From Trichoplax adhaerens (taxonomy: Eukaryota > Animalia > Placozoa), in assembly GCF_000150275.1 (NCBI RefSeq), contig NW_002060945.1, forward strand, positions 6,687,607-6,751,606: a stretch of DNA of 64,000 bases, read 5' to 3'. Position 1 is the stretch's first letter. Every line of letters begins with the position of its first letter. A model generated the notes under the pieces. The model worked only from the letters and a program-made list of their open reading frames with translations, searched no databases and was not told where the DNA came from. Position numbers and translations under genes: made by a program. Positions 1 to 64,000 of this stretch are shown piece after piece.

Positions 1-2394
1 GGACCGATTTGCCCAATTGTTCTCGGACTTTCTCAGGTAATCCCATCAACATTGGCGTAAGGAAAAGACCTGCAGAAGGATGCGATAGAAAGTTACCATT
101 TTATTGTACATTGGAACAAAGCAATAGAAGGATAATTTGTTACTGTCGACTTGATAGCATATGCAGTAAATTATAACACTTTTACTCATTTATTGAATAA
201 GTGTAGTTGTCGCTGAAAAGTCAGAATACTTCTGTCACTTAAATACCACCTACCGGGTGCAATAGTACAAATACGAATTCCGTTACGAGATAAATCCCTA
301 GCAATAGGCAGAGTCATCCCAACTATAGCTCCTTTTGAAGCCGAATATGCGGCTTGACCGATTTGTCCATCATAAGCAGCAACACTTGCAGTGTTGATAA
401 TAACTCCACGTTCGTCAGGATTGCTTGCACTAGCACCAGGTGAGACATCACCCTGAATCATTTCTTGGGCACATAGTCGGATAACATTAAAAGATCCGGC
501 AGTATTGACCTGCAAGCAAGCTCAATATTAGCTATAGTAACTCAACGCATAGCAATACCTTTTTATAAAGCTACAGTATATAGGTAAATAATTCTTGATA
601 TTTTAGTTACTGCTACAGTATATTACACAACTTGATTAACAGCAATGCATGATGTAGTATGTTTTGACTCTAGTTTTGACGTGTAAGCATACCGTACCAA
701 TAAGACTTTGGCAAAGTCATCATAAGGATGAGGGCCTCTCTTTGTAAGAGTCCTAGTAGCTATAGCAATACCAGCACAGTTAACAACAGCACGAACACGA
801 CCAAATTTTTCTTTAGCAAGTTCGATAGCATTGAGTACGTCTTGTTCCTTGGTCACCTAAATATATCCATAGCATGACATATTAATTTATATATTTCAAG
901 AATTTACAATTTTCTGTAATCACGGAGATAATAATACTAGGAGCACTAGAATCCTCGATTATTACATTTGATTTTCGTAATTGACATTGAAAGAGGATTA
1001 ATATGTTTATTGGAGTAGCCAAAGTAAGAAAAATACGGTGTGCGTTGGATTTACTACCGAGATTCTGACAATATTATTCGCATCTATCCCGTGTACTCCT
1101 AGTATGATTGAAACCAATTTCAATCTACAGAATTGGAGAGTGACATTAACCACGATGATAAGGCGAATAGAAATGGTAAAATTTTAAAAAGTTTTTAAAG
1201 TTCAGAATTAAGATTAAAGCTACAAATTATGTTAGTTATCAGAAGAAAAACTGCCAAGCAAAGGCCAGCATGTCCGCGTCAGTTGGTAAGGTAGAGATTG
1301 AAAAATAAGTTCTTTTCTGAGATACATAGACTGGCTGGTAGTTCGTTTACATGTATTTTATCTAATGGTTGTCTACGCATATAGTATTTACATGTTTATC
1401 ATCGAACATCTGAATAAAGTACATTCAGTATCACTGAACCTTGACTTCATGAAGGCTCAAATACAATAATATACGCGTAATACTTTGCTGTTGTTGACAT
1501 CATCACTAAAATCAATCAAGCGTAAACAAGAACATTCACACTACTGTTCTGAATACTCGTTCAGCGCATAATCATACTATTTCTTTGCTGTAAATTAGAA
1601 GTGTCATGAAGATTAAAAGTGCTTATTTGCCAGCTTGCATGCAGAATATCGATCATCTAGATGTAAGCTTTGCAACGATAGACGGACGATACATGCGTAC
1701 CTAATATTGATGTAGCTAAAAGTAAGGGGTTGTTCATCATTCTTCATTTGCGTCTAATTGATGATTACCGTTAGTATGTATAATGTATGTATAGACACGA
1801 TGATTTCATACTGATCCGTTACAACTACAGTAACGCCTAGTAACGCTTGCCCTAGCTGTTTACGTTGAACTCCGTTGCTTATTTTTAGTACCGTAAAAAT
1901 GGAGTAAAACTGCTGCACTCATGTTCATTTTATGGACGTAGTAACGCTGTAAAAAATACATGTAATCCATGCATTTAACAAAGGGAGGAGTGATTGCGTA
2001 CAAAATACTCGTCTCTATCTGTATTTTTAGGATCGAATTATGTAAGGCTTTGCAAAATAATTTCAATTTCAATTTATCCTTCCATTCAGCTGTTAATGCA
2101 AAGCCTGCTGCCTGGCCAGCTACCTCCTGTAGGCTAAAAATGAGTGTCCTCGAGTCCTGTCTGAAGGTGGGACATTGGACTTTTTCAAACTATTGCCATT
2201 GCATGCAAACTTACATCGGTTGGGGCAAAGGCACAGCGATCGCCAATTTCTTTCGCAGTAGCATCCCCTTTACTATTGGGTAAATCTGCAATGATTACTC
2301 GAGCACCATTTCTAACTAAGCGTTGAGCAGTAGCTCGACCTAATCCAGATGCACCGCCAGTAACGAGTGCAACCAATTCGCTAACAACAGACAT
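1..2394 (-). CDS. HSD17B10: 3-hydroxyacyl-CoA dehydrogenase type 2 / 17-beta-HSD10 (short-chain dehydrogenase), 3' end truncated by the window edge
   Basis: Exons 2394-2215, 856-698, 509-254 and 69-<1, all with GT/AG boundaries and matching phases. The spliced protein has VTGGASGLG (NAD binding), [33 protein letters not shown] (YxxxK), MTLPIARDL and IAPG|LFLTPML, all characteristic of HSD17B10. Confidence 0.96.
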
Positions 2395-2509
2395 ATTGAG
2401 TTGGAGTTGTCAAGTTTGTATCGTGCTGACTTCGATCGACCACTTTTGGCTTGATGTGTCACCAGATCGCTTCACTCGGTTCATTATGAAGTGGTAGCAC
2501 GGGTCACAC

Positions 2510-2915
2510 CGACTGTAGCAGTGTACAGTACACTGCTGCATTGATTCATTTTTGACCATGCAAATCGAGCAACCCATGGCAAAAGTTCATGAACTTTTCA
2601 GTGATTCATCAATCATTGTACTGTACACTGTAAACCCTTCCGATTTTGACTAAATGTTCAGATTCTACAGTACTGTACTGTACAGTGTACAGTACGGTAT
2701 GCTGAAACGTCTCCAATGATTTGTTACATTTCAGAATACTGTACAGTACAGTATTGTAGAATTGCGAACATTTGAGACGTTTCAGCATACTGTACTGTAC
2801 AGTACAGTACAATATTACCTATTGCTGTATTGTGCTTTACAGTGTACTGTACTGTACAGTGTACAGTGTACAGTACTGTACACGGCTTGAGTACCGTACA
2901 CCCTGCAGCACTGTA
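2510..2915. repeat. TACAGTA/TACTGTA (ACTGTACAGT) low-complexity palindromic motif cluster upstream of HSD17B10
   Basis: Dense runs such as ctacagtactgtactgtacagtgtacagtacgg and tactgtactgtacagtacagtac, about 120-520 bp upstream of the HSD17B10 ATG. Confidence 0.85.
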
Positions 2916-3579
2916 GGTAAAAAGCAATTTTATCCCCAAGAGATCGACAGCAATGACTGCCAATGAGGGATTAGTCGATATTGCCGATCGTCCATCATCA
3001 TGGACTTCTAAATGAGAAATACATCTTATTCTCTTAGGGCTTACAAAGCTTTTGAAAATATCGATAACCTACCTGTAATGGAATAGAGCATGATTACCGA
3101 TACACTAGTGTATCGATATTGAGTATCATACTACTGTATTTGAGGAAGACAGTAGAGTGCACTGTAGTAATGTCTTGAGTAATGGTCGCTCGTTAACAAG
3201 AACCATTGACACACTGGACTTTTCTATTTCAGCAACGTTTATATCAATTAGCCTTGTCGCTGAAATACAACATGTCGACCTTACAAAAAATCCCTGATTT
3301 TAACCCTGTGATGATACGATATTGTAGTAATAGTAGTGTGCATGGATTACTCAATGTATCAGTGATCACAGTGAAGTTGCTGTGCTCGTATAATTAATTT
3401 GTGTCAATCCATCAGTACTCAAGTGGAGAGCGATACGATTGTTTCAATTTCACGCCTGTTTTTTCTAGCAAATTATTTTGTATCCAATCCGGTAGATGCG
3501 TATCATTGCAGATTGCCATGATCATAGTGTGCGAAACCAATCTGCCAGCTAATTTGCAGCAAGGTCGTCCACTGTACGC

Positions 3580-3870
3580 GTATATAAAGTTGAAAAGTAA
3601 AGTGCAGTGCTTCTATCAACCAACGATAAGATATTATACTTTGTAGTTAGAATGGACTTCAATTTGTGCTTAGCCAATGACAAGTTGAAAAGTTTAGTCC
3701 ATAGTACAGTACACGTATATCTGTCAGTCAAGCAGTAGAATGGAATACTGAATAGTGATATTGGCTCAAGTTTCTGCCAGTCATTTTATATTATAGCTAC
3801 TTACCAAGTTGAAAAGTTCACTACAGCATTCCTGTCAGTAAAGCTATAGGGTATTGTACTTAGCAGTTAT
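3580..3870. repeat. Degenerate ~100-120 bp tandem repeat (2-3 copies)
   Basis: aagttgaaaagt recurs near 3587, 3682 and 3806; ctgtcagt(c/a)aagc recurs near 3721 and 3832. Confidence 0.45.
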
Positions 3871-5379
3871 GAAGGTAAGAAAAGCCGGGTGCAATCGCTA
3901 GCAGTTACCATTGAAGATGGAAAATTCGGCACAGTATTTCGGTCAGTGAAGAGATAAGATATCATGACAGTAATAATTTTTATACCTACCTGATGCATGC
4001 TTATGGCATGTTTGAATGGACTAGCTGTAAAATAATTTTGACCATTGACCCTAGCTAGCTGAGTGTTGCAAACGACGATATTGGCACTTGCGACCAGCAA
4101 TTCCTATCAGGTTCTGTTGCCTTCAACAAGACAGGAACTAGCAAGCAAAACAGATAGAGACGTATAAATAACGCTGTAAACTAGTACTTGTTATGTGACC
4201 TCACTAGTCACTTACTGTAAGCTGATTCAGCAAACCTGCAGTAGAATGTTATGAACTATTTTTACTTAATAGTACAACACTCATTCTTAAGATTAGATTA
4301 TGCATGAATAAAGTATGAATACACGTAACTGTAAGTAAACGTTATCTACCCTCAATTATCTTGTTTTCGTCTTCATCAAGAATATCTAACCCTAGAATAC
4401 TCATCTCTAAAAATACCACAAGCATCTAAATAGTTCTTACTATTAGAGTTATCTTATTTCAGAAACCTTGTCTACAACAATCCTATCATCGACTAACATA
4501 CCATTTTATAATGACAACCAATCAAGGTGTAAATCTTGTCAGGTGTATTGCTAGTGCTTAAATAGAATCTGAGAAATATACCAGATCTTATCACACAAAT
4601 ATCACCCATGTGGGCATGAATACCTCAAAATTAGTAGATTTTAATTTCATTTCCAAGCAGTCATGACGTGCATTTTAAATGCATCATCAATACAGTTTGA
4701 TAGCTATGATGTATTTAATATACTCCCATAGCATTACTTGATCATAATTCTACCATATTTGTTCCATGGTAAGGAAATTACAACATATGCCAACGATAAA
4801 TATTGTAATTGATTGATACTGTAATGCAGCTCCAGCAAATTAAAATTAATCAGTACTAGTAGCATTAAGCTTAATAAGCAGCTAGGAGAACTATACTATA
4901 CCGTTTAATCTAAATTCCGTAATAGAAATACTATTAAAACAGATAAAATACCGTCGTCTATCCTTCTATTCAATTCTCTAAAATCGCTAGGATAAATTAC
5001 CAACAATTACACTATTACTATTTAATTCTATACATAGTTCCAATTGTAGTAACTTATTCACTGTTGCTGGGTGCGCTCATGATACTAAAAAATTTCATCA
5101 CATGAATAGATACATCCATAAAAATATCATTCATAAATCAATCAACAACCATTTTTATAATACTTTATCTAGTATATACGTATGTATGAAAATCACTTAG
5201 CGAATAATCTTCAAGCTCTAATCCACTTGTAATATCCTGACGTTGATTAACTATCGCTATAATTGTTACGACGATTCAATTTCAATTTCAATTACTGCAG
5301 TGTAGTAACTTTATAGGATTCTTTTATCGTAACAATAATGCCATTCTAAAGGCAAAGCTTATTTACATTTCAATATTGT

Positions 5380-7828
5380 CTAATTTATTGGCAAGATCAG
5401 TTTCATTGCCATCCATAGTAATAATCCATATAGGCAGAAGCAATCGTGTCGTAAACAACTGGAACAATTAGTATACCCTAAGCCGTTGGATAAATTAACC
5501 GTTTTTGCGCTAGAGTCAGGAAAAATTTCGCAATCCAAGATTGATCCAATGATAACTTTAATTGCTTCTGGTAAGCTATATTAAAATCCACATTAGAAAA
5601 CTATCACTACATAATCCATATTTAAATGAAATCATTAACTTATAATCCACTAAATTGATAAATTATATAATCCTCTTTCCTGCATATTAGAGACAAAAAG
5701 GCTAATTATATATAACTATAAAAGACTAAAGTTAGCCGATTATAATTATCAGGGTGAAATTACCGATATTCAATCTACAGTATTTAGCTCCATTCACTTG
5801 CCTAAGACATTAATCGTTCTCTCATTATTACTTCTACAATAGAATCTGTTTAGTAGTCTATATTACTTGTACTTTCTAATTTTCATTAATCTCGAGTATA
5901 ACGAAGAGCTGATAACTTGAACATGTTACTAACCACTACTGTACTGGCTTACTTATTGTGGTACGTAAATAGAAAAAAATGGATCCAATTTACAGAATAA
6001 ACCTTCAATACTTATAATCTTTCTTGTGCTATGCAGCAATTAGACTCATGCTTTTATGCAGTAAATATATTCAACCACTGAAGGATAAACTTACCAAGCT
6101 TTAGCTTTCCGACACTCTTGTTTGGTAATTGCACTTAGTAACATGGTCGAATCCGCACTACAGAAAGGAATTTCATGACAAGCTAATGATAAGATTCCCG
6201 TTGAACAGTCCTTACTCACTCTAGCAGTATTTAGAATTGATTTTAGAGACGCAATACTCTTCGACTGACGAAGCAGATTCGGTATCATCCATTCAGGGAA
6301 AGTCATATTAGCCGGTAGATCAGAACATTCATCAATACCAAATGAATTAAATGGCGGTTTGACACATCTCGCCAAAGTATAATTGCTCACGCTAACATTA
6401 CAATAACGATTCAACTGTATACCGCTATTGCGGCATTGATGAGAAAATTGACGACATTGTTTTATATTACCAATCATTATACTCTGTCTATCGCTGGAAC
6501 ATTTCGGCAGATTCGATTGGCATAGAATCTCCTTAAAATATCGGCTGCAGATGGAGTTTGAACCCAGTTGCTTTTCAATAACTACGTAATTGTCAATAAA
6601 TTGATCTAATTTCCTAGCATTTTTACTTAATAGAAAAGCCGGAACTGATGAATTGTCACGGCAAAAGTTTTGAATCTTTAGCGGCGGTTGACGACATGAG
6701 CTTAATTGATCCAACGAGTAAGCAATAACATCTTCAGAAATTGATGCTACTCTTTGTCTGCGACTAATTTTATTGAATATCTACCAATAGAAAAAAAACA
6801 TTCGATTATTAGAATAAGAGCATATCATAGGGTTGATAGAGTTCAAGTTATCGATGATTTGTCATCAGGTGATATACAAATTCATAACTACAAAAAAATA
6901 TTTAGATCTACAGCATGGCTTGGCTATTTGTATTCCGATTATGCAGTAACTGCTATTTGATTCAAAATTATCATACTTTTAAATGATATAACAAAAATCT
7001 TCTTGTATATCTACACGTAGTCGTAAGTAAACATGACCAACAATGGATTACCATATGTAATCTTATAGAGTTAAAGTCAAACCTGACAGGAATGTCGTAA
7101 ATTTATTTTTCTATAACTGCAAGCGATTAACGTTAAAGAAATCCATTCTTTACAAATTAGAATTTAATAGAATTATTAGAAATAGCATAACAGAGAGGTC
7201 AAGCTAATTATTCACTGCTCATTGAGTGCAAGTTAAAATGATTTTAAATGGACCATATTAATGTCACAGTATAGAAAAAAAATCGATTGGATTGTTAATT
7301 TCGTAACTTGATCTGAGAGTTCAATTTTCATCTACCACCTTAACTTACAGATAGTGTATCACATTTTAACGAGTATTTAAGTGCATTATCAATCACTATG
7401 TTAATTATACCACGATACTGCGTGAAATTCGCAGGATAAGATTTTCATACTGTAAGCTTCTCAGATTACAACTAGTTTATCAACAATTTTCTGAATGAAT
7501 TTTGTCTTTTAAAATATCGTGGTTATAGTCAATAGCCTTAATAGCTAGTCAGTAACTAGATATCAATAGAACGCTATAGATCCAATTTCCTGCTGAAAGA
7601 TTATAATTTTCTTCAGTTATTAGGGATGGAATGGATAGGGTCCCGCTTCAAAAACTATCTTCTACTTACTTGCTTCTTTGAGCCATGATAAGATTCCTCG
7701 TCGCGAGATGGGTCTTTACTATCGTCAAAATGATTGAATGGATCACTTCTAATATTGTTTTGACCATAATGGATATTTTGACATACACCAAAGCTAAGAA
7801 AATAAAGTAAAACTAAATTTGTTACCAT
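5380..7828 (-). CDS. Family copy A: secreted, GPI-anchor-like protein with two Frizzled-CRD-like cysteine-rich domains (346 aa, intact, divergent copy)
   Basis: Exons 7828-7670 (MVTNLVLLYFLSFGVCQ...SKKQ|gtaagt), 6780-6095 (IFNKISRRQR...KAKA-tg|gtaa) and 5575-5380 (c-LPEAIKVIIGSILDCEIFPD...LYGLLLWMAMKLILPIN*). Total 1041 nt, in frame. Confidence 0.85.
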
Positions 7829-10807
7829 CTTTAGATCGATTGTTACTTTGGACATTATGTAACAATCGCAAAGAAATAACTTCTATCGATTAATTTTTTT
7901 CTTCTTATAAAAACGTTGTCTTCCAATTTATCGTCAATTTCTTTGATGTGAGCGAAGATCAGGGCAAACAATAAAGGGAAAATGAGTAAGAAATTATAAA
8001 TGCTAAGCAAATATATGCTAAAAAATAGTTAAGGATGACTAAAGCTTGAGGTTGACATAATAAAATGACTCAAAGTAAAGCATAACTGACGACAAAATGA
8101 TATCATGCAGTAATTTGTATGCTGAATTATTGATAAAGATCTATTTTTTTTAAATTACTATCAGCTAAAGCCCACCTAAACTAATATTTAAGTTATTCCG
8201 TGACCACGTGAATTTTCCCAACTAATATTAATGGAGGCTTTCTAGTTATCTTTAATGTCAATAAGATAACACTAAGTAAATATCGTCCATTCACGTCATA
8301 CATGATTGTAAATTAAATAACGGAGTTTTTTATTCATTAATGCCTTTTTTCTTTATTATTTTATTTCTTATACTTTGATCACTATGCTTAAAACATGACT
8401 TTAAAATCATCTACAATGGTAGTATGAAATATAGGCAGAAATGTGTTATTTCAACGGCAATGATTCATTTACTTTATACAATTTCAAGCATTGTATCTTT
8501 ATTGGTGAAAAGAAATGATTCCGATAAAACTAAGAAATAAAAAAATTTTAAGAATGCCTAGAGATCGCAGTATTTATGGATTTATGTCTTAAAATCAACT
8601 GAAAGTATGCATTATTTAACTACGTATTTTACTTTATGTGAATTTAATTTGGCCAACATATTGCGTGGATTCTTCTCCGCTAATAAAGAATGCCGTCGAC
8701 TTATCCATTTATCATCTAGATCATAAAATGATTTGAGCTCTGTGGAGATCGGTTTAATTATTAAAATTGATAAATTTTGCATGTACAAACCACTCATTAA
8801 ATTATACTGGTCTGAAGTAAAACATTCTCCAGTGCTATTAACTACGTAAAAAATGGATTAAAAATGAAGAAGGGATAATTCAACCTACACTGCATTAATT
8901 CTTAATCTGTTGACATAAAATATTTACACCATTTGTTAATCTAATCTTACACCTACTCTTGACATTACTATAAAGTTATTTTTTACATTATGCCTCATCC
9001 GCATTCAAGAACGCTAACATTTAAAAGATTTTAATGTGACTCTTTATTGCCTACTACCCCGAGGAAATGGTTGGTTCATCGTGAAACTACTATATTCATA
9101 TTGGAACAATAGAATGGAATGAGTTATAAACGTTAATATCGCAGCTAGTAATCAATAAATAATATCATAATGCCTAAAAAATAAGCGGAAATCTTATTAG
9201 CTTTCTTTCAAAAGTGACTGGATTGAGATGAATACGATTGAATATAGTTATTCAGTAACAGTAGCATACAAACGCACTGTTAAATTAAGAGTACAACTGA
9301 TCCCATATGTATTAGTAGCGAGCACTCTAAACACTAATGTACGAATATTATGTTAAGAAGATAAAAAATTGGTTAACTAAAATTTATTAAAAAAGGAGTC
9401 GAAACGCTCTAATATTCCCCCCCCCTTAACACTTAAATTATATATGATGAAAATTGATTAACTAGCTTATATTACAACTGTAGTCGACTACATCATCTTC
9501 ATGGCTAGTATCGTATCGAAGCAGAGGCTGGATATCATTACTTGGATAAAACCAACGCTTTACTACTTAGCCAGTAATATCTCTTTCATTCTTAAATTAC
9601 TTAAAATTGACTATATACTATTAATTAGTTTGTTATTGACTGTATCGATGTATAGGTCACGATGCCATCTACAATAGATGAAATCGATCCTTATATTGAT
9701 ACATCGTACTTAATTTATGCCTTCTATATTTTCTACATTGAACCACTTATTCAATAATATTATGCAATATAGTTATACTGTAGCCTACACCAGGTTAAAG
9801 CAAAGGCTAGTGATAGCTATCTGACGACTGATATCTTCTCTTTTATTTTAAATTACCTAAATATTATCAATTTTAATTTATTAGCTGTAGCTATGGTCAT
9901 GCTTATACCTTCCAAAACGGATGAAATCACTTTTACCTAACCAATGTAACGCGTACTGGCATAAGTTGAAAGAAGCAGTGATAATAACAGCTTACAATAT
10001 TTCATCTACTGTACATTAGCAGTTCCATATTGAATCAGAAGACGGTTTTTGTGATCAATTCTCCACGTAAAACCTTAGAGTCAAACTCCAACTTATGATC
10101 TTTGCATATGTCCATATAACAATCTGTTGTACCGATTTATATTACAAAGCGATTACCAAATAAGAATTAACCCTACTCTATTTATGTAATTATCACATTC
10201 TATCCTTGGGCTAATCTATTACACAGATATATTATAAAAAATAAGATTGCTAAACATCTCGGCGTAATTATTATCATGCATAGGAATCTCGAGATTGCAT
10301 CTAAAAAGCTAAGTTTAATCTATCAATATCAAACCGCGATATGAATAATTAAGTAATTAAAAAAATCTTTCTTGATATACAAAAGATCTATTGTGAAAGG
10401 AAGTAGGTATGATATCATCATAAGATAGTTATCAGCTTAATATTGTAGCTTATTGGAGATTAAATTAAATCTTAATACACAAAATTGCAAATTATTCTAG
10501 GTTTTTATTCAATTTTCGCTGTTTTTAAATTCTTTAAAAGATCTTAACTAATCATTCCTATAAGATTATTAAATCATTAAAGAGTAAATTCCTAATATCA
10601 TCGCTGCTATTGGCACTTTGAACTAGGCACTTGATAGAATCTTTACATCAATTCTTGTATGGTAACAATTACCAGTACCGCATGCTATAATATCCATGTG
10701 CTAATTAATAATTACAAAATTTTCATTACTTTTCGTAGCATGGTATTCTCTAGCTCTCTAGGTTAGGTTATCACAGGTATATTATCATAAGAAATTATAT
10801 ATCTTCT

Positions 10808-12161
10808 TTAATTGAATATCTTAATGTAGGTAGCTAGCAAAAAACATGCTAAGTATGATGCTAAGTATGATAGAGTAGAGTCCATGGGGATTCCAACTGC
10901 AGCTCCATGAGATGCCGTCGTAGTACCTGTTAGAAGTGTGCATGTAGGCACAGTTATTCCAGCCGACCTATAAGCCTCTCCGGAAGGCGTGCACACTGTT
11001 GTGCTATTTGAATCAGGATACGCCGAGCAATTATAAATTATTCTATAGCTATTTTGAAGGCTACTTGGTAAACTGTAAATGAAAGTGCAAAATAAGAGTT
11101 AAAATAGAATGCAATCAAAGGAATATAATCAAAATTAGATGCTTAACTAATGACCTAGTTTGCATATTAATACAAAAATTTGAGATCTGTGAATAATGGA
11201 TGTACTGAGGGCTTACCAATTGATAGCATCTTGACATTGCTGTTTAGTTACAGCTGAAAGTACTGTAGTCCTATCGCTACTACAGGATGGAATAAGAACG
11301 CAAGCTATATTGGTCCATTTAGTTCCACAAGTGCTGGTAACTGCCGCGTTAGAGAAAGCTGTTTGCAGTGCAGAAATTGCCACTGCACGAGCAGCTAAGT
11401 TTTCCACTGAATAATAATATGGAAAAGTAATGTTTGCCGGTAGTGCTTCGCAATATTGAGAACTGAATGTTCCTGCTTTAAATTTAGAACATGTTCTTAA
11501 ACTAAATGTTTTTCCTGATTCATTGCAGTATTGTAAAAATGATTGGGGACCAAGGTTAGGAAAGTTACTACCGCAAGAGTTTAGTGCCGAACAAGCGCTT
11601 TGAAAATTTCCATTAGTAGCTGTTGAAGAATCTGCGGAACACTTGGGAAAAGCTCCTCCACAGAGAATGGTCTTTAATGCATTAGTGTAATTGCTACTTA
11701 ATGTGTGTTGCAAAAGAGAGAAGCTCAACTGAACCGCAGAAAATGTAGCACCAACAGTGTCAACATAATATGTTGGCGAGTTATAATCCGTGCCACAAAA
11801 TGATCTGACGGAACTGGGCAATCTTTTACATTCACCCAAATTACCGTTTACCCGACGACAGGTCGACTACTTCGGATTTGTCTAATATGCTCAACTGCCT
11901 AAATAGAGCATAGTCGATAAATTATACGTGTATAGATATTGCATACAGAATATTACTTTAAAATCGACACTGTAATATCTCATTGATACAAAAATGAACA
12001 AACGCATATTAAATTCGATATAGAATACTACCTACTCGCGACTTGAAATATTTTAAATACTCTACCTCCATAGCTAACTGTTCTTTATCTTTTAATGCTT
12101 CCCCTATGTTTGCCTTTATAGCCAAAAGGATAGCAAGTGTAGTTAACAAGAATTTCAACAT
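10808..12161 (-). pseudogene. Family copy B, frameshifted (probable pseudogene or sequence error)
   Basis: Exons 12161-12036, 11898-11217 and 11072-10808. Relative to copy C there is a 4-nt deletion near 11852 (gtc gct tgg ata becomes gtc gg gta), giving TAA at 11850-11848. A conserved Cys is also replaced (LSSNYTNAL versus LGSTCTNAL in C). Confidence 0.75.
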
Positions 12162-15100
12162 CTTGATTTCTGCAAATAGATACGAGTTCGTATTAAAATT
12201 GAGAATATGGAACGATAGTATAATAGCTTCAACAGTGAGACCCCTATAATCTTAAGAAGGATGACGGCGTAGACGTAAGTAGACTAGCGGAGTAGTGGTG
12301 TCAAGGATTACATTTAAACAAGTTATCTAACTTGTTTACAGCATAACGATTGCGCACAACATCACTTAACACGTTCAAAAGTTAATATGAGAATAAATCT
12401 CTATGATTAATATTATATTCTACGAAGCTGAAATCAACATACTTAGATTTTGGTATTATTTAAGTTATATCTAATTTGCTGCTACGTATCATGTTGATAA
12501 CAACAGCTTCACTACAACTTTATGGTCCTAAGTTACAATATGCGAAGAACCGTTGCTCGTTAATACCAGTCAGAACTGATTAATTTAATTACAATGATCG
12601 TTCCTATATATCATGGCCACTTTAGCATGGTGCAATTATTACTATTCTAATCAAGTATTTCGATGAACGACTATGGCTTATTGCCTGCTTGGAATAAAAC
12701 TAGCGAACAACAAGCTACATGAGATAATTCATTCACAAAATCATCGCAGAGCTAAGCTTTATAATACCTTTCTATGGAGCCTATAATTTAATGAAGTTAT
12801 GATTAGCATGAGCGGCCACAAGAATGAATCCAATCACTTTTAAATATTCTAAATAAAGGGCAAGTATCCCAATATTGTTTGTATTGAAGTTAATTAATAT
12901 TATTAAAATATAAGTATTTGTTTCTTTAAGCGATATCTTCCTGCATTCTAACGATTACTGACATCGACGTGTGATTTTTGTTTTAACTTGGATCGAATAC
13001 GGAATAAACCAATGTGAAATCTACTACCGCTATTCCTATTTGTTTCGCGATATAGATAATTTCGACGACGTCGAAAACTGAACAAGATGATTGGTGTTCA
13101 AATCTGAATTTAGAGAAACTAAATTTTACCAATAATAAAAAGTAAACAATTTAGACATGCAATTAACTGACTATGCATGACTATCGATGAAGTTAGGTAA
13201 ATTTTAATTACATATTTCGATTTCTATAAAGTAGATCAGACTACCAACAAAATCAGTCTGGATTACTTCGCCAGAACAATATGCATCTTGGTAGAGCTTA
13301 CATGGATCTAGTTGGTTTAGAAGTTATGTACGCGTATGCGAGCATTATAAAAGCTTTAAATGTCGTTGTCAGTAGTCAAATTACAATCAATTACTCAGTT
13401 AATAAGAATAAATCTACGTGTACACCATAGAAATATATTTACTTCTTTATATGAACGCACTATTTAGTGATTATTGATAACATTTACTTGCCATCCTGCT
13501 ATAGAAGTAGACTATATTAATTTAGTTATTAATGTAGTTGAAATAAAGAGAACTGCTAATACTATCGGTTGTCGTTACTAATTATACATCTCGGTGATTA
13601 CGAATGAAGGATTTCAAATGGTACAATTGACAATTCTTGTAACAAGTAATCGTTTTATCGTTTCAAGGAGTGTAAGAAACTGAATCACATTATTGCAGAC
13701 ATTTTACGGTGAAGCTTCGCTTAAACGGAGTTAAAATTAGGACCGGCATAATATCCATATTAAAGTTTATCATCAGACTAGTCTTTACCAAAAAAAAAGT
13801 ATGTCTAGTATTGCATTAATGATCTACGTACCAGATTTGATAGAGCAGTCTCTAGAATATTTTTAACGGGCAACAGCGTATATTTGGCAGTCCGAAATAA
13901 CTTGTAACAAAATGCTAGTTGTATTGGAATACGATATTTAGCAATGTCTTAATTATAATTAATTACCGTACCAACATAACTATAATCTTCGTGTTACTTA
14001 CGTTAGTCAATTACCATTGATAGTTAATTGGTAAAATTAAACGGGCACGTCACTATTAACTTTATTTCTCGCTAAGTAAATAACTGCTAATAGATTAGAT
14101 TATTTTAAACGAGAGTACCATATCGTAGTATTGTTCTGATTTTCTTGCCATACTATCTTCTCGTGGATGTATATTAAGATTAATTATTGATTAGTTTGTT
14201 GCAATTTGTGTTGAATATTAAAATCAATGTTTACTTTTAACGCTATTAGATTCAGCAGTAAATTGCATAGCATATAATAGCAGAGTTTTGAAGTATATTT
14301 CAGCCGATTACTTTTGACGAATAACAAAAAGGTCGCTTGCAAGCTATTTAATTATACAGTAAATTCTATTGAGGAATTAATCACTCAAATACCTGTTACC
14401 ATTCATTCCATATACAGTACTGTATAGCATGCAATCGATCGTTTAATTAATTGTGATGTTGTTGGCTATTCCTAATAATTACAAGAAATTTTGAATCATG
14501 TTTCACCCAGGTTCACTAGTATATCGATCGGAATACACAAGTATTTTGTTGCTTACAAGCACGCACGCTGCCCCAGCAGTAGTATCCTGTACCGATATAC
14601 ATTGCAAGATGGATAAATAAATAGGAATAAACTCTATTTTTGTTATTTGTATGTGCTATCCTTATGCTAGCCTATTACACAGATTGTTGAACATCTCGGA
14701 ATAATTATTATCATATATAGGAGAAATCTGAAAAGTAAAGTATAATTTATCAATATTAAAATTGGATATAAATAATTTACGGATTGTAATGTAATCGTAT
14801 GTAATCGAAAAAGTCTTCCTTAATATAAAAAATTTATTGTGTATCGAAATAGGTATAGTATCATCATAAGATCATTACTAGCTTAATGCTGCAGCTTATT
14901 AGGGATTCTATTAAATCGTAATGCACCAAATTGCAAAATATTCTAGATTTTATTCAATTTCTACAATTTTCTTAAGCCATCAAAAGATCTTAACTGATTA
15001 ATCAGTCCTATAAGATTTTTAGATCATTTAAACGCAATTTCCAGATCAATACTGTTCGCGCTTTGAGCTAGGTAGCTTATATAATTTTATATCAATTCTT

Positions 15101-15325
15101 GAATGGTGACAATTATTGGTACTGTACGTATAATATCCTAGTGCCAATAAACTACTTTACAAAATTTTTATTACTTTTCCTAACATTGTATTCTCTAGCT
15201 TTCTAGATTAGGTTAGAACACGTATATTGACATAAGAAATTACATATATCTCCTTGCTAAAATACTCTAAATTATGTCATCTGTATAATACTGGTGCACG
15301 TAATTAGCCAGGCCTAATTCTTTCT

Positions 15326-16675
15326 TTAATTAAATATCTTAATGCAGGTGGCTAACAGAAAGGATGCTAAGTATAGCAAAGCAGAACCCATGGTCATTCC
15401 AGCTGCAGACCCTGTTTGGCCTTGAGTTGCCACGGTAGCAGCCACACCTGTTGGAAGTGTGCATGTAGACGCAGTTACTCCAGCCAACTTATAGGCCTCA
15501 CCGGGAGGCATACATACAGTTGCGCCGCTTGAATCAGGATAATTCGCACAATTATAGACTGAGCTCAGGCTATTTTGAAGGACACTTGGCAAGCTATGAA
15601 TGAAGATAAAAAGTAAGAGTTAAAAATAGACTGCAATCATAGGAATGTAGTTCAAAATTGATGTTATACACCTATTATATATATTAATAGAAAAATTCGA
15701 AATCTACGAATATTGGATGCACTCTGGGCTTACCAATTGATAGCAGCTTGACACTGTTGCCTAGTCACAGCAGTAAGTTGCTTAGATTTGTCGCTACTAC
15801 AGAATGGAGTCAAAACGCAAACCATATTAGTCCATTTAGCTCTACAACTATTGCTAACTCCCCCGGTAGAGAAAGTTGTTTGTAGCGCACTAATTGCTGC
15901 GCCTAGAGTAGCCATATTTTGCAGTAAATAATTTGGAAAAGTAATGTTTGCCGGTAATGCTCCACAATATTGAGAGTTCAACGTTGATCCACTAAATTTA
16001 GAACACGTTATCAAACTAAATGTTCTTCCCGATTGCTTACAGTATTGTGAAAATGATTGGCTACCAATGTTAGGGATGTTAATGACACCGCAAGAGCTTA
16101 GTGACGTACATGCGCTTTGAAAATTTCCAAAGGTAGCTGTTGAAGAATCAGAGGAACACCGGGGAAGAGCTCCTTGGCAGAGAATGGTCTTTAGTGCATT
16201 AGTACAAGTGCTACCTAATGTTTGTTGCAATAGAGAAAAGCTGGCCTGGAGTGTAGAAAATATAGGACCAATACTATTAACATAAGTGGCTGGTGAGTTA
16301 TAATCAGTGCCACAAAATGATCTGGCGGAACTGGGCAATCTTTTACATCCAGCAGAATTGCCGCTTATCCAAGCGACGATAGGTTGAGTACTTCGGATTT
16401 GTCTAATATGCTCAACTACCTAAATAGAGCATAATCGATGAATTACATTTATTAGTTAAAAATATAACTCTAAAATCGATACTGCACTATGTCATTGATG
16501 CAGAAATGAACAAACTTATATCAAATTAGATATAGAATAAGAGTATCTACTCGCGCTTAAAATATTCGAAATACTTCACATCCATAGCCAACTGTTTTTC
16601 GTCTTTCAATGCTTCTCCTCTATTTGTAGTTGTAGCCAAAAGGATAGCAAGTGTGAATAAGATCGATTTCAACAT
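15326..16675 (-). CDS. Family copy C; exons 2 and 3 intact, exon 1 one base short at the donor (possible pseudogene)
   Basis: Exons 16675-16551 (MLKSILFTLAILLATTTNRGEALKDEKQLAMDVKYFEYFKR), 16419-15734 (VVEHIRQIRSTQP...AAIN-tg) and 15593-15326 (c-LPSVLQ...SALLYLASFLLATCIKIFN*). All 16 core Cys are present. Exon 1 is 125 nt versus 126 nt in copy B. Confidence 0.7.
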
Positions 16676-17625
16676 CTTGATTTCTGCAAAAAGATACGAA
16701 TTCGTATTAAAATTGAGGATATGAAGGATTTGACACAGAAAATTAAAACATTCTGCAAAAGATTTGACCTATATTAAACTGCCCTTTATCAACTTTCAAT
16801 ATTTTTAATTTAAAGTAATCATACCAGTGGAAAAATTTGTCTAGCTAATAGAAATACAATCTTATATCATTTTCTATTAATCACTATTTGAAAATCTTTA
16901 ACATACTCCTACTGTCACAAATGGATAGATGTTTTTCAAAATCGGTCGTAAATTGAAATCGACCAATATAGCTAGGAATGATTCCTTCTTAATTAATAAG
17001 CAAATTATGATGGCTTTACTCACTAATTTTATAAATCTTTCAAGCCGGTCACGGATTAAAGTCTACTATGACACTACTGCGTCTGATTATGCGTTAAAGA
17101 GTAAAATTATTATGCCTATGCAAAGTATTTTTACATCATTGCAGTACAAATTTTAAGGACTTTATTACTCTTGATATTACATTTTACCATTGCAATGGCA
17201 ATTTCGACAAGAATAGGGATCCATTATGATTGAATCAAGATCATTGATAATGTAGTTTGTAGTAAAATTGTGGTATTAAATGAGTCTATATCAAGTAATA
17301 CGTGAGATCGCATTGGACGAAAGCGGCAATATTTCACAAAAAGGAATTGGCGATGTAGGGCACCTGAAAGTTTCAACTACTAGAAAGTAAATATTAATAA
17401 TTTATTGCAGCTGGTAATACTTAGTGTAAGGTGGCGTGCTACATTTTTTAGACGTTCTTTGCAGCTCTTAACGATACTATTATTGCATTCCTGTGGAGCA
17501 TTCTAGATAATATTTAACTTATTATCGTAGAAAAGATGAGAAATTCCTAATCATTGACATGTTAATCGCAGTATTAACGGTTTACTATACTCAGAAATAT
17601 TGTCTACTGATGATGCTATGTGCAT

Positions 17626-17790
17626 TATATATATATATATGTTACGGCCATTCCTAAGAATGATTTTGTCCTTAAAATTGGTCACGGCCAATGCTAAGAC
17701 TGCGGCCATTCTTAGAAATAACAATCAAATGACCGGTCATTCCTAGGAATAATGGACCATTCCTAAGATTGGCCGGAAATTCTTATAAGA
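17626..17790. repeat. (TA)n tract followed by ~5-6 degenerate copies of CGGCCATTCCTAAGA
   Basis: Copies at 17645, 17685, 17703, 17734 and 17753, with a partial copy near 17771; spacing is irregular. Confidence 0.8.
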
Positions 17791-20700
17791 ATTATAAATA
17801 AATTCAATCTAGTGAGATAGAAGACATTGGTAAAAGGCTATAAAGCCAATTTAAATTAAAACAGATGAGATCTAGCTCCTATTCACGTAAAAAATTTTAC
17901 TTATAAAAGATATTGATTAACAGAACCATGTGCGAGCTGATTAGTTATCTAGAAAAAACTTATCTCAAGCGGTATTTATGTCAAGCTATGATAACTTTAA
18001 AGTTAAAGATGTCGAAAATCTTCGTGCGGAATAAAAAGAACGAAATTGAATTGGCTTACCTTTGAACTTGGTACGACTAAGTCTTCTTTAAATAGATTAT
18101 AGCGTAGTTATTGAAACCTTATATAGAGCGCAGTTATTTGGAACTGATTAGTTTAACACTATTCATCAGAATACATAACCAGTACTTTATTGCCGAGTAC
18201 ATTCCTTTGATGACCTAATGGTATGACAACAATTCATGAGCTATAACGTAATTCTCATCATTTCGATAATATCTGTTTGTTTTCTGCTAATTTTCTGATA
18301 GGTCATTAATCCTATTGGTTGTCATCTATCTCATTATGCACTCGAACTTAGCAACTCCAATATAAGCAATAAAGGACGAGATTATTCTTCCAATTCTGTT
18401 AACCACACCTAGTGTTAACCACACCCTATGTTAGGACTTCCTCTATTTATTCTAAGATGCAGAACAAATTCTTTAACGATAAAATTAGCAATTCATTATT
18501 TATGAATTTTACTTAGAATGCATAGATACGACACTTATCTGTACTACTTGTGTTTATGCTAAAACTAGTACTATTCAATCTTCCGCATAAAACAAAACTT
18601 TTATAATTAAGTTGATACTTTATTTACTTTATTCTGCCACTAATAACTACTAAGTATTGATTAAATAACACAGAAACGACAGATATAATTTCATGGATTA
18701 GCTATTACAGCATCAGACATTATAGCGAGGTAATGACAACAAATTACAGCTATAATTATCATTGAGAGCAGTCCTTAACAGTTTTTATAATTAATCATTC
18801 CACATCTAATTGCATGTCCTTGATCCTAACTCGTATATTCTTACACGAATCAAGATATCAATATGATCTGCCTATGTATGAATTCATGGAAAAATCTCAA
18901 GTTGATGAAGTAGCAACACCATATTTATTAGTTAGTATGTAGACCACAGAATCTTTTGTCTATCTCGAAAGGCTAAGCAATGATTTTGGATCTAGTTTCT
19001 TCAACAAAATTCAATTTTCAAAAACGTGATAAAATACTTAATAATGATGCCGCATTTTTGTACGGTAATTGTTGTCTGTACCTATACCGCATTGAAAAAT
19101 GGATAATAATTGATAGTCTCAATAATTGCCTCCATTACCCGAAATAAAATGCGACAATTTGAACATGAACTGACATAGAGCCAAGGTTAGCGATATTATC
19201 AATGAGAATGGAATGCTGTGTTAAGATAGTCTGTCTTGTGACCTATTAAGATAATATAACAATACTTTTCTATATATTCGTGTTTGTATATATGCATACT
19301 TATCATCGTGTAATTCAGACTTATTGATAGGAACATTAGTAAATTGAAAATTAAAGAAAACTTGAAAAAATTTCGATAGCTAAGTAACAGCGCATAATTA
19401 CCTAATTTTAAATTTAAATTAAGACATATGGAATCTCAATTGGATCTTTTACCAAAGCGTTTTAGCAAAGGAAACAATTTTTTGTGGAAAATGGCAAAGT
19501 ATCAGCAAGATCAAGATTATAGGAAACATGACAAAATTACCACATTCAGTGAAACGACCATCTTAAGGTAATTTAAATGGCATTGAAGCGTACTGCAAAG
19601 ATAGCAAAGTTTAGATATTTCCGAACTAAAATAGGGTTTGAGCCAAAACACTTATCTCCTAGAACTTACAATCTTTTTGAGTTCTTGCATTAGTCAATTG
19701 ACGTACTCTAGTCCTTAGCTCTCCTGAATCATTTTGCAATGGCTTATATCTTGATATCTTTGCATTTAATTTAGATATATCACTTGATTTGAGCCTATTT
19801 TATTTAATTTTGGAAATGTGCTAATTAAATTTATCATCTAGAATTGTAAACTAAGGCTTGAAATTAATTCAAGATCATCCAACAAAGTAAATAATATCTT
19901 AGCCATGCCTTTTAGCATAAAGAACATGAGGTACAGTACTAATATATTGAAATGCATTTAACGTTTTACTTATTCACTTAGTATTTCCTGTTACTACTAT
20001 CGTTCATTTTCCTTTAATTGATGACAGTATCCCAGAGTTTGTATTAACAATTATTTTGAGATCTATAACTCAAAACAAGGATAAAGTAGGCGATCATATG
20101 CAATTCCTTAAACTTTAACATGGTTTTACCACCTAGTTAACATGCTAATCGCTATATCTTGTGTACAACAAATTATATTATGATAAAAATTCATAAATAA
20201 GTATCGCTTTAAACTTGCTCTCCATAAATCATGCATATAATTGTCGAGGTAAACTATTAGATAGATAAATAGGAGTAATCCAATTATCAGATCTCAATTA
20301 GATCGATAGCTGTTAAAATATTTTCAGTAATTTCACGTCTTGAACTACTACTGACAATTCACGAGCTCGATTAAACTTACTGCGGCACCTAGGTAGGCAT
20401 TTTAGAAGAACTTAAAAATAATAAAATTATACATAAGTTTAAAGAGGGATGAATAACTACCTAATATACTACTAATTAAATATCGAACACAAAACTATGA
20501 ACTTAATAATAAGTATAAACATTTAATCTATTTATCAATATTAACTCATCTTTGAAAGTTATAGAATCAGTTCAAAATTTGCTCGGCTTATTAATTTAAT
20601 AACGATTGATAACATTTGCTAACCTCTTACAAGACGAAGCGTCTATGACAGACTGATACAGATTACGAAATATGATTACTGTATATCGTAACCTTCAATG

Positions 20701-23152
20701 GGAGAATTGAGTTGAATTTTAAACACAGTTTACGCTTTAATTTAAGGATAGAATTGATTTATGAAATCAAATTTGAAACTGCCATAATTACCGCTTGACA
20801 GATTATGCAATATAACTTCAATGTAATGTATATGGCCTACAGTACATATCGAATCCCTAAATAGAAGAATCAAATTCAACTTCAAGTACGATAGTCTGTC
20901 ATTTAATTTTAAGGATACCATTTGATTTGCTTAACCAACTAGGAACTATTATATCCAGCTAAGTATCTCAATCTAACAACGAATACCAATAATGTTATCA
21001 TAGAATTATTTTTTTAGTAAACTTCTCTACTTAGCAATTCATAACCTGGAAAATTTTGATCACTATGCAGCATATCTTGCAATGAACAGGTGGTATGATA
21101 TATGATTATACGGATTAGATATTAAATTTAATTTAATTGACAATTCTATCGAAAAATATATGTAAGGTATAGAAATTGCAGCTTGTAGCACACTAAGTAC
21201 GGTAATTTGAGGTTGGCATAAGGGTTTCTATATCCAAAAATATGATTTTAAAGATGGTCCGACTTTAAAGCTATGGCGATCTTGTCTCAATCATTTGCTC
21301 TTAGCGCAAATATGAGAGACAACCAATCATATAACAGACATTCTCTAACTTCTACGCTGAAAGATCATCATAAGCTGTGTTCAATGACACCTTCCATTTA
21401 TGCAATTGCCTAGCTATAATTAATTAAACTATCTTCTATAGATGATTGAAATGCAGCCCCAAATATAGCTAGGATTATGATTGTAAGACTGCACGAGAGT
21501 AGTAATACTCGTTTGTTAGATTATATGATTTTGAAGATATCTATTTGTAGCAGAGGTTTATATACGTATTGGCTTGATACTATTGAGATGTTTATATTAA
21601 GACTTCATGATAGTAATAGATAGCGATAATTATGTTAGTACTGTGAAAGTTGCATTGCGGCGCTTTAATTAGACGCGTAAATAATGAATAGCTCGCGTGA
21701 TGATAAAGTGTTATCTTACGACTTAATTGGCAAGATATGATTACAATGTGTAAAATTCATTCTGTAACAAAGGGTATATAAACCGCGAGCTTTCGCTGTA
21801 AAAGATAATCCAGAGATAGTCCTATTGAAGCTAGATAGTCCTTGGTAGTTATGAGACGAATCTGATCCTATGTAATGAAGTGAAGTTTACAAGAAACAGT
21901 GGTTTGTGTTGTATTTTTGAGAAGACACTTTATCACAATGATATAGATTGATGTAGTAGTAAAGATTATGTCTTTGCTCTGCAAGTAAGAATTGTTACAT
22001 CTACGACGTATTCATGGTCCCTGAATACGATAAATAAGTTGTACAGTAATTTCAGCAAATCATAGTAGTAACATGAAGTTTGTTAGCGCGAAGGAATTAC
22101 AAAACCCATCCATTACTAAACATTACTAGTAGAGAATCTCTTTTTTATCTTTTCTCGACATTATAAACTATACTACTAATCATAATAAACGATCATAACC
22201 AAGATATGTATATATATAAAAAAATATGACGACTACTTAGACTAACTATAAGTATTAAAAAGAGTTCATGATAAAGAACACTATTTTAGTAATAGTGTAA
22301 GTCATTCATTTCCATTTTCTCAAAACTATAGAGTTTAATTAGTAATATTGATGCAAAACTGCAGCAAATGAACATCCAGTAAATCACGCTGTAATAGTGA
22401 TTAGAAAATTTAACGTTAAAAGCGTTTAAATTTAAAGTTTAAATTGCTTTAAAAATTAATCAGTCCTTCTTTGCAAAATGTTCATACCAACTCCTATGTA
22501 TACTGCTATTGTGCGTTTCTTTTACCATTACCTAATGACATTCTTACTCTGATTAAACTGCCTCAAGTTAATGGTTTATAGTACGGAGATAAAAATATAT
22601 CTGGTAGATCTCAAAAGTGGTTTTTAGACCATAATAGTTTAAGAAGTAATTGAAACATTCTTTAGCCAAAATTTTTAATTTCCATTGATTTTCAATGGTA
22701 ATAGATAATCGATAGGCAAAATTGAGCTAATCATCGCTTAATAATGTGCAGTAATTATTATCACAAAATAAATATAGCAATGCAAACAGTTCAGCTAGAT
22801 CAATTTATTACATATGTAATTACATCAGCTGAATGATATTAATTGATTCTAGGTATAAACTATTCATTTAATAAAGCTATCCGAATTTTACGAAATCTTA
22901 AAATATTATTAAAACTGGAAAGCTAGAAATTAAACACATGTATACAAATACAGGAATACCGAAGCCTACTTCAATTCTCGTTAAACAAATACTAGTAAAT
23001 TAAATATTCATTCCTTTCATCAGATGTATGGTGAGGACATCTAACTGTGGAATAATACATTAATCATCGAATTTATATCCTTATATCTAAGACTTGCTAT
23101 CAATACTTTTAATTTAAGATTAAGCAAGAAAGATTTACTAATCGTTTTTTGA

Positions 23153-25196
23153 CTACTTTTTCACCACACTCGTATAATATATCATGCAGAAAGATGCTTT
23201 AGATAAAAAAGCTAAAAGAGAACAAATTACGTAAAATAGGAAAGATCCAAGGACAACTGTGGATGCATGGTTAGTATGTTTTTGGCTGGAGGGACCATTG
23301 ATTTGGCTAGGAGGAGCATTGGTTTGGCCACAAGGATTATAAACTGGCGCTTTTTGATCAGGAAACATATGGCAGTCAATAATGTCTCTGAAAGCTGCTT
23401 GAGAAGTGCTTGATAAACTAGACCAAGCAGAAATATGATCTTAGAGATGATGATTTGTCCGTTCGATTAGGTAAACAAAAATGAAAAATATACACTTTGC
23501 AGTATGAAAATTCTCTCTTCTTGATCGAACGTATTAATATTACTACTATAACGATTAGTTACTTACCAATTAACAGCAGAATTGCACTCTTGCCTACTTA
23601 CTGAACCAAGCAGTTTCTTTTTATGGCTGCTACAAAATGGCACTTTGTGACACAAGAGACTTATCCACTTATTAGTGCAGCTAGCTGAAACTCCACTGCT
23701 CTGTAAATCTGATACAGCCTTACTGATAGCAGAATCTTCATTCGGTAGATTAGGTATCAACCAAGTTGGAAAGGTAATATTGACAGGCAATGCTTGGCAA
23801 TAGAGCGAATTGAGCGAGCTCGCCTATATTTTGCACATGTTGTTAAACTGATAGTTTTTCCTGACATACGACATATCTGATTCTGCGATTGGCTGACTGA
23901 ATTTCTAATGCTGGCCGGACATGCACTAAGCTTACTGCAGCTACTAGCAAAGTTTGCATACGTAGCAGTAGAAGAATCACTAGAGCATCTCGGATAAACT
24001 CTATTACATATAAGGCTCTTTATAGCACTACTGCAGGTATTTCCTATTATCTCTTCTACACGAGAGAAAACGTTTGCTACAGCTTCTACAGATTTTTGGT
24101 TTCGTTTACTCATGATTGTTGGAGCATGATAGTTTATATCGCAAAAATTTCTGACAATCCCATTTGGTAAACTACATGAATTTATATTGCTTTCCACATA
24201 ACTCTTTGCAAAAGTTATTAAGCTCCTTCTGTCTCTAATTTCCTGCAAAAGCAATAAAATCTTATATCACATAAAAATTACCGTTATCAAAATCATCATG
24301 TAATAGAGCTGCATAGAAACGTTTCTCTTTTCTTCGTATAACCTACTTAAAGTTATGTACTGAATTGCCGCTGGAAATAAGTTTTGGTCAAAGCTAAGAA
24401 TACTGCAATCGCTTAAAGCATAAATTCAATCAACTGGTAAAGATCTGTTCTTTATGTCATAAATTAACTACGGTAATTTTCAAGCTTCATTTCTACATCG
24501 AATTTCTCAAGTGAATAAGGATTGCAGTACAATTCTCGCAGTAATATACGTGTTATAATCGTATGTAAGCAAGAAATTCTTCTTCCTATCGATATTTTAT
24601 ATATATTTACCAAACATCGACCGTGTATAACTAACTAGAACAGATTACAAAGTGTATCGGTTTATGGATTACCAATTCCTGATTAAAATGTATGTTTAGC
24701 ATTTTACATTTTTAAATACCTGAAAAGCATTTTAGAAGGGATAACTATTTACATAGCTAAGGATGCAATAATTTAAGCGTTGCTATACACTAAAAGAAAG
24801 ATTTACCCAAACAAGAAGATCTTCATAGTGAAACAATTATAAGAGTATACGTATATCCAAGAAAAAGTAATGGATGCTATCAATTGGATGTAATCATACA
24901 AACTACCGTTATTAGATCGACAAGGCAAAATTAAAAAATAAATTAATGAACTTAATCACCACACTCTTTCTATACAATAACAGTCAATATTCATGTAGAG
25001 CCCTCGTCAAATATCTTACTGTGATAGCAGCATTCTCTTCATCTTCCTTCTGCATATTGTGAATATCTTTAGCAATTAAACTCATGACATTATCTACCAA
25101 TTCATCATGTACTTTCATTACGCTCATGAATGGATGAAAGCCATCTGCATGATATAGGATAGAAAATATTATCAATACAGGACATTCCGCCTTCAT
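23153..25196 (-). pseudogene. Family copy D, single frameshift in exon 2 (probable pseudogene or sequence error)
   Basis: Exons 25196-25020, 24242-23567 and 23417-23153. A 1-nt deletion near 23821-23823 (agg cg agc tcg ctc aat) splits exon 2 into ORFs 23757-24254 and 23563-23790. Restoring the frame gives KYRxSSLNSLYCQALPVNITFPTW, matching copy E RYSMNSLNSFQCGTLPSNITFPTW. Confidence 0.8.
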
Positions 25197-26164
25197 CTTG
25201 ATCCAATTTTGAACGATCGAGCTGTCTATATCGAAAAATTGACGGTTTAACTGAAAATTTAAAAAGAATAACAATTATATACGCCAATAAAATATATAAT
25301 TTATTTTACAATAGTTGATTACCCTAACTTTAAATTGTGCACTCTTTTAATATAGTTAATCATATTATATTGCAATGTAAAACTTGACTATTTTCTTTGT
25401 CTTAAAATAAAATTAAAGAATTTTAAAAATAATACAATCAGTCTTTTTTTTAATATATTCTCTACGTACTTTCGCCTCTAGAAAGATGTCAATGATTTTC
25501 TTAATTAATTGTAATTATCTATAGTTCCATTACCCTACCGAAAGTGCACCAATATAGCATGAGATTAAGTCATGTTAAGAACGGATTCCATTCACATTTG
25601 GTACGGATTAGTTATACTGTATAAGAATTCATAGAAGAAGAATGACAGTAAGCTAAGGAGTCTTGCTATACAATGTTCAATTATTGCCTGATTAATCGCT
25701 TTAACCCACTGTATATAAGCCGGTTCATTTTCTAATAACAAAGGCATAATTTATAAATTTTATAGTTCTACTAAAGCTACGTCATAGTCGTTGAGTGCTA
25801 ATGATAAAATAGATTTATGCATAAAGCGAATATTGATATTTTGTCTATGCTTTCCAGTTGAAAATCAATTCGATCAATTACTTTATATATAATGTGGGAA
25901 GCAAACATAGCAGATCAGTTAATATTGTTGCACCGAAATTGATGCTTCCTTTGATATTATTAATATGAAAGCATACCACAAGCGTCTGTTTTCTCTAAAT
26001 CAAGGAATTCTTTAAAAAAAATCGACTAATTCTTATCCAGACACGTTGAATCATAGGCTATCACATAAAAGTTGTTTAATTCATAGGACAATAACTTGCT
26101 TGACAGTATTTATCTAAACGAGAGTGAGAGGACACACAAAAGATTAAGAATAAGAAGTCTGGTT

Positions 26165-26240
26165 CCAATTGTCCGAGAATAGGACAAAAAACCGAAAGTA
26201 AACCAATTGTCCGAGAATAGGACAAAAACCGAAAGTAAAC
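26165..26240. repeat. 38-bp tandem duplication (2 copies)
   Basis: ccaattgtccgagaataggacaaaaa(a)ccgaaagtaaa occurs twice, differing by one A. Confidence 0.95.
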
Positions 26241-27440
26241 TGTAAAATCTTCATATATTTAATAAAGCAACGCGAAAGAATACAGGTATCCTTGAACAAT
26301 TCTGATACTGCTAAATGAAAATCCTATTTATTGATTATTAATCTTGATGATATAGTATTTTCTAAAATTAATATTAGCAATGACGGATCAATTTTTAATA
26401 ACTTTTTCTACAAAATTATAACTGTGAAACCTTACTATTGATCATGGATGAGGTTTGATCAGTGCTTACTGCTATAGTATCCACGTCGTGGTTTGATGTC
26501 AAATTACGGAATACAGTGTTAAAGCCTAATATTATGAATCATAATTGCACGATTCACATTCTTCTACTAATTATAGTGCTGCACTTTCTAGCTTGCATCA
26601 AAAATCGAATACAGCAAATATTTCTAGTAAAAACGTTAGGTAAAGAGGATTTTAATCGTGAATACACATTCTTAACTAAGGATCAATTATTATGTATAAT
26701 TTGTTTCAAGAGAATAATATAGCTACTATGGATTTGCAGGAATGTCTGCATAAGTAAATGCAACCTCCATTGGTACAGTTATTAAACTTACTATCCAGCT
26801 ATGCACTCTGAAATCAATCCAAGGATGATAAAATTTTTCCACAGTTGTAATAAGAAAAATAAACTTCCCAATATATTACAAAGGGAATATTGAATATCGA
26901 ATGTCAAATTATGAACTCAATGATAATTATAAGCATAAGCATTGCATGTATTGATCACTATGAACCCTTTTTTGAACATTATAATCTATTCAAAATTTAT
27001 GTCAACTTATCAATTGAAGAATCGGTGATAATATTTGCGTACACCATTTAAAATATTTCATATATTGATCACTGTGAATCCTTCTTTGAGCATTATAATT
27101 AGTCCAAAATTTATTTCAATTTATGAATTAAACATTATTAATAATAATTAACTTATGCTATTTAATATGAAACTTTTATGGCAGACTGATCAGAACATTA
27201 AATATTGTAATATTAATTAATTAACATACCGTATATGTTATATTCCTATATAGAAGAATGATTTTAACTTTAGTTAGATACAACAGTAGAATTTTATTGT
27301 GTATCAAGGAGTACTACAACACTATTCCAGTTCAATAAAGCTTTATTCTCATCGTGTACAATATTGTGAGAAATTATTTAATAAAGTAGAGAGTCTTCTT
27401 TCGTAATTCTTTCTTATATTTATAGAGAACAATAACTGAA

Positions 27441-28850
27441 GTTTATCGATTATTTGCTGTTAGCTTAGGTAGAAAGAGACAATCAATCCTATGTCAGATA
27501 GCGCAACGTATGCTATAATTTATATGCATATTGATCACACCATTATTTTGCCACATTACATTTTTTTCTACATAGAAATGTTAATGATTAATTACAAACA
27601 TTCATAATTATATTTGCTGTCAATGGAAAATATTTAAATTGTGAAACGAGATTAAGCAATGTCAGGAATACATGCCATTCATATTACGTACCATATGAAT
27701 TAGAACTGTAATAATGACGATAACGTAAGAAAAATTAAGTAAATTGGATATACAGCAACAGTATTAACTATTTTCCTGACAAGCCACATAGTTGGTTTGC
27801 GATTAAGCGTTTAAATTTATAGTAGGATATGAGCTAAGCGTGCGACAGATACTAGCAAAATTTGCATACGTAGTATTAGAAAATTTATTTGAGTATTTCG
27901 GGTAAGCTCCATTACATAAAAGGTACTCAACAGCATTGCTACAGGTAGTGTGCTTCCTATGATAGCTTGCGCGGTAGAAAAAGTACTCGCTACATATTCT
28001 ATAGATTTTTGATATCGTTTAGCCTTAATAGTTGGAGCACGGTAATTTTAACCGTAAAAATATCTGATCATAGTATTAGGTAAACTACATGTATTTAAAC
28101 TACTCTCCACATTTGCAAATGTCAATACTCTTCTTCTCTTTAATTTGTATGATAGTCATCATACGCGTATAGAATGGCTATATGATAACGATTTCTATTT
28201 TCTTCGCTTAATAAAGGGGAAACTATTCGATGACAGATAATATTCAAATTGTATATTTTCTCAAAATCTTGCAGTTTAATTATAACAGACTACCTCGACT
28301 AAGTTACCTATATTTTATGAAGAATAAGGCGATCATATAGGACACTATTTGATGACAGCTTATATTCAAGTTGCATATTTTCTCACATCCTTACAGTTAA
28401 AGTGGCATTTATGTAAAGCTGTAATAATTTAACAGCCATGAAATCATCTTGCTATAGAAGCTAAAAGAATGTAGGAAAATAGTCTTATAAAGAGGCTATT
28501 GGACATAGTAGTAGAACTAGGAAGAAGGGCTACGTATCATAAATGGATGAAGCAAAGTTTGTCGATAACTTCCTGTTAGCGTAGGTAATAAGAGATGATC
28601 AATCATATGTCGGATACCGTATCCTGTAATTTATATGCAGATTTAGTTTACATTTCCAATACAGAAACGTTAATAACTATAATTAATTGTAAATATTCAT
28701 AGTTGCGATTGCTGCAGACGGAAAGTGTTTAATTTGTGAGACTAGAATGGGTAAAGTTAAGAATAAATGTAGTTCACATTACACATCGTATAAATTAGAA
28801 CTGTGATAGCTATGGTAATGTAAGAAGAACTAAATTAGGAGCTTTGGTAT
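27441..28850. repeat. Diverged ~300 bp direct repeat (about 27441-27755 and 28557-28850) flanking the exon relic
   Basis: gtttatcgattatttgctgttagcttaggtagaaagagacaatcaatcctatgtcagata versus gtttgtcgataacttcctgttagcgtaggtaataagagatgatcaatcatatgtcggata, continuing collinearly to aattagaactgt. Confidence 0.75.
27755..28145 (-). pseudogene. Decayed relic of family exon 2 (first cysteine-rich domain), closest to copy D
   Basis: Minus strand reads KRRRVLTFANVESSLNTCSLPNTMIRYFYG*NYRAPTIKAKRYQKSIEYVASTFSTAQAIIGS/TCSNAVEYLLCNGAYPKYS..TYANFASIC, aligning with copy D RDRRSLITFAKSYVESNINSCSLPNGIVRNFCDINYHAPTI. It contains stops, frameshifts and Cys losses. Confidence 0.85.
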
Positions 28851-31166
28851 ACAACGTTGATTTATTACGTAATCAGCTGTATTTCTCCTATATAAGTCTA
28901 AATCGTTTCTGATAATAGTGGCCCAATTTATAAGTTACTGTAACCGAGTAACTTTTGAATAACTGTTGTAGCATAATATCCATAAGATAACTTATCTATG
29001 ACGTTTTACATATTTTTAATAGATAACTGTATAGTTGTTGTGATAAAATCCAATCACGAAAATTTCAGAATTGTAGAAAATTAGAACTTTATTAGATCTA
29101 ATACAAAGACTAGCTACACACAGCTCTGCTCTAGCCGAATAAAACTATTGAAGGACTTCTAGAAAGAACAAACTGAATAGTCTAAAGTTGGCAGCTTGTA
29201 TTCATTTCGTAGCAACCACAGCCACAATCAGCATGGCAACATTCTACCTTAATTTACACATAGTCAAATTATTATTATTGACAATATTTTACAGCGGACC
29301 ATCATTAATCCGATATGGAAACAACTACAGTATTTCCGTAGATATTATTCTTTGCAGTCAAAGTACGGTAAACTAAGCATATCCTAATATATGAATTACA
29401 GTTCTATTTTTACCTCTAGCCTTAATAGTAACTCAACACCTTACTATATATAGTCATCTGTACTATAGCATAGAATCTACCATTACAGCCCATAGTAGCG
29501 AGCTACCAAATACGTCTAAAGATAAATATAGAAAGTTACGTTTCCGTACATCTTACTATCATAGCTAAAAGTCCACAATCACAATACTAAGTTTCATCAC
29601 ATGTTTTACATATATTTAGTAGATAACAGTATAGTTAGTCGTATAATACTATCTATCATCAGATCAACTCAACTGATATAATTAATGTTCATATCGATTT
29701 ACTATCAATTAAGTGATTTTTGAATTAAATTTGGGTTCAGTTTTGTCCAAGAGAGACTAGCGTTAACAGGAGATCGTCAGTATTTACAGTAGTACTGAGG
29801 AGGACAAATTTGAAGTAGACTCATATATTTAGTTTCTACAATAGTTAAATTTTTCGTCGTTACAAAGTTAGATTTGTACCAATTATATAGCCATACCCAA
29901 AGCAGGCTTAATAATTATATAATTGTCAGTTACTAATGATAAAAACAGGCTTATGTAGTAGGTACAGGTTGATACGCTGTCTTTGCCTTCCAAAGCAAGA
30001 GTATTTAGTTTACTGCATATTTCCAGGTACGATATAGCAGGGACTACTCGAAAGAAGAGTTTCGAGTAGTCCCTGGATATAGTACCCAAATACAACAGTT
30101 CAGTTAATATTCAGCATCACTGTTCAGGTTAATTTAACATTTATTTAATATTGAAGTACAATACTGTACCACCCATTTTATCTAAATGAAGGAACATTAG
30201 CAAGAAATTATTTACCTTTATCCAGGTACAGTAAACGGTAGGCTATCAACCCGAAAGTTATTTAATGCATGCGCGTATTACAACAAGATGTTATATCGTA
30301 TTGCATTAACCCAAATAAAAGAACTACAACATACGACATGTTTGCTATACAATAAGAAATTTTTTAAATTATCTCCAAAGGTAGGACAAAGAATCTAAAG
30401 TAAACTGTGGAATACGGTTACTTTACTGCTACCAAATTAAAGAATAAATGCGTTTTGGATAAATTACAATACTGGTGAGTGACGTCCCATTTATAAGAAT
30501 TTAGTACCAGCCTTGATTATATTGCAGTACCGCACTTTCTAAAATTAATGTTAGCAAAGATGGATTTATCTTTCTAGATGGTTCTCATAAAATCATAATT
30601 TATGTAATAACATTATCAATTAATTATTGATGAGGTTTGATCAGTAGATGAAGATACACTATGTGCAAAGAAGATTTCTAATATATGTACTACCTAGGGA
30701 TACTCTGTTGGTGCTAATAAAATTATGCCACTATATTGCTAAGCCGTTATATGAATACGAGAATAAGAATTATACGGTTAATTATCAAAAATTTCGCAAA
30801 GTAACTTGTTCGGTATAACCAATTTATTACAACCGCACTTATGATAGGAAATTGCCGTTCAACAGGATTCAATTATGTATTAACCATTGATCTTAATAAA
30901 GCATTGCTAAATATAACAAAATTCTTAAAAGACCCCTTAAAATGAGCAGGTATTTCAACTACCCATGAATTGAAACAATTTTTCACACATGGATAAGTAC
31001 AGGAATATCATTGGCAACTTGAATTACTACAATATTAGCTAATAAAACGTTAGTAATCTATTTCTAGTATTTACCATAATCTAATTGACATTTAATCTAG
31101 GGGTAAGAGAAACGAACTGCTTTTGTTACTGCTTGTCTATAAAAAACCACTGATGCTTAAAGAGAT

Positions 31167-33095
31167 CTAAAAGAAAAGTGATAAAAGTGAACAAATTGCA
31201 TAAAATAGGAAAGATCCAACCACAACTGATGACGCATGATTAGTATATCCTTGATTTGGAGGCACTGCATAGGTTTGTCCATTTTGATCAGGAAAAATAC
31301 TGCATTCATAAAGTAGCTTGATAGCCGCTTGTACATTATTTGGCAAGCTAAACAAAAAAGAATATTATATATTTTGAGACAGTTAAATAGTCTCTTCCAC
31401 TTAATAAATATAAAAAGAAAAAATATGTATCACTGTATAAAAGCTTTCTAATGCAACATAATTACTGCTAATACTGTAATATATCATCACTTGCCATACT
31501 TACCAATTGATCGCAGCTTCACATTCTTGTCTGCTTATTACACCGAGAAGCTTTTTTGAATCACTGCTACAAAAGGGTACATTGCGGCATGAGATTCTAA
31601 CCCACCTATTAGTGCAGCTGGTTCCAATTCCAGCCCTACTTAAAGTATTTCTCAAGTTGGTAATAGCAACACTTTGACCTGGCAGCTCAGGTATCAACCA
31701 AGTTGGAAAAGTAATATTCGAAGGTAATGTTCCGCATTGAAACGAATTCAATGAATTCATGCTATATCTTCCACAGGAAGTTAAACTGATTTGTCTCCCT
31801 GATAAAGTACATATCTGAGTTCCTGTCTGTCCATTTAAACTGATAGTATTGGCGGGACATGAGCTAAGCCCGCTACACCCACTAGCAATACTTCCATATG
31901 TAGCGACAGTAGAATCACTTGAACATCTCGGGTATGCTCCTGTACATAAAATTTGCTTTACCGCACTACTGCAGGTACTTCCTAGCGTTACTTGTAAGGT
32001 AGAGAAAGAGTTTGCAATCAGCCCCATCGCTTTATCAAGTCTCTTGACCATAATTGTCGGAGAAGTATAACTCGTGCCACAAAAACTTCTGATACTACTG
32101 CTCGGCATAGAGCAAGAATTTAAATCGCTTTCCACATAGGCGACTGCAGTGACGTTTACGTTCCTTCTCTTCCTAATTTCCTGTAGAGTAACAATGTTAT
32201 ACATTATATGAAAGTGATCATATCGATAATGAGATAATATTCGTTTTTAAGGTATAAACGACTCAAAATCACATACTCCTATACGCGAATGGTGTATGTC
32301 ATTATTGCTGTGACTATTACAAGCGTTGCGAGGTTGATTTTAAACTAAAAATGTGCAATTGGCATCCTATTCGTAGAATAAGCATAACTACATGCACACA
32401 CATATGCGAATCAAGACATGTAACGATATGTACATTTGAACTGTTCGCACTAGGTCATTTAGTATAATTTATAAAACAATTTTTCTAATTTATTTTTGCG
32501 TTTTCCCTCGTACTTTTTGTATCCAAAATAACAAATCATAGAGAACTTTGGTATAAAATAGTCAAATGTAGTACTGACAAATAAATTATGGTTATAAAGT
32601 TATACTAAATCAAGAAAGCATAAATTATACAATAAATTAGCACGACTACTATCAACTCTTTCTTTAGCGATAGCCAGGAGCTAACCATATTACAGTATAT
32701 AGTTAGTCTCAGCAATAAAATCGATAACACGCATCCAACTACAACTATGTGTATCATGTTGATTGATTGGAGTGCAATGACTGATTGATCGATTGAGTTC
32801 AATAGTTTAGCTGTCAATAATGTAGTTTTAATGTTTAGCCAGAAAATTCACAATCCCTTAATATACGATTGTATAGATATACGTACAGTACACTCAAATT
32901 CCTTATTTAATATCTTACCGCAACGGCAACATAATTTTCATCGTCCTTTTGCACGTTCTTAGCATTATCAGCAATCAGCTTTACCACCTGATGTACTAAA
33001 TCATCCTGCGTTCTAAACACGCCTATAGGCGTGTTAAACCCGTTAACATGGCATAGGATGGAAAAGATAACCAAAGCAAAGCACGCTGACTTCAT
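31167..33095 (-). CDS. Family copy E: secreted, GPI-anchor-like double Frizzled-CRD-like protein (344 aa, intact)
   Basis: Exons 33095-32919, 32180-31504 and 31347-31167; 1035 nt in frame. Signal peptide MKSACFALVIFSILCHVNG, RKRR site, 2x8 Cys, and tail NHASSVVVGSFLFYAICSLLSLFF*. Confidence 0.92.
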
Positions 33096-34510
33096 TTTGA
33101 TCCAATTTAGAATGATTTAATTTCCTATTTAGAAATAACATTGACATTTTACATGACAATTTCAAAAAACTTTGTTAATAATACCCCAACAATTTAATCT
33201 CCAGAATAGCTAGCTAGAACATTGTTCTACCCATAGTATAAGTACGCGTCGTCTTTTTTGTCGATTTTTTTTTACAATTGGCTATTGAAAACAAAGATTA
33301 GTAGAAGTTTTTCTATTCATCTTTACACAAGAGTAGCATAGCATGAAGGGGAATAAAACTCCCAATGAAATCATTTGTCAGTAAACTACAAAGTACTGTA
33401 CAGTATATCATTACCCGTTATGACGATAATAAGTTGGATTTTTCCAATATGGAAAAGCGTCAAAAACTACCTTGACATTAATCGTACAATTTATAATAAT
33501 AATTCCTTTCACTATTTATAAAAGATATATATGATTAACTAATAATGCTGCTAGTACTGTAGTAATGGTAGTAATAAGGTTATCATTATTAGAAACAGCA
33601 CTGTCCATTAATACCTACTGCTCAATCAATATTTGATTTTACTACACCTTGCACTCAACTAACCCGTTACTTGTCTCTTTTTAGTATTAAAAATAACATG
33701 GAAAGTATTCCATCAACGATTTCGGGCGTAACAAAGACATACGGTAGCGTAGATTTATAGAGTACGTTAATGGTTGGTTATTCTTCATGTGTTCAAAAGT
33801 CATTCTCATCAATGGTACGATTGCGATAGACATTTGTATTGATTAAGTCGACCGGAATATCAAGGTTGATTTATCCTACTCTCACCCAACTCAATCAATA
33901 TATTGATTCTTGCCGATTTTTAGCTACTGTATATTTCCCCCAAATTCGCTATGCCTTGGCAATCTTCTCAATTCAACGTACTGTAGTAGACATATTTTTT
34001 CGATGCATACCGTAAGTGTTCAAAACGATTACACGATGTAGACTAAAAGAATGTGAAGTGCGCGTAGTGCTACCTACTGTAAACCTTCACCAAGAATTTG
34101 TATTGACAGACTCGATTGAAATAGAGAGAGAGCAACATTAGGACTAATGCAATAAGAGAAAGTTGATAGCATTACCACTTGCGTAGTTTTATATTGGTAC
34201 TTAATTAACAGAGAGCCGTCGAAAATTATTGTCACGCGATTCACCAACCAATTATTTCATTGTAAAAAAGAAAAATACCCTCGATACATACGGTGCAAAA
34301 CTTGCACTGTAGATGATTTCAGCTAGTGATTCATTTTACAAAAGTATAGAGTGATTTTGATCAAGTTAATTCTAATTGTAGCATCAGCTCCAAAGTATAG
34401 CATGCACTATCCAAAAGAAGACATTGTCACGGAAATTGAAAGTGGTTGATATTGATCGAGGACGGCGCCACACCTTGAAATAATGATCGTTGTCACTACA
34501 ATTCTCGACG

Positions 34511-35304
34511 CATATAAACAAGGACACAAAGGTGGGCAAATGGGAGAAGTGTATATGCTATTCGATGGTAGGCGATCACTTTAATGCCTTTTTTAACCAT
34601 CGAATCCATGCAATCTTTCGTCGATGGAAGTGGACCAATCGAATGTACATCAATAAATTTCGAAACATCGCAATACAGCTCAAGCCATGGTACGCGTGCT
34701 GTAGACGACATTACATTCTATCCCTTAGTCCAAACAATCGCCTTGAAGCTAAACCTTTCTAATTCAATTTCCACTAAGAAGATACAAAAGATTTCCTACT
34801 CACTGATGATATCTAGAAGCGATAAGATGATAGAAAGATCAAATTTGTTCCCTGATTGTCAAAACGCACCAACGTGCAAACACGATGATAATATCCTAGA
34901 TAGGAGTCATACAAACAAGGACACAAAGGTGGCAAATAGGAGAAGTGTATATGCTATTCGATGGTAGGCGATCACTTTAATGCCTTTTTTAACCATCGAA
35001 TCCATGCAATCTTTCGTCGATGGAAGTGGACCAATCGAATGTACATCAATAAATTTCGAAACATCGCAATACAGCTCAAGCCATGGTACGCGTGCTGTAG
35101 ACGACATTACATTCTATCCCTTAGTCCAAACAATCGCCTTGAAGCTAAACCTTTCTAATTCAATTTCCACTAAGAAGATACAAAATATTTCCTACTCACC
35201 GATGATATCTAGAAGCGGTAAGATGATAGAAAGACCAAATTTGTTCCCTGATTGTCAAAACGCACCAAACGTGCAAACACGATGATAATATCCTAGATAG
35301 GAGT
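34511..35304. repeat. Near-identical ~397-bp tandem duplication (34511-34907 and 34908-35304)
   Basis: The two copies differ at only a handful of positions; this explains the duplicated short ORFs in the ORF track. Confidence 0.97.
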
Positions 35305-35329
35305 CGCTGGCCTTGACCTCGCCCACTGA

Positions 35330-35760
35330 AACTGAGCCAATTAGAAACATTAGTCGTCGTTAAATCGATTACGCGTACTGTACAGTACGTGCTGACGTAA
35401 CCTGTGCCCATCTCCCTTCCATTACCACGTGATATCAACGGCTCGATGATTACTATAGAAAGCTTTGTTTTCAATCGCAACTCGGGGATAATGACCTCCG
35501 ACCTACCGTACTGTACAATACGTACCGGTACAGTACTACCAACTAGAGATAACTGGAGTGTACTGTACAGGACAGATTGTGTACTGTACCAATACGCTTC
35601 CTGGTCACAGTCACGTGCCATCAATCCACTATAATAATAGGATGCCAATCTTGGGCCGAGGTCGTGACGTCATTGGTGAGACAAACAGGAACTCGTTTTC
35701 AAAGTGACGCAACTACAGTACAGTACTGCACTGTACATCAATTCATACTGTAGACGTTGG
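35330..35760. promoter_or_regulatory. Promoter-like island: TACAGTA/TACTGTA cluster with CCAAT, CRE and E-box motifs
   Basis: Locally GC/CpG-richer. gccaat near 35336 and 35644, tgacgtaa at 35393, tgacgtca at 35665, cacgtg at 35426 and 35612, interleaved with tactgtacagtac runs like those upstream of HSD17B10 and SLD5. Confidence 0.45.
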
Positions 35761-35866
35761 TTCAATAGGGATAATGCAAGTAATTCGTTATTGTGTAAAA
35801 ACAACTCTAGGGTGACTACTGGATTACCATCACTGTCCATCAGGGAGGAATCAGTTATGAACGAAT

Positions 35867-36113
35867 GCATGGAAAAGGATTCAGATTAAATAGAGATCAT
35901 TTTATCGAATAGTTTGAGTCAACAATTGAAGAGTGCAGACAGGTTCTTGTCGGGGGGCCTACTATTATTTTTACTGGACGTTTCTCACGCATGGAAAAGG
36001 ATTCAGATAAATAGACAGTACGTCATTTCAATGAATAGTTTCAGTCAAGAATGCAAGAATGCAGACATGTTCTGGTCGGGGGCCTACTATTATTTTCAAT
36101 GGACGTTTCTCAC
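35867..36113. repeat. ~122-bp tandem duplication (2 diverged copies)
   Basis: gcatggaaaaggattcagat...gtcggggg(g)cctactattatttt...ggacgtttctcacg occurs twice. Confidence 0.9.
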
Positions 36114-36885
36114 GGTACAGTAGTCCCTAACTCAGTACAGTGCTTGGTGCCACGATAAGCAGATTATGAATCAAACTTCTGCTTCATACATTGTTACTCA
36201 AATGGAGAAAAATTGCTGTAACACTTTCCCTCCCTTAATTTGACTCATGAGCGTGGATTAAAGTACTGTATCTTTGCAACTCAACCTTGAACCGAATATT
36301 CAGACTTTCATCGCCAAATTCCATTAAGATTCGATTCAGAAAGTACAGTACTGTACGTATACTGTATGCCGTAGACTGTAGGAGCGATTACAGCAAGGGC
36401 TGATGTTCTTCTAAAGTGCAATTGTAGGCCTATCTTAAACCAGTGTTAATTTCGGAATGACAGAGTAATCCCTGCAGTACTGTACATACAGTAGTGGGTT
36501 AGTATACAAGAAGTCACATCGAACTTTTTCAATAAATAAATGTACTAATAGAACTATCGACTCGTAATTGAAATTGAACACACGTAAACATTTCTAGCAT
36601 ACATACACTACTGTACAGTACTGTACTATGCATTAGATAAAGTGTAGATAAGCCGGATGGAATGTACAATAACAACTTAATCGATCTTTTTGTCATTATT
36701 TACAGTCAATACCCAATTAAAGAAGTTGTAGCATTGTGCAGCAACCGACTTACAGGAAACGAAAGATCAAAACAAGTTGATCATTTTTCAATCGATTTTA
36801 TTCTCATTAAACCGTCTAAAATCCGTAATAATATAAAATTTATCTAAAATCCTAAAAGGTACTGTTATGCATTCTTAAAACAGAT

Positions 36886-37152
36886 CTTGGTTGTAGGCTA
36901 GACTATAAAACAGCTAAGTATCAAATTACCGTTGCAGAGATACATGTTGGCAGTCTTCTACTTACTAAAGTGAAATTTCAAGAAAAATCAAAACTCTTCC
37001 TATGTCCATTTTAAGATACTTGGTTGTAAGCTAGACTATAAAACAGCTATGTATCAAATTACCGTTGCAGAGATATATGCTGGCAGTCTCCCACTTACTA
37101 AAGTGAAGTTTCAAGAAAAATCAAAACTCTTCCTATGTCCAATTTAAGGTAC
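36886..37152. repeat. 133-bp tandem duplication just downstream of copy F
   Basis: cttggttgta(g/a)gctagactataaaacagcta...aaaactcttcctatgtcca starts at 36886 and again at 37019. Confidence 0.95.
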
Positions 37153-37333
37153 TTACAGTATGTCACAAGCATCTAGCAATATGATATAAACACTTGCAGC
37201 AAATACTGTAGTAGAGTATAGTAATTAGAATCATAAGGGTATTGCTTTCAAAACTTACTGTCGATACCCACTAGCTCTAATATAATGGTAACTAATCAGT
37301 CATATAAAATTTTTTTTATGCATATTCCAGAAT

Positions 37334-38821
37334 TTAATTTATGAAAAAGATTGACATGAGAATGCAAAATAAGTAAAGCAAGATTGATTCAATAGCTACC
37401 GCAGTACCACCACCACTATATGCTTGATCTGGGGGTAAGGTTACACTTGCCGAAGTTTGATCAGGATAAACAGTACAGTCAAGGAGACTCGATCCTTGAA
37501 AACTACTTGGCAAGCTGAAATTATATTTTTATTCCAAATAAATTAAATGTCACAAGGTAAATCGAATATTTTCAATTGACTAGTGGTTTATTCAAAACTT
37601 CTTAGGTAATACTTTAGGATGGCTATGTTTATGTACAGTATATCCATACATACTGTAAACAGCGTGCAGTAGGTATCATAACCACTTACCAGTTGAAAGC
37701 TGCTTGGCATTGTTGTCGCGTTACAGCACTATAAAGTTTCTTTCGGTCGCTACTGCAAAATGGAGTATTAACACACAAAAGTTTCATCCACCTATCTACG
37801 CAACTTTTTTTTACGTTAGCTTTTTCCAATTGTGTTTTTGACGCAGCAATAGAAAGAGTTTTTCGCTGTATATCTGTAGTCAAATAACCTGGAAATACGA
37901 TATTCGTTGGTAAACTACCACAAATTTGTGAATTAATCGTTCCTGGAGAGTACTTTTGACATTGTGTTAACTGGATTTTTGTTCCTGCTCTAGCACATAT
38001 CTGTGGCCCAGTCTGGCCTTCAATATTAATGAGATTAGATGAGCACGCTGTCATGCCAGCACATGAACTAGCAAAAGTACCGTACGTGGCAGTGCTCCCG
38101 TTAACAGAACACTGTGGTATAAATCCTTTACACATTATTTCTTTGACGATATTGGCGCAATTACTTCCAAATTGCGATTGTATGTTGGAGAAGCGATCTA
38201 TGACAAATTCTAGTACTTTAGTCAGTCTCCTAACCAGCATCGTTGGACTGTTATAACTGATATTGCAAAATATTCCAATCTTGCTGCTTGGCAGAGAACA
38301 CGAATTTAAATCGCTATCGAGCCATGCTTTAACTGTGTTACTTGTAGCCCTTATTTTCCTGATGTGCTATAAAATAGAAAAAAAATAAATTGGTAAGTAT
38401 CGTTCTGATTCAAACCCTGCAAATGTTGGTAGGTTACAAGTATTCAATAACTCTTGCAACGACAATGTACAAATTCGGTTGATCATTTTAACTGGTAAAC
38501 TGTGCTATACCGCATATTATGCTAAGCACGATTCTGTTACTATTTTGCTAACAAGACATTGTCGAACAGTATCTACATACAGGGAACATTTCCATGTAAT
38601 AGCCTTCATAATTTCTGTACATGTAACTTCATAAATGCTGAACTTACATTGATTTCCGCCTTAATTGAATCATCCACGATTTCTTTGCTACCTTTTGCAG
38701 CTGCTTCTACCAACTTCCTTAAGAAATCGTCATCTTCGCTGAACGCAGCAATATGAGAATGAGCTTGATCAATTTTGCAAGTAACCAGAAGCAATCCAAG
38801 GACAATTAGTGTAAATCTCAT
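37334..38821 (-). CDS. Family copy F: secreted, GPI-anchor-like double Frizzled-CRD-like protein (343 aa, intact)
   Basis: Exons 38821-38648 (MRFTLIVLGLLLVTCKIDQAHS...AEIN|gtaagt), 38366-37690 (HIRKIRATSN...AAFN-tg) and 37514-37334 (c-LPSSFQGSSLLDCTVYPD...SGGGTAVAIESILLYLFCILMSIFFIN*). Total 1032 nt, in frame. Confidence 0.92.
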
Positions 38822-41800
38822 CGTTGCAATATCTTTACCTATTGAAGATAACTTATAGGGCGAATTATCAAGATACGATAAACTTCTTTGAACAGTTTCA
38901 AATCTTTAGAAGAGAAGTGTAAACAAATAAAACTATACATATATCTATAAAAGAATGCATGCATAACGGTTATAGACATTCTTTTATAGGTATATGCATA
39001 GTTTTATTACGCTGTCTAAGTACTGATAATTATTGGTATTGCAATTGTGTTATAAATTGCACTATAGATTTGATTTAGCTTTTCTTGAAGAGAATTAGTG
39101 GCATAGGGCTCTAGAACTACTAGTTCTAGAGGTTCATGTTAGTGGTTACTGTTCCTCCCATAGATGTAAACAGAAATACTTCTATGCTTCCTCATGACGA
39201 TGGGGAGATCATCAGTCTGTAGCTAGGTAGATATCGGGAGGACAAACCTGACACTAGACTCATAGCGGTTGCTTTTCCTATAGAAAGTTTTAATTTCCGT
39301 CTTTAAAAATTTAGATTTGTAACAACAAGTTACACATTTATGAATCTACGATGCAACCAGGATCCATTCTGAGACTGCGTAATACATTGCAATGCTGTCT
39401 TAAGCCTCAAATTAATTTTGATAGCTCGATTCTACGAGTAGAAGCTAGTATGTAGGAGTTGATTATTTTATCCTTTCAAGAATATCCCAACGGTAGTTAG
39501 TCCCATTGTTGATATATCACAGGAAATACTGAGAAACAGGCATCAATACAACATGTTATTGGGAAGAGAACACGATGATTTTCCGCAGTTAATTTGAGTT
39601 CTTGTTTACATTCGTCAATAATCAAGATTTAGAAAATTTTTTGAAAAAATTCGTGTGAATCAATAATCCTGACTCGGATCGTCGATTCTATAATCGACTT
39701 GTCGCTTTGAGTTATGGTAACGGCACAAAGTTTGCTACATTACGCGTCTTATATTATATAGCATTTTTGGATTAGTACCCTGCAAGCTGCTGATCGAGTT
39801 CAATAACGGATCCTATCCAATAATCCTATCATCTAAGGTCCTATCTATTACAACGCCTTAATTGCAACAATCCTTTAGTATCATGTATCAAGGTTGAACA
39901 ATGAATCATCATTATTACCCTTGTAGCCATGACAATATGTAATGCATATACCTCAAGTACTGGAGCTATGTCGATTTGTGTTGATGATGAATAGAGTTAA
40001 GGGACATGAAAATCATAAATGTGTCTTTTTATTTTAAAACGCTTAAACTTTATTATAAGAAACTGATAACTTACCTCGAAAGACTGCTTTAATTAAAAAA
40101 TCTTAACCAACAGCCGTCAGGAGAAGCTCGATAGTTTACGCCTTACTAACTAGAGACTATTGTAGCAGTTTGAGTGTTTTAAACACATCTATGCTCCTTG
40201 GTCTGCCTTCTTTTAAGAACTCTGACTTACGAAACCCGTGACCGATGACGTATTCTTCGTATTTAGATAGTCCACTACCGATAAATAAAAGGGAAATGTC
40301 TTGAGATTTTTCTTTCTTTTCTCTTTATATTTATTTATCTTACTCGATTCTACTGTACTGTACTCCTGCTTTCTCATGTGATCAGTAAAGTACCGTACAG
40401 TATCATATACTGTATAATATTCTAAAGACAGCAAGAAAAACGTTGGCCGGCACTAAACACTCGTAAACTCTAGTTTTGATTTCATCAATACGCTATTTGT
40501 AGACTGAGGGAGAAATTTGATGATAATGTAACTGAAAGCTTTTACATTCATTTACTGAACAACATTATTATTACGATTTGTAGTATTGTAATTTTGAAGA
40601 GATTTAATCTACAATATTTGCCTGTTAGATTAGAGAGTTTATGGTTAGCAATCAGATTAAAGTGCGATTTGTTTTTTAGAGGATTGAAATCAAATTTAAT
40701 GCTAGCAGAATCGAAATTATTGCAGTTTTATACTGTATTTTAGTAATAAATCAGTTTGATTGAAAATACTTCTAATGAAAAAACATTGTTTTGATCTAAT
40801 ATGGCATGTATCCTTTCCTAACACGCGTAATATATTCTATTTGTTAGCAGTTTATGCAATAAAGTTGTAATACTATACAGCGTAAGCTAATACTGACTCT
40901 AAGCTTATGGCACTTAGGCTCAGAATTTGATTTATGTTAGAGTAGAATAACAACACAGTAAGCTACTCTTGATCTACTTTAACAGTAAATAATGAACATC
41001 AGAAACAACGGCTTTATGATTTGAAGGTTATAACGGATGTAATTTTTTCATCCTAAAATTACAGATCAACTATGCAACAAATTAGACTCCTAGCAATAGC
41101 AATACAGTTCCTTTGTCAACGCTTTCTACAAACAGGTGTTTTATATTTATATACTTTATCTGTTCGCCCTAAATTAACCTTGTGATTTCTATCCTCACAG
41201 TAATTTAATATGCAAGGAGAGAATCTTTAATACAGTATATTTGTTTAATCAACTAGCAGAGGCATCGTGCGATATTAAATAGGTTAGAATAAAAAAAAAT
41301 TATAAGAAAAAATTCTGAACCTTCTTGATCTAAGCTCTTTATAAACTGTCACATAAAATAGCAGTCTAGAACTCGAGCAACGATAGACCATCACAGTACA
41401 ATCAGATCTACCATATACTGTCACTAATAAAATCATGTATTCTTGTTGCATTGTAGAGTACATCTAACTGATTCAGGCCCATTTCTTCGTGCGCTTGATA
41501 GACTCTTTAAACAGATATAAATAAATCAAAAGGGCTTAACATCTGCTCATACGTCGCTATTTGGCTGTCATGAAATTGAAAAGATGAAGGATCATTGTTA
41601 CTGTTTATGCTATCTCGTACGTAGAGCAATTGTTAATGGTCATTGTGTTTCCAAACATAAACATGAAGCCGACAACGTTGTGTTTCCACTCTTAGTTGTT
41701 AACGTTGGTACGAGGGAGTTTGATACATCTCGCCTAGTAGGCTTACTAGAAATCACTTTTTATTTAGGATTTACTGCATTTTATCTTAGTAATTCATTAC

Positions 41801-44800
41801 TTTATCTTATCACAATACATTAGGTGTAGTCCAACAAGCTACTGCATTCTAAGATACGTAACAGACGAGACATATTATGCTTTCTTAGTAAATAATACAA
41901 AATGAAAGTTTGGCATATCCTACGATCTGATACTATACATCTGAACAGTACCTGGTACAACAACATGTGCAACTTCTGACTTTACAAAATTGATATTCGT
42001 CTATAGTAAATGAAAAAAAATCAATCAAGCTTGATTACTAAATAATAATTTAGAATAAGCTAGATAGTTACCCAGTCGATTACACAAATATAAAATAAAT
42101 CAAGAATAACCTTTTCTATACAGTATGCCCTCTAAAAAGGCGATAAATGTTAAGTTGCATAATTCTAATAGATAGCGAGTATTCATTTTATGATTTAATC
42201 ATCTACTGTATTAGCTTCTATATGTACGCATTGAAGTAGAAAGACTAAATTACTTGTTTACTCGTCAATGAGGAAATGTGAACATTAAATTACAACGTTT
42301 CAATGTACTATGTTGCCAATGTAAGTTTTTGAACTGCGTTATTTTGTAGATTATCTCATTTCTATTGTATCCATTACTTCAGCGATCTTTATCGATAATA
42401 GGAAACAAAAATGTTGTCTATACCCTTTTCTTTAACACATTTCACTTTCCTGGGTGCACTCAGGGATGAAATTGTGTGTGCTCATCATGAATGTGACACT
42501 TATAATCTATTGCGTTTTTATTTTAAATAAAAAACAAAGTCCCGTAACGTACATAGTTTAAAGTTCATCGCGAGAACTCCTGAAAAAAACGCAAGAGATG
42601 GCAATGTCCTTCTAAATAACATACTTAATACAATTACTTACTTTTCCTCAAAATAATAGCAAACAAGCAGGCGTGCTTGTTTATTATGCTGTACCAGTCA
42701 CTAATCAAATTTACAATATAATTAATCACGATAAGGGGTAATTAGTAATAGAAAAATTAAATAACTATTCTTCAGCCATTATTCTGGGTCTTATCCCATT
42801 CAGCTATACAGAGTACTTAACTATCTGACATTGGCATTATGGTAACATAATAGTATATATTTAAATCTTTCAAGTGAGCCTTACGTGCCATTGCAATGAT
42901 TCAATCCTAACACACTTGATTACTGTCAAAATTTACATCAATTCTAAAGAAAAATACAACTTTGCAGATACCAGGTTAGTATCCAACTTGTAAACTGTCA
43001 TCGTTTTCTTTGCATTACTGGTATAGATGTACTTCACTATCATTATCCTGGATCTAACGCTATCAATTACTTTAAAAAATAATGTAGTTGATTATTTTCC
43101 ATCCTTATCTAGCGACTTTAATATCATAATTATACCGTATAAAAGGGTGTAGATTCAAGGCTGATAAAATCGCTGAATTAGAAGCTACGATAGCAATATT
43201 AATTCAGAAAAAAAAATTTCATTTTCTTAGCTATTTTGGCTCATTTGCAACAATTTTTCCCTTTAAAATAATTGATAAAGCAACACATTAGATTCAGGTT
43301 AAATTGTGTGTTTATGATATAAATGATTCCTCATCATTCTCTGACGAATTAAGCTTTCTTTCATGCTAACATACATACGAAAAAAGTATAAGGTTGCGGT
43401 AGCTATTTTCCATTCTATTACATCTATCACGAATTATTTTCGATAAGAAATCATCGATTATATCCTAGACTAACCTTTATACTAGTATTGTAAAATAGAA
43501 ATGCCTAATATTTATCCCCCAATTTTTCTGTTTCTAAGAGTATATGGCCATATACACACAATATCATGCACTTATACTAATATAGTATAATGTAACTGTT
43601 TACATGTCTTTTACAATTAACGAAAACTGCAGTAGCAAGAGCTCGAAATATCTTCAAGCGAAATTGTTTTTCATTTTTAGGCTAAAGCTTCATTACGTTT
43701 ATTAACGCCTTTCTTTGGTTAAGTAATTTTACATTTTAACATAATATTATCGGTATAGTAGCTTGATATAAAACTATAAGGATATTACAGTATTGATAAT
43801 TAATGGAAAGTATAAGCATCTTCACAAACATGATTTCGTATAGTAATGATATAGAATGTATAGCTTAATTTAAAATCTAATTTATAATTTTAAATTTGCC
43901 AGAAAACTAATCATGATATAGGAATGTATGCAAATTGAGCTTACTTATACTGAAAAATAGCTAAATGTACCACATTTAATGAAATTAGGCTGCTGAGATG
44001 CATCGATCTTGTTGATAGTAAATCCAATTCGTACAGTGGATTTCTATCTACAAGTACATTGTGACATGTAAATAATCCTAGCGGCAAATTCATTCAGATG
44101 TTCACTTATGCCTGTAAACTTATCTTAAAATGCACAAAAGCGAACACGGGCTGATAGCCAGTGTATGCGTAATGAATTTTACTTGGAGTCTGAGCGTTTA
44201 CAATCATAAATCAGAGCTTCGTAATTTTAAAAATTCACCCTAAGTTAATATCTCAAACATAAGTCTTGTTATCTTATTTATTATTATAGTATCATAACAC
44301 ATACTAAGTTTAATTGTATGTAGTCTCTTTAATAAAATGCGATATATATTGATCGATTTAGAATATTTTCATGGCTTTATATCACTACTAGAAATTTTTT
44401 ATTTCTATAAAGTACGCTTATACTTCATTTAAATTTAACAATCTAATAATGCTAAACCGTGAACTAGATAATCTTCCATTAATCATAAATAATGACTGAA
44501 TAGAGTATTTTATATCATGAATTGCGTGGGTTACAAATTTCCTTCTTCATGTATGTTTAATTTCACATAATCAGAAAAGTAAACTATTTGGATCAAATTC
44601 TGACAAAGTATTAGCTTTTGTAAGGTTAGAACCAACTACTATTTACCAGTAACGGTAGCTTAGGCTGTAAATTGCAAAATACTAAAAGAATGAATATCAT
44701 AATTACTTGTATATAGATGATGGGCTGTAATAGAAGTATTCAATTCAAGTTGTTTATAATATAGTTTTACTTAGCCACTGATTTAATTTTCTTCTTAGCC

Positions 44801-45157
44801 CTACTAATTACCTGTATTCACGACCTTTCATAACCCTTATTGCATGTATCTATTCGATCTTATCATTTTGTGCAATATCAAAATAAAAGTATAAATTTTA
44901 TTCATATTTTAGGCTATACAATAATGTGTACAAAACTCGATAAAGAAAGCTTATTACCTTATCGCTTCACTATAGTAGCGACAATATCTAGTGTCCTCAA
45001 GTGTATCAGCCTTAAAAATAAGCCTTATAATAAATAGTACTAATGAACATCTGACTAAAGATTTAATTATTTTACTGCTGTATTCTTATATTTAAGTATA
45101 ATACTAATCGAATTATCATAAAAAGTGGCAATTCTTTCGTTATACAATAGATAGGAA

Positions 45158-47908
45158 ATGGCTAAACGGAACCTATTGATCATCGTCATCGCTCTTATTG
45201 GATGTAGCGTTAATGGTCTTCAGAATAATTATCAGCGGGAAATTAATAATTCTCATGAATTGCTTAAACATCTGGTGAACTATTTAGCCGAGCTTAAAGG
45301 AGTGAATTTGGTTGAACGATCTGAGTACTTACACCACATAGTAAGAATACGTACATCATTTATGCTTCCATGCAATAATCAATTTACTTTTTCAACGAGG
45401 ATCGTAGATTAATTAATTCCATTAACAATCGACAATGAATAAAACTAATGATGAAAAATATTGGGAACTGATGAAAGGACAAGTAAATTTAACCTTAGTA
45501 GAATGTTCTTGTGATAGTATTACCATAATGTATGATTTTGAGTGAATTAATTTAAGTGATGTATTCGTGAGATTAACACCGATTCATTTTTCTCTCTTAT
45601 CAATAATAACCGCAAAAACGGATATAACTATTCTTCAAGCTCCTTATCTATAGTAGATAAAACTTGATATGATTATAATCTAGCGTTACTTCAATAATTT
45701 AATTTTTAGATAAAATAACCATAAAGAATACAACATTTTTAAGAGAACAATCCACTACTACTTCTGACATTTATCGCCTATCCAATTCAATATTACATAA
45801 GCTAATTACTTTCTGTGCATGTTAATAGCAAACACTTTCGCACTAATATCACTTAGCTCTCAAAAATTTTGTACAGAAAAAATCCCCCTCCTTATGCATT
45901 GTTAGTATTCACGATGAAGTACGTTGCATTTAATGTTAAAATGAATATACTCAGTGAGATATTATTCAGTAATTACTGTTACTTTACAAAAAGTTATCCA
46001 ATGCTTTTTTCCTGTTTCGGCATTTCGTATATGAATCTTCGTGTTTAGCCTCTAGAATTTTGATTTAAAACTTTATAAAGTACTTTTATAAAGCATCACA
46101 ACTATCGCTATATTCTTATACTATAAAGCCTTAATAGGAAATCTTAAGCAGATTTTTACCTAAAGTCTAACTGTATTATGATATTATCAATGTAAATACT
46201 AAATCATTTGGATCACTAGTTAAATTAGTTAAGAAAAAGTGTCACTTGAAATTATATTCAATCAATAGTAATCGGAATTTAGTGCAATAAAGCTAATTTC
46301 TATTTAATGAAATTTTATCATCATGCCGCTATTTCATTGCTCTTACTATACCTTACACGATGCCAAAGAAATATCAGATATTAAATCATTTACTTCATTC
46401 AGCTAATTCGTATACCGATGCATTCATTTAAGATACAGTTTGGTCGAACATAGACAAGTTATCGCTTATTATTAGTTTACTTATACTTTGGTACTGAAGT
46501 ATTTCTTGAAAAATTGAATACTTCCATTTTCATTTACTACTATCAAGTGATGTAAAACTTTCATGTTTACTATAGATATCTAGTCAATTAATGCTAGATT
46601 GTTTATATCGATTACAAATACCAGTAGAATGTTATTCTTTACTTTATAAGGAAACACTGCCAATTCTCTTTCTTCAAAGCAGACGGCGTTATGTAATCTA
46701 ATATATCATATAGTATCCTATTTTAATTTTCTATAATAGTCTATTCGTAACTATTAACTATTATAACATATATATGACTGATCAGCGCGATAGAATTTAT
46801 AAAATCAGATATTATGACGTTGATAGCTGCAGTTCTAGTAAAACTCATGCTAGCGTATAAAATAATTAAAATTGCTGTTACTTTAAAATAATTACATGTA
46901 TCTTATTTTGTATCCAGAAACAGAGAGAAATACAGAGTACACCATCTAAAATATGGCTTGATGGTAGCCTAACTTCATGCGTGAATGTTGGTGTAAACAT
47001 TTCTTCATTTTGTAATATTAATTACAAAGTGCCAGAATATTTAGTGAAAACCTTAACTCTAACCTTGGAATTCGTAGCAAAAAGTTATGAAGTATTAAGG
47101 CCTCGGTTACATACCGACTGTTTCGCAGCAATAAGAGAAATTGTATGTAAAGGAACTTTGCCAAAATGTTCTCACGATGGAACAGCCACCTATCTGAATT
47201 TTAGCAGTTCTTGTTCACACTTGAATTCGACATGCTTACCAAATATCATACACATTAATGGTCAATCTGGAAGTACATTATGCAGTGAAGCAGGCAAGCA
47301 ATATACACTAAACGCTTGTCGCAAACCTAAGCTAACAGCAATTAATAAGGACCACTGTAGTCCTTTTAGTAATGAAATTACTTACCCAACATGGTTAATG
47401 GCCAGTTTAGCAATTCAGGAGGCGACTGTTAAAAATACAAAAACTTCCTTTGAAAGGCGAAATGTTTCTACCGATTGCATTAATAAGTGGGTAAAATTTA
47501 CATGCAATAGAATTCCATTTTGTAGTCTTGATCAGACAAGTTTACACGTTGGTGTTAGCAAGCAACAATGTGAAGAAGCGTTGACATGGTTAGTATTTTT
47601 ACTTACTTTCAGTTGAATTCCATCAAAAATTAATTAACGGACTGGCATTTCCGTTTAAATATAATAAGAGCAGGGACTAATTAGTACTCTTATATTTGAT
47701 AATTATTTTCATTTATTGCTATTAATCGATATCTTTATATTTTCTTAGTTTACCACCAAGTATGGCAGCAACAAGAAGAGCCGGAATGGATTGTAACAGT
47801 TTTCCCGATAGCAACAATGCAGTGGTAGTTAGTAGCAGTTACTCTATATTAGCAATTAATTACATTAACCTATTTTTGGCCTATCTATTTACTTTATTGC
47901 TATTTTAA
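45158..47908 (+). CDS. Family copy G (inverted orientation): secreted, GPI-anchor-like double Frizzled-CRD-like protein (337 aa, intact)
   Basis: Exons 45158-45340 (MAKRNLLIIVIALIGCSVNG...HHI|gtaaga), 46918-47588 (KQREIQSTPSKIWLDGSLTSC...EALT-tg|gttagt) and 47749-47908 (t-LPPSMAATRRAGMDCNSFPD...LFLAYLFTLLLF*). Total 1014 nt, in frame. Confidence 0.9.
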
Positions 47909-49651
47909 TTACTATGTATTGCTACCAGTTTTATACTGCGCATAAGCTGTTTAAGGTTAGAATATAAAATTCCTGTTATTTAGAAATTACCGTAAATATC
48001 CCTTTCTATAATTGTTATATTCGTTTTCATGCCTTTCCCAATATCCCACATAAAATAAAGCTCATAGAGTAGAGCACTTAGTCTATTGCTGACATATGCG
48101 TATCATTCATCATGACAGATCGGCTAGCTAGTCGATCTTGAAGCTAGCATGTACTACGCATAAGTATGTTCTGTTAAATATTCTTTTGATATCCTGGTAA
48201 AAATTTAAAGGCTGTTGATTAATTTAATGTATCAATGAATCGGTACGTACCGAAGGCAATGATAGACAGTAGAAGAGCAGTAATCACCGACCGTTGTTAC
48301 TTAAGAATTACACAACCATAGTATTTTTGGCATGGATTACTATACGCGTATATAACTTTATTTTATTGCTAACCAATTTTGGATAGTATTAGCAATATCA
48401 TCGATTACAGGCCTAAGTAACATATCCATATTTAATTAAAATTCGCCTACACGTGTAAGATGTTGTAAATAAATCAGAAATTAGGCGATAGCACGCATAG
48501 GTACTATAGTACTAGGAAGATATTATTATTTATAAGTATTTATGATATACGTAGAACTACTAACGAATTAAAGCTGAAACCCTTTCTAAAATTTGATATC
48601 ATTACTTTGAATTATGGCAATAGCATAAATATGTAGCATGATTTTGATCAAATATCTTAATATTCGAATAATATGTACGGGTAATAACAAAGAAAGGTTT
48701 TAATACTAGCTTGCCTTGCTAATGCTTACCAAAAGTAATTTATTACGTTATTCCTACATTTGGTATTGAAGAATTTCTATTGTAACGTTTGTTATGATAA
48801 GCGTAGGCTAATAGCACTATTGATTTCTTCTCAATCCTTCCCAACATTTACTACTTACCAAATTTATAATATAGTAGAAATACTCCTAGGCATTGTATAA
48901 TACTATGATACAGTATTCCGAAACTACGACAGTAATTTGGATTTTTTGTTAACTTTATCTGACCAATTAGCTATTGTGTCAAGGACGATCCACAATATCC
49001 TGAGGAAAATATTTGCACAATCTTTCTAAATTGTTATCACTCTGTTGTGGTCAATACCCAAATTTGGGATTGGCTAACGCAATGGACGATCCTAAGATTA
49101 TACAATGACTTTATAAATACTTATGTTGATACAAACAGTCTGTAGATGTTAATGATTCGAAGGAATAGCATATAGCAGTCATAAGCGGAGCTCTTGCTCT
49201 GAACATTGCAAATGCAAGCGCATTTACGCTGGTATTAATTAACAACTATTGCACATCCTGTATGTGGCTATCCCTTGCTACTATCGAACATAATCTACTT
49301 ACGCTATGTTTGCGCCCTGCACCATAGTAATAGTCGACGGGTACGGAGTGAAAAACGTACAAGAAATAGTAATAAGTATTTCAATGAGCATTTCTGTCAT
49401 ACATATTGCCAGTACAAGAAATTGATATCTACGCGTTTATTTATTTCTAATAAGGCCTTATTGCATAATTAATCATACTGCTGTCATTAGTAACTACTAT
49501 GCATTTGATGGTCCATAGCAGTGATAGTCGTACTCTAAAGTGAGAACAGACGAACGAGGATAGCTAAAGTGAAGAAGTAAGAAGATATGGATAAAGTCCA
49601 ATAGACGAGGCAACCATTTTTTTCATACTGTATCCTATACAAATGGGCTCC

Positions 49652-50286
49652 ATCCCAGTCTAATCCTGTTTCTATCCAATTCATCTCTAAATAGGCCTGC
49701 TGTAGTGTGTTTAGGTTGCGCCTAATTATAAGTATACGACTAGAGAGTAAAACACTGTCGATTGGAGATTGTAAAGCCTAACAAATTTGATACTGTGACT
49801 CAAATCGATGTAGAACATCGATTGTAATCAAGGCAAAGCGCAGCGCAAATGCTGCAATGTGCCTCAAACAGGCCTAAAATGGCTACAGGTAACCAATTTG
49901 TCGTAGTATCGCTTTGCTCAGTTCTTGCTTTTGACTTAAGGGGAAATTAAGGATCAATACGGATATCTCGATCCCAGTCTAATCCTGTTTCTATCCAATT
50001 CATCTCTTAAATAGGCCTGCTGTAGTGTGTTTAGGTTGCGCCTAATTATAAGTATACGACTAGAGAGTAAAGCACTGTCAATTGGAGATTGTAAAGCCTA
50101 ACAAATTTGATGCTGTAATTCATATCGAAGTAGAACATCGATTGTAATCAAGGTAAGGCGCAACGCAAACGCTGCAATGTGCCTCAAGCAGGCCTAAAAT
50201 GTCTACAGGTAACCAATTTGTCGTACTATCGCTTAGCTCAGTTCTTGTTTTTGACTCAAGGGAAAATGAAGGATCAATATGGATAT
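49652..50286. repeat. 319-bp tandem duplication (49652-49966 and 49971-50286)
   Basis: atcccagtctaatcctgtttctatccaattcatctc...aaggatcaata(c/t)ggatat occurs twice with high identity. Confidence 0.97.
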
Positions 50287-50609
50287 ACGACTCCTGCAGT
50301 ATTTCCATACAAATTATTATACGCGTATAATACATGCTGAAATCCAAGATTAATAATAATAACCCCAATAAATAATTTATTTACTGTAAGAAGATGATAA
50401 GATCGCAATATGTACGGGAGTTTAATCTAAATAGCGAAGTAATAAATCTAGTCCGTGAAATTGATTGAATCCAAGATCGCTCTCGCATAAGAGTGAAAGT
50501 GGTTAGCCCTCCTCAGCTGCCGTCGTAATTGGATTAGTTTTTCTATAGTTAATGATGTCTCCATATTGAATTTTCCCATTTTAACACCAACTCTTCATTT
50601 GGCGGGTTT

Positions 50610-50880
50610 CACCATTACAGTACAGAATCCTGTGCAGAGAATAGAATAGACTGTATTTTACAGTACATTGTACAGTAGTTGGCTACAGTGTACAGTTCAG
50701 GCTACAGTACAATATACCGTGAGATACAGTGTACCGTACTGTAACCCCTGTAGTCATACAGTACAATGTACTATATTGCACAGTACACTGTACTGTATGC
50801 TTTATACAGTAAATTGACAGGGTACTGTTTCTTTCTTAGCATTTTCTTATACTGTATTGTACTGCGCTGTACTATACCCT
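50610..50880. repeat. TACAGTA/TACTGTA motif cluster upstream of GINS4/SLD5
   Basis: Runs such as ttacagtacattgtacagtag, ctacagtgtacagt and cacagtacactgtactgta, about 230-500 bp upstream of the ATG at 51109. Confidence 0.85.
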
Positions 50881-51108
50881 ATTGCACTTCAGGTCAAAGA
50901 AAGCCAACGGGATTGAATCGGTAACTGTGGCGACCACCTGTTCCAGTCCAACATCCATTTGAGCTCGATAATTCTATCTGTCATTATTGCTGCAGCAGCC
51001 AGAGTATAGCTAAGAGGATATTCTCTTCAAGATTTCAAGCTAAAAACTCGTACTACTGCTGCAGGCCATTATAATACAACACCTACTGTATTTCAACTAG
51101 ATTGACCC

Positions 51109-52883
51109 ATGGATGAAGAACAAGAATTGGAAGGCTATGAGGAAAGCGATGAATATGTTGCCATGACCTCCGCTGAGCTTCTGGATAAATTAAAAGAAGT
51201 ATGTTGTACTATTGATCTTTTGTAAAGTGCTCATAGATCAGCAGTATTACCTCCATGATGATCTATCGCTATCGAGCGTTTTATATCAATTATGGCAGGA
51301 AATAAAATGATGGTGGCAAATTTCAATTGTACATCATGCCCATGCTATGCTTATTCAGTGCAGTAGATTGAAATGGTCGAATAGAGCTGACTTGATTTCT
51401 GTATTAGGACGTCTAGTTTAATCGACATATTGTAATTAACTTTATACTTGGATTTTACAGTGGAGAATCATTCCATAAGAAAAAGGAAAATGATTTAATG
51501 TCTTCTTCAACAATTTATTATCCTAGGCATGGATCAATGAAAGGATGGCTCCTGAATTATTGAATAGTCAGGACGAATTAGTCGAATGTATGATTGAACA
51601 ACTCGATGCAATGGTACTCTTCTTTTTTTAGCTACTAATAATGTATTCATCATTGCAAATTTCAAGTGTTTGTACATTTACACTCTAACTCAAGCAGTCA
51701 ATCAAAGGTGTAAAATGGATGCATAATTTTATCTACTTTATCTATTATCTAACTAACGAACGAACGACAATTAGGAAAGAAACTTAAAGACTGGCAAGCG
51801 AAATCCCCTTGTTAACAGTATGCATGGCTTAGAGGTAATAACTTATTCGATTAATTATAGATTATATTATTGAATCGATCTTTGACAGTCTCACCTTATA
51901 TTCTATACCAAAGTCAATAAGTTGTTTGACTTAAAAACCCTTAATCGATAATACATCATCAACTATCACTCATTCTAGATACTTATTTTTTTTCTACATA
52001 TTTGCTATGTTTCAAGATGGAACGAGTCAGATTCCTGATCAATAGTTACATTAGATGTAGGCTTGGCAAAATTGAAAAATACGTGATAGATGTGCTGCAG
52101 CAACATAAAGCTAGAGGACAAGAGGATTTGCCATTATTATCACGCGCAGAACTTGAATATGCTCGAGAGTATGATATCAAACTTTACTCGAATTTTCAAT
52201 ATTAATAAATCACTTATTACCTAGCTGGTGATATGTAGTATCCGTATATTGGCAAAAATGGTCTTAATTTATACAAATTACCTGTCGTTCAAAGATCAAA
52301 CTCAATCCCCTTTACACATTACATTCACCTCTAGGTATGCTGATGGTATGGAGAATCACCTGAAATCGACCATTCTAAAATTTCTACCGACAAATCTTCA
52401 AAATTTTGATGAGGCTAAAGAACGTAAGTTTTATAATAATTTTGAAGAGGAAGCATTTATAATATCATTTGCATTATCGTTTACATAGTGGCCATTATAG
52501 ATTGTTTTCTGATACTATCACTACATTGAAATACGTTTATAACATCTGTTTAACGCCATTCAACATAATTTTATAATTTTATTGATTGCAGTTCCCAAGC
52601 CAAATAAAGATAAATATGTATTTATTCGTGTAAATGATCAGCAAGATCAAGTACTAATTGAGTAAGTAGTAGCTTAACGTTAAATAGTCTTTATAATTGT
52701 AGTTCAGATATGATAAACCGATTTGAAGCAATAGAGTAAAGGTGATGCGTCATTAATCCGAAACTTTTTTTTAATTCGTCAAGCGATGATGAAACAACTG
52801 ATCTGAATAAAGGAGCTCGACATATAGTACGATACTCGTTTATTGCTTCACTTCTCTCCGAAGGCTCAGTTTCCTTGACTTAA
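51109..52883 (+). CDS. GINS4: DNA replication complex GINS protein SLD5 (215 aa, 7 exons)
   Basis: Exons 51109-51198, 51527-51613, 51775-51834, 52017-52168, 52335-52423, 52592-52661 and 52784-52883; 648 nt, all GT-AG with consistent phases. Motifs AWINERMAPELL, MERVRFLINSYIRCRLGKIEKY, LSRAELEYA, PKPNKDKYVFIRV and DLNKGARHIVRY match SLD5. Confidence 0.95.
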
Positions 52884-53933
52884 TCTAAAGTTATTGACTA
52901 CTAATGGATTAGTTATGACTGGCTCGTAATACGCTGATAATTATACTATTCCACCTAATTTTCTATTATAGTGTAGACCACCATTAATTAACTCGCTAAT
53001 TGCAGCCTATTGCTATAAATTTTTCAACAACTTGCTACATTAAGCAAATACCCTGTACTATAACGTCTGTAGCCTTTTTACTTCAGATCACGATGCGATA
53101 ATAGATCAAAAGAATACTACGGCATCTTTGATTGTATGATTATCGTTGATGAGTCTTGATATTTCATCAGTATTATACTCAATTAAACCAGATATTGCAA
53201 CAGCTTTCTAGAGATACTGTAATTCTGATTAAAATCAACTTGTTTCTGTTTCAATTTTAACTTTTGAGTGTACTGTATGTAGAAATCATATTCTGCCATA
53301 TCGTATAATGTTTGAGTGCGATTTATCTATTCTCGACGATTAAAGTTAATATTCCTTCTAGAGTAAGAGAAATATCATACTAGTAAAGCACTGCTTAAAA
53401 AAATGTATAGTTTCGTGGCTAAAAGTGTTACTAATCGTTGTAAATATGCAACCATTTAGATTCACATACGTTGCGATAAAATTAGATCGACAATCTTTAC
53501 ACCTATTCAATTTTGGATTGCTAAATTATTAAAATTCTATTTTCAATCTTTATGTAATAATTGAGCATTTTATAATATGATGTATGGAAAAAGTTGTTAT
53601 CTATTTCAATTAATAAACATCGATTTATTTCACTGTGTTATCGCTATCAGCCTTTTCTCCAGTACATATAGTATATATATACACAAACCAGAAATAATGG
53701 CTATATTATTTTAGAATCTGAAGGACTTAATTAGCTACAGTAAATGAAAATATAATCAAAAGGGTTGCTACTATAAAAAATATTTACATGATCTAACGAA
53801 TAAAATTTACAATTAATAAGATTTCAATGGTGAATTAAAAGGTACCCATAAATAGCTAGGAAATATTATCCAATGCATATGTGGTATGTAGTTTAACTTA
53901 GCCTTAATTTGCTGCGCATTACAAGAGAAACTG

Positions 53934-55070
53934 TTATAAAGCCTCTTCAGCAAACTCTTTACTATCAGGTTTTTTGTTTAGATTTGGTTTTTTTGTTGTT
54001 ATCGGATAAGCATAACGCCGATAAACTTTTACTTGAAAGAGGATAGAAGCCATGCTATAGATATGAGGTATAAAAAACGCAGCGCATAAATCGAGAAATA
54101 ATTGAACTGCAGCCATCTGATGGAATATCTTACTGTGAGGAAATTCAATCGACACCATCACAGCAAAAACGATGAGCATTAATGGTATAGCTATTAAGGC
54201 ACTGATACCCATAACTGAGAAAAAACGATTTACTTCATCTAAATAACGCAATGGTAATATGGAGGCTACAATAGATGCTGGGTATAGTATCAAACCAAAG
54301 ATTGAATAAGCTATCCCGAAGGCTAGTATAACTAAAGGGAATAGAAAAAATCGAATATTTTTTCTTATCGCTTTAAAGTAAATTGCAGCAATTTGTTTCT
54401 CGTTGATCAAAATTAAAGTTGTAACGAAGATAGAACAAGCTATTGCACTGATTGTTGTAATGACAACACGGAATGAGAATAAACTACCATCACTGGATGA
54501 TAACAGCTGATTTGTACATTTAATTGATGTTTCCTGGTCAAGATAGCATAAGAGGCAATCATTATAGACCGGTTTACTTTCCAAATTAAACATGGCGATA
54601 GCAATACAGGTCATAGGTACACCATCCAGCAAAATTGGCTGTAATAAAGAAATTAAAGACGCTCGATCGAAATTGCGATCACGCTTAATTTGTTCACTAA
54701 ATTGTTGATAGAGTTTTCGACGATAAAAATTTAAAATATTCAGAAAGCAAGAGATAAAGAAAAATATCCATACGAAGGCATAACTTGCGCTATAACTGTT
54801 TAAAATAGATGTAAATTGATCTTCATAATTGCAACAAGCATTTACTGCAGTACAATCATCCGTTTGCTCAGTTATAATTAAGCCGGCACGAGAAATATTT
54901 TGGATCATAACCATGGCAGACAAATTGATGCTTGAATTGATAATTATGGCTATATTGGAAATAAAATTGAGTAGGATAATCAGTGGGTGTATCAATGTGA
55001 CGATAAAAACTCCTTTAGGGTTTTGCATTAATTTGACAGTAGAAAAGATCCGTAGAGCCTTTGATTTCAT
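53934..55070 (-). CDS. Uncharacterised multi-pass membrane protein (378 aa, single coding exon)
   Basis: Long ATG-initiated ORF in AT-rich DNA with roughly 7-9 hydrophobic segments, Cys-rich loops (CTAVNACC; CLLC...C) and a charged C-terminal tail. Paralogous to 58341-59459. Confidence 0.8.
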   Translation of the reverse strand: MKSKALRIFSTVKLMQNPKGVFIVTLIHPLIILLNFISNIAIIINSSINLSAMVMIQNISRAGLIITEQTDDCTAVNACCNYEDQFTSILNSYSASYAFVWIFFFISCFLNILNFYRRKLYQQFSEQIKRDRNFDRASLISLLQPILLDGVPMTCIAIAMFNLESKPVYNDCLLCYLDQETSIKCTNQLLSSSDGSLFSFRVVITTISAIACSIFVTTLILINEKQIAAIYFKAIRKNIRFFLFPLVILAFGIAYSIFGLILYPASIVASILPLRYLDEVNRFFSVMGISALIAIPLMLIVFAVMVSIEFPHSKIFHQMAAVQLFLDLCAAFFIPHIYSMASILFQVKVYRRYAYPITTKKPNLNKKPDSKEFAEEAL

Positions 55071-56055
55071 GATTTCATCTAAACAAGTTTTTATTATTGA
55101 TTCCTATGCAACGAGTCGGTAATTGTAGTAATATCTTGATTTTTTTGTCTATCTGGTAACAGCAAGTTCAATCTCTCCTTTCCTAAGCGTGAAAATGATT
55201 GTGGCTTATTCTAATCCATGCTTACTATATTAATTATATTGTCTGGAAAAATCGTCATATGATAATCAACTAATAAAAATATTGCGGGCATGAGTTATTT
55301 GGCTTATGTAAAGCCAACTACTCAACAAAAGGTCACGTTAGTAAAATCAGCAGTAACATTAATCATGAATACAATCGTTAGCATCCTTTCTTTCACAACA
55401 TGAGGCCTTAGATGTACTACCGAAAATAATATTCTGGACAATATAAAATTATTTGGTGCATAATAAAGCTACGCAATGGTAAGGTAATCATGATGGAAAT
55501 TATGATTTGTTACTTAATTCAGGTAGGATTATCATCATCTTCAATTAAAGGGATACCTAGTGATTGATGGCCTGTATCAATCATTCGTTGTACTAAATAT
55601 ATCTTTATAACTTTTAGTTAAGAGAAGACTCTAAAAGGAGATAAATTTAATGTATAATCTTATCAAAATAGTTATTATCCTACTCATTGTAGATAGCCGT
55701 TTATTACTTTAATTCCCTATAGAATATAGGCTTCTTTTATGGTATATTTTCATTTGTTTCTATTACAACGACTCGTACATCAAACCCCTATGAAAATATT
55801 TAGATAAGTGCTTATGGTACAAGAAGTTGCTGTTGATTATAATTTACTTTACACAAACATTCCTCTGATTATGATACTATTCTGAGTACTATGCATAAAC
55901 GATTGGATACCTTCCCTTTTATTAATTTTCTATTCTCTTGATTCCCTTCTATTTGTAGGAGCTCTATAATCATCCTATGCCAAACACATTTCCACCCCAT
56001 ACTTGTACATCAGAAGCAAAAAGTAATTGTTGTACACTGAGATACCACCAGTTAA

Positions 56056-56243
56056 GCTGGTAAAATAAAGTCTATTTCAAAGCGAACTTTCCCTAGCTGA
56101 GTTCTGTTTCTACCTTGTTTTTCTGCTTACTTGTGTGCTTTTTATACTGAGATACTATCTTTTAGGCTGGTGAAATAAATCTATTTCAAAACGAACTTTC
56201 TCTAACTTAGTTCTATTTTCTACTTTGTTCTTTCTGTTTACTT
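56056..56243. repeat. ~77-bp direct repeat with ~110-bp period (2 copies)
   Basis: gctggt(a/g)aaataaa..tctatttcaaa.cgaacttt...ttactt at 56056 and 56166. Confidence 0.8.
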
Positions 56244-56639
56244 CCATAGTAGGTTAGAACTGCACACTTTCATTCCAAGTAGTTATTTATTATTGCCACT
56301 TTATCGTTACTGGCGATAAATAAAAGGTACTACGCATTTTTCTCATTGCTACTTTTTTATTCCCTCTCTCCCATTCCTATTGTATATGTTATACATATCT
56401 CCTGCAACATATTATTATCAATCTCTCATTCTTATACAAATAAAATAGACTTCTATAGAAGAAGTAAACTATTCCAATTACTCTTTCATCTTTATAAATA
56501 ATTCTTTCCTGCTGTTCTTTCTAAACTATGAAAACAAATCCTTAACATCTATTTCGTTAGCTAGTTCCACTAGTATTATAGTAAGCTTCCAAAGCATTAT
56601 AACTGCAATAACACTAGCATAGCGTCGATAAGTAAATGT

Positions 56640-57105
56640 CAACGGAAAACCCAAAATATTTATATACACTCTCCAAATTGGCTTTGATAATTAATGAATA
56701 ATGTGCAATACTGTGTCGTACTTTGGACTAGATATAGTATGATGATTTAGAGTAGACCAGAGAAACCTTGCTGGAATCCTAGGTGAAAAAATTTGAATAT
56801 ATTGTAGTACAACTAGAAGATTGTAAATAGAAAGACTTCAAGATTAGCCTATAATATTTTATACTTTCTCTAAATTGGCTTTGATCATGAACAATATGCA
56901 ATACCATATCGTACCGCATATTTAGACTAAATATGGTAGTTTAGATAGGATAAGAGGACCATCGCTAGAATTATACGTGAAAAATCAAATCTATCCTCAT
57001 ACAATTGGCGTAGCAGATACAGAAGGGTTTCAACGAAAAGCTCAAGCTATTTTTACACTTTTTCTAAATTGGCTTTGATAGTAGACTTAATGCAATATTA
57101 TGTCC
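56640..57105. repeat. Diverged ~195-bp tandem repeat (~2.4 copies)
   Basis: aaattggctttgat recurs near 56675, 56872 and 57066 with collinear flanks (atgcaata, gtgaaaaa). Confidence 0.8.
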
Positions 57106-57816
57106 TTGTTTAAACTAATTTTGAGAAATAAGTACCTATATGAATAGCTCGTTATTTCTTCATCTCTCTGCTCGCTCTAATATAGCATTTTTGTGCTAAA
57201 ATTATATATAAATCTTTCTATTCATCATCAACTATACGTCCAACTATCATGGAATGACAGTACTTTTCTTTTACGTGCATATCTATGCTATATCTAGTTG
57301 TGCAGGCGCTACTTTTTCTGCCTTAATTTCTCTCTATCACTTCTGTTGGCTAACTAATATAAAAGTCATTGAGAACAAAAATCTGGCTAGTAAAAAACAA
57401 TTTGAAAATCTTTGCATTTATTCATTTAAGTAAATAATTTGATAATTAGTTAATGAAAATGACAATCCAAATGATCCACGTATAAAAACAAAATGTGTAC
57501 AGCAATACTATGGAATACTACCAATTTCGGTAGATGCATAATCTACGGTATGAGAGATTTGTATTAAGTCAGACAAAAATTTCATCTGTTCTAATGATAT
57601 ATCAATCAAGATTTTATACTTTTCTTACCGATCATCAACGATGATTCTGTGTAGAAACTAACTTAAGCCTAGATAGATCAGTAATGTTGTATAGCTGCAT
57701 GTATTACTTTAAGCTAGAGAGAGCATATCAGCTTTTACTTTTATTTATGAAGTCATAAAATTGAAAGTAGACCCAGTATTAATAAACGATAGAACTGGAA
57801 CATTAATATTTGAATT

Positions 57817-58330
57817 TTCAAAATGTCAAGGCATACCTCATAAAAATTATATTTCTCTTAACTTTTTTCTTCTAACCAATATAGAAGATCAGAATAAATA
57901 GGATCTGAATCCTACTTGCATAGTAATCTTTTCACTTTCCAATATAAATTATACCTATATATCTGACAATCTCGATATCATCAATCTACCAGCCACTTAT
58001 GAATTATAAGAGGATGTGCAGGTTTATCACTTCAAAATGTCAAGGACAACCTTACATCATGAAAACTATATATTTCACTCAGTTTTCTTTTCTGCTAACT
58101 AAATCAGCAGACCAAAATAAATTGAGATTTTGAATCCTACTTACATAGAGATCTTTTCACTTTTCAATAGAAACTGTACTTATATAACGTCATTTTGTGT
58201 TTTTCGATTAAATCGCTTACTCAATCTCTTCTGAGAAATAGGATAGACACCAATATATTTATCATTAACCTATCAGTCACTGATGGATTACAAGAAGTGA
58301 ACAAGGTTTGCTTCTTCAAAATACCAAGGA
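57817..58330. repeat. Diverged ~215-bp tandem repeat (2+ copies) immediately 3' of the second membrane-protein ORF
   Basis: ttcaaaatgtcaagg, tgaatcctactt.catag and atcttttcacttt.caata each occur twice; a third unit start lies near 58315. Confidence 0.8.
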
Positions 58331-58340
58331 CTGCTTTACG

Positions 58341-59459
58341 TTATGATACAGTGGAGCTCTGACTTTGACGGTATGGATTGATTTTCTGACGGCAGCTATT
58401 TTGAAAAAGTATCTTGTAATGGACGATTAAAGCAATATAAGCAATCAAGGGCATTAATGCAATGGTTAAAAATATAATTAAGGCATTAATCACAGTGATA
58501 GAATCAAATCGACATGTTATAAAAAGTAAAAAGACAGTGATAAAAAAGGTTGATGATGCTGCCATTGCAATATAACCAGCTGCTCGAATCCAATCGATAA
58601 AGATGTCAGAAATTAATGTTAAAAATGGATTTGTCAGTAGAATATGGAAACGCATGGATAAGTAGGTTAGTAATATAGGAACATAAAAAATGGAAACGAC
58701 TGCAATAGTAGTAATACAAGCCAGTAGAAAAATAAAAGTGGATTTACACCAAGTTAAATGATGAACTTGATAATGAATAATATGGTGATTTCTTGAACAT
58801 CGATGAAGAATGGTGGCAATATAACAAAATGCACATAGTGTAATCAGCAATGTAGACATTATTTTCAAGGCCAAAATCCAATCGTTTTGAACTCCATTGG
58901 ATATAATGCTGCAATTACTAATGTTTGTTTTATGCTGATGAGAATGATGATAGTTATACCAACAGTAAGCACAATTTAATTGTGCATTAGTAAATTGTTG
59001 ATTGTATAACATCAATGTGATACAAATGATGGGCACAACCTGCATCAATAATAATTGCAGTCTGGATATGAATGAAACGATGGCCATTTCGCCATTTTTA
59101 TATTCTGCCAATGGAGTCTTCCATAATATCCATTGATGTAAGATAAAAACAACATCTGCTAAACTACCAATGGTAAAAAATATGCATAAACGTATGAAAT
59201 TGGCTTGATAACCATAGAATAGTGGAATTAATTCATCATGACTTTGATTACAGCAGTCTAATTGATCATAATAACATCTCCAATTTGGATTGGAAACAAG
59301 TTGATGGTTACCATTATCAACCAGATTTCGTAATGCTGTTAACCAAATTCGACTTGCAATTAATAGCTTAATATCACAATACTTATTGAATGCCACTAGA
59401 ATAACATGAAATAGTTTAAAGGCTAAGCCAATCCAAGTCGTATTGAATTCGGCTATTAG
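58341..59459 (-). CDS. Uncharacterised multi-pass membrane protein, paralog of 53934-55070; start codon not located
   Basis: Open frame 59459-58341. Aligns with the neighbour: FKLFHVILVAFN / VTLIHPLIILLN, DCCN / ACCN, IFFTIGSL / IFFFISCF, SFISRLQLLLMQVVPIICI / SLISLLQPILLDGVPMTCI, NCAYC / DCLLC. Confidence 0.75.
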   Translation of the reverse strand, partial: LIAEFNTTWIGLAFKLFHVILVAFNKYCDIKLLIASRIWLTALRNLVDNGNHQLVSNPNWRCYYDQLDCCNQSHDELIPLFYGYQANFIRLCIFFTIGSLADVVFILHQWILWKTPLAEYKNGEMAIVSFISRLQLLLMQVVPIICITLMLYNQQFTNAQLNCAYCWYNYHHSHQHKTNISNCSIISNGVQNDWILALKIMSTLLITLCAFCYIATILHRCSRNHHIIHYQVHHLTWCKSTFIFLLACITTIAVVSIFYVPILLTYLSMRFHILLTNPFLTLISDIFIDWIRAAGYIAMAASSTFFITVFLLFITCRFDSITVINALIIFLTIALMPLIAYIALIVHYKILFQNSCRQKINPYRQSQSSTVS

Positions 59460-62044
59460 TTAGATTGCTCCTTTAGCTGCTACGTAGATGGATCCAAATT
59501 CAAACGTTTACAGTTCCTTGCAGTAAGTGAAATCTTGAAAGGATAGGGCAGCAATTCCAATTTCTCAGAAGTGATCGATTAGTCTCTCTCGAAGATTTTA
59601 AACTATAAATTTTGAATCATGCCTCTTGCAAACGATGTAGAGATCAAGATCTAAGTGTTGTGAGATAACTGCCCTAATGAAATGACTCAAAAATAGTTTT
59701 AATATCTACAGGAGGCAATAAATTATTCTATCTTCCCAATTTGAATAACAATTTTAAAGATAAGCGCCACTTGCAAATTGTCCAATCTACCGATAACGAA
59801 AAGTCTTTCTACCTTGAAAGCAGATTGAAAAAATGGTCTAAAAAGTGAATCAATTGACCAAATATTGCGATAAAGCATCAAGCACAACAGTTCTTTAAGA
59901 TGAAATTTTTTTTACATGGAAGAGATCATGCATTAATTTTGCTACGAAATGCAGTTCTATCAGCTAGAAGTCGAAACTTTTCTATTTATTCGTTCTAGCA
60001 TCAGTCAATGATTAGATATGATAAAAATTTTTATATTAAATTTACAAGTCCAGCTTTGAAGTAGATTTTAAGATGGATATTGCTGCAATTTCTTTATTCG
60101 TAGGCTATTAGCAACAAAAAACTAAATCAAGACTTAAAAAATAAATGACAAAAGTTGTTGTATTGCACATCAATTTATAAAGACGTTAGAAAGCTAATTC
60201 AAAAGATTAAGCGTTGATAGTCAACACCTACAAATAGAATTTTTAAAAGGAAATAATTCAAAATTTAGCTTAGTAATTACATCAATTATCAATAGAGAGA
60301 AGAAAACTTTTCTTTATAACTTAATTATCCGATTATATACTAAACTTGATGATGATATCAACTCCCCAATAGTTCTTATCGTATGATATATCCTAGCAGG
60401 AATGGTTTAATGTGGACTGGTTTTACTAATAATCATTCATTAATTTTATGGATCAGTATTGTCTAAGTAAAAAAATCAACCATCTTCTCTTGTTGACTAC
60501 AAATTACAGTAGTATTGGCCCTGCTTTGAATTTAATTTGTACTTTCAATATTTTAACGACCTTGACTGTAAAATTAGGAGTGGGCTATAATCTAAAAGTT
60601 GGAGACTGATTGGACTAACTCGTTCAATCGATTGGATTGATCAATGTTTGTTGATAAAAGTAGACGAAAATGAGAATAGTATAATGATATTTCAATTCGT
60701 AAGATGACAATCATCGTGATGATGCAATTCTTAATATTAGTTTAACGTGTTGAATAAAAATACAAACTACTACATGGAATGGAAAATAAACGGGTAAAAT
60801 TGCTTCTATCCCTTGCCACTCCTGTGTACTGTAATTATTGATTTAACGATGTATAGTTTTTACTTTTTTCTACCAATTTGATTGATTGAATCATGGTTGA
60901 CAATAGTTATCATTATAGACTAACATTAAAAGCAACATGGCATCCAAATTCGAATACATCTCCTTGGAAATAAATTAATTAAATTAGTGTTGATTCTTTT
61001 CCATCATTGTCGATTTGAATAGCAATTGATTAATGGAAATGATTATTATTCATAATTGACATCGCCGGTATACAATTATGCAAATATGGATAGATGAATA
61101 AAAGGAGAGTAGAATAGTTTCTTGGCTAGCCTATAGTCCATCTTGCCATAGTTATGATAATGTTCATTTAATCTTTTTCATTCTATTTTTACTCTAGCGA
61201 TCTATAGGAAAATAATTTATTGATTCAACTGTTCCTCTCGCTGTATATTGTATTTAAAGTAAACTGTATTCTTATTCTATTCTATCTCTACAAGAAGATA
61301 CTTATAAGTTATTCTTTCTATCAACTTTCTTCTTTTCAGCCTTTTTTCATTGTGTCTAAAGTGATGACTGAACGTGACCGTATGCGAAATCGGTCATTTT
61401 GCAAACTGCCCAGGTTATTCTATTCTTCACCAGACTAGAAGAGAAATGTATACAAATGATTCTTCCTTTCCATCGCCTACTTTTTAATATTCTTTATTGT
61501 ACTCATAGTAATTGTTATTTTCCAGTATAATAAATACTCAAGACAGAAGTAGACTCATTGCCTTCCGGATTATTCAATTTTTTACTAGACGAGAAGAGAA
61601 TTATATTCTTTCTCTTTCAAGCTATAAAATAATAATTCAATTTTATAGGAATTCCATCCATTAAAATAATATATTGTATTCATGTTGAACTTGACACAGT
61701 TTGGTTATGACAAAAAGACAAATTACTCAGATTAATTTTCACGAAATGCATTTATCATCACGAGAAGATGGAAATAGTATTGTACTGAGCTAGATTTATA
61801 TTATCCTTTTCAAATTCTATCATATTTTGATCCGAGGAAAATAGGAAATGCTAGATTAATTAATCTTATTAGATAGGATGACGGACTATCTTAATTTGTA
61901 CTAGAATCAGTATTACGGGGTTGATATAAAGATTTCATCACAGATGATATTCAATTTTAGAGTATTTAAGCTAATAGATCGATAATTAATTTACCGCAAA
62001 ATGCTTGAGAATAGCATGTCTAATAAGCGCTCGAGATTGAAACG

Positions 62045-62335
62045 TTTCTTTCCGATCATCCAGTGATTAGAGCTGATATTCAATGGTGCTTGGAATCAGA
62101 AATTTTAGTATATACTAAATATATTTCCTCATTCATTTCATGATTAAAATATTTTCTTTCTGATCATCTAATTAACAGATTTGATACTCGATTATGCTTG
62201 ATTTCAGAAATTTCTTAATATACTCGTATATGAAATGTATCAAGGTACCTCGCTCGTCTAGTGATTAAGATATTTTCTTTTCTATCATCTAACTAATGGA
62301 CTGATGCTCAGTAACGTTTGATTTTAGAAGTCTTA
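62045..62335. repeat. Diverged ~110-120 bp tandem repeat (3 copies)
   Basis: tttcttt(c/t)..atcatc.a....tgat..tc...(c/t)ttg....agaa recurs near 62045, 62153 and 62274. Confidence 0.7.
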
Positions 62336-64000
62336 TTATTTATTATGCTCGATATATTGCCTAGCATATCTGAAATTTAATAACATTCTACTCCAAGAAT
62401 TGAAGCCCGTCTTCAATAGACTGCTTCTGTTATTCCAAGCCAAGACAAGGGCTACATAAGTTTTCTTCTTAGTAGTCCCTGGTTATAGGGCCGATGTTTG
62501 AAAGTATTTCATCTTCAAAGATTTAAAAGCAATCATTGCAGAAGTTACCCCAATTAACCCAAGTTTAGAATGTCTTCTGTTGCTACAAAATTTTCTTATT
62601 CACTAAATCAAACTAATGATATACATCTACACCCAGTTCAAAAATGTAAGTAGGTAACACATAAATTTTAAGATTAGATTACTTGATAATATTACAGACT
62701 AAATATCTCTATATCATTAAATGAATAAATTCTACTAGCAGTAGTATTCCATGGCAAAAAATTTGAATGCGCATCATGTAAGCCCCTTCACTATCCTGAA
62801 GATTAAGACATTTCAAAACACCAACATTGAAATTCTTTCTTATAATCTATTGAATAGATCTAATCAAATGCATATTTACTCGATCATATTCGATCTCAAG
62901 GATCTCAGCTATGTATTAGTTAAACGGCTCTAGTAGCTCTCAGGTTAAGACGTAAAAGAATTGAAATAGATCAAGATCTACGAGCTGAAATTCCTGCTGC
63001 GGTCTAGCCTCTTAGAGAATACAGCGCTTTATTGCTCATTTATTCAATCACAAAGATATTTATTTCTGATAATTACATTAACTACTAGCACATCAACTAT
63101 CCTAAGATTAAAATAGAAGTAAGGGAAAATATGAATATTTTAAAACATTAGAGGCTATAGTTTTTTAATCTTCATTTCTCAAGTTAAACAATTATTATTA
63201 CATTTCTCAATTTCAAGAGTTTGGCAAAGTACCTAAAACTTACTGTACATCAACTATCCTATGATTTGAGAATCCTATTACAAACGAATTCAGATTTCTT
63301 CGATCATCTGCTTGAGAGATCGGATATTCGATAATATTCTAGCTTAGATGATCTGGGAAAAATTGAGATTGAAAGCACCATAGTTATTCTAAAAATAACG
63401 TATTGGAAAATTAGGATATTTCTTGAAACTTTCATCATAGTTGCTCTAATTGATAGCTTCAACGCACAAAATTCCCTATCTCCAAGGACCTTAAAATATG
63501 CTAGACAATTCATTTGTACAGTGCAAAAGATTAACATCTCTCACAATATTTAAGGTTTTAAATTGTTCTCCTTGCTATAATTGCATGAAACAGGAAACAG
63601 ATATTCAAAACGCAATTATAAGCACACAGTATACAAATTTTTTTCCTGTAATATTAAAGTAATAGCAATTATCTAATACTTGAGTAGAAGCACTTTGTTC
63701 ATCCAATATTTATCCGTGTTTGGACAATATTGCAGTATTGGAGGTAATATCAGCGGTATGGATATTATTCCATAAATAATGAGGCTGTACACCAAAATTT
63801 ATATCAAAATATACCTATTATCTTTACGACAACAGAAAAAAAACTAAATAATTAGAAAATTGAATTTTTAATGATTTACATATTAGTAGTACGAGTTGTG
63901 TCATTAGATAGCCAATTAATCCTTTACTTTTACTTCAGTTTGGACTTTTATCGTAGGAAAGAATTAAGTCATAGTAATATAATCAATACTTAATTAATAA

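What the first reader, a model, noticed from the sequence alone, without database searches (positions are those of the whole stretch)
5380..47908. Tandem array of a candidate novel family: furin-processed, GPI-anchored double Frizzled-CRD-like surface proteins
Seen in sequence: seven 3-exon paralogs plus a relic share the layout signal peptide, propeptide, RxxR site, two 8-Cys domains, short stalk and hydrophobic C-terminus with no cytoplasmic tail. The paralogs are strongly diverged between the Cys residues. Established: Frizzled-type CRDs bind the lipid of Wnt, and the wider fold family (Smoothened, sFRP, ROR/MuSK, HHIP, folate receptor, NPC1, glypican) binds lipids or small hydrophobic ligands. 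I do not recognise a described animal family consisting only of two such CRDs on a GPI anchor. Inference: a lineage-specific, rapidly turning-over repertoire of cell-surface ligand-binding proteins (Wnt or lipid decoys, nutrient capture, or microbe/self recognition) inserted between two conserved genes.
Basis: partly seen in the sequence, partly recalled or inferred. Interest (0 to 1): 0.88.

Follow-up and report, generated by a model that had tools for sequence, protein, structure and literature searches.

The report
Placozoan double Frizzled-CRD surface protein array
This stretch of a Trichoplax genome carries seven neighbouring genes and one fragment of an unnamed family of small cell-surface proteins, each built from two stripped-down Frizzled-type cysteine-rich domains on a probable lipid anchor; the family also occurs in sponges and a soft coral, and what it binds is unknown.

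Summary
Window 5380-47908 carries seven three-exon paralogs (A-G) and one fragment. Six have open frames with canonical GT..AG introns. Copy D has a -1 frameshift. Copy B has lost a scaffold cysteine and stays open only with non-homologous splice sites. Copy E is transcribed and spliced exactly as modelled in three RNA runs.

Each protein has a signal peptide, a short pro-region usually ending in RxxR, two 8-Cys domains, a short stalk and a hydrophobic C-terminus with no tail. Sequence profiles and two AlphaFold models place both domains among Frizzled-type CRDs, in a reduced form that lacks the C6-C10 disulfide.

The "lineage-specific insertion" reading is only partly right. The genome holds about 26 such loci on nine or more scaffolds. 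The array is not one recent burst. Homologs with the same layout, and in demosponges the same phase-2 intron inside a Cys codon, occur in Dysidea, Oscarella and Xenia.

No paper found describes the family. Its ligand is unknown, and a Wnt-docking test gave no answer. GPI anchoring and furin cleavage remain inferences.

The scan had already found this family on two other pieces of this genome (s1-769141, s1-777458). My results agree with those notes.

The parts
5380..7855 (-). Copy A: exon 1 7855-7670, exon 2 6780-6095, exon 3 5575-5380. Open 3-exon model of 355 aa with an RRQR site. It is the most divergent copy of the array.
   Evidence: database protein P0004 is 100% identical over exon 2; AG/GT at all boundaries, length mod 3 = 0; tree.
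10808..12161 (-). Copy B: exon 1 12161-12036, exon 2 11866-11217, exon 3 11072-10808. The frame is open (346 aa) only with splice sites that are not homologous to those of copy C. Scaffold Cys3 is replaced by Tyr. There is no RxxR, only RR. Possibly decaying.
   Evidence: Y in place of C3; frame shift between the IRQIR segment and Cys1 relative to copy C; the relative's model P0010 bridges it with a mini-intron and keeps Cys3.
15326..16675 (-). Copy C: exon 1 16675-16580, exon 2 16419-15734, exon 3 15593-15326. Open model of 349 aa with an RQIR site. Its Pfam Fz score is above the curated cut-off.
   Evidence: (Fz 32.8 bits against a cut-off of 32.1); (1.3 kb at 79% DNA identity to copy B).
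23153..25196 (-). Copy D: exon 1 25196-25020, exon 2 24242-23567 (one base short, frameshift near 23790-23830), exon 3 23417-23153 with an extended end. Pseudogene or a truncated single-CRD product.
   Evidence: two overlapping ORFs in different frames; the related model P0020 skips CRD1; total length not a multiple of 3.
27776..28146 (-). Relic: a fragment covering CRD1 only, split over two reading frames, with no exon 1 or exon 3.
   Evidence: two pieces, a stop inside each.
31167..33095 (-). Copy E: exon 1 33095-32919, exon 2 32180-31504, exon 3 31347-31167. Open model of 344 aa with an RKRR site. Transcribed and spliced as modelled.
   Evidence: 97% identical to Trichoplax sp. H2 TrispH2_002105, P0001; contigs of three RNA runs skip 31348-31503 and about 32180-32918; both introns read GT..AG on the minus strand; a likely DNA run covers the introns evenly.
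37334..38821 (-). Copy F: exon 1 38821-38648, exon 2 38366-37690, exon 3 37514-37334. Open model of 343 aa with an RKIR site.
   Evidence: (P0002 100% identical over exons 1 and 2).
45158..47908 (+). Copy G, the only copy on the plus strand: exon 1 45158-45340, exon 2 46918-47588, exon 3 47749-47908. Open model of 337 aa. It has no RxxR site.
   Evidence: (P0003 98.7-100% identical).

Best explanation
The region is a tandem cluster of an unnamed animal gene family that is expanded in placozoans (about 26 loci in this genome) but older than them.

Each gene encodes a secretory-pathway protein of 340-355 aa. It has a signal peptide, a roughly 40-residue helical pro-region that usually ends in a basic RxxR or RR site, and two tandem Frizzled-type cysteine-rich domains of a reduced 8-Cys form without the C6-C10 disulfide. 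The two domains pack into one compact two-lobed unit. A short stalk follows, then a C-terminal hydrophobic signal of the GPI-attachment type.

Shown: the gene structure, expression and splicing of copy E, the relationship to Frizzled-type CRDs by sequence and by predicted fold, and the presence of the same layout in sponges and an octocoral.

Inferred: the pro-region is removed by a furin-like convertase. The mature double CRD is held on the outer face of the plasma membrane by a GPI anchor. There it binds a hydrophobic or lipid-modified ligand, as other members of this fold superfamily do. Having no cytoplasmic part, it would act as a capture, decoy or co-receptor module rather than as a signalling receptor. 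The paralogs, conserved in the Cys scaffold but diverged elsewhere, would have different specificities. The ligand is unknown.
For: Paralogs and gene models.

Expression: one search shows spliced contigs in three RNA runs of one study, with both introns GT..AG on the minus strand.

Sequence link to Fz. Pfam Fz is the only family hit, at E 1e-7 to 6e-4 on the seven full-length exon-2 copies (0.012 on the 75-residue second fragment of copy D). Copy C is above the gathering score. Fz was also hit by 25 of 39 non-placozoan relatives. A 73-sequence profile searched against all PDB sequences matched 49 chains, every one a Frizzled, Smoothened, Ror or sFRP CRD. The best was FZD3 at E 1.1e-5, with Cys 1-5, 7 and 8 aligned and no partner for C6.

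Fold. The whole-protein AlphaFold model has pLDDT 82.6 and pTM 0.73, with residues 70-320 above 90. Its 12 best of 48,161 chains are all Fz-type CRDs (Smo Z 6.2, rmsd 3.2 A over 106 residues; MuSK Z 6.1; ROR2 5.6; FZD4 5.5). CRD2 is matched by most of them and CRD1 by sFRP3, and NPC1 NTD appears lower at Z 3.6. The CRD1-only model has pLDDT 93.4. Its 11 best chains are again all Fz-type CRDs (Ror2/Nrk Z 5.7 over 101 residues, ROR2 5.5, sFRP3 4.9), and unrelated rows score 3.7 or less.

Membrane end. Hydrophobic uncharged runs of 12-25 residues sit at or within four residues of the C-terminus, preceded by small-residue triplets, in B, C, E, F, G and many relatives.

Family size.

Other phyla. 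hhalign of the placozoan profile against the non-placozoan profile gives 99.7% probability, E 1e-26, over 200 collinear columns. Against Dysidea avara XP_065883359.1 it gives 96.7% over 221 columns, and against Xenia XP_046857538.1 91.8%.

Shared intron. The Dysidea genomic ORF P0056 ends in W exactly where its mRNA-based model P0113 has Cys. The window copies show the same pattern, TG|GT.
Against: - Structural similarity is moderate (Z 4-6). Foldseek E-values are weak: 0.2 for the whole model and 1.5 for CRD1 alone.
- Only one copy reaches Pfam's curated Fz cut-off.
- The canonical ten-Cys pattern is not met.
- No GPI predictor was available. A tail-less C-terminal transmembrane anchor would look the same, and the Oscarella relative has a real transmembrane segment with a short cytoplasmic tail.
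- Copy G has no RxxR and copy B only RR.
- No evidence of any ligand was obtained.
- Expression was shown for copy E only.
Confidence: 0.75

Rival explanations
1. The proteins are membrane-tethered Wnt binders. They would act as decoys or co-receptors that stand in for the sFRP, Dkk and WIF antagonists that Trichoplax lacks, gripping the palmitoleate of Wnt in a CRD groove as Frizzled and sFRP do.
For: Both domains are Fz-type CRDs. The best structural matches to CRD1 are the Wnt-binding modules of Ror2/Nrk and ROR2. Pang et al. 2010 report that Trichoplax has none of the known secreted Wnt antagonists and raise the possibility of unrecognised ones (PMC2959043). Other GPI-anchored proteins modulate Wnt, such as RECK and glypicans (my own knowledge; RECK-WNT7 in the abstract of PMC6338448).
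Against: The genome has three Wnt genes (PMC2959043) against about 26 double-CRD loci that are only 20-60% identical, which is more diversity than three ligands would need. The domains lack the C6-C10 disulfide and are only about 15% identical to Frizzled CRDs. Many Fz-fold domains (Smo, NPC1, folate receptor) do not bind Wnt.
Confidence: 0.2
2. The family is a diversified recognition repertoire (microbes, food algae, or self versus non-self). Paralog diversity and fast protein change would then be driven by the targets rather than by an endogenous ligand.
For: The genes lie in tandem arrays with decayed members (D, the relic, possibly B). Between copy E and the strain sampled in the RNA runs there are 10 non-synonymous and 4 synonymous codon changes. 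Between E and its haplotig, non-synonymous change per site (pN 0.011) exceeds synonymous (pS 0.007). Paralog dN/dS is 0.4-0.5 with all Cys kept. A second organism also has five paralogs on one 150-kb contig.
Against: The counts are small and equally fit relaxed constraint. Several copies pair one-to-one with sequences absent from this genome, of unknown source, so gene content may be fairly stable. Only one duplication (B/C) is recent enough to align as DNA. No known immune or allorecognition family uses this fold.
Confidence: 0.15
3. The proteins are structural or adhesive components of the cell-surface coat. The disulfide-rich domains would serve only as stable spacers with no specific small ligand.
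For: The sponge relatives carry long Ser/Thr/Pro-rich mucin-like stalks between the CRDs and the anchor (P0113 and P0063). No ligand evidence exists. Copy E is well represented in RNA contigs.
Against: In every characterised branch of this fold superfamily the domain binds a ligand. The two CRDs are conserved as a unit across at least three phyla, including non-Cys motifs such as P-x-C after Cys4 and T-x-W at the start of CRD2. That points to a conserved surface rather than a spacer.
Confidence: 0.1

Closest known systems
Secreted Frizzled-related proteins (sFRP, Sizzled)
   Same: Proteins of the secretory pathway that have a Frizzled-type CRD and no 7TM part. sFRP3 and Sizzled CRDs are among the best structural matches.
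   Different: sFRPs have one 10-Cys CRD plus a netrin-like domain and are soluble. These proteins have two 8-Cys CRDs, no NTR domain, a pro-region and a hydrophobic membrane-anchoring end.
CRDs of Frizzled, Smoothened, ROR1/2 and MuSK
   Same: The fold, and the spacing of Cys 1-5, 7 and 8. They are the best sequence and structure matches (FZD3 E 1.1e-5; Smo Z 6.2; Ror2/Nrk Z 5.7).
   Different: In those proteins the CRD is the ectodomain of a 7TM receptor or a receptor tyrosine kinase. Here there is no signalling part, and the C6-C10 disulfide is absent.
Corin (two Frizzled CRDs in one chain)
   Same: Two Fz-type CRDs in one polypeptide (my own knowledge; corin is listed among Fz-CRD proteins in PMC6386478).
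   Different: Corin is a large type II transmembrane serine protease whose CRDs are separated by LDLR repeats. Here the two CRDs are adjacent and make up almost the whole protein.
GPI-anchored members of the wider CRD superfamily: RECK, glypicans, folate receptors
   Same: A cysteine-rich, ligand-binding ectodomain held on the outer leaflet by GPI. RECK and glypicans modulate Wnt and the folate receptor captures a small ligand (my own knowledge; RECK). Atlas feature searches list folate-receptor clusters as weak neighbours, scores 0.79-0.81.
   Different: No Pfam match to Folate_rec, and no glypican or RECK domains. Domain number, size and Cys pattern all differ.
Mid1 / FAM155 (NALF) cysteine-rich domain
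   Same: A distant Fz-like CRD. FAM155A appears among the weak Foldseek hits to CRD1 (E 5.2 and 9.9), and one sponge relative touches Pfam Mid1 at E 1.3e-3.
   Different: Far weaker than the Fz matches and absent from the top 50 VIA-align rows. FAM155 is a channel subunit with transmembrane helices.

Membership tests
Frizzled-type CRD (Pfam Fz PF01392, FZ-CRD superfamily) | Significant match to the Fz sequence profile | tested here: met
   Fz is the only Pfam hit for every copy, at E 1e-7 to 6e-4 on the seven full-length exon-2 copies (0.012 on the 75-residue second fragment of copy D). Copy C scores 32.8 bits against a cut-off of 32.1, and the others score 17-28 bits, below it. The family profile against PDB sequences matched only Fz/Smo/Ror/sFRP CRDs, best E 1.1e-5.
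Frizzled-type CRD (Pfam Fz PF01392, FZ-CRD superfamily) | Ten conserved cysteines forming five disulfides | tested here: not met
   Each domain has eight Cys. Alignment to FZD3 pairs them with Fz C1-C5, C7 and C8 and leaves C6 without a partner. Equivalence of the eighth Cys to C9, and the loss of C10, are inferred from spacing only. Disulfide pairing could not be read from the model.
Frizzled-type CRD (Pfam Fz PF01392, FZ-CRD superfamily) | Mainly helical fold that superposes on solved CRDs | tested here: met
   Whole model: the 12 best of 48,161 chains are all Fz-type CRDs, Z 4.3-6.2. CRD1 alone: the 11 best are all Fz-type CRDs, Z 3.9-5.7 over about 100 of 115 residues, and unrelated rows score 3.7 or less. 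Z values are moderate and Foldseek E-values weak.
Frizzled-type CRD (Pfam Fz PF01392, FZ-CRD superfamily) | Binds Wnt lipid or another hydrophobic ligand in a groove | not testable with these tools
   No coordinates or ligand docking were available. The one protein-complex job with a Wnt exon gave no verdict.
sFRP family | One CRD followed by a netrin-like (NTR) domain; soluble | tested here: not met
   No NTR match in any copy or relative. There are two CRDs and a hydrophobic C-terminal anchor signal.
Frizzled / Smoothened receptors | CRD joined to a seven-transmembrane domain | tested here: not met
   The proteins are 337-355 aa with a single hydrophobic stretch at the extreme C-terminus.
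GPI-anchored proteins | C-terminal signal: small omega-site residues, short spacer, hydrophobic end, no cytoplasmic residues | tested here: inconclusive
   My own crude rule finds uncharged runs of 12-25 residues at or within four residues of the C-terminus, preceded by small-residue triplets, in B, C, E, F, G and in Dysidea and other relatives. Copy A fits less well. No trained predictor and no experiment were available. The Oscarella relative has a transmembrane segment plus a tail instead.
Proprotein-convertase (furin) substrates | R-x-x-R before the mature N-terminus, in a secretory protein | tested here: inconclusive
   RxxR is present in A, C, D, E and F, only RR in B, and none in G. Basic sites recur at the same place in sponge relatives (RGRR, RFKR, RSKR). 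Cleavage itself is not testable here.
Folate receptor family (PF03024) | Match to the Folate_rec profile; one 16-Cys globular domain | tested here: not met
   No Pfam hit. The 16 Cys form an internal duplication of two 8-Cys units.

The most novel reading that the evidence does not exclude
The double Frizzled-CRD proteins are an ancient, pre-bilaterian class of membrane-tethered binders of lipid-modified morphogens. In placozoans, which have three Wnts and none of the known secreted antagonists, some members would be the missing extracellular regulators of Wnt range. The expanded remainder would have moved on to other lipid ligands.
Probability: 0.15. Interest if true: 0.8.

Novelty: new variant of a known kind. 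Interest (0 to 1): 0.55.

Why it matters
Frizzled-type CRDs are the lipid-gripping modules of Wnt and Hedgehog signalling. How, and for what, they were first used in animals is an open question.

This is a compact, unnamed architecture: two reduced CRDs on a probable lipid anchor. It is shared by placozoans, sponges and a cnidarian, and is expanded to about 26 genes in an animal with only three Wnts and no known Wnt antagonist.

If some members bind Wnt, they would fill a recognised gap in early-animal Wnt regulation. If they bind other lipids or sterols, they would show an early non-Wnt use of the fold.

Either way the proteins are small, disulfide-stabilised and easy to express, so the question can be tested directly.

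Tried and rejected
**Tools and steps that gave nothing**
- Complex prediction of E-type CRDs (P0001 residues 70-320) with the last exon of a Trichoplax Wnt gave no verdict (score 0.02; the partner's own fold was uncertain). It is neither evidence for nor against binding.
- Two word-indexed searches, with the non-placozoan alignment and with the Dysidea protein, added few relatives and no names.
- Atlas feature searches scored below 0.9 and are leads only. The Atlas's own structure of P0001 was poor and its structural neighbours meaningless.
- Foldseek gave no match at E 0.001 or better for either model, although Fz-type CRDs dominate the list for the whole model and make up half of the short, weak CRD1 list.
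- Paper searches for the accession numbers and for placozoan or sponge GPI-anchored Fz-CRD proteins found nothing.
- Rfam found no RNA family in the window.

**Readings considered and rejected**
- Folate receptor, Mid1/FAM155, glypican and RECK membership: no profile match.
- An array of dead genes: copy E is spliced RNA and six frames are open.
- One recent local burst of duplication: the tree and the DNA self-comparison speak against it.

Window copies were searched exon by exon by reference. Whole-protein work used database proteins returned by the tools: P0001, the Trichoplax sp. H2 counterpart of copy E, and P0002-P0004.


Full report
**Origin of the window**

The window is G000:C1412:6687607-6751606 of a 105.6-Mb genome in 1,414 contigs. 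Copy E is 97% identical to the protein TrispH2_002105 of Trichoplax sp. H2 (P0001). P0002 is 100% identical to copy F over exons 1 and 2, and P0004 is 100% identical to copy A over exon 2. The organism is therefore a Trichoplax placozoan. GC content is about 0.31.

**Observation**

ORF listing and tblastn find seven full copies of a roughly 225-codon exon and one fragment.

For each full copy I located three exons:
- an upstream exon that starts with ATG and a hydrophobic signal sequence;
- the large exon;
- a downstream exon that starts with the last base of a split Cys codon, followed by L-P, and ends in a hydrophobic stretch and a stop.

Every boundary is AG|...|GT. Coding lengths are multiples of three in A, B, C, E, F and G, giving 337-355 aa.

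Copy D is one base short in exon 2 and reads in two frames. The related database model P0020 avoids the break by skipping CRD1.

Copy B has Tyr in place of scaffold Cys3, and its frame shifts between the IRQIR segment and Cys1 relative to copy C. It stays open only with a different donor and acceptor.

The relic at 27776-28146 covers CRD1 only, in two frames.

The finding's limits, 5380 and 47908, are the stop codons of A and G. The left flank carries a short-chain dehydrogenase gene and the right flank the GINS Sld5 gene.

**Expression**

Contigs from three runs recorded as RNA-seq, all from one study, lie on copy E. They skip exactly 31348-31503 and about 32180-32918. Both skipped parts read GT..AG on the minus strand. 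The intron bins have little or no depth in these runs. A fourth run, probably DNA, covers the exons and both introns evenly, without joints. The three-exon model of E is therefore real and transcribed. The single reads call was used here, so the other copies were not tested.

**Protein anatomy**

Along the chain:

| Part | Residues or feature |
|---|---|
| Signal peptide | N-terminus |
| Pro-region | two helices of modest confidence, residues 32-67 |
| Basic site | RKRR |
| First 8-Cys domain | residues 81-183 |
| Second 8-Cys domain | residues 195-300 |
| Stalk | about 20 residues |
| C-terminal end | hydrophobic run of 22 residues, reaching the last residue |

The two domains repeat the spacing C-x10-12-C-x35-39-C-x8-C-x5-6-C-x15-C-x5-C-x14-15-C.

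RxxR is present in A, C, D, E and F. B has RR and G has none. Basic sites recur at the same position in sponge relatives.

A crude rule of my own finds GPI-signal-like ends in B, C, E, F and G and in many relatives. Copy A fits less well. No trained predictor was available.

**What the domains are**

*Sequence.* Pfam Fz is the only family matched by any copy, at E 1e-7 to 6e-4 on the seven full-length exon-2 copies (0.012 on the 75-residue second fragment of copy D). Copy C is just above the curated cut-off and the rest are below it. A profile of 73 family members, searched against every PDB sequence, matched 49 chains. All are Frizzled, Smoothened, Ror or sFRP CRDs, with FZD3 best at E 1.1e-5. 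In that alignment the family's Cys pair with Fz C1-C5, C7 and C8, and Fz C6 has no partner.

*Structure.* AlphaFold with the family alignment gave pLDDT 82.6 and pTM 0.73, with residues 70-320 above 90.
- VIA-align against 48,161 chains put 12 Fz-type CRDs in the first 12 places: Smo Z 6.2, MuSK 6.1, ROR2 5.6, FZD4 5.5, Sizzled 5.3, sFRP3 4.6. NPC1 N-terminal domains came lower.
- A model of CRD1 alone has pLDDT 93.4. It again put 11 Fz-type CRDs first: Ror2/Nrk Z 5.7 over 101 of 115 residues, ROR2 5.5, sFRP3 4.9. Unrelated rows scored 3.7 or less.
- Foldseek ranks Fz-type CRDs first for the whole model and lists them among its few weak CRD1 hits, but at weak E-values of 0.2 and 1.5.

Taken together, both domains are divergent Frizzled-type CRDs of a reduced 8-Cys form. 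This agrees with the scan's own note s1-801343. Loss of C6 is supported by alignment. The C9 and C10 assignments rest on spacing alone.

**Size and age of the family**

The family profile finds 30 matches in this genome, about 26 loci. They sit in clusters on C1404 (5 loci), C1409 (5), C1393 (2) and C1408 (2), with singles on four more contigs. A 7-kb scaffold, C1099, is collinear with window 30978-37809 at 92.6-100% identity over its aligned blocks (97% or more in all but one short 190-bp block). I read it as an unmerged haplotig.

In a maximum-likelihood tree:
- window copies B, C, D, E and F fall in one clade, together with sequences that are absent from this genome and whose source is unknown;
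- G groups with the C1404 and C1393 clusters;
- A lies outside the clade of 31.

Several copies pair with such sequences at 53-57% identity. Only B and C still align as DNA, at 79% over 1.3 kb. So the array is old and mixed, not one recent burst.

**Beyond placozoans**

A search of 1.84 billion representatives gave 86 hits. About 45 of them do not group with the placozoan sequences. They cover both CRDs collinearly, start with a signal peptide, and either end in a hydrophobic stretch or stop at a W directly after Cys14.

Named members:
- Dysidea avara XP_065883359.1 (demosponge, 339 aa, with a Ser/Thr/Pro stalk and a GPI-like end);
- an Oscarella pearsei transcript (homoscleromorph sponge, with a transmembrane segment and a short tail);
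- Xenia sp. XP_046857538.1 (octocoral).

Profile comparisons against the placozoan profile:

| Compared with | Probability | E-value | Aligned columns |
|---|---|---|---|
| Non-placozoan group | 99.7% | 1e-26 | 200 |
| Dysidea protein | 96.7% | 4e-10 | 221, running into the exon-3 C-(L/I)-P...C motif |
| Xenia protein | 91.8% | 7e-7 | 188 |

The non-placozoan sequences were picked by the placozoan profile, so this is not fully independent. The scores are nevertheless far beyond that bias.

The genomic Dysidea ORF ends in W where the mRNA-based model has Cys. This is the same TG|GT phase-2 intron as in all window copies. All named members are annotated as uncharacterised.

I could not establish presence or absence in bilaterians, ctenophores or choanoflagellates.

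**Rate of change**

- Paralogs are 30-66% identical, with the Cys scaffold kept.
- Nei-Gojobori dN/dS is 0.53 for B-C and about 0.39 for D-E. Older pairs are saturated.
- Copy E differs from the strain in the RNA runs by 10 non-synonymous and 4 synonymous codon changes.
- Copy E differs from its haplotig by more non-synonymous than synonymous change per site.

These counts are small. They fit either relaxed constraint or diversifying selection.

**Function**

Nothing here shows a ligand. From the fold family (Frizzled and sFRP bind the Wnt lipid; Smoothened and NPC1 bind sterols; folate receptors bind a small ligand) and from the anatomy, I infer a surface-tethered binding module for a hydrophobic or lipid-modified ligand with no signalling part of its own.

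The Wnt-decoy reading has something in its favour. Pang et al. 2010 found no known Wnt antagonist in Trichoplax (PMC2959043). Against it, the genome has three Wnt genes and about 26 diverse double-CRD loci. The single complex job gave no verdict.

**Literature and earlier notes**

No paper in the library describes this architecture or these accessions.

Two earlier follow-ups of this scan, on other pieces of the same genome, described the same family (s1-769141, s1-777458). One of them also reported it in sponges and cnidarians. I reached the same points independently before reading them.

**Verdict**

It is wrong about lineage restriction, overstated on gene turnover, and untested on anchor, cleavage and ligand.

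This is a new variant of a known kind: an unnamed family built from a known domain, shared by at least three early-branching animal phyla.

Noticed in passing
L028 (G000:C1099:1-7089) against window 30978-37809: A 7-kb scaffold is collinear with the E-to-F interval at 92.6-100% identity over its aligned blocks, with several indels. It is probably an unmerged haplotig. It carries one copy of the 396-bp repeat where the window has two.
   Followed up: partly
window 34511-35305 (within the GC-richer 34-36 kb island): A tandem duplication of a 396-bp unit (2.0 copies, 97% identical) in the E-F intergenic region, where GC rises to 0.40. The ORFs across it have no Pfam match.
   Followed up: partly
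window 53934-55070 (-) and 58341-59396 (-): Two single-exon ORFs of 378 and 351 aa with many hydrophobic segments and no Pfam match. They are distant paralogs of each other (23% identity over 105 residues, E 9e-7).
   Followed up: partly
window 31046: The RNA contigs of runs X6, X9 and X12 and the C1099 haplotig both carry about 58 extra bases here, in the 3' untranslated region of copy E. This is an allelic indel.
   Followed up: no
window 49648-50286: A tandem duplication of a 320-bp unit (2.0 copies, 93% identical) between copy G and the Sld5 gene.
   Followed up: no
window 186-2394 (-) and 52002-52488 (+): The flanking conserved genes are a short-chain dehydrogenase (adh_short, E 6.5e-17) on the left and the GINS subunit Sld5 (E 4e-9) on the right.
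   Followed up: partly
proteins P0096-P0100 (one 150-kb ENA contig, organism unknown): Five relatives of the sponge-type subgroup lie on a single contig, so tandem arrays of this family also exist outside placozoans.
   Followed up: no
L029, L030, L031 (G000:C1402 and C1414): The genome has three Wnt genes. In one (L029) the acylated-serine motif reads CHGTSTAC instead of the usual CHGxSGSC, and in a third (L031) no such motif was seen in the last exon.
   Followed up: no
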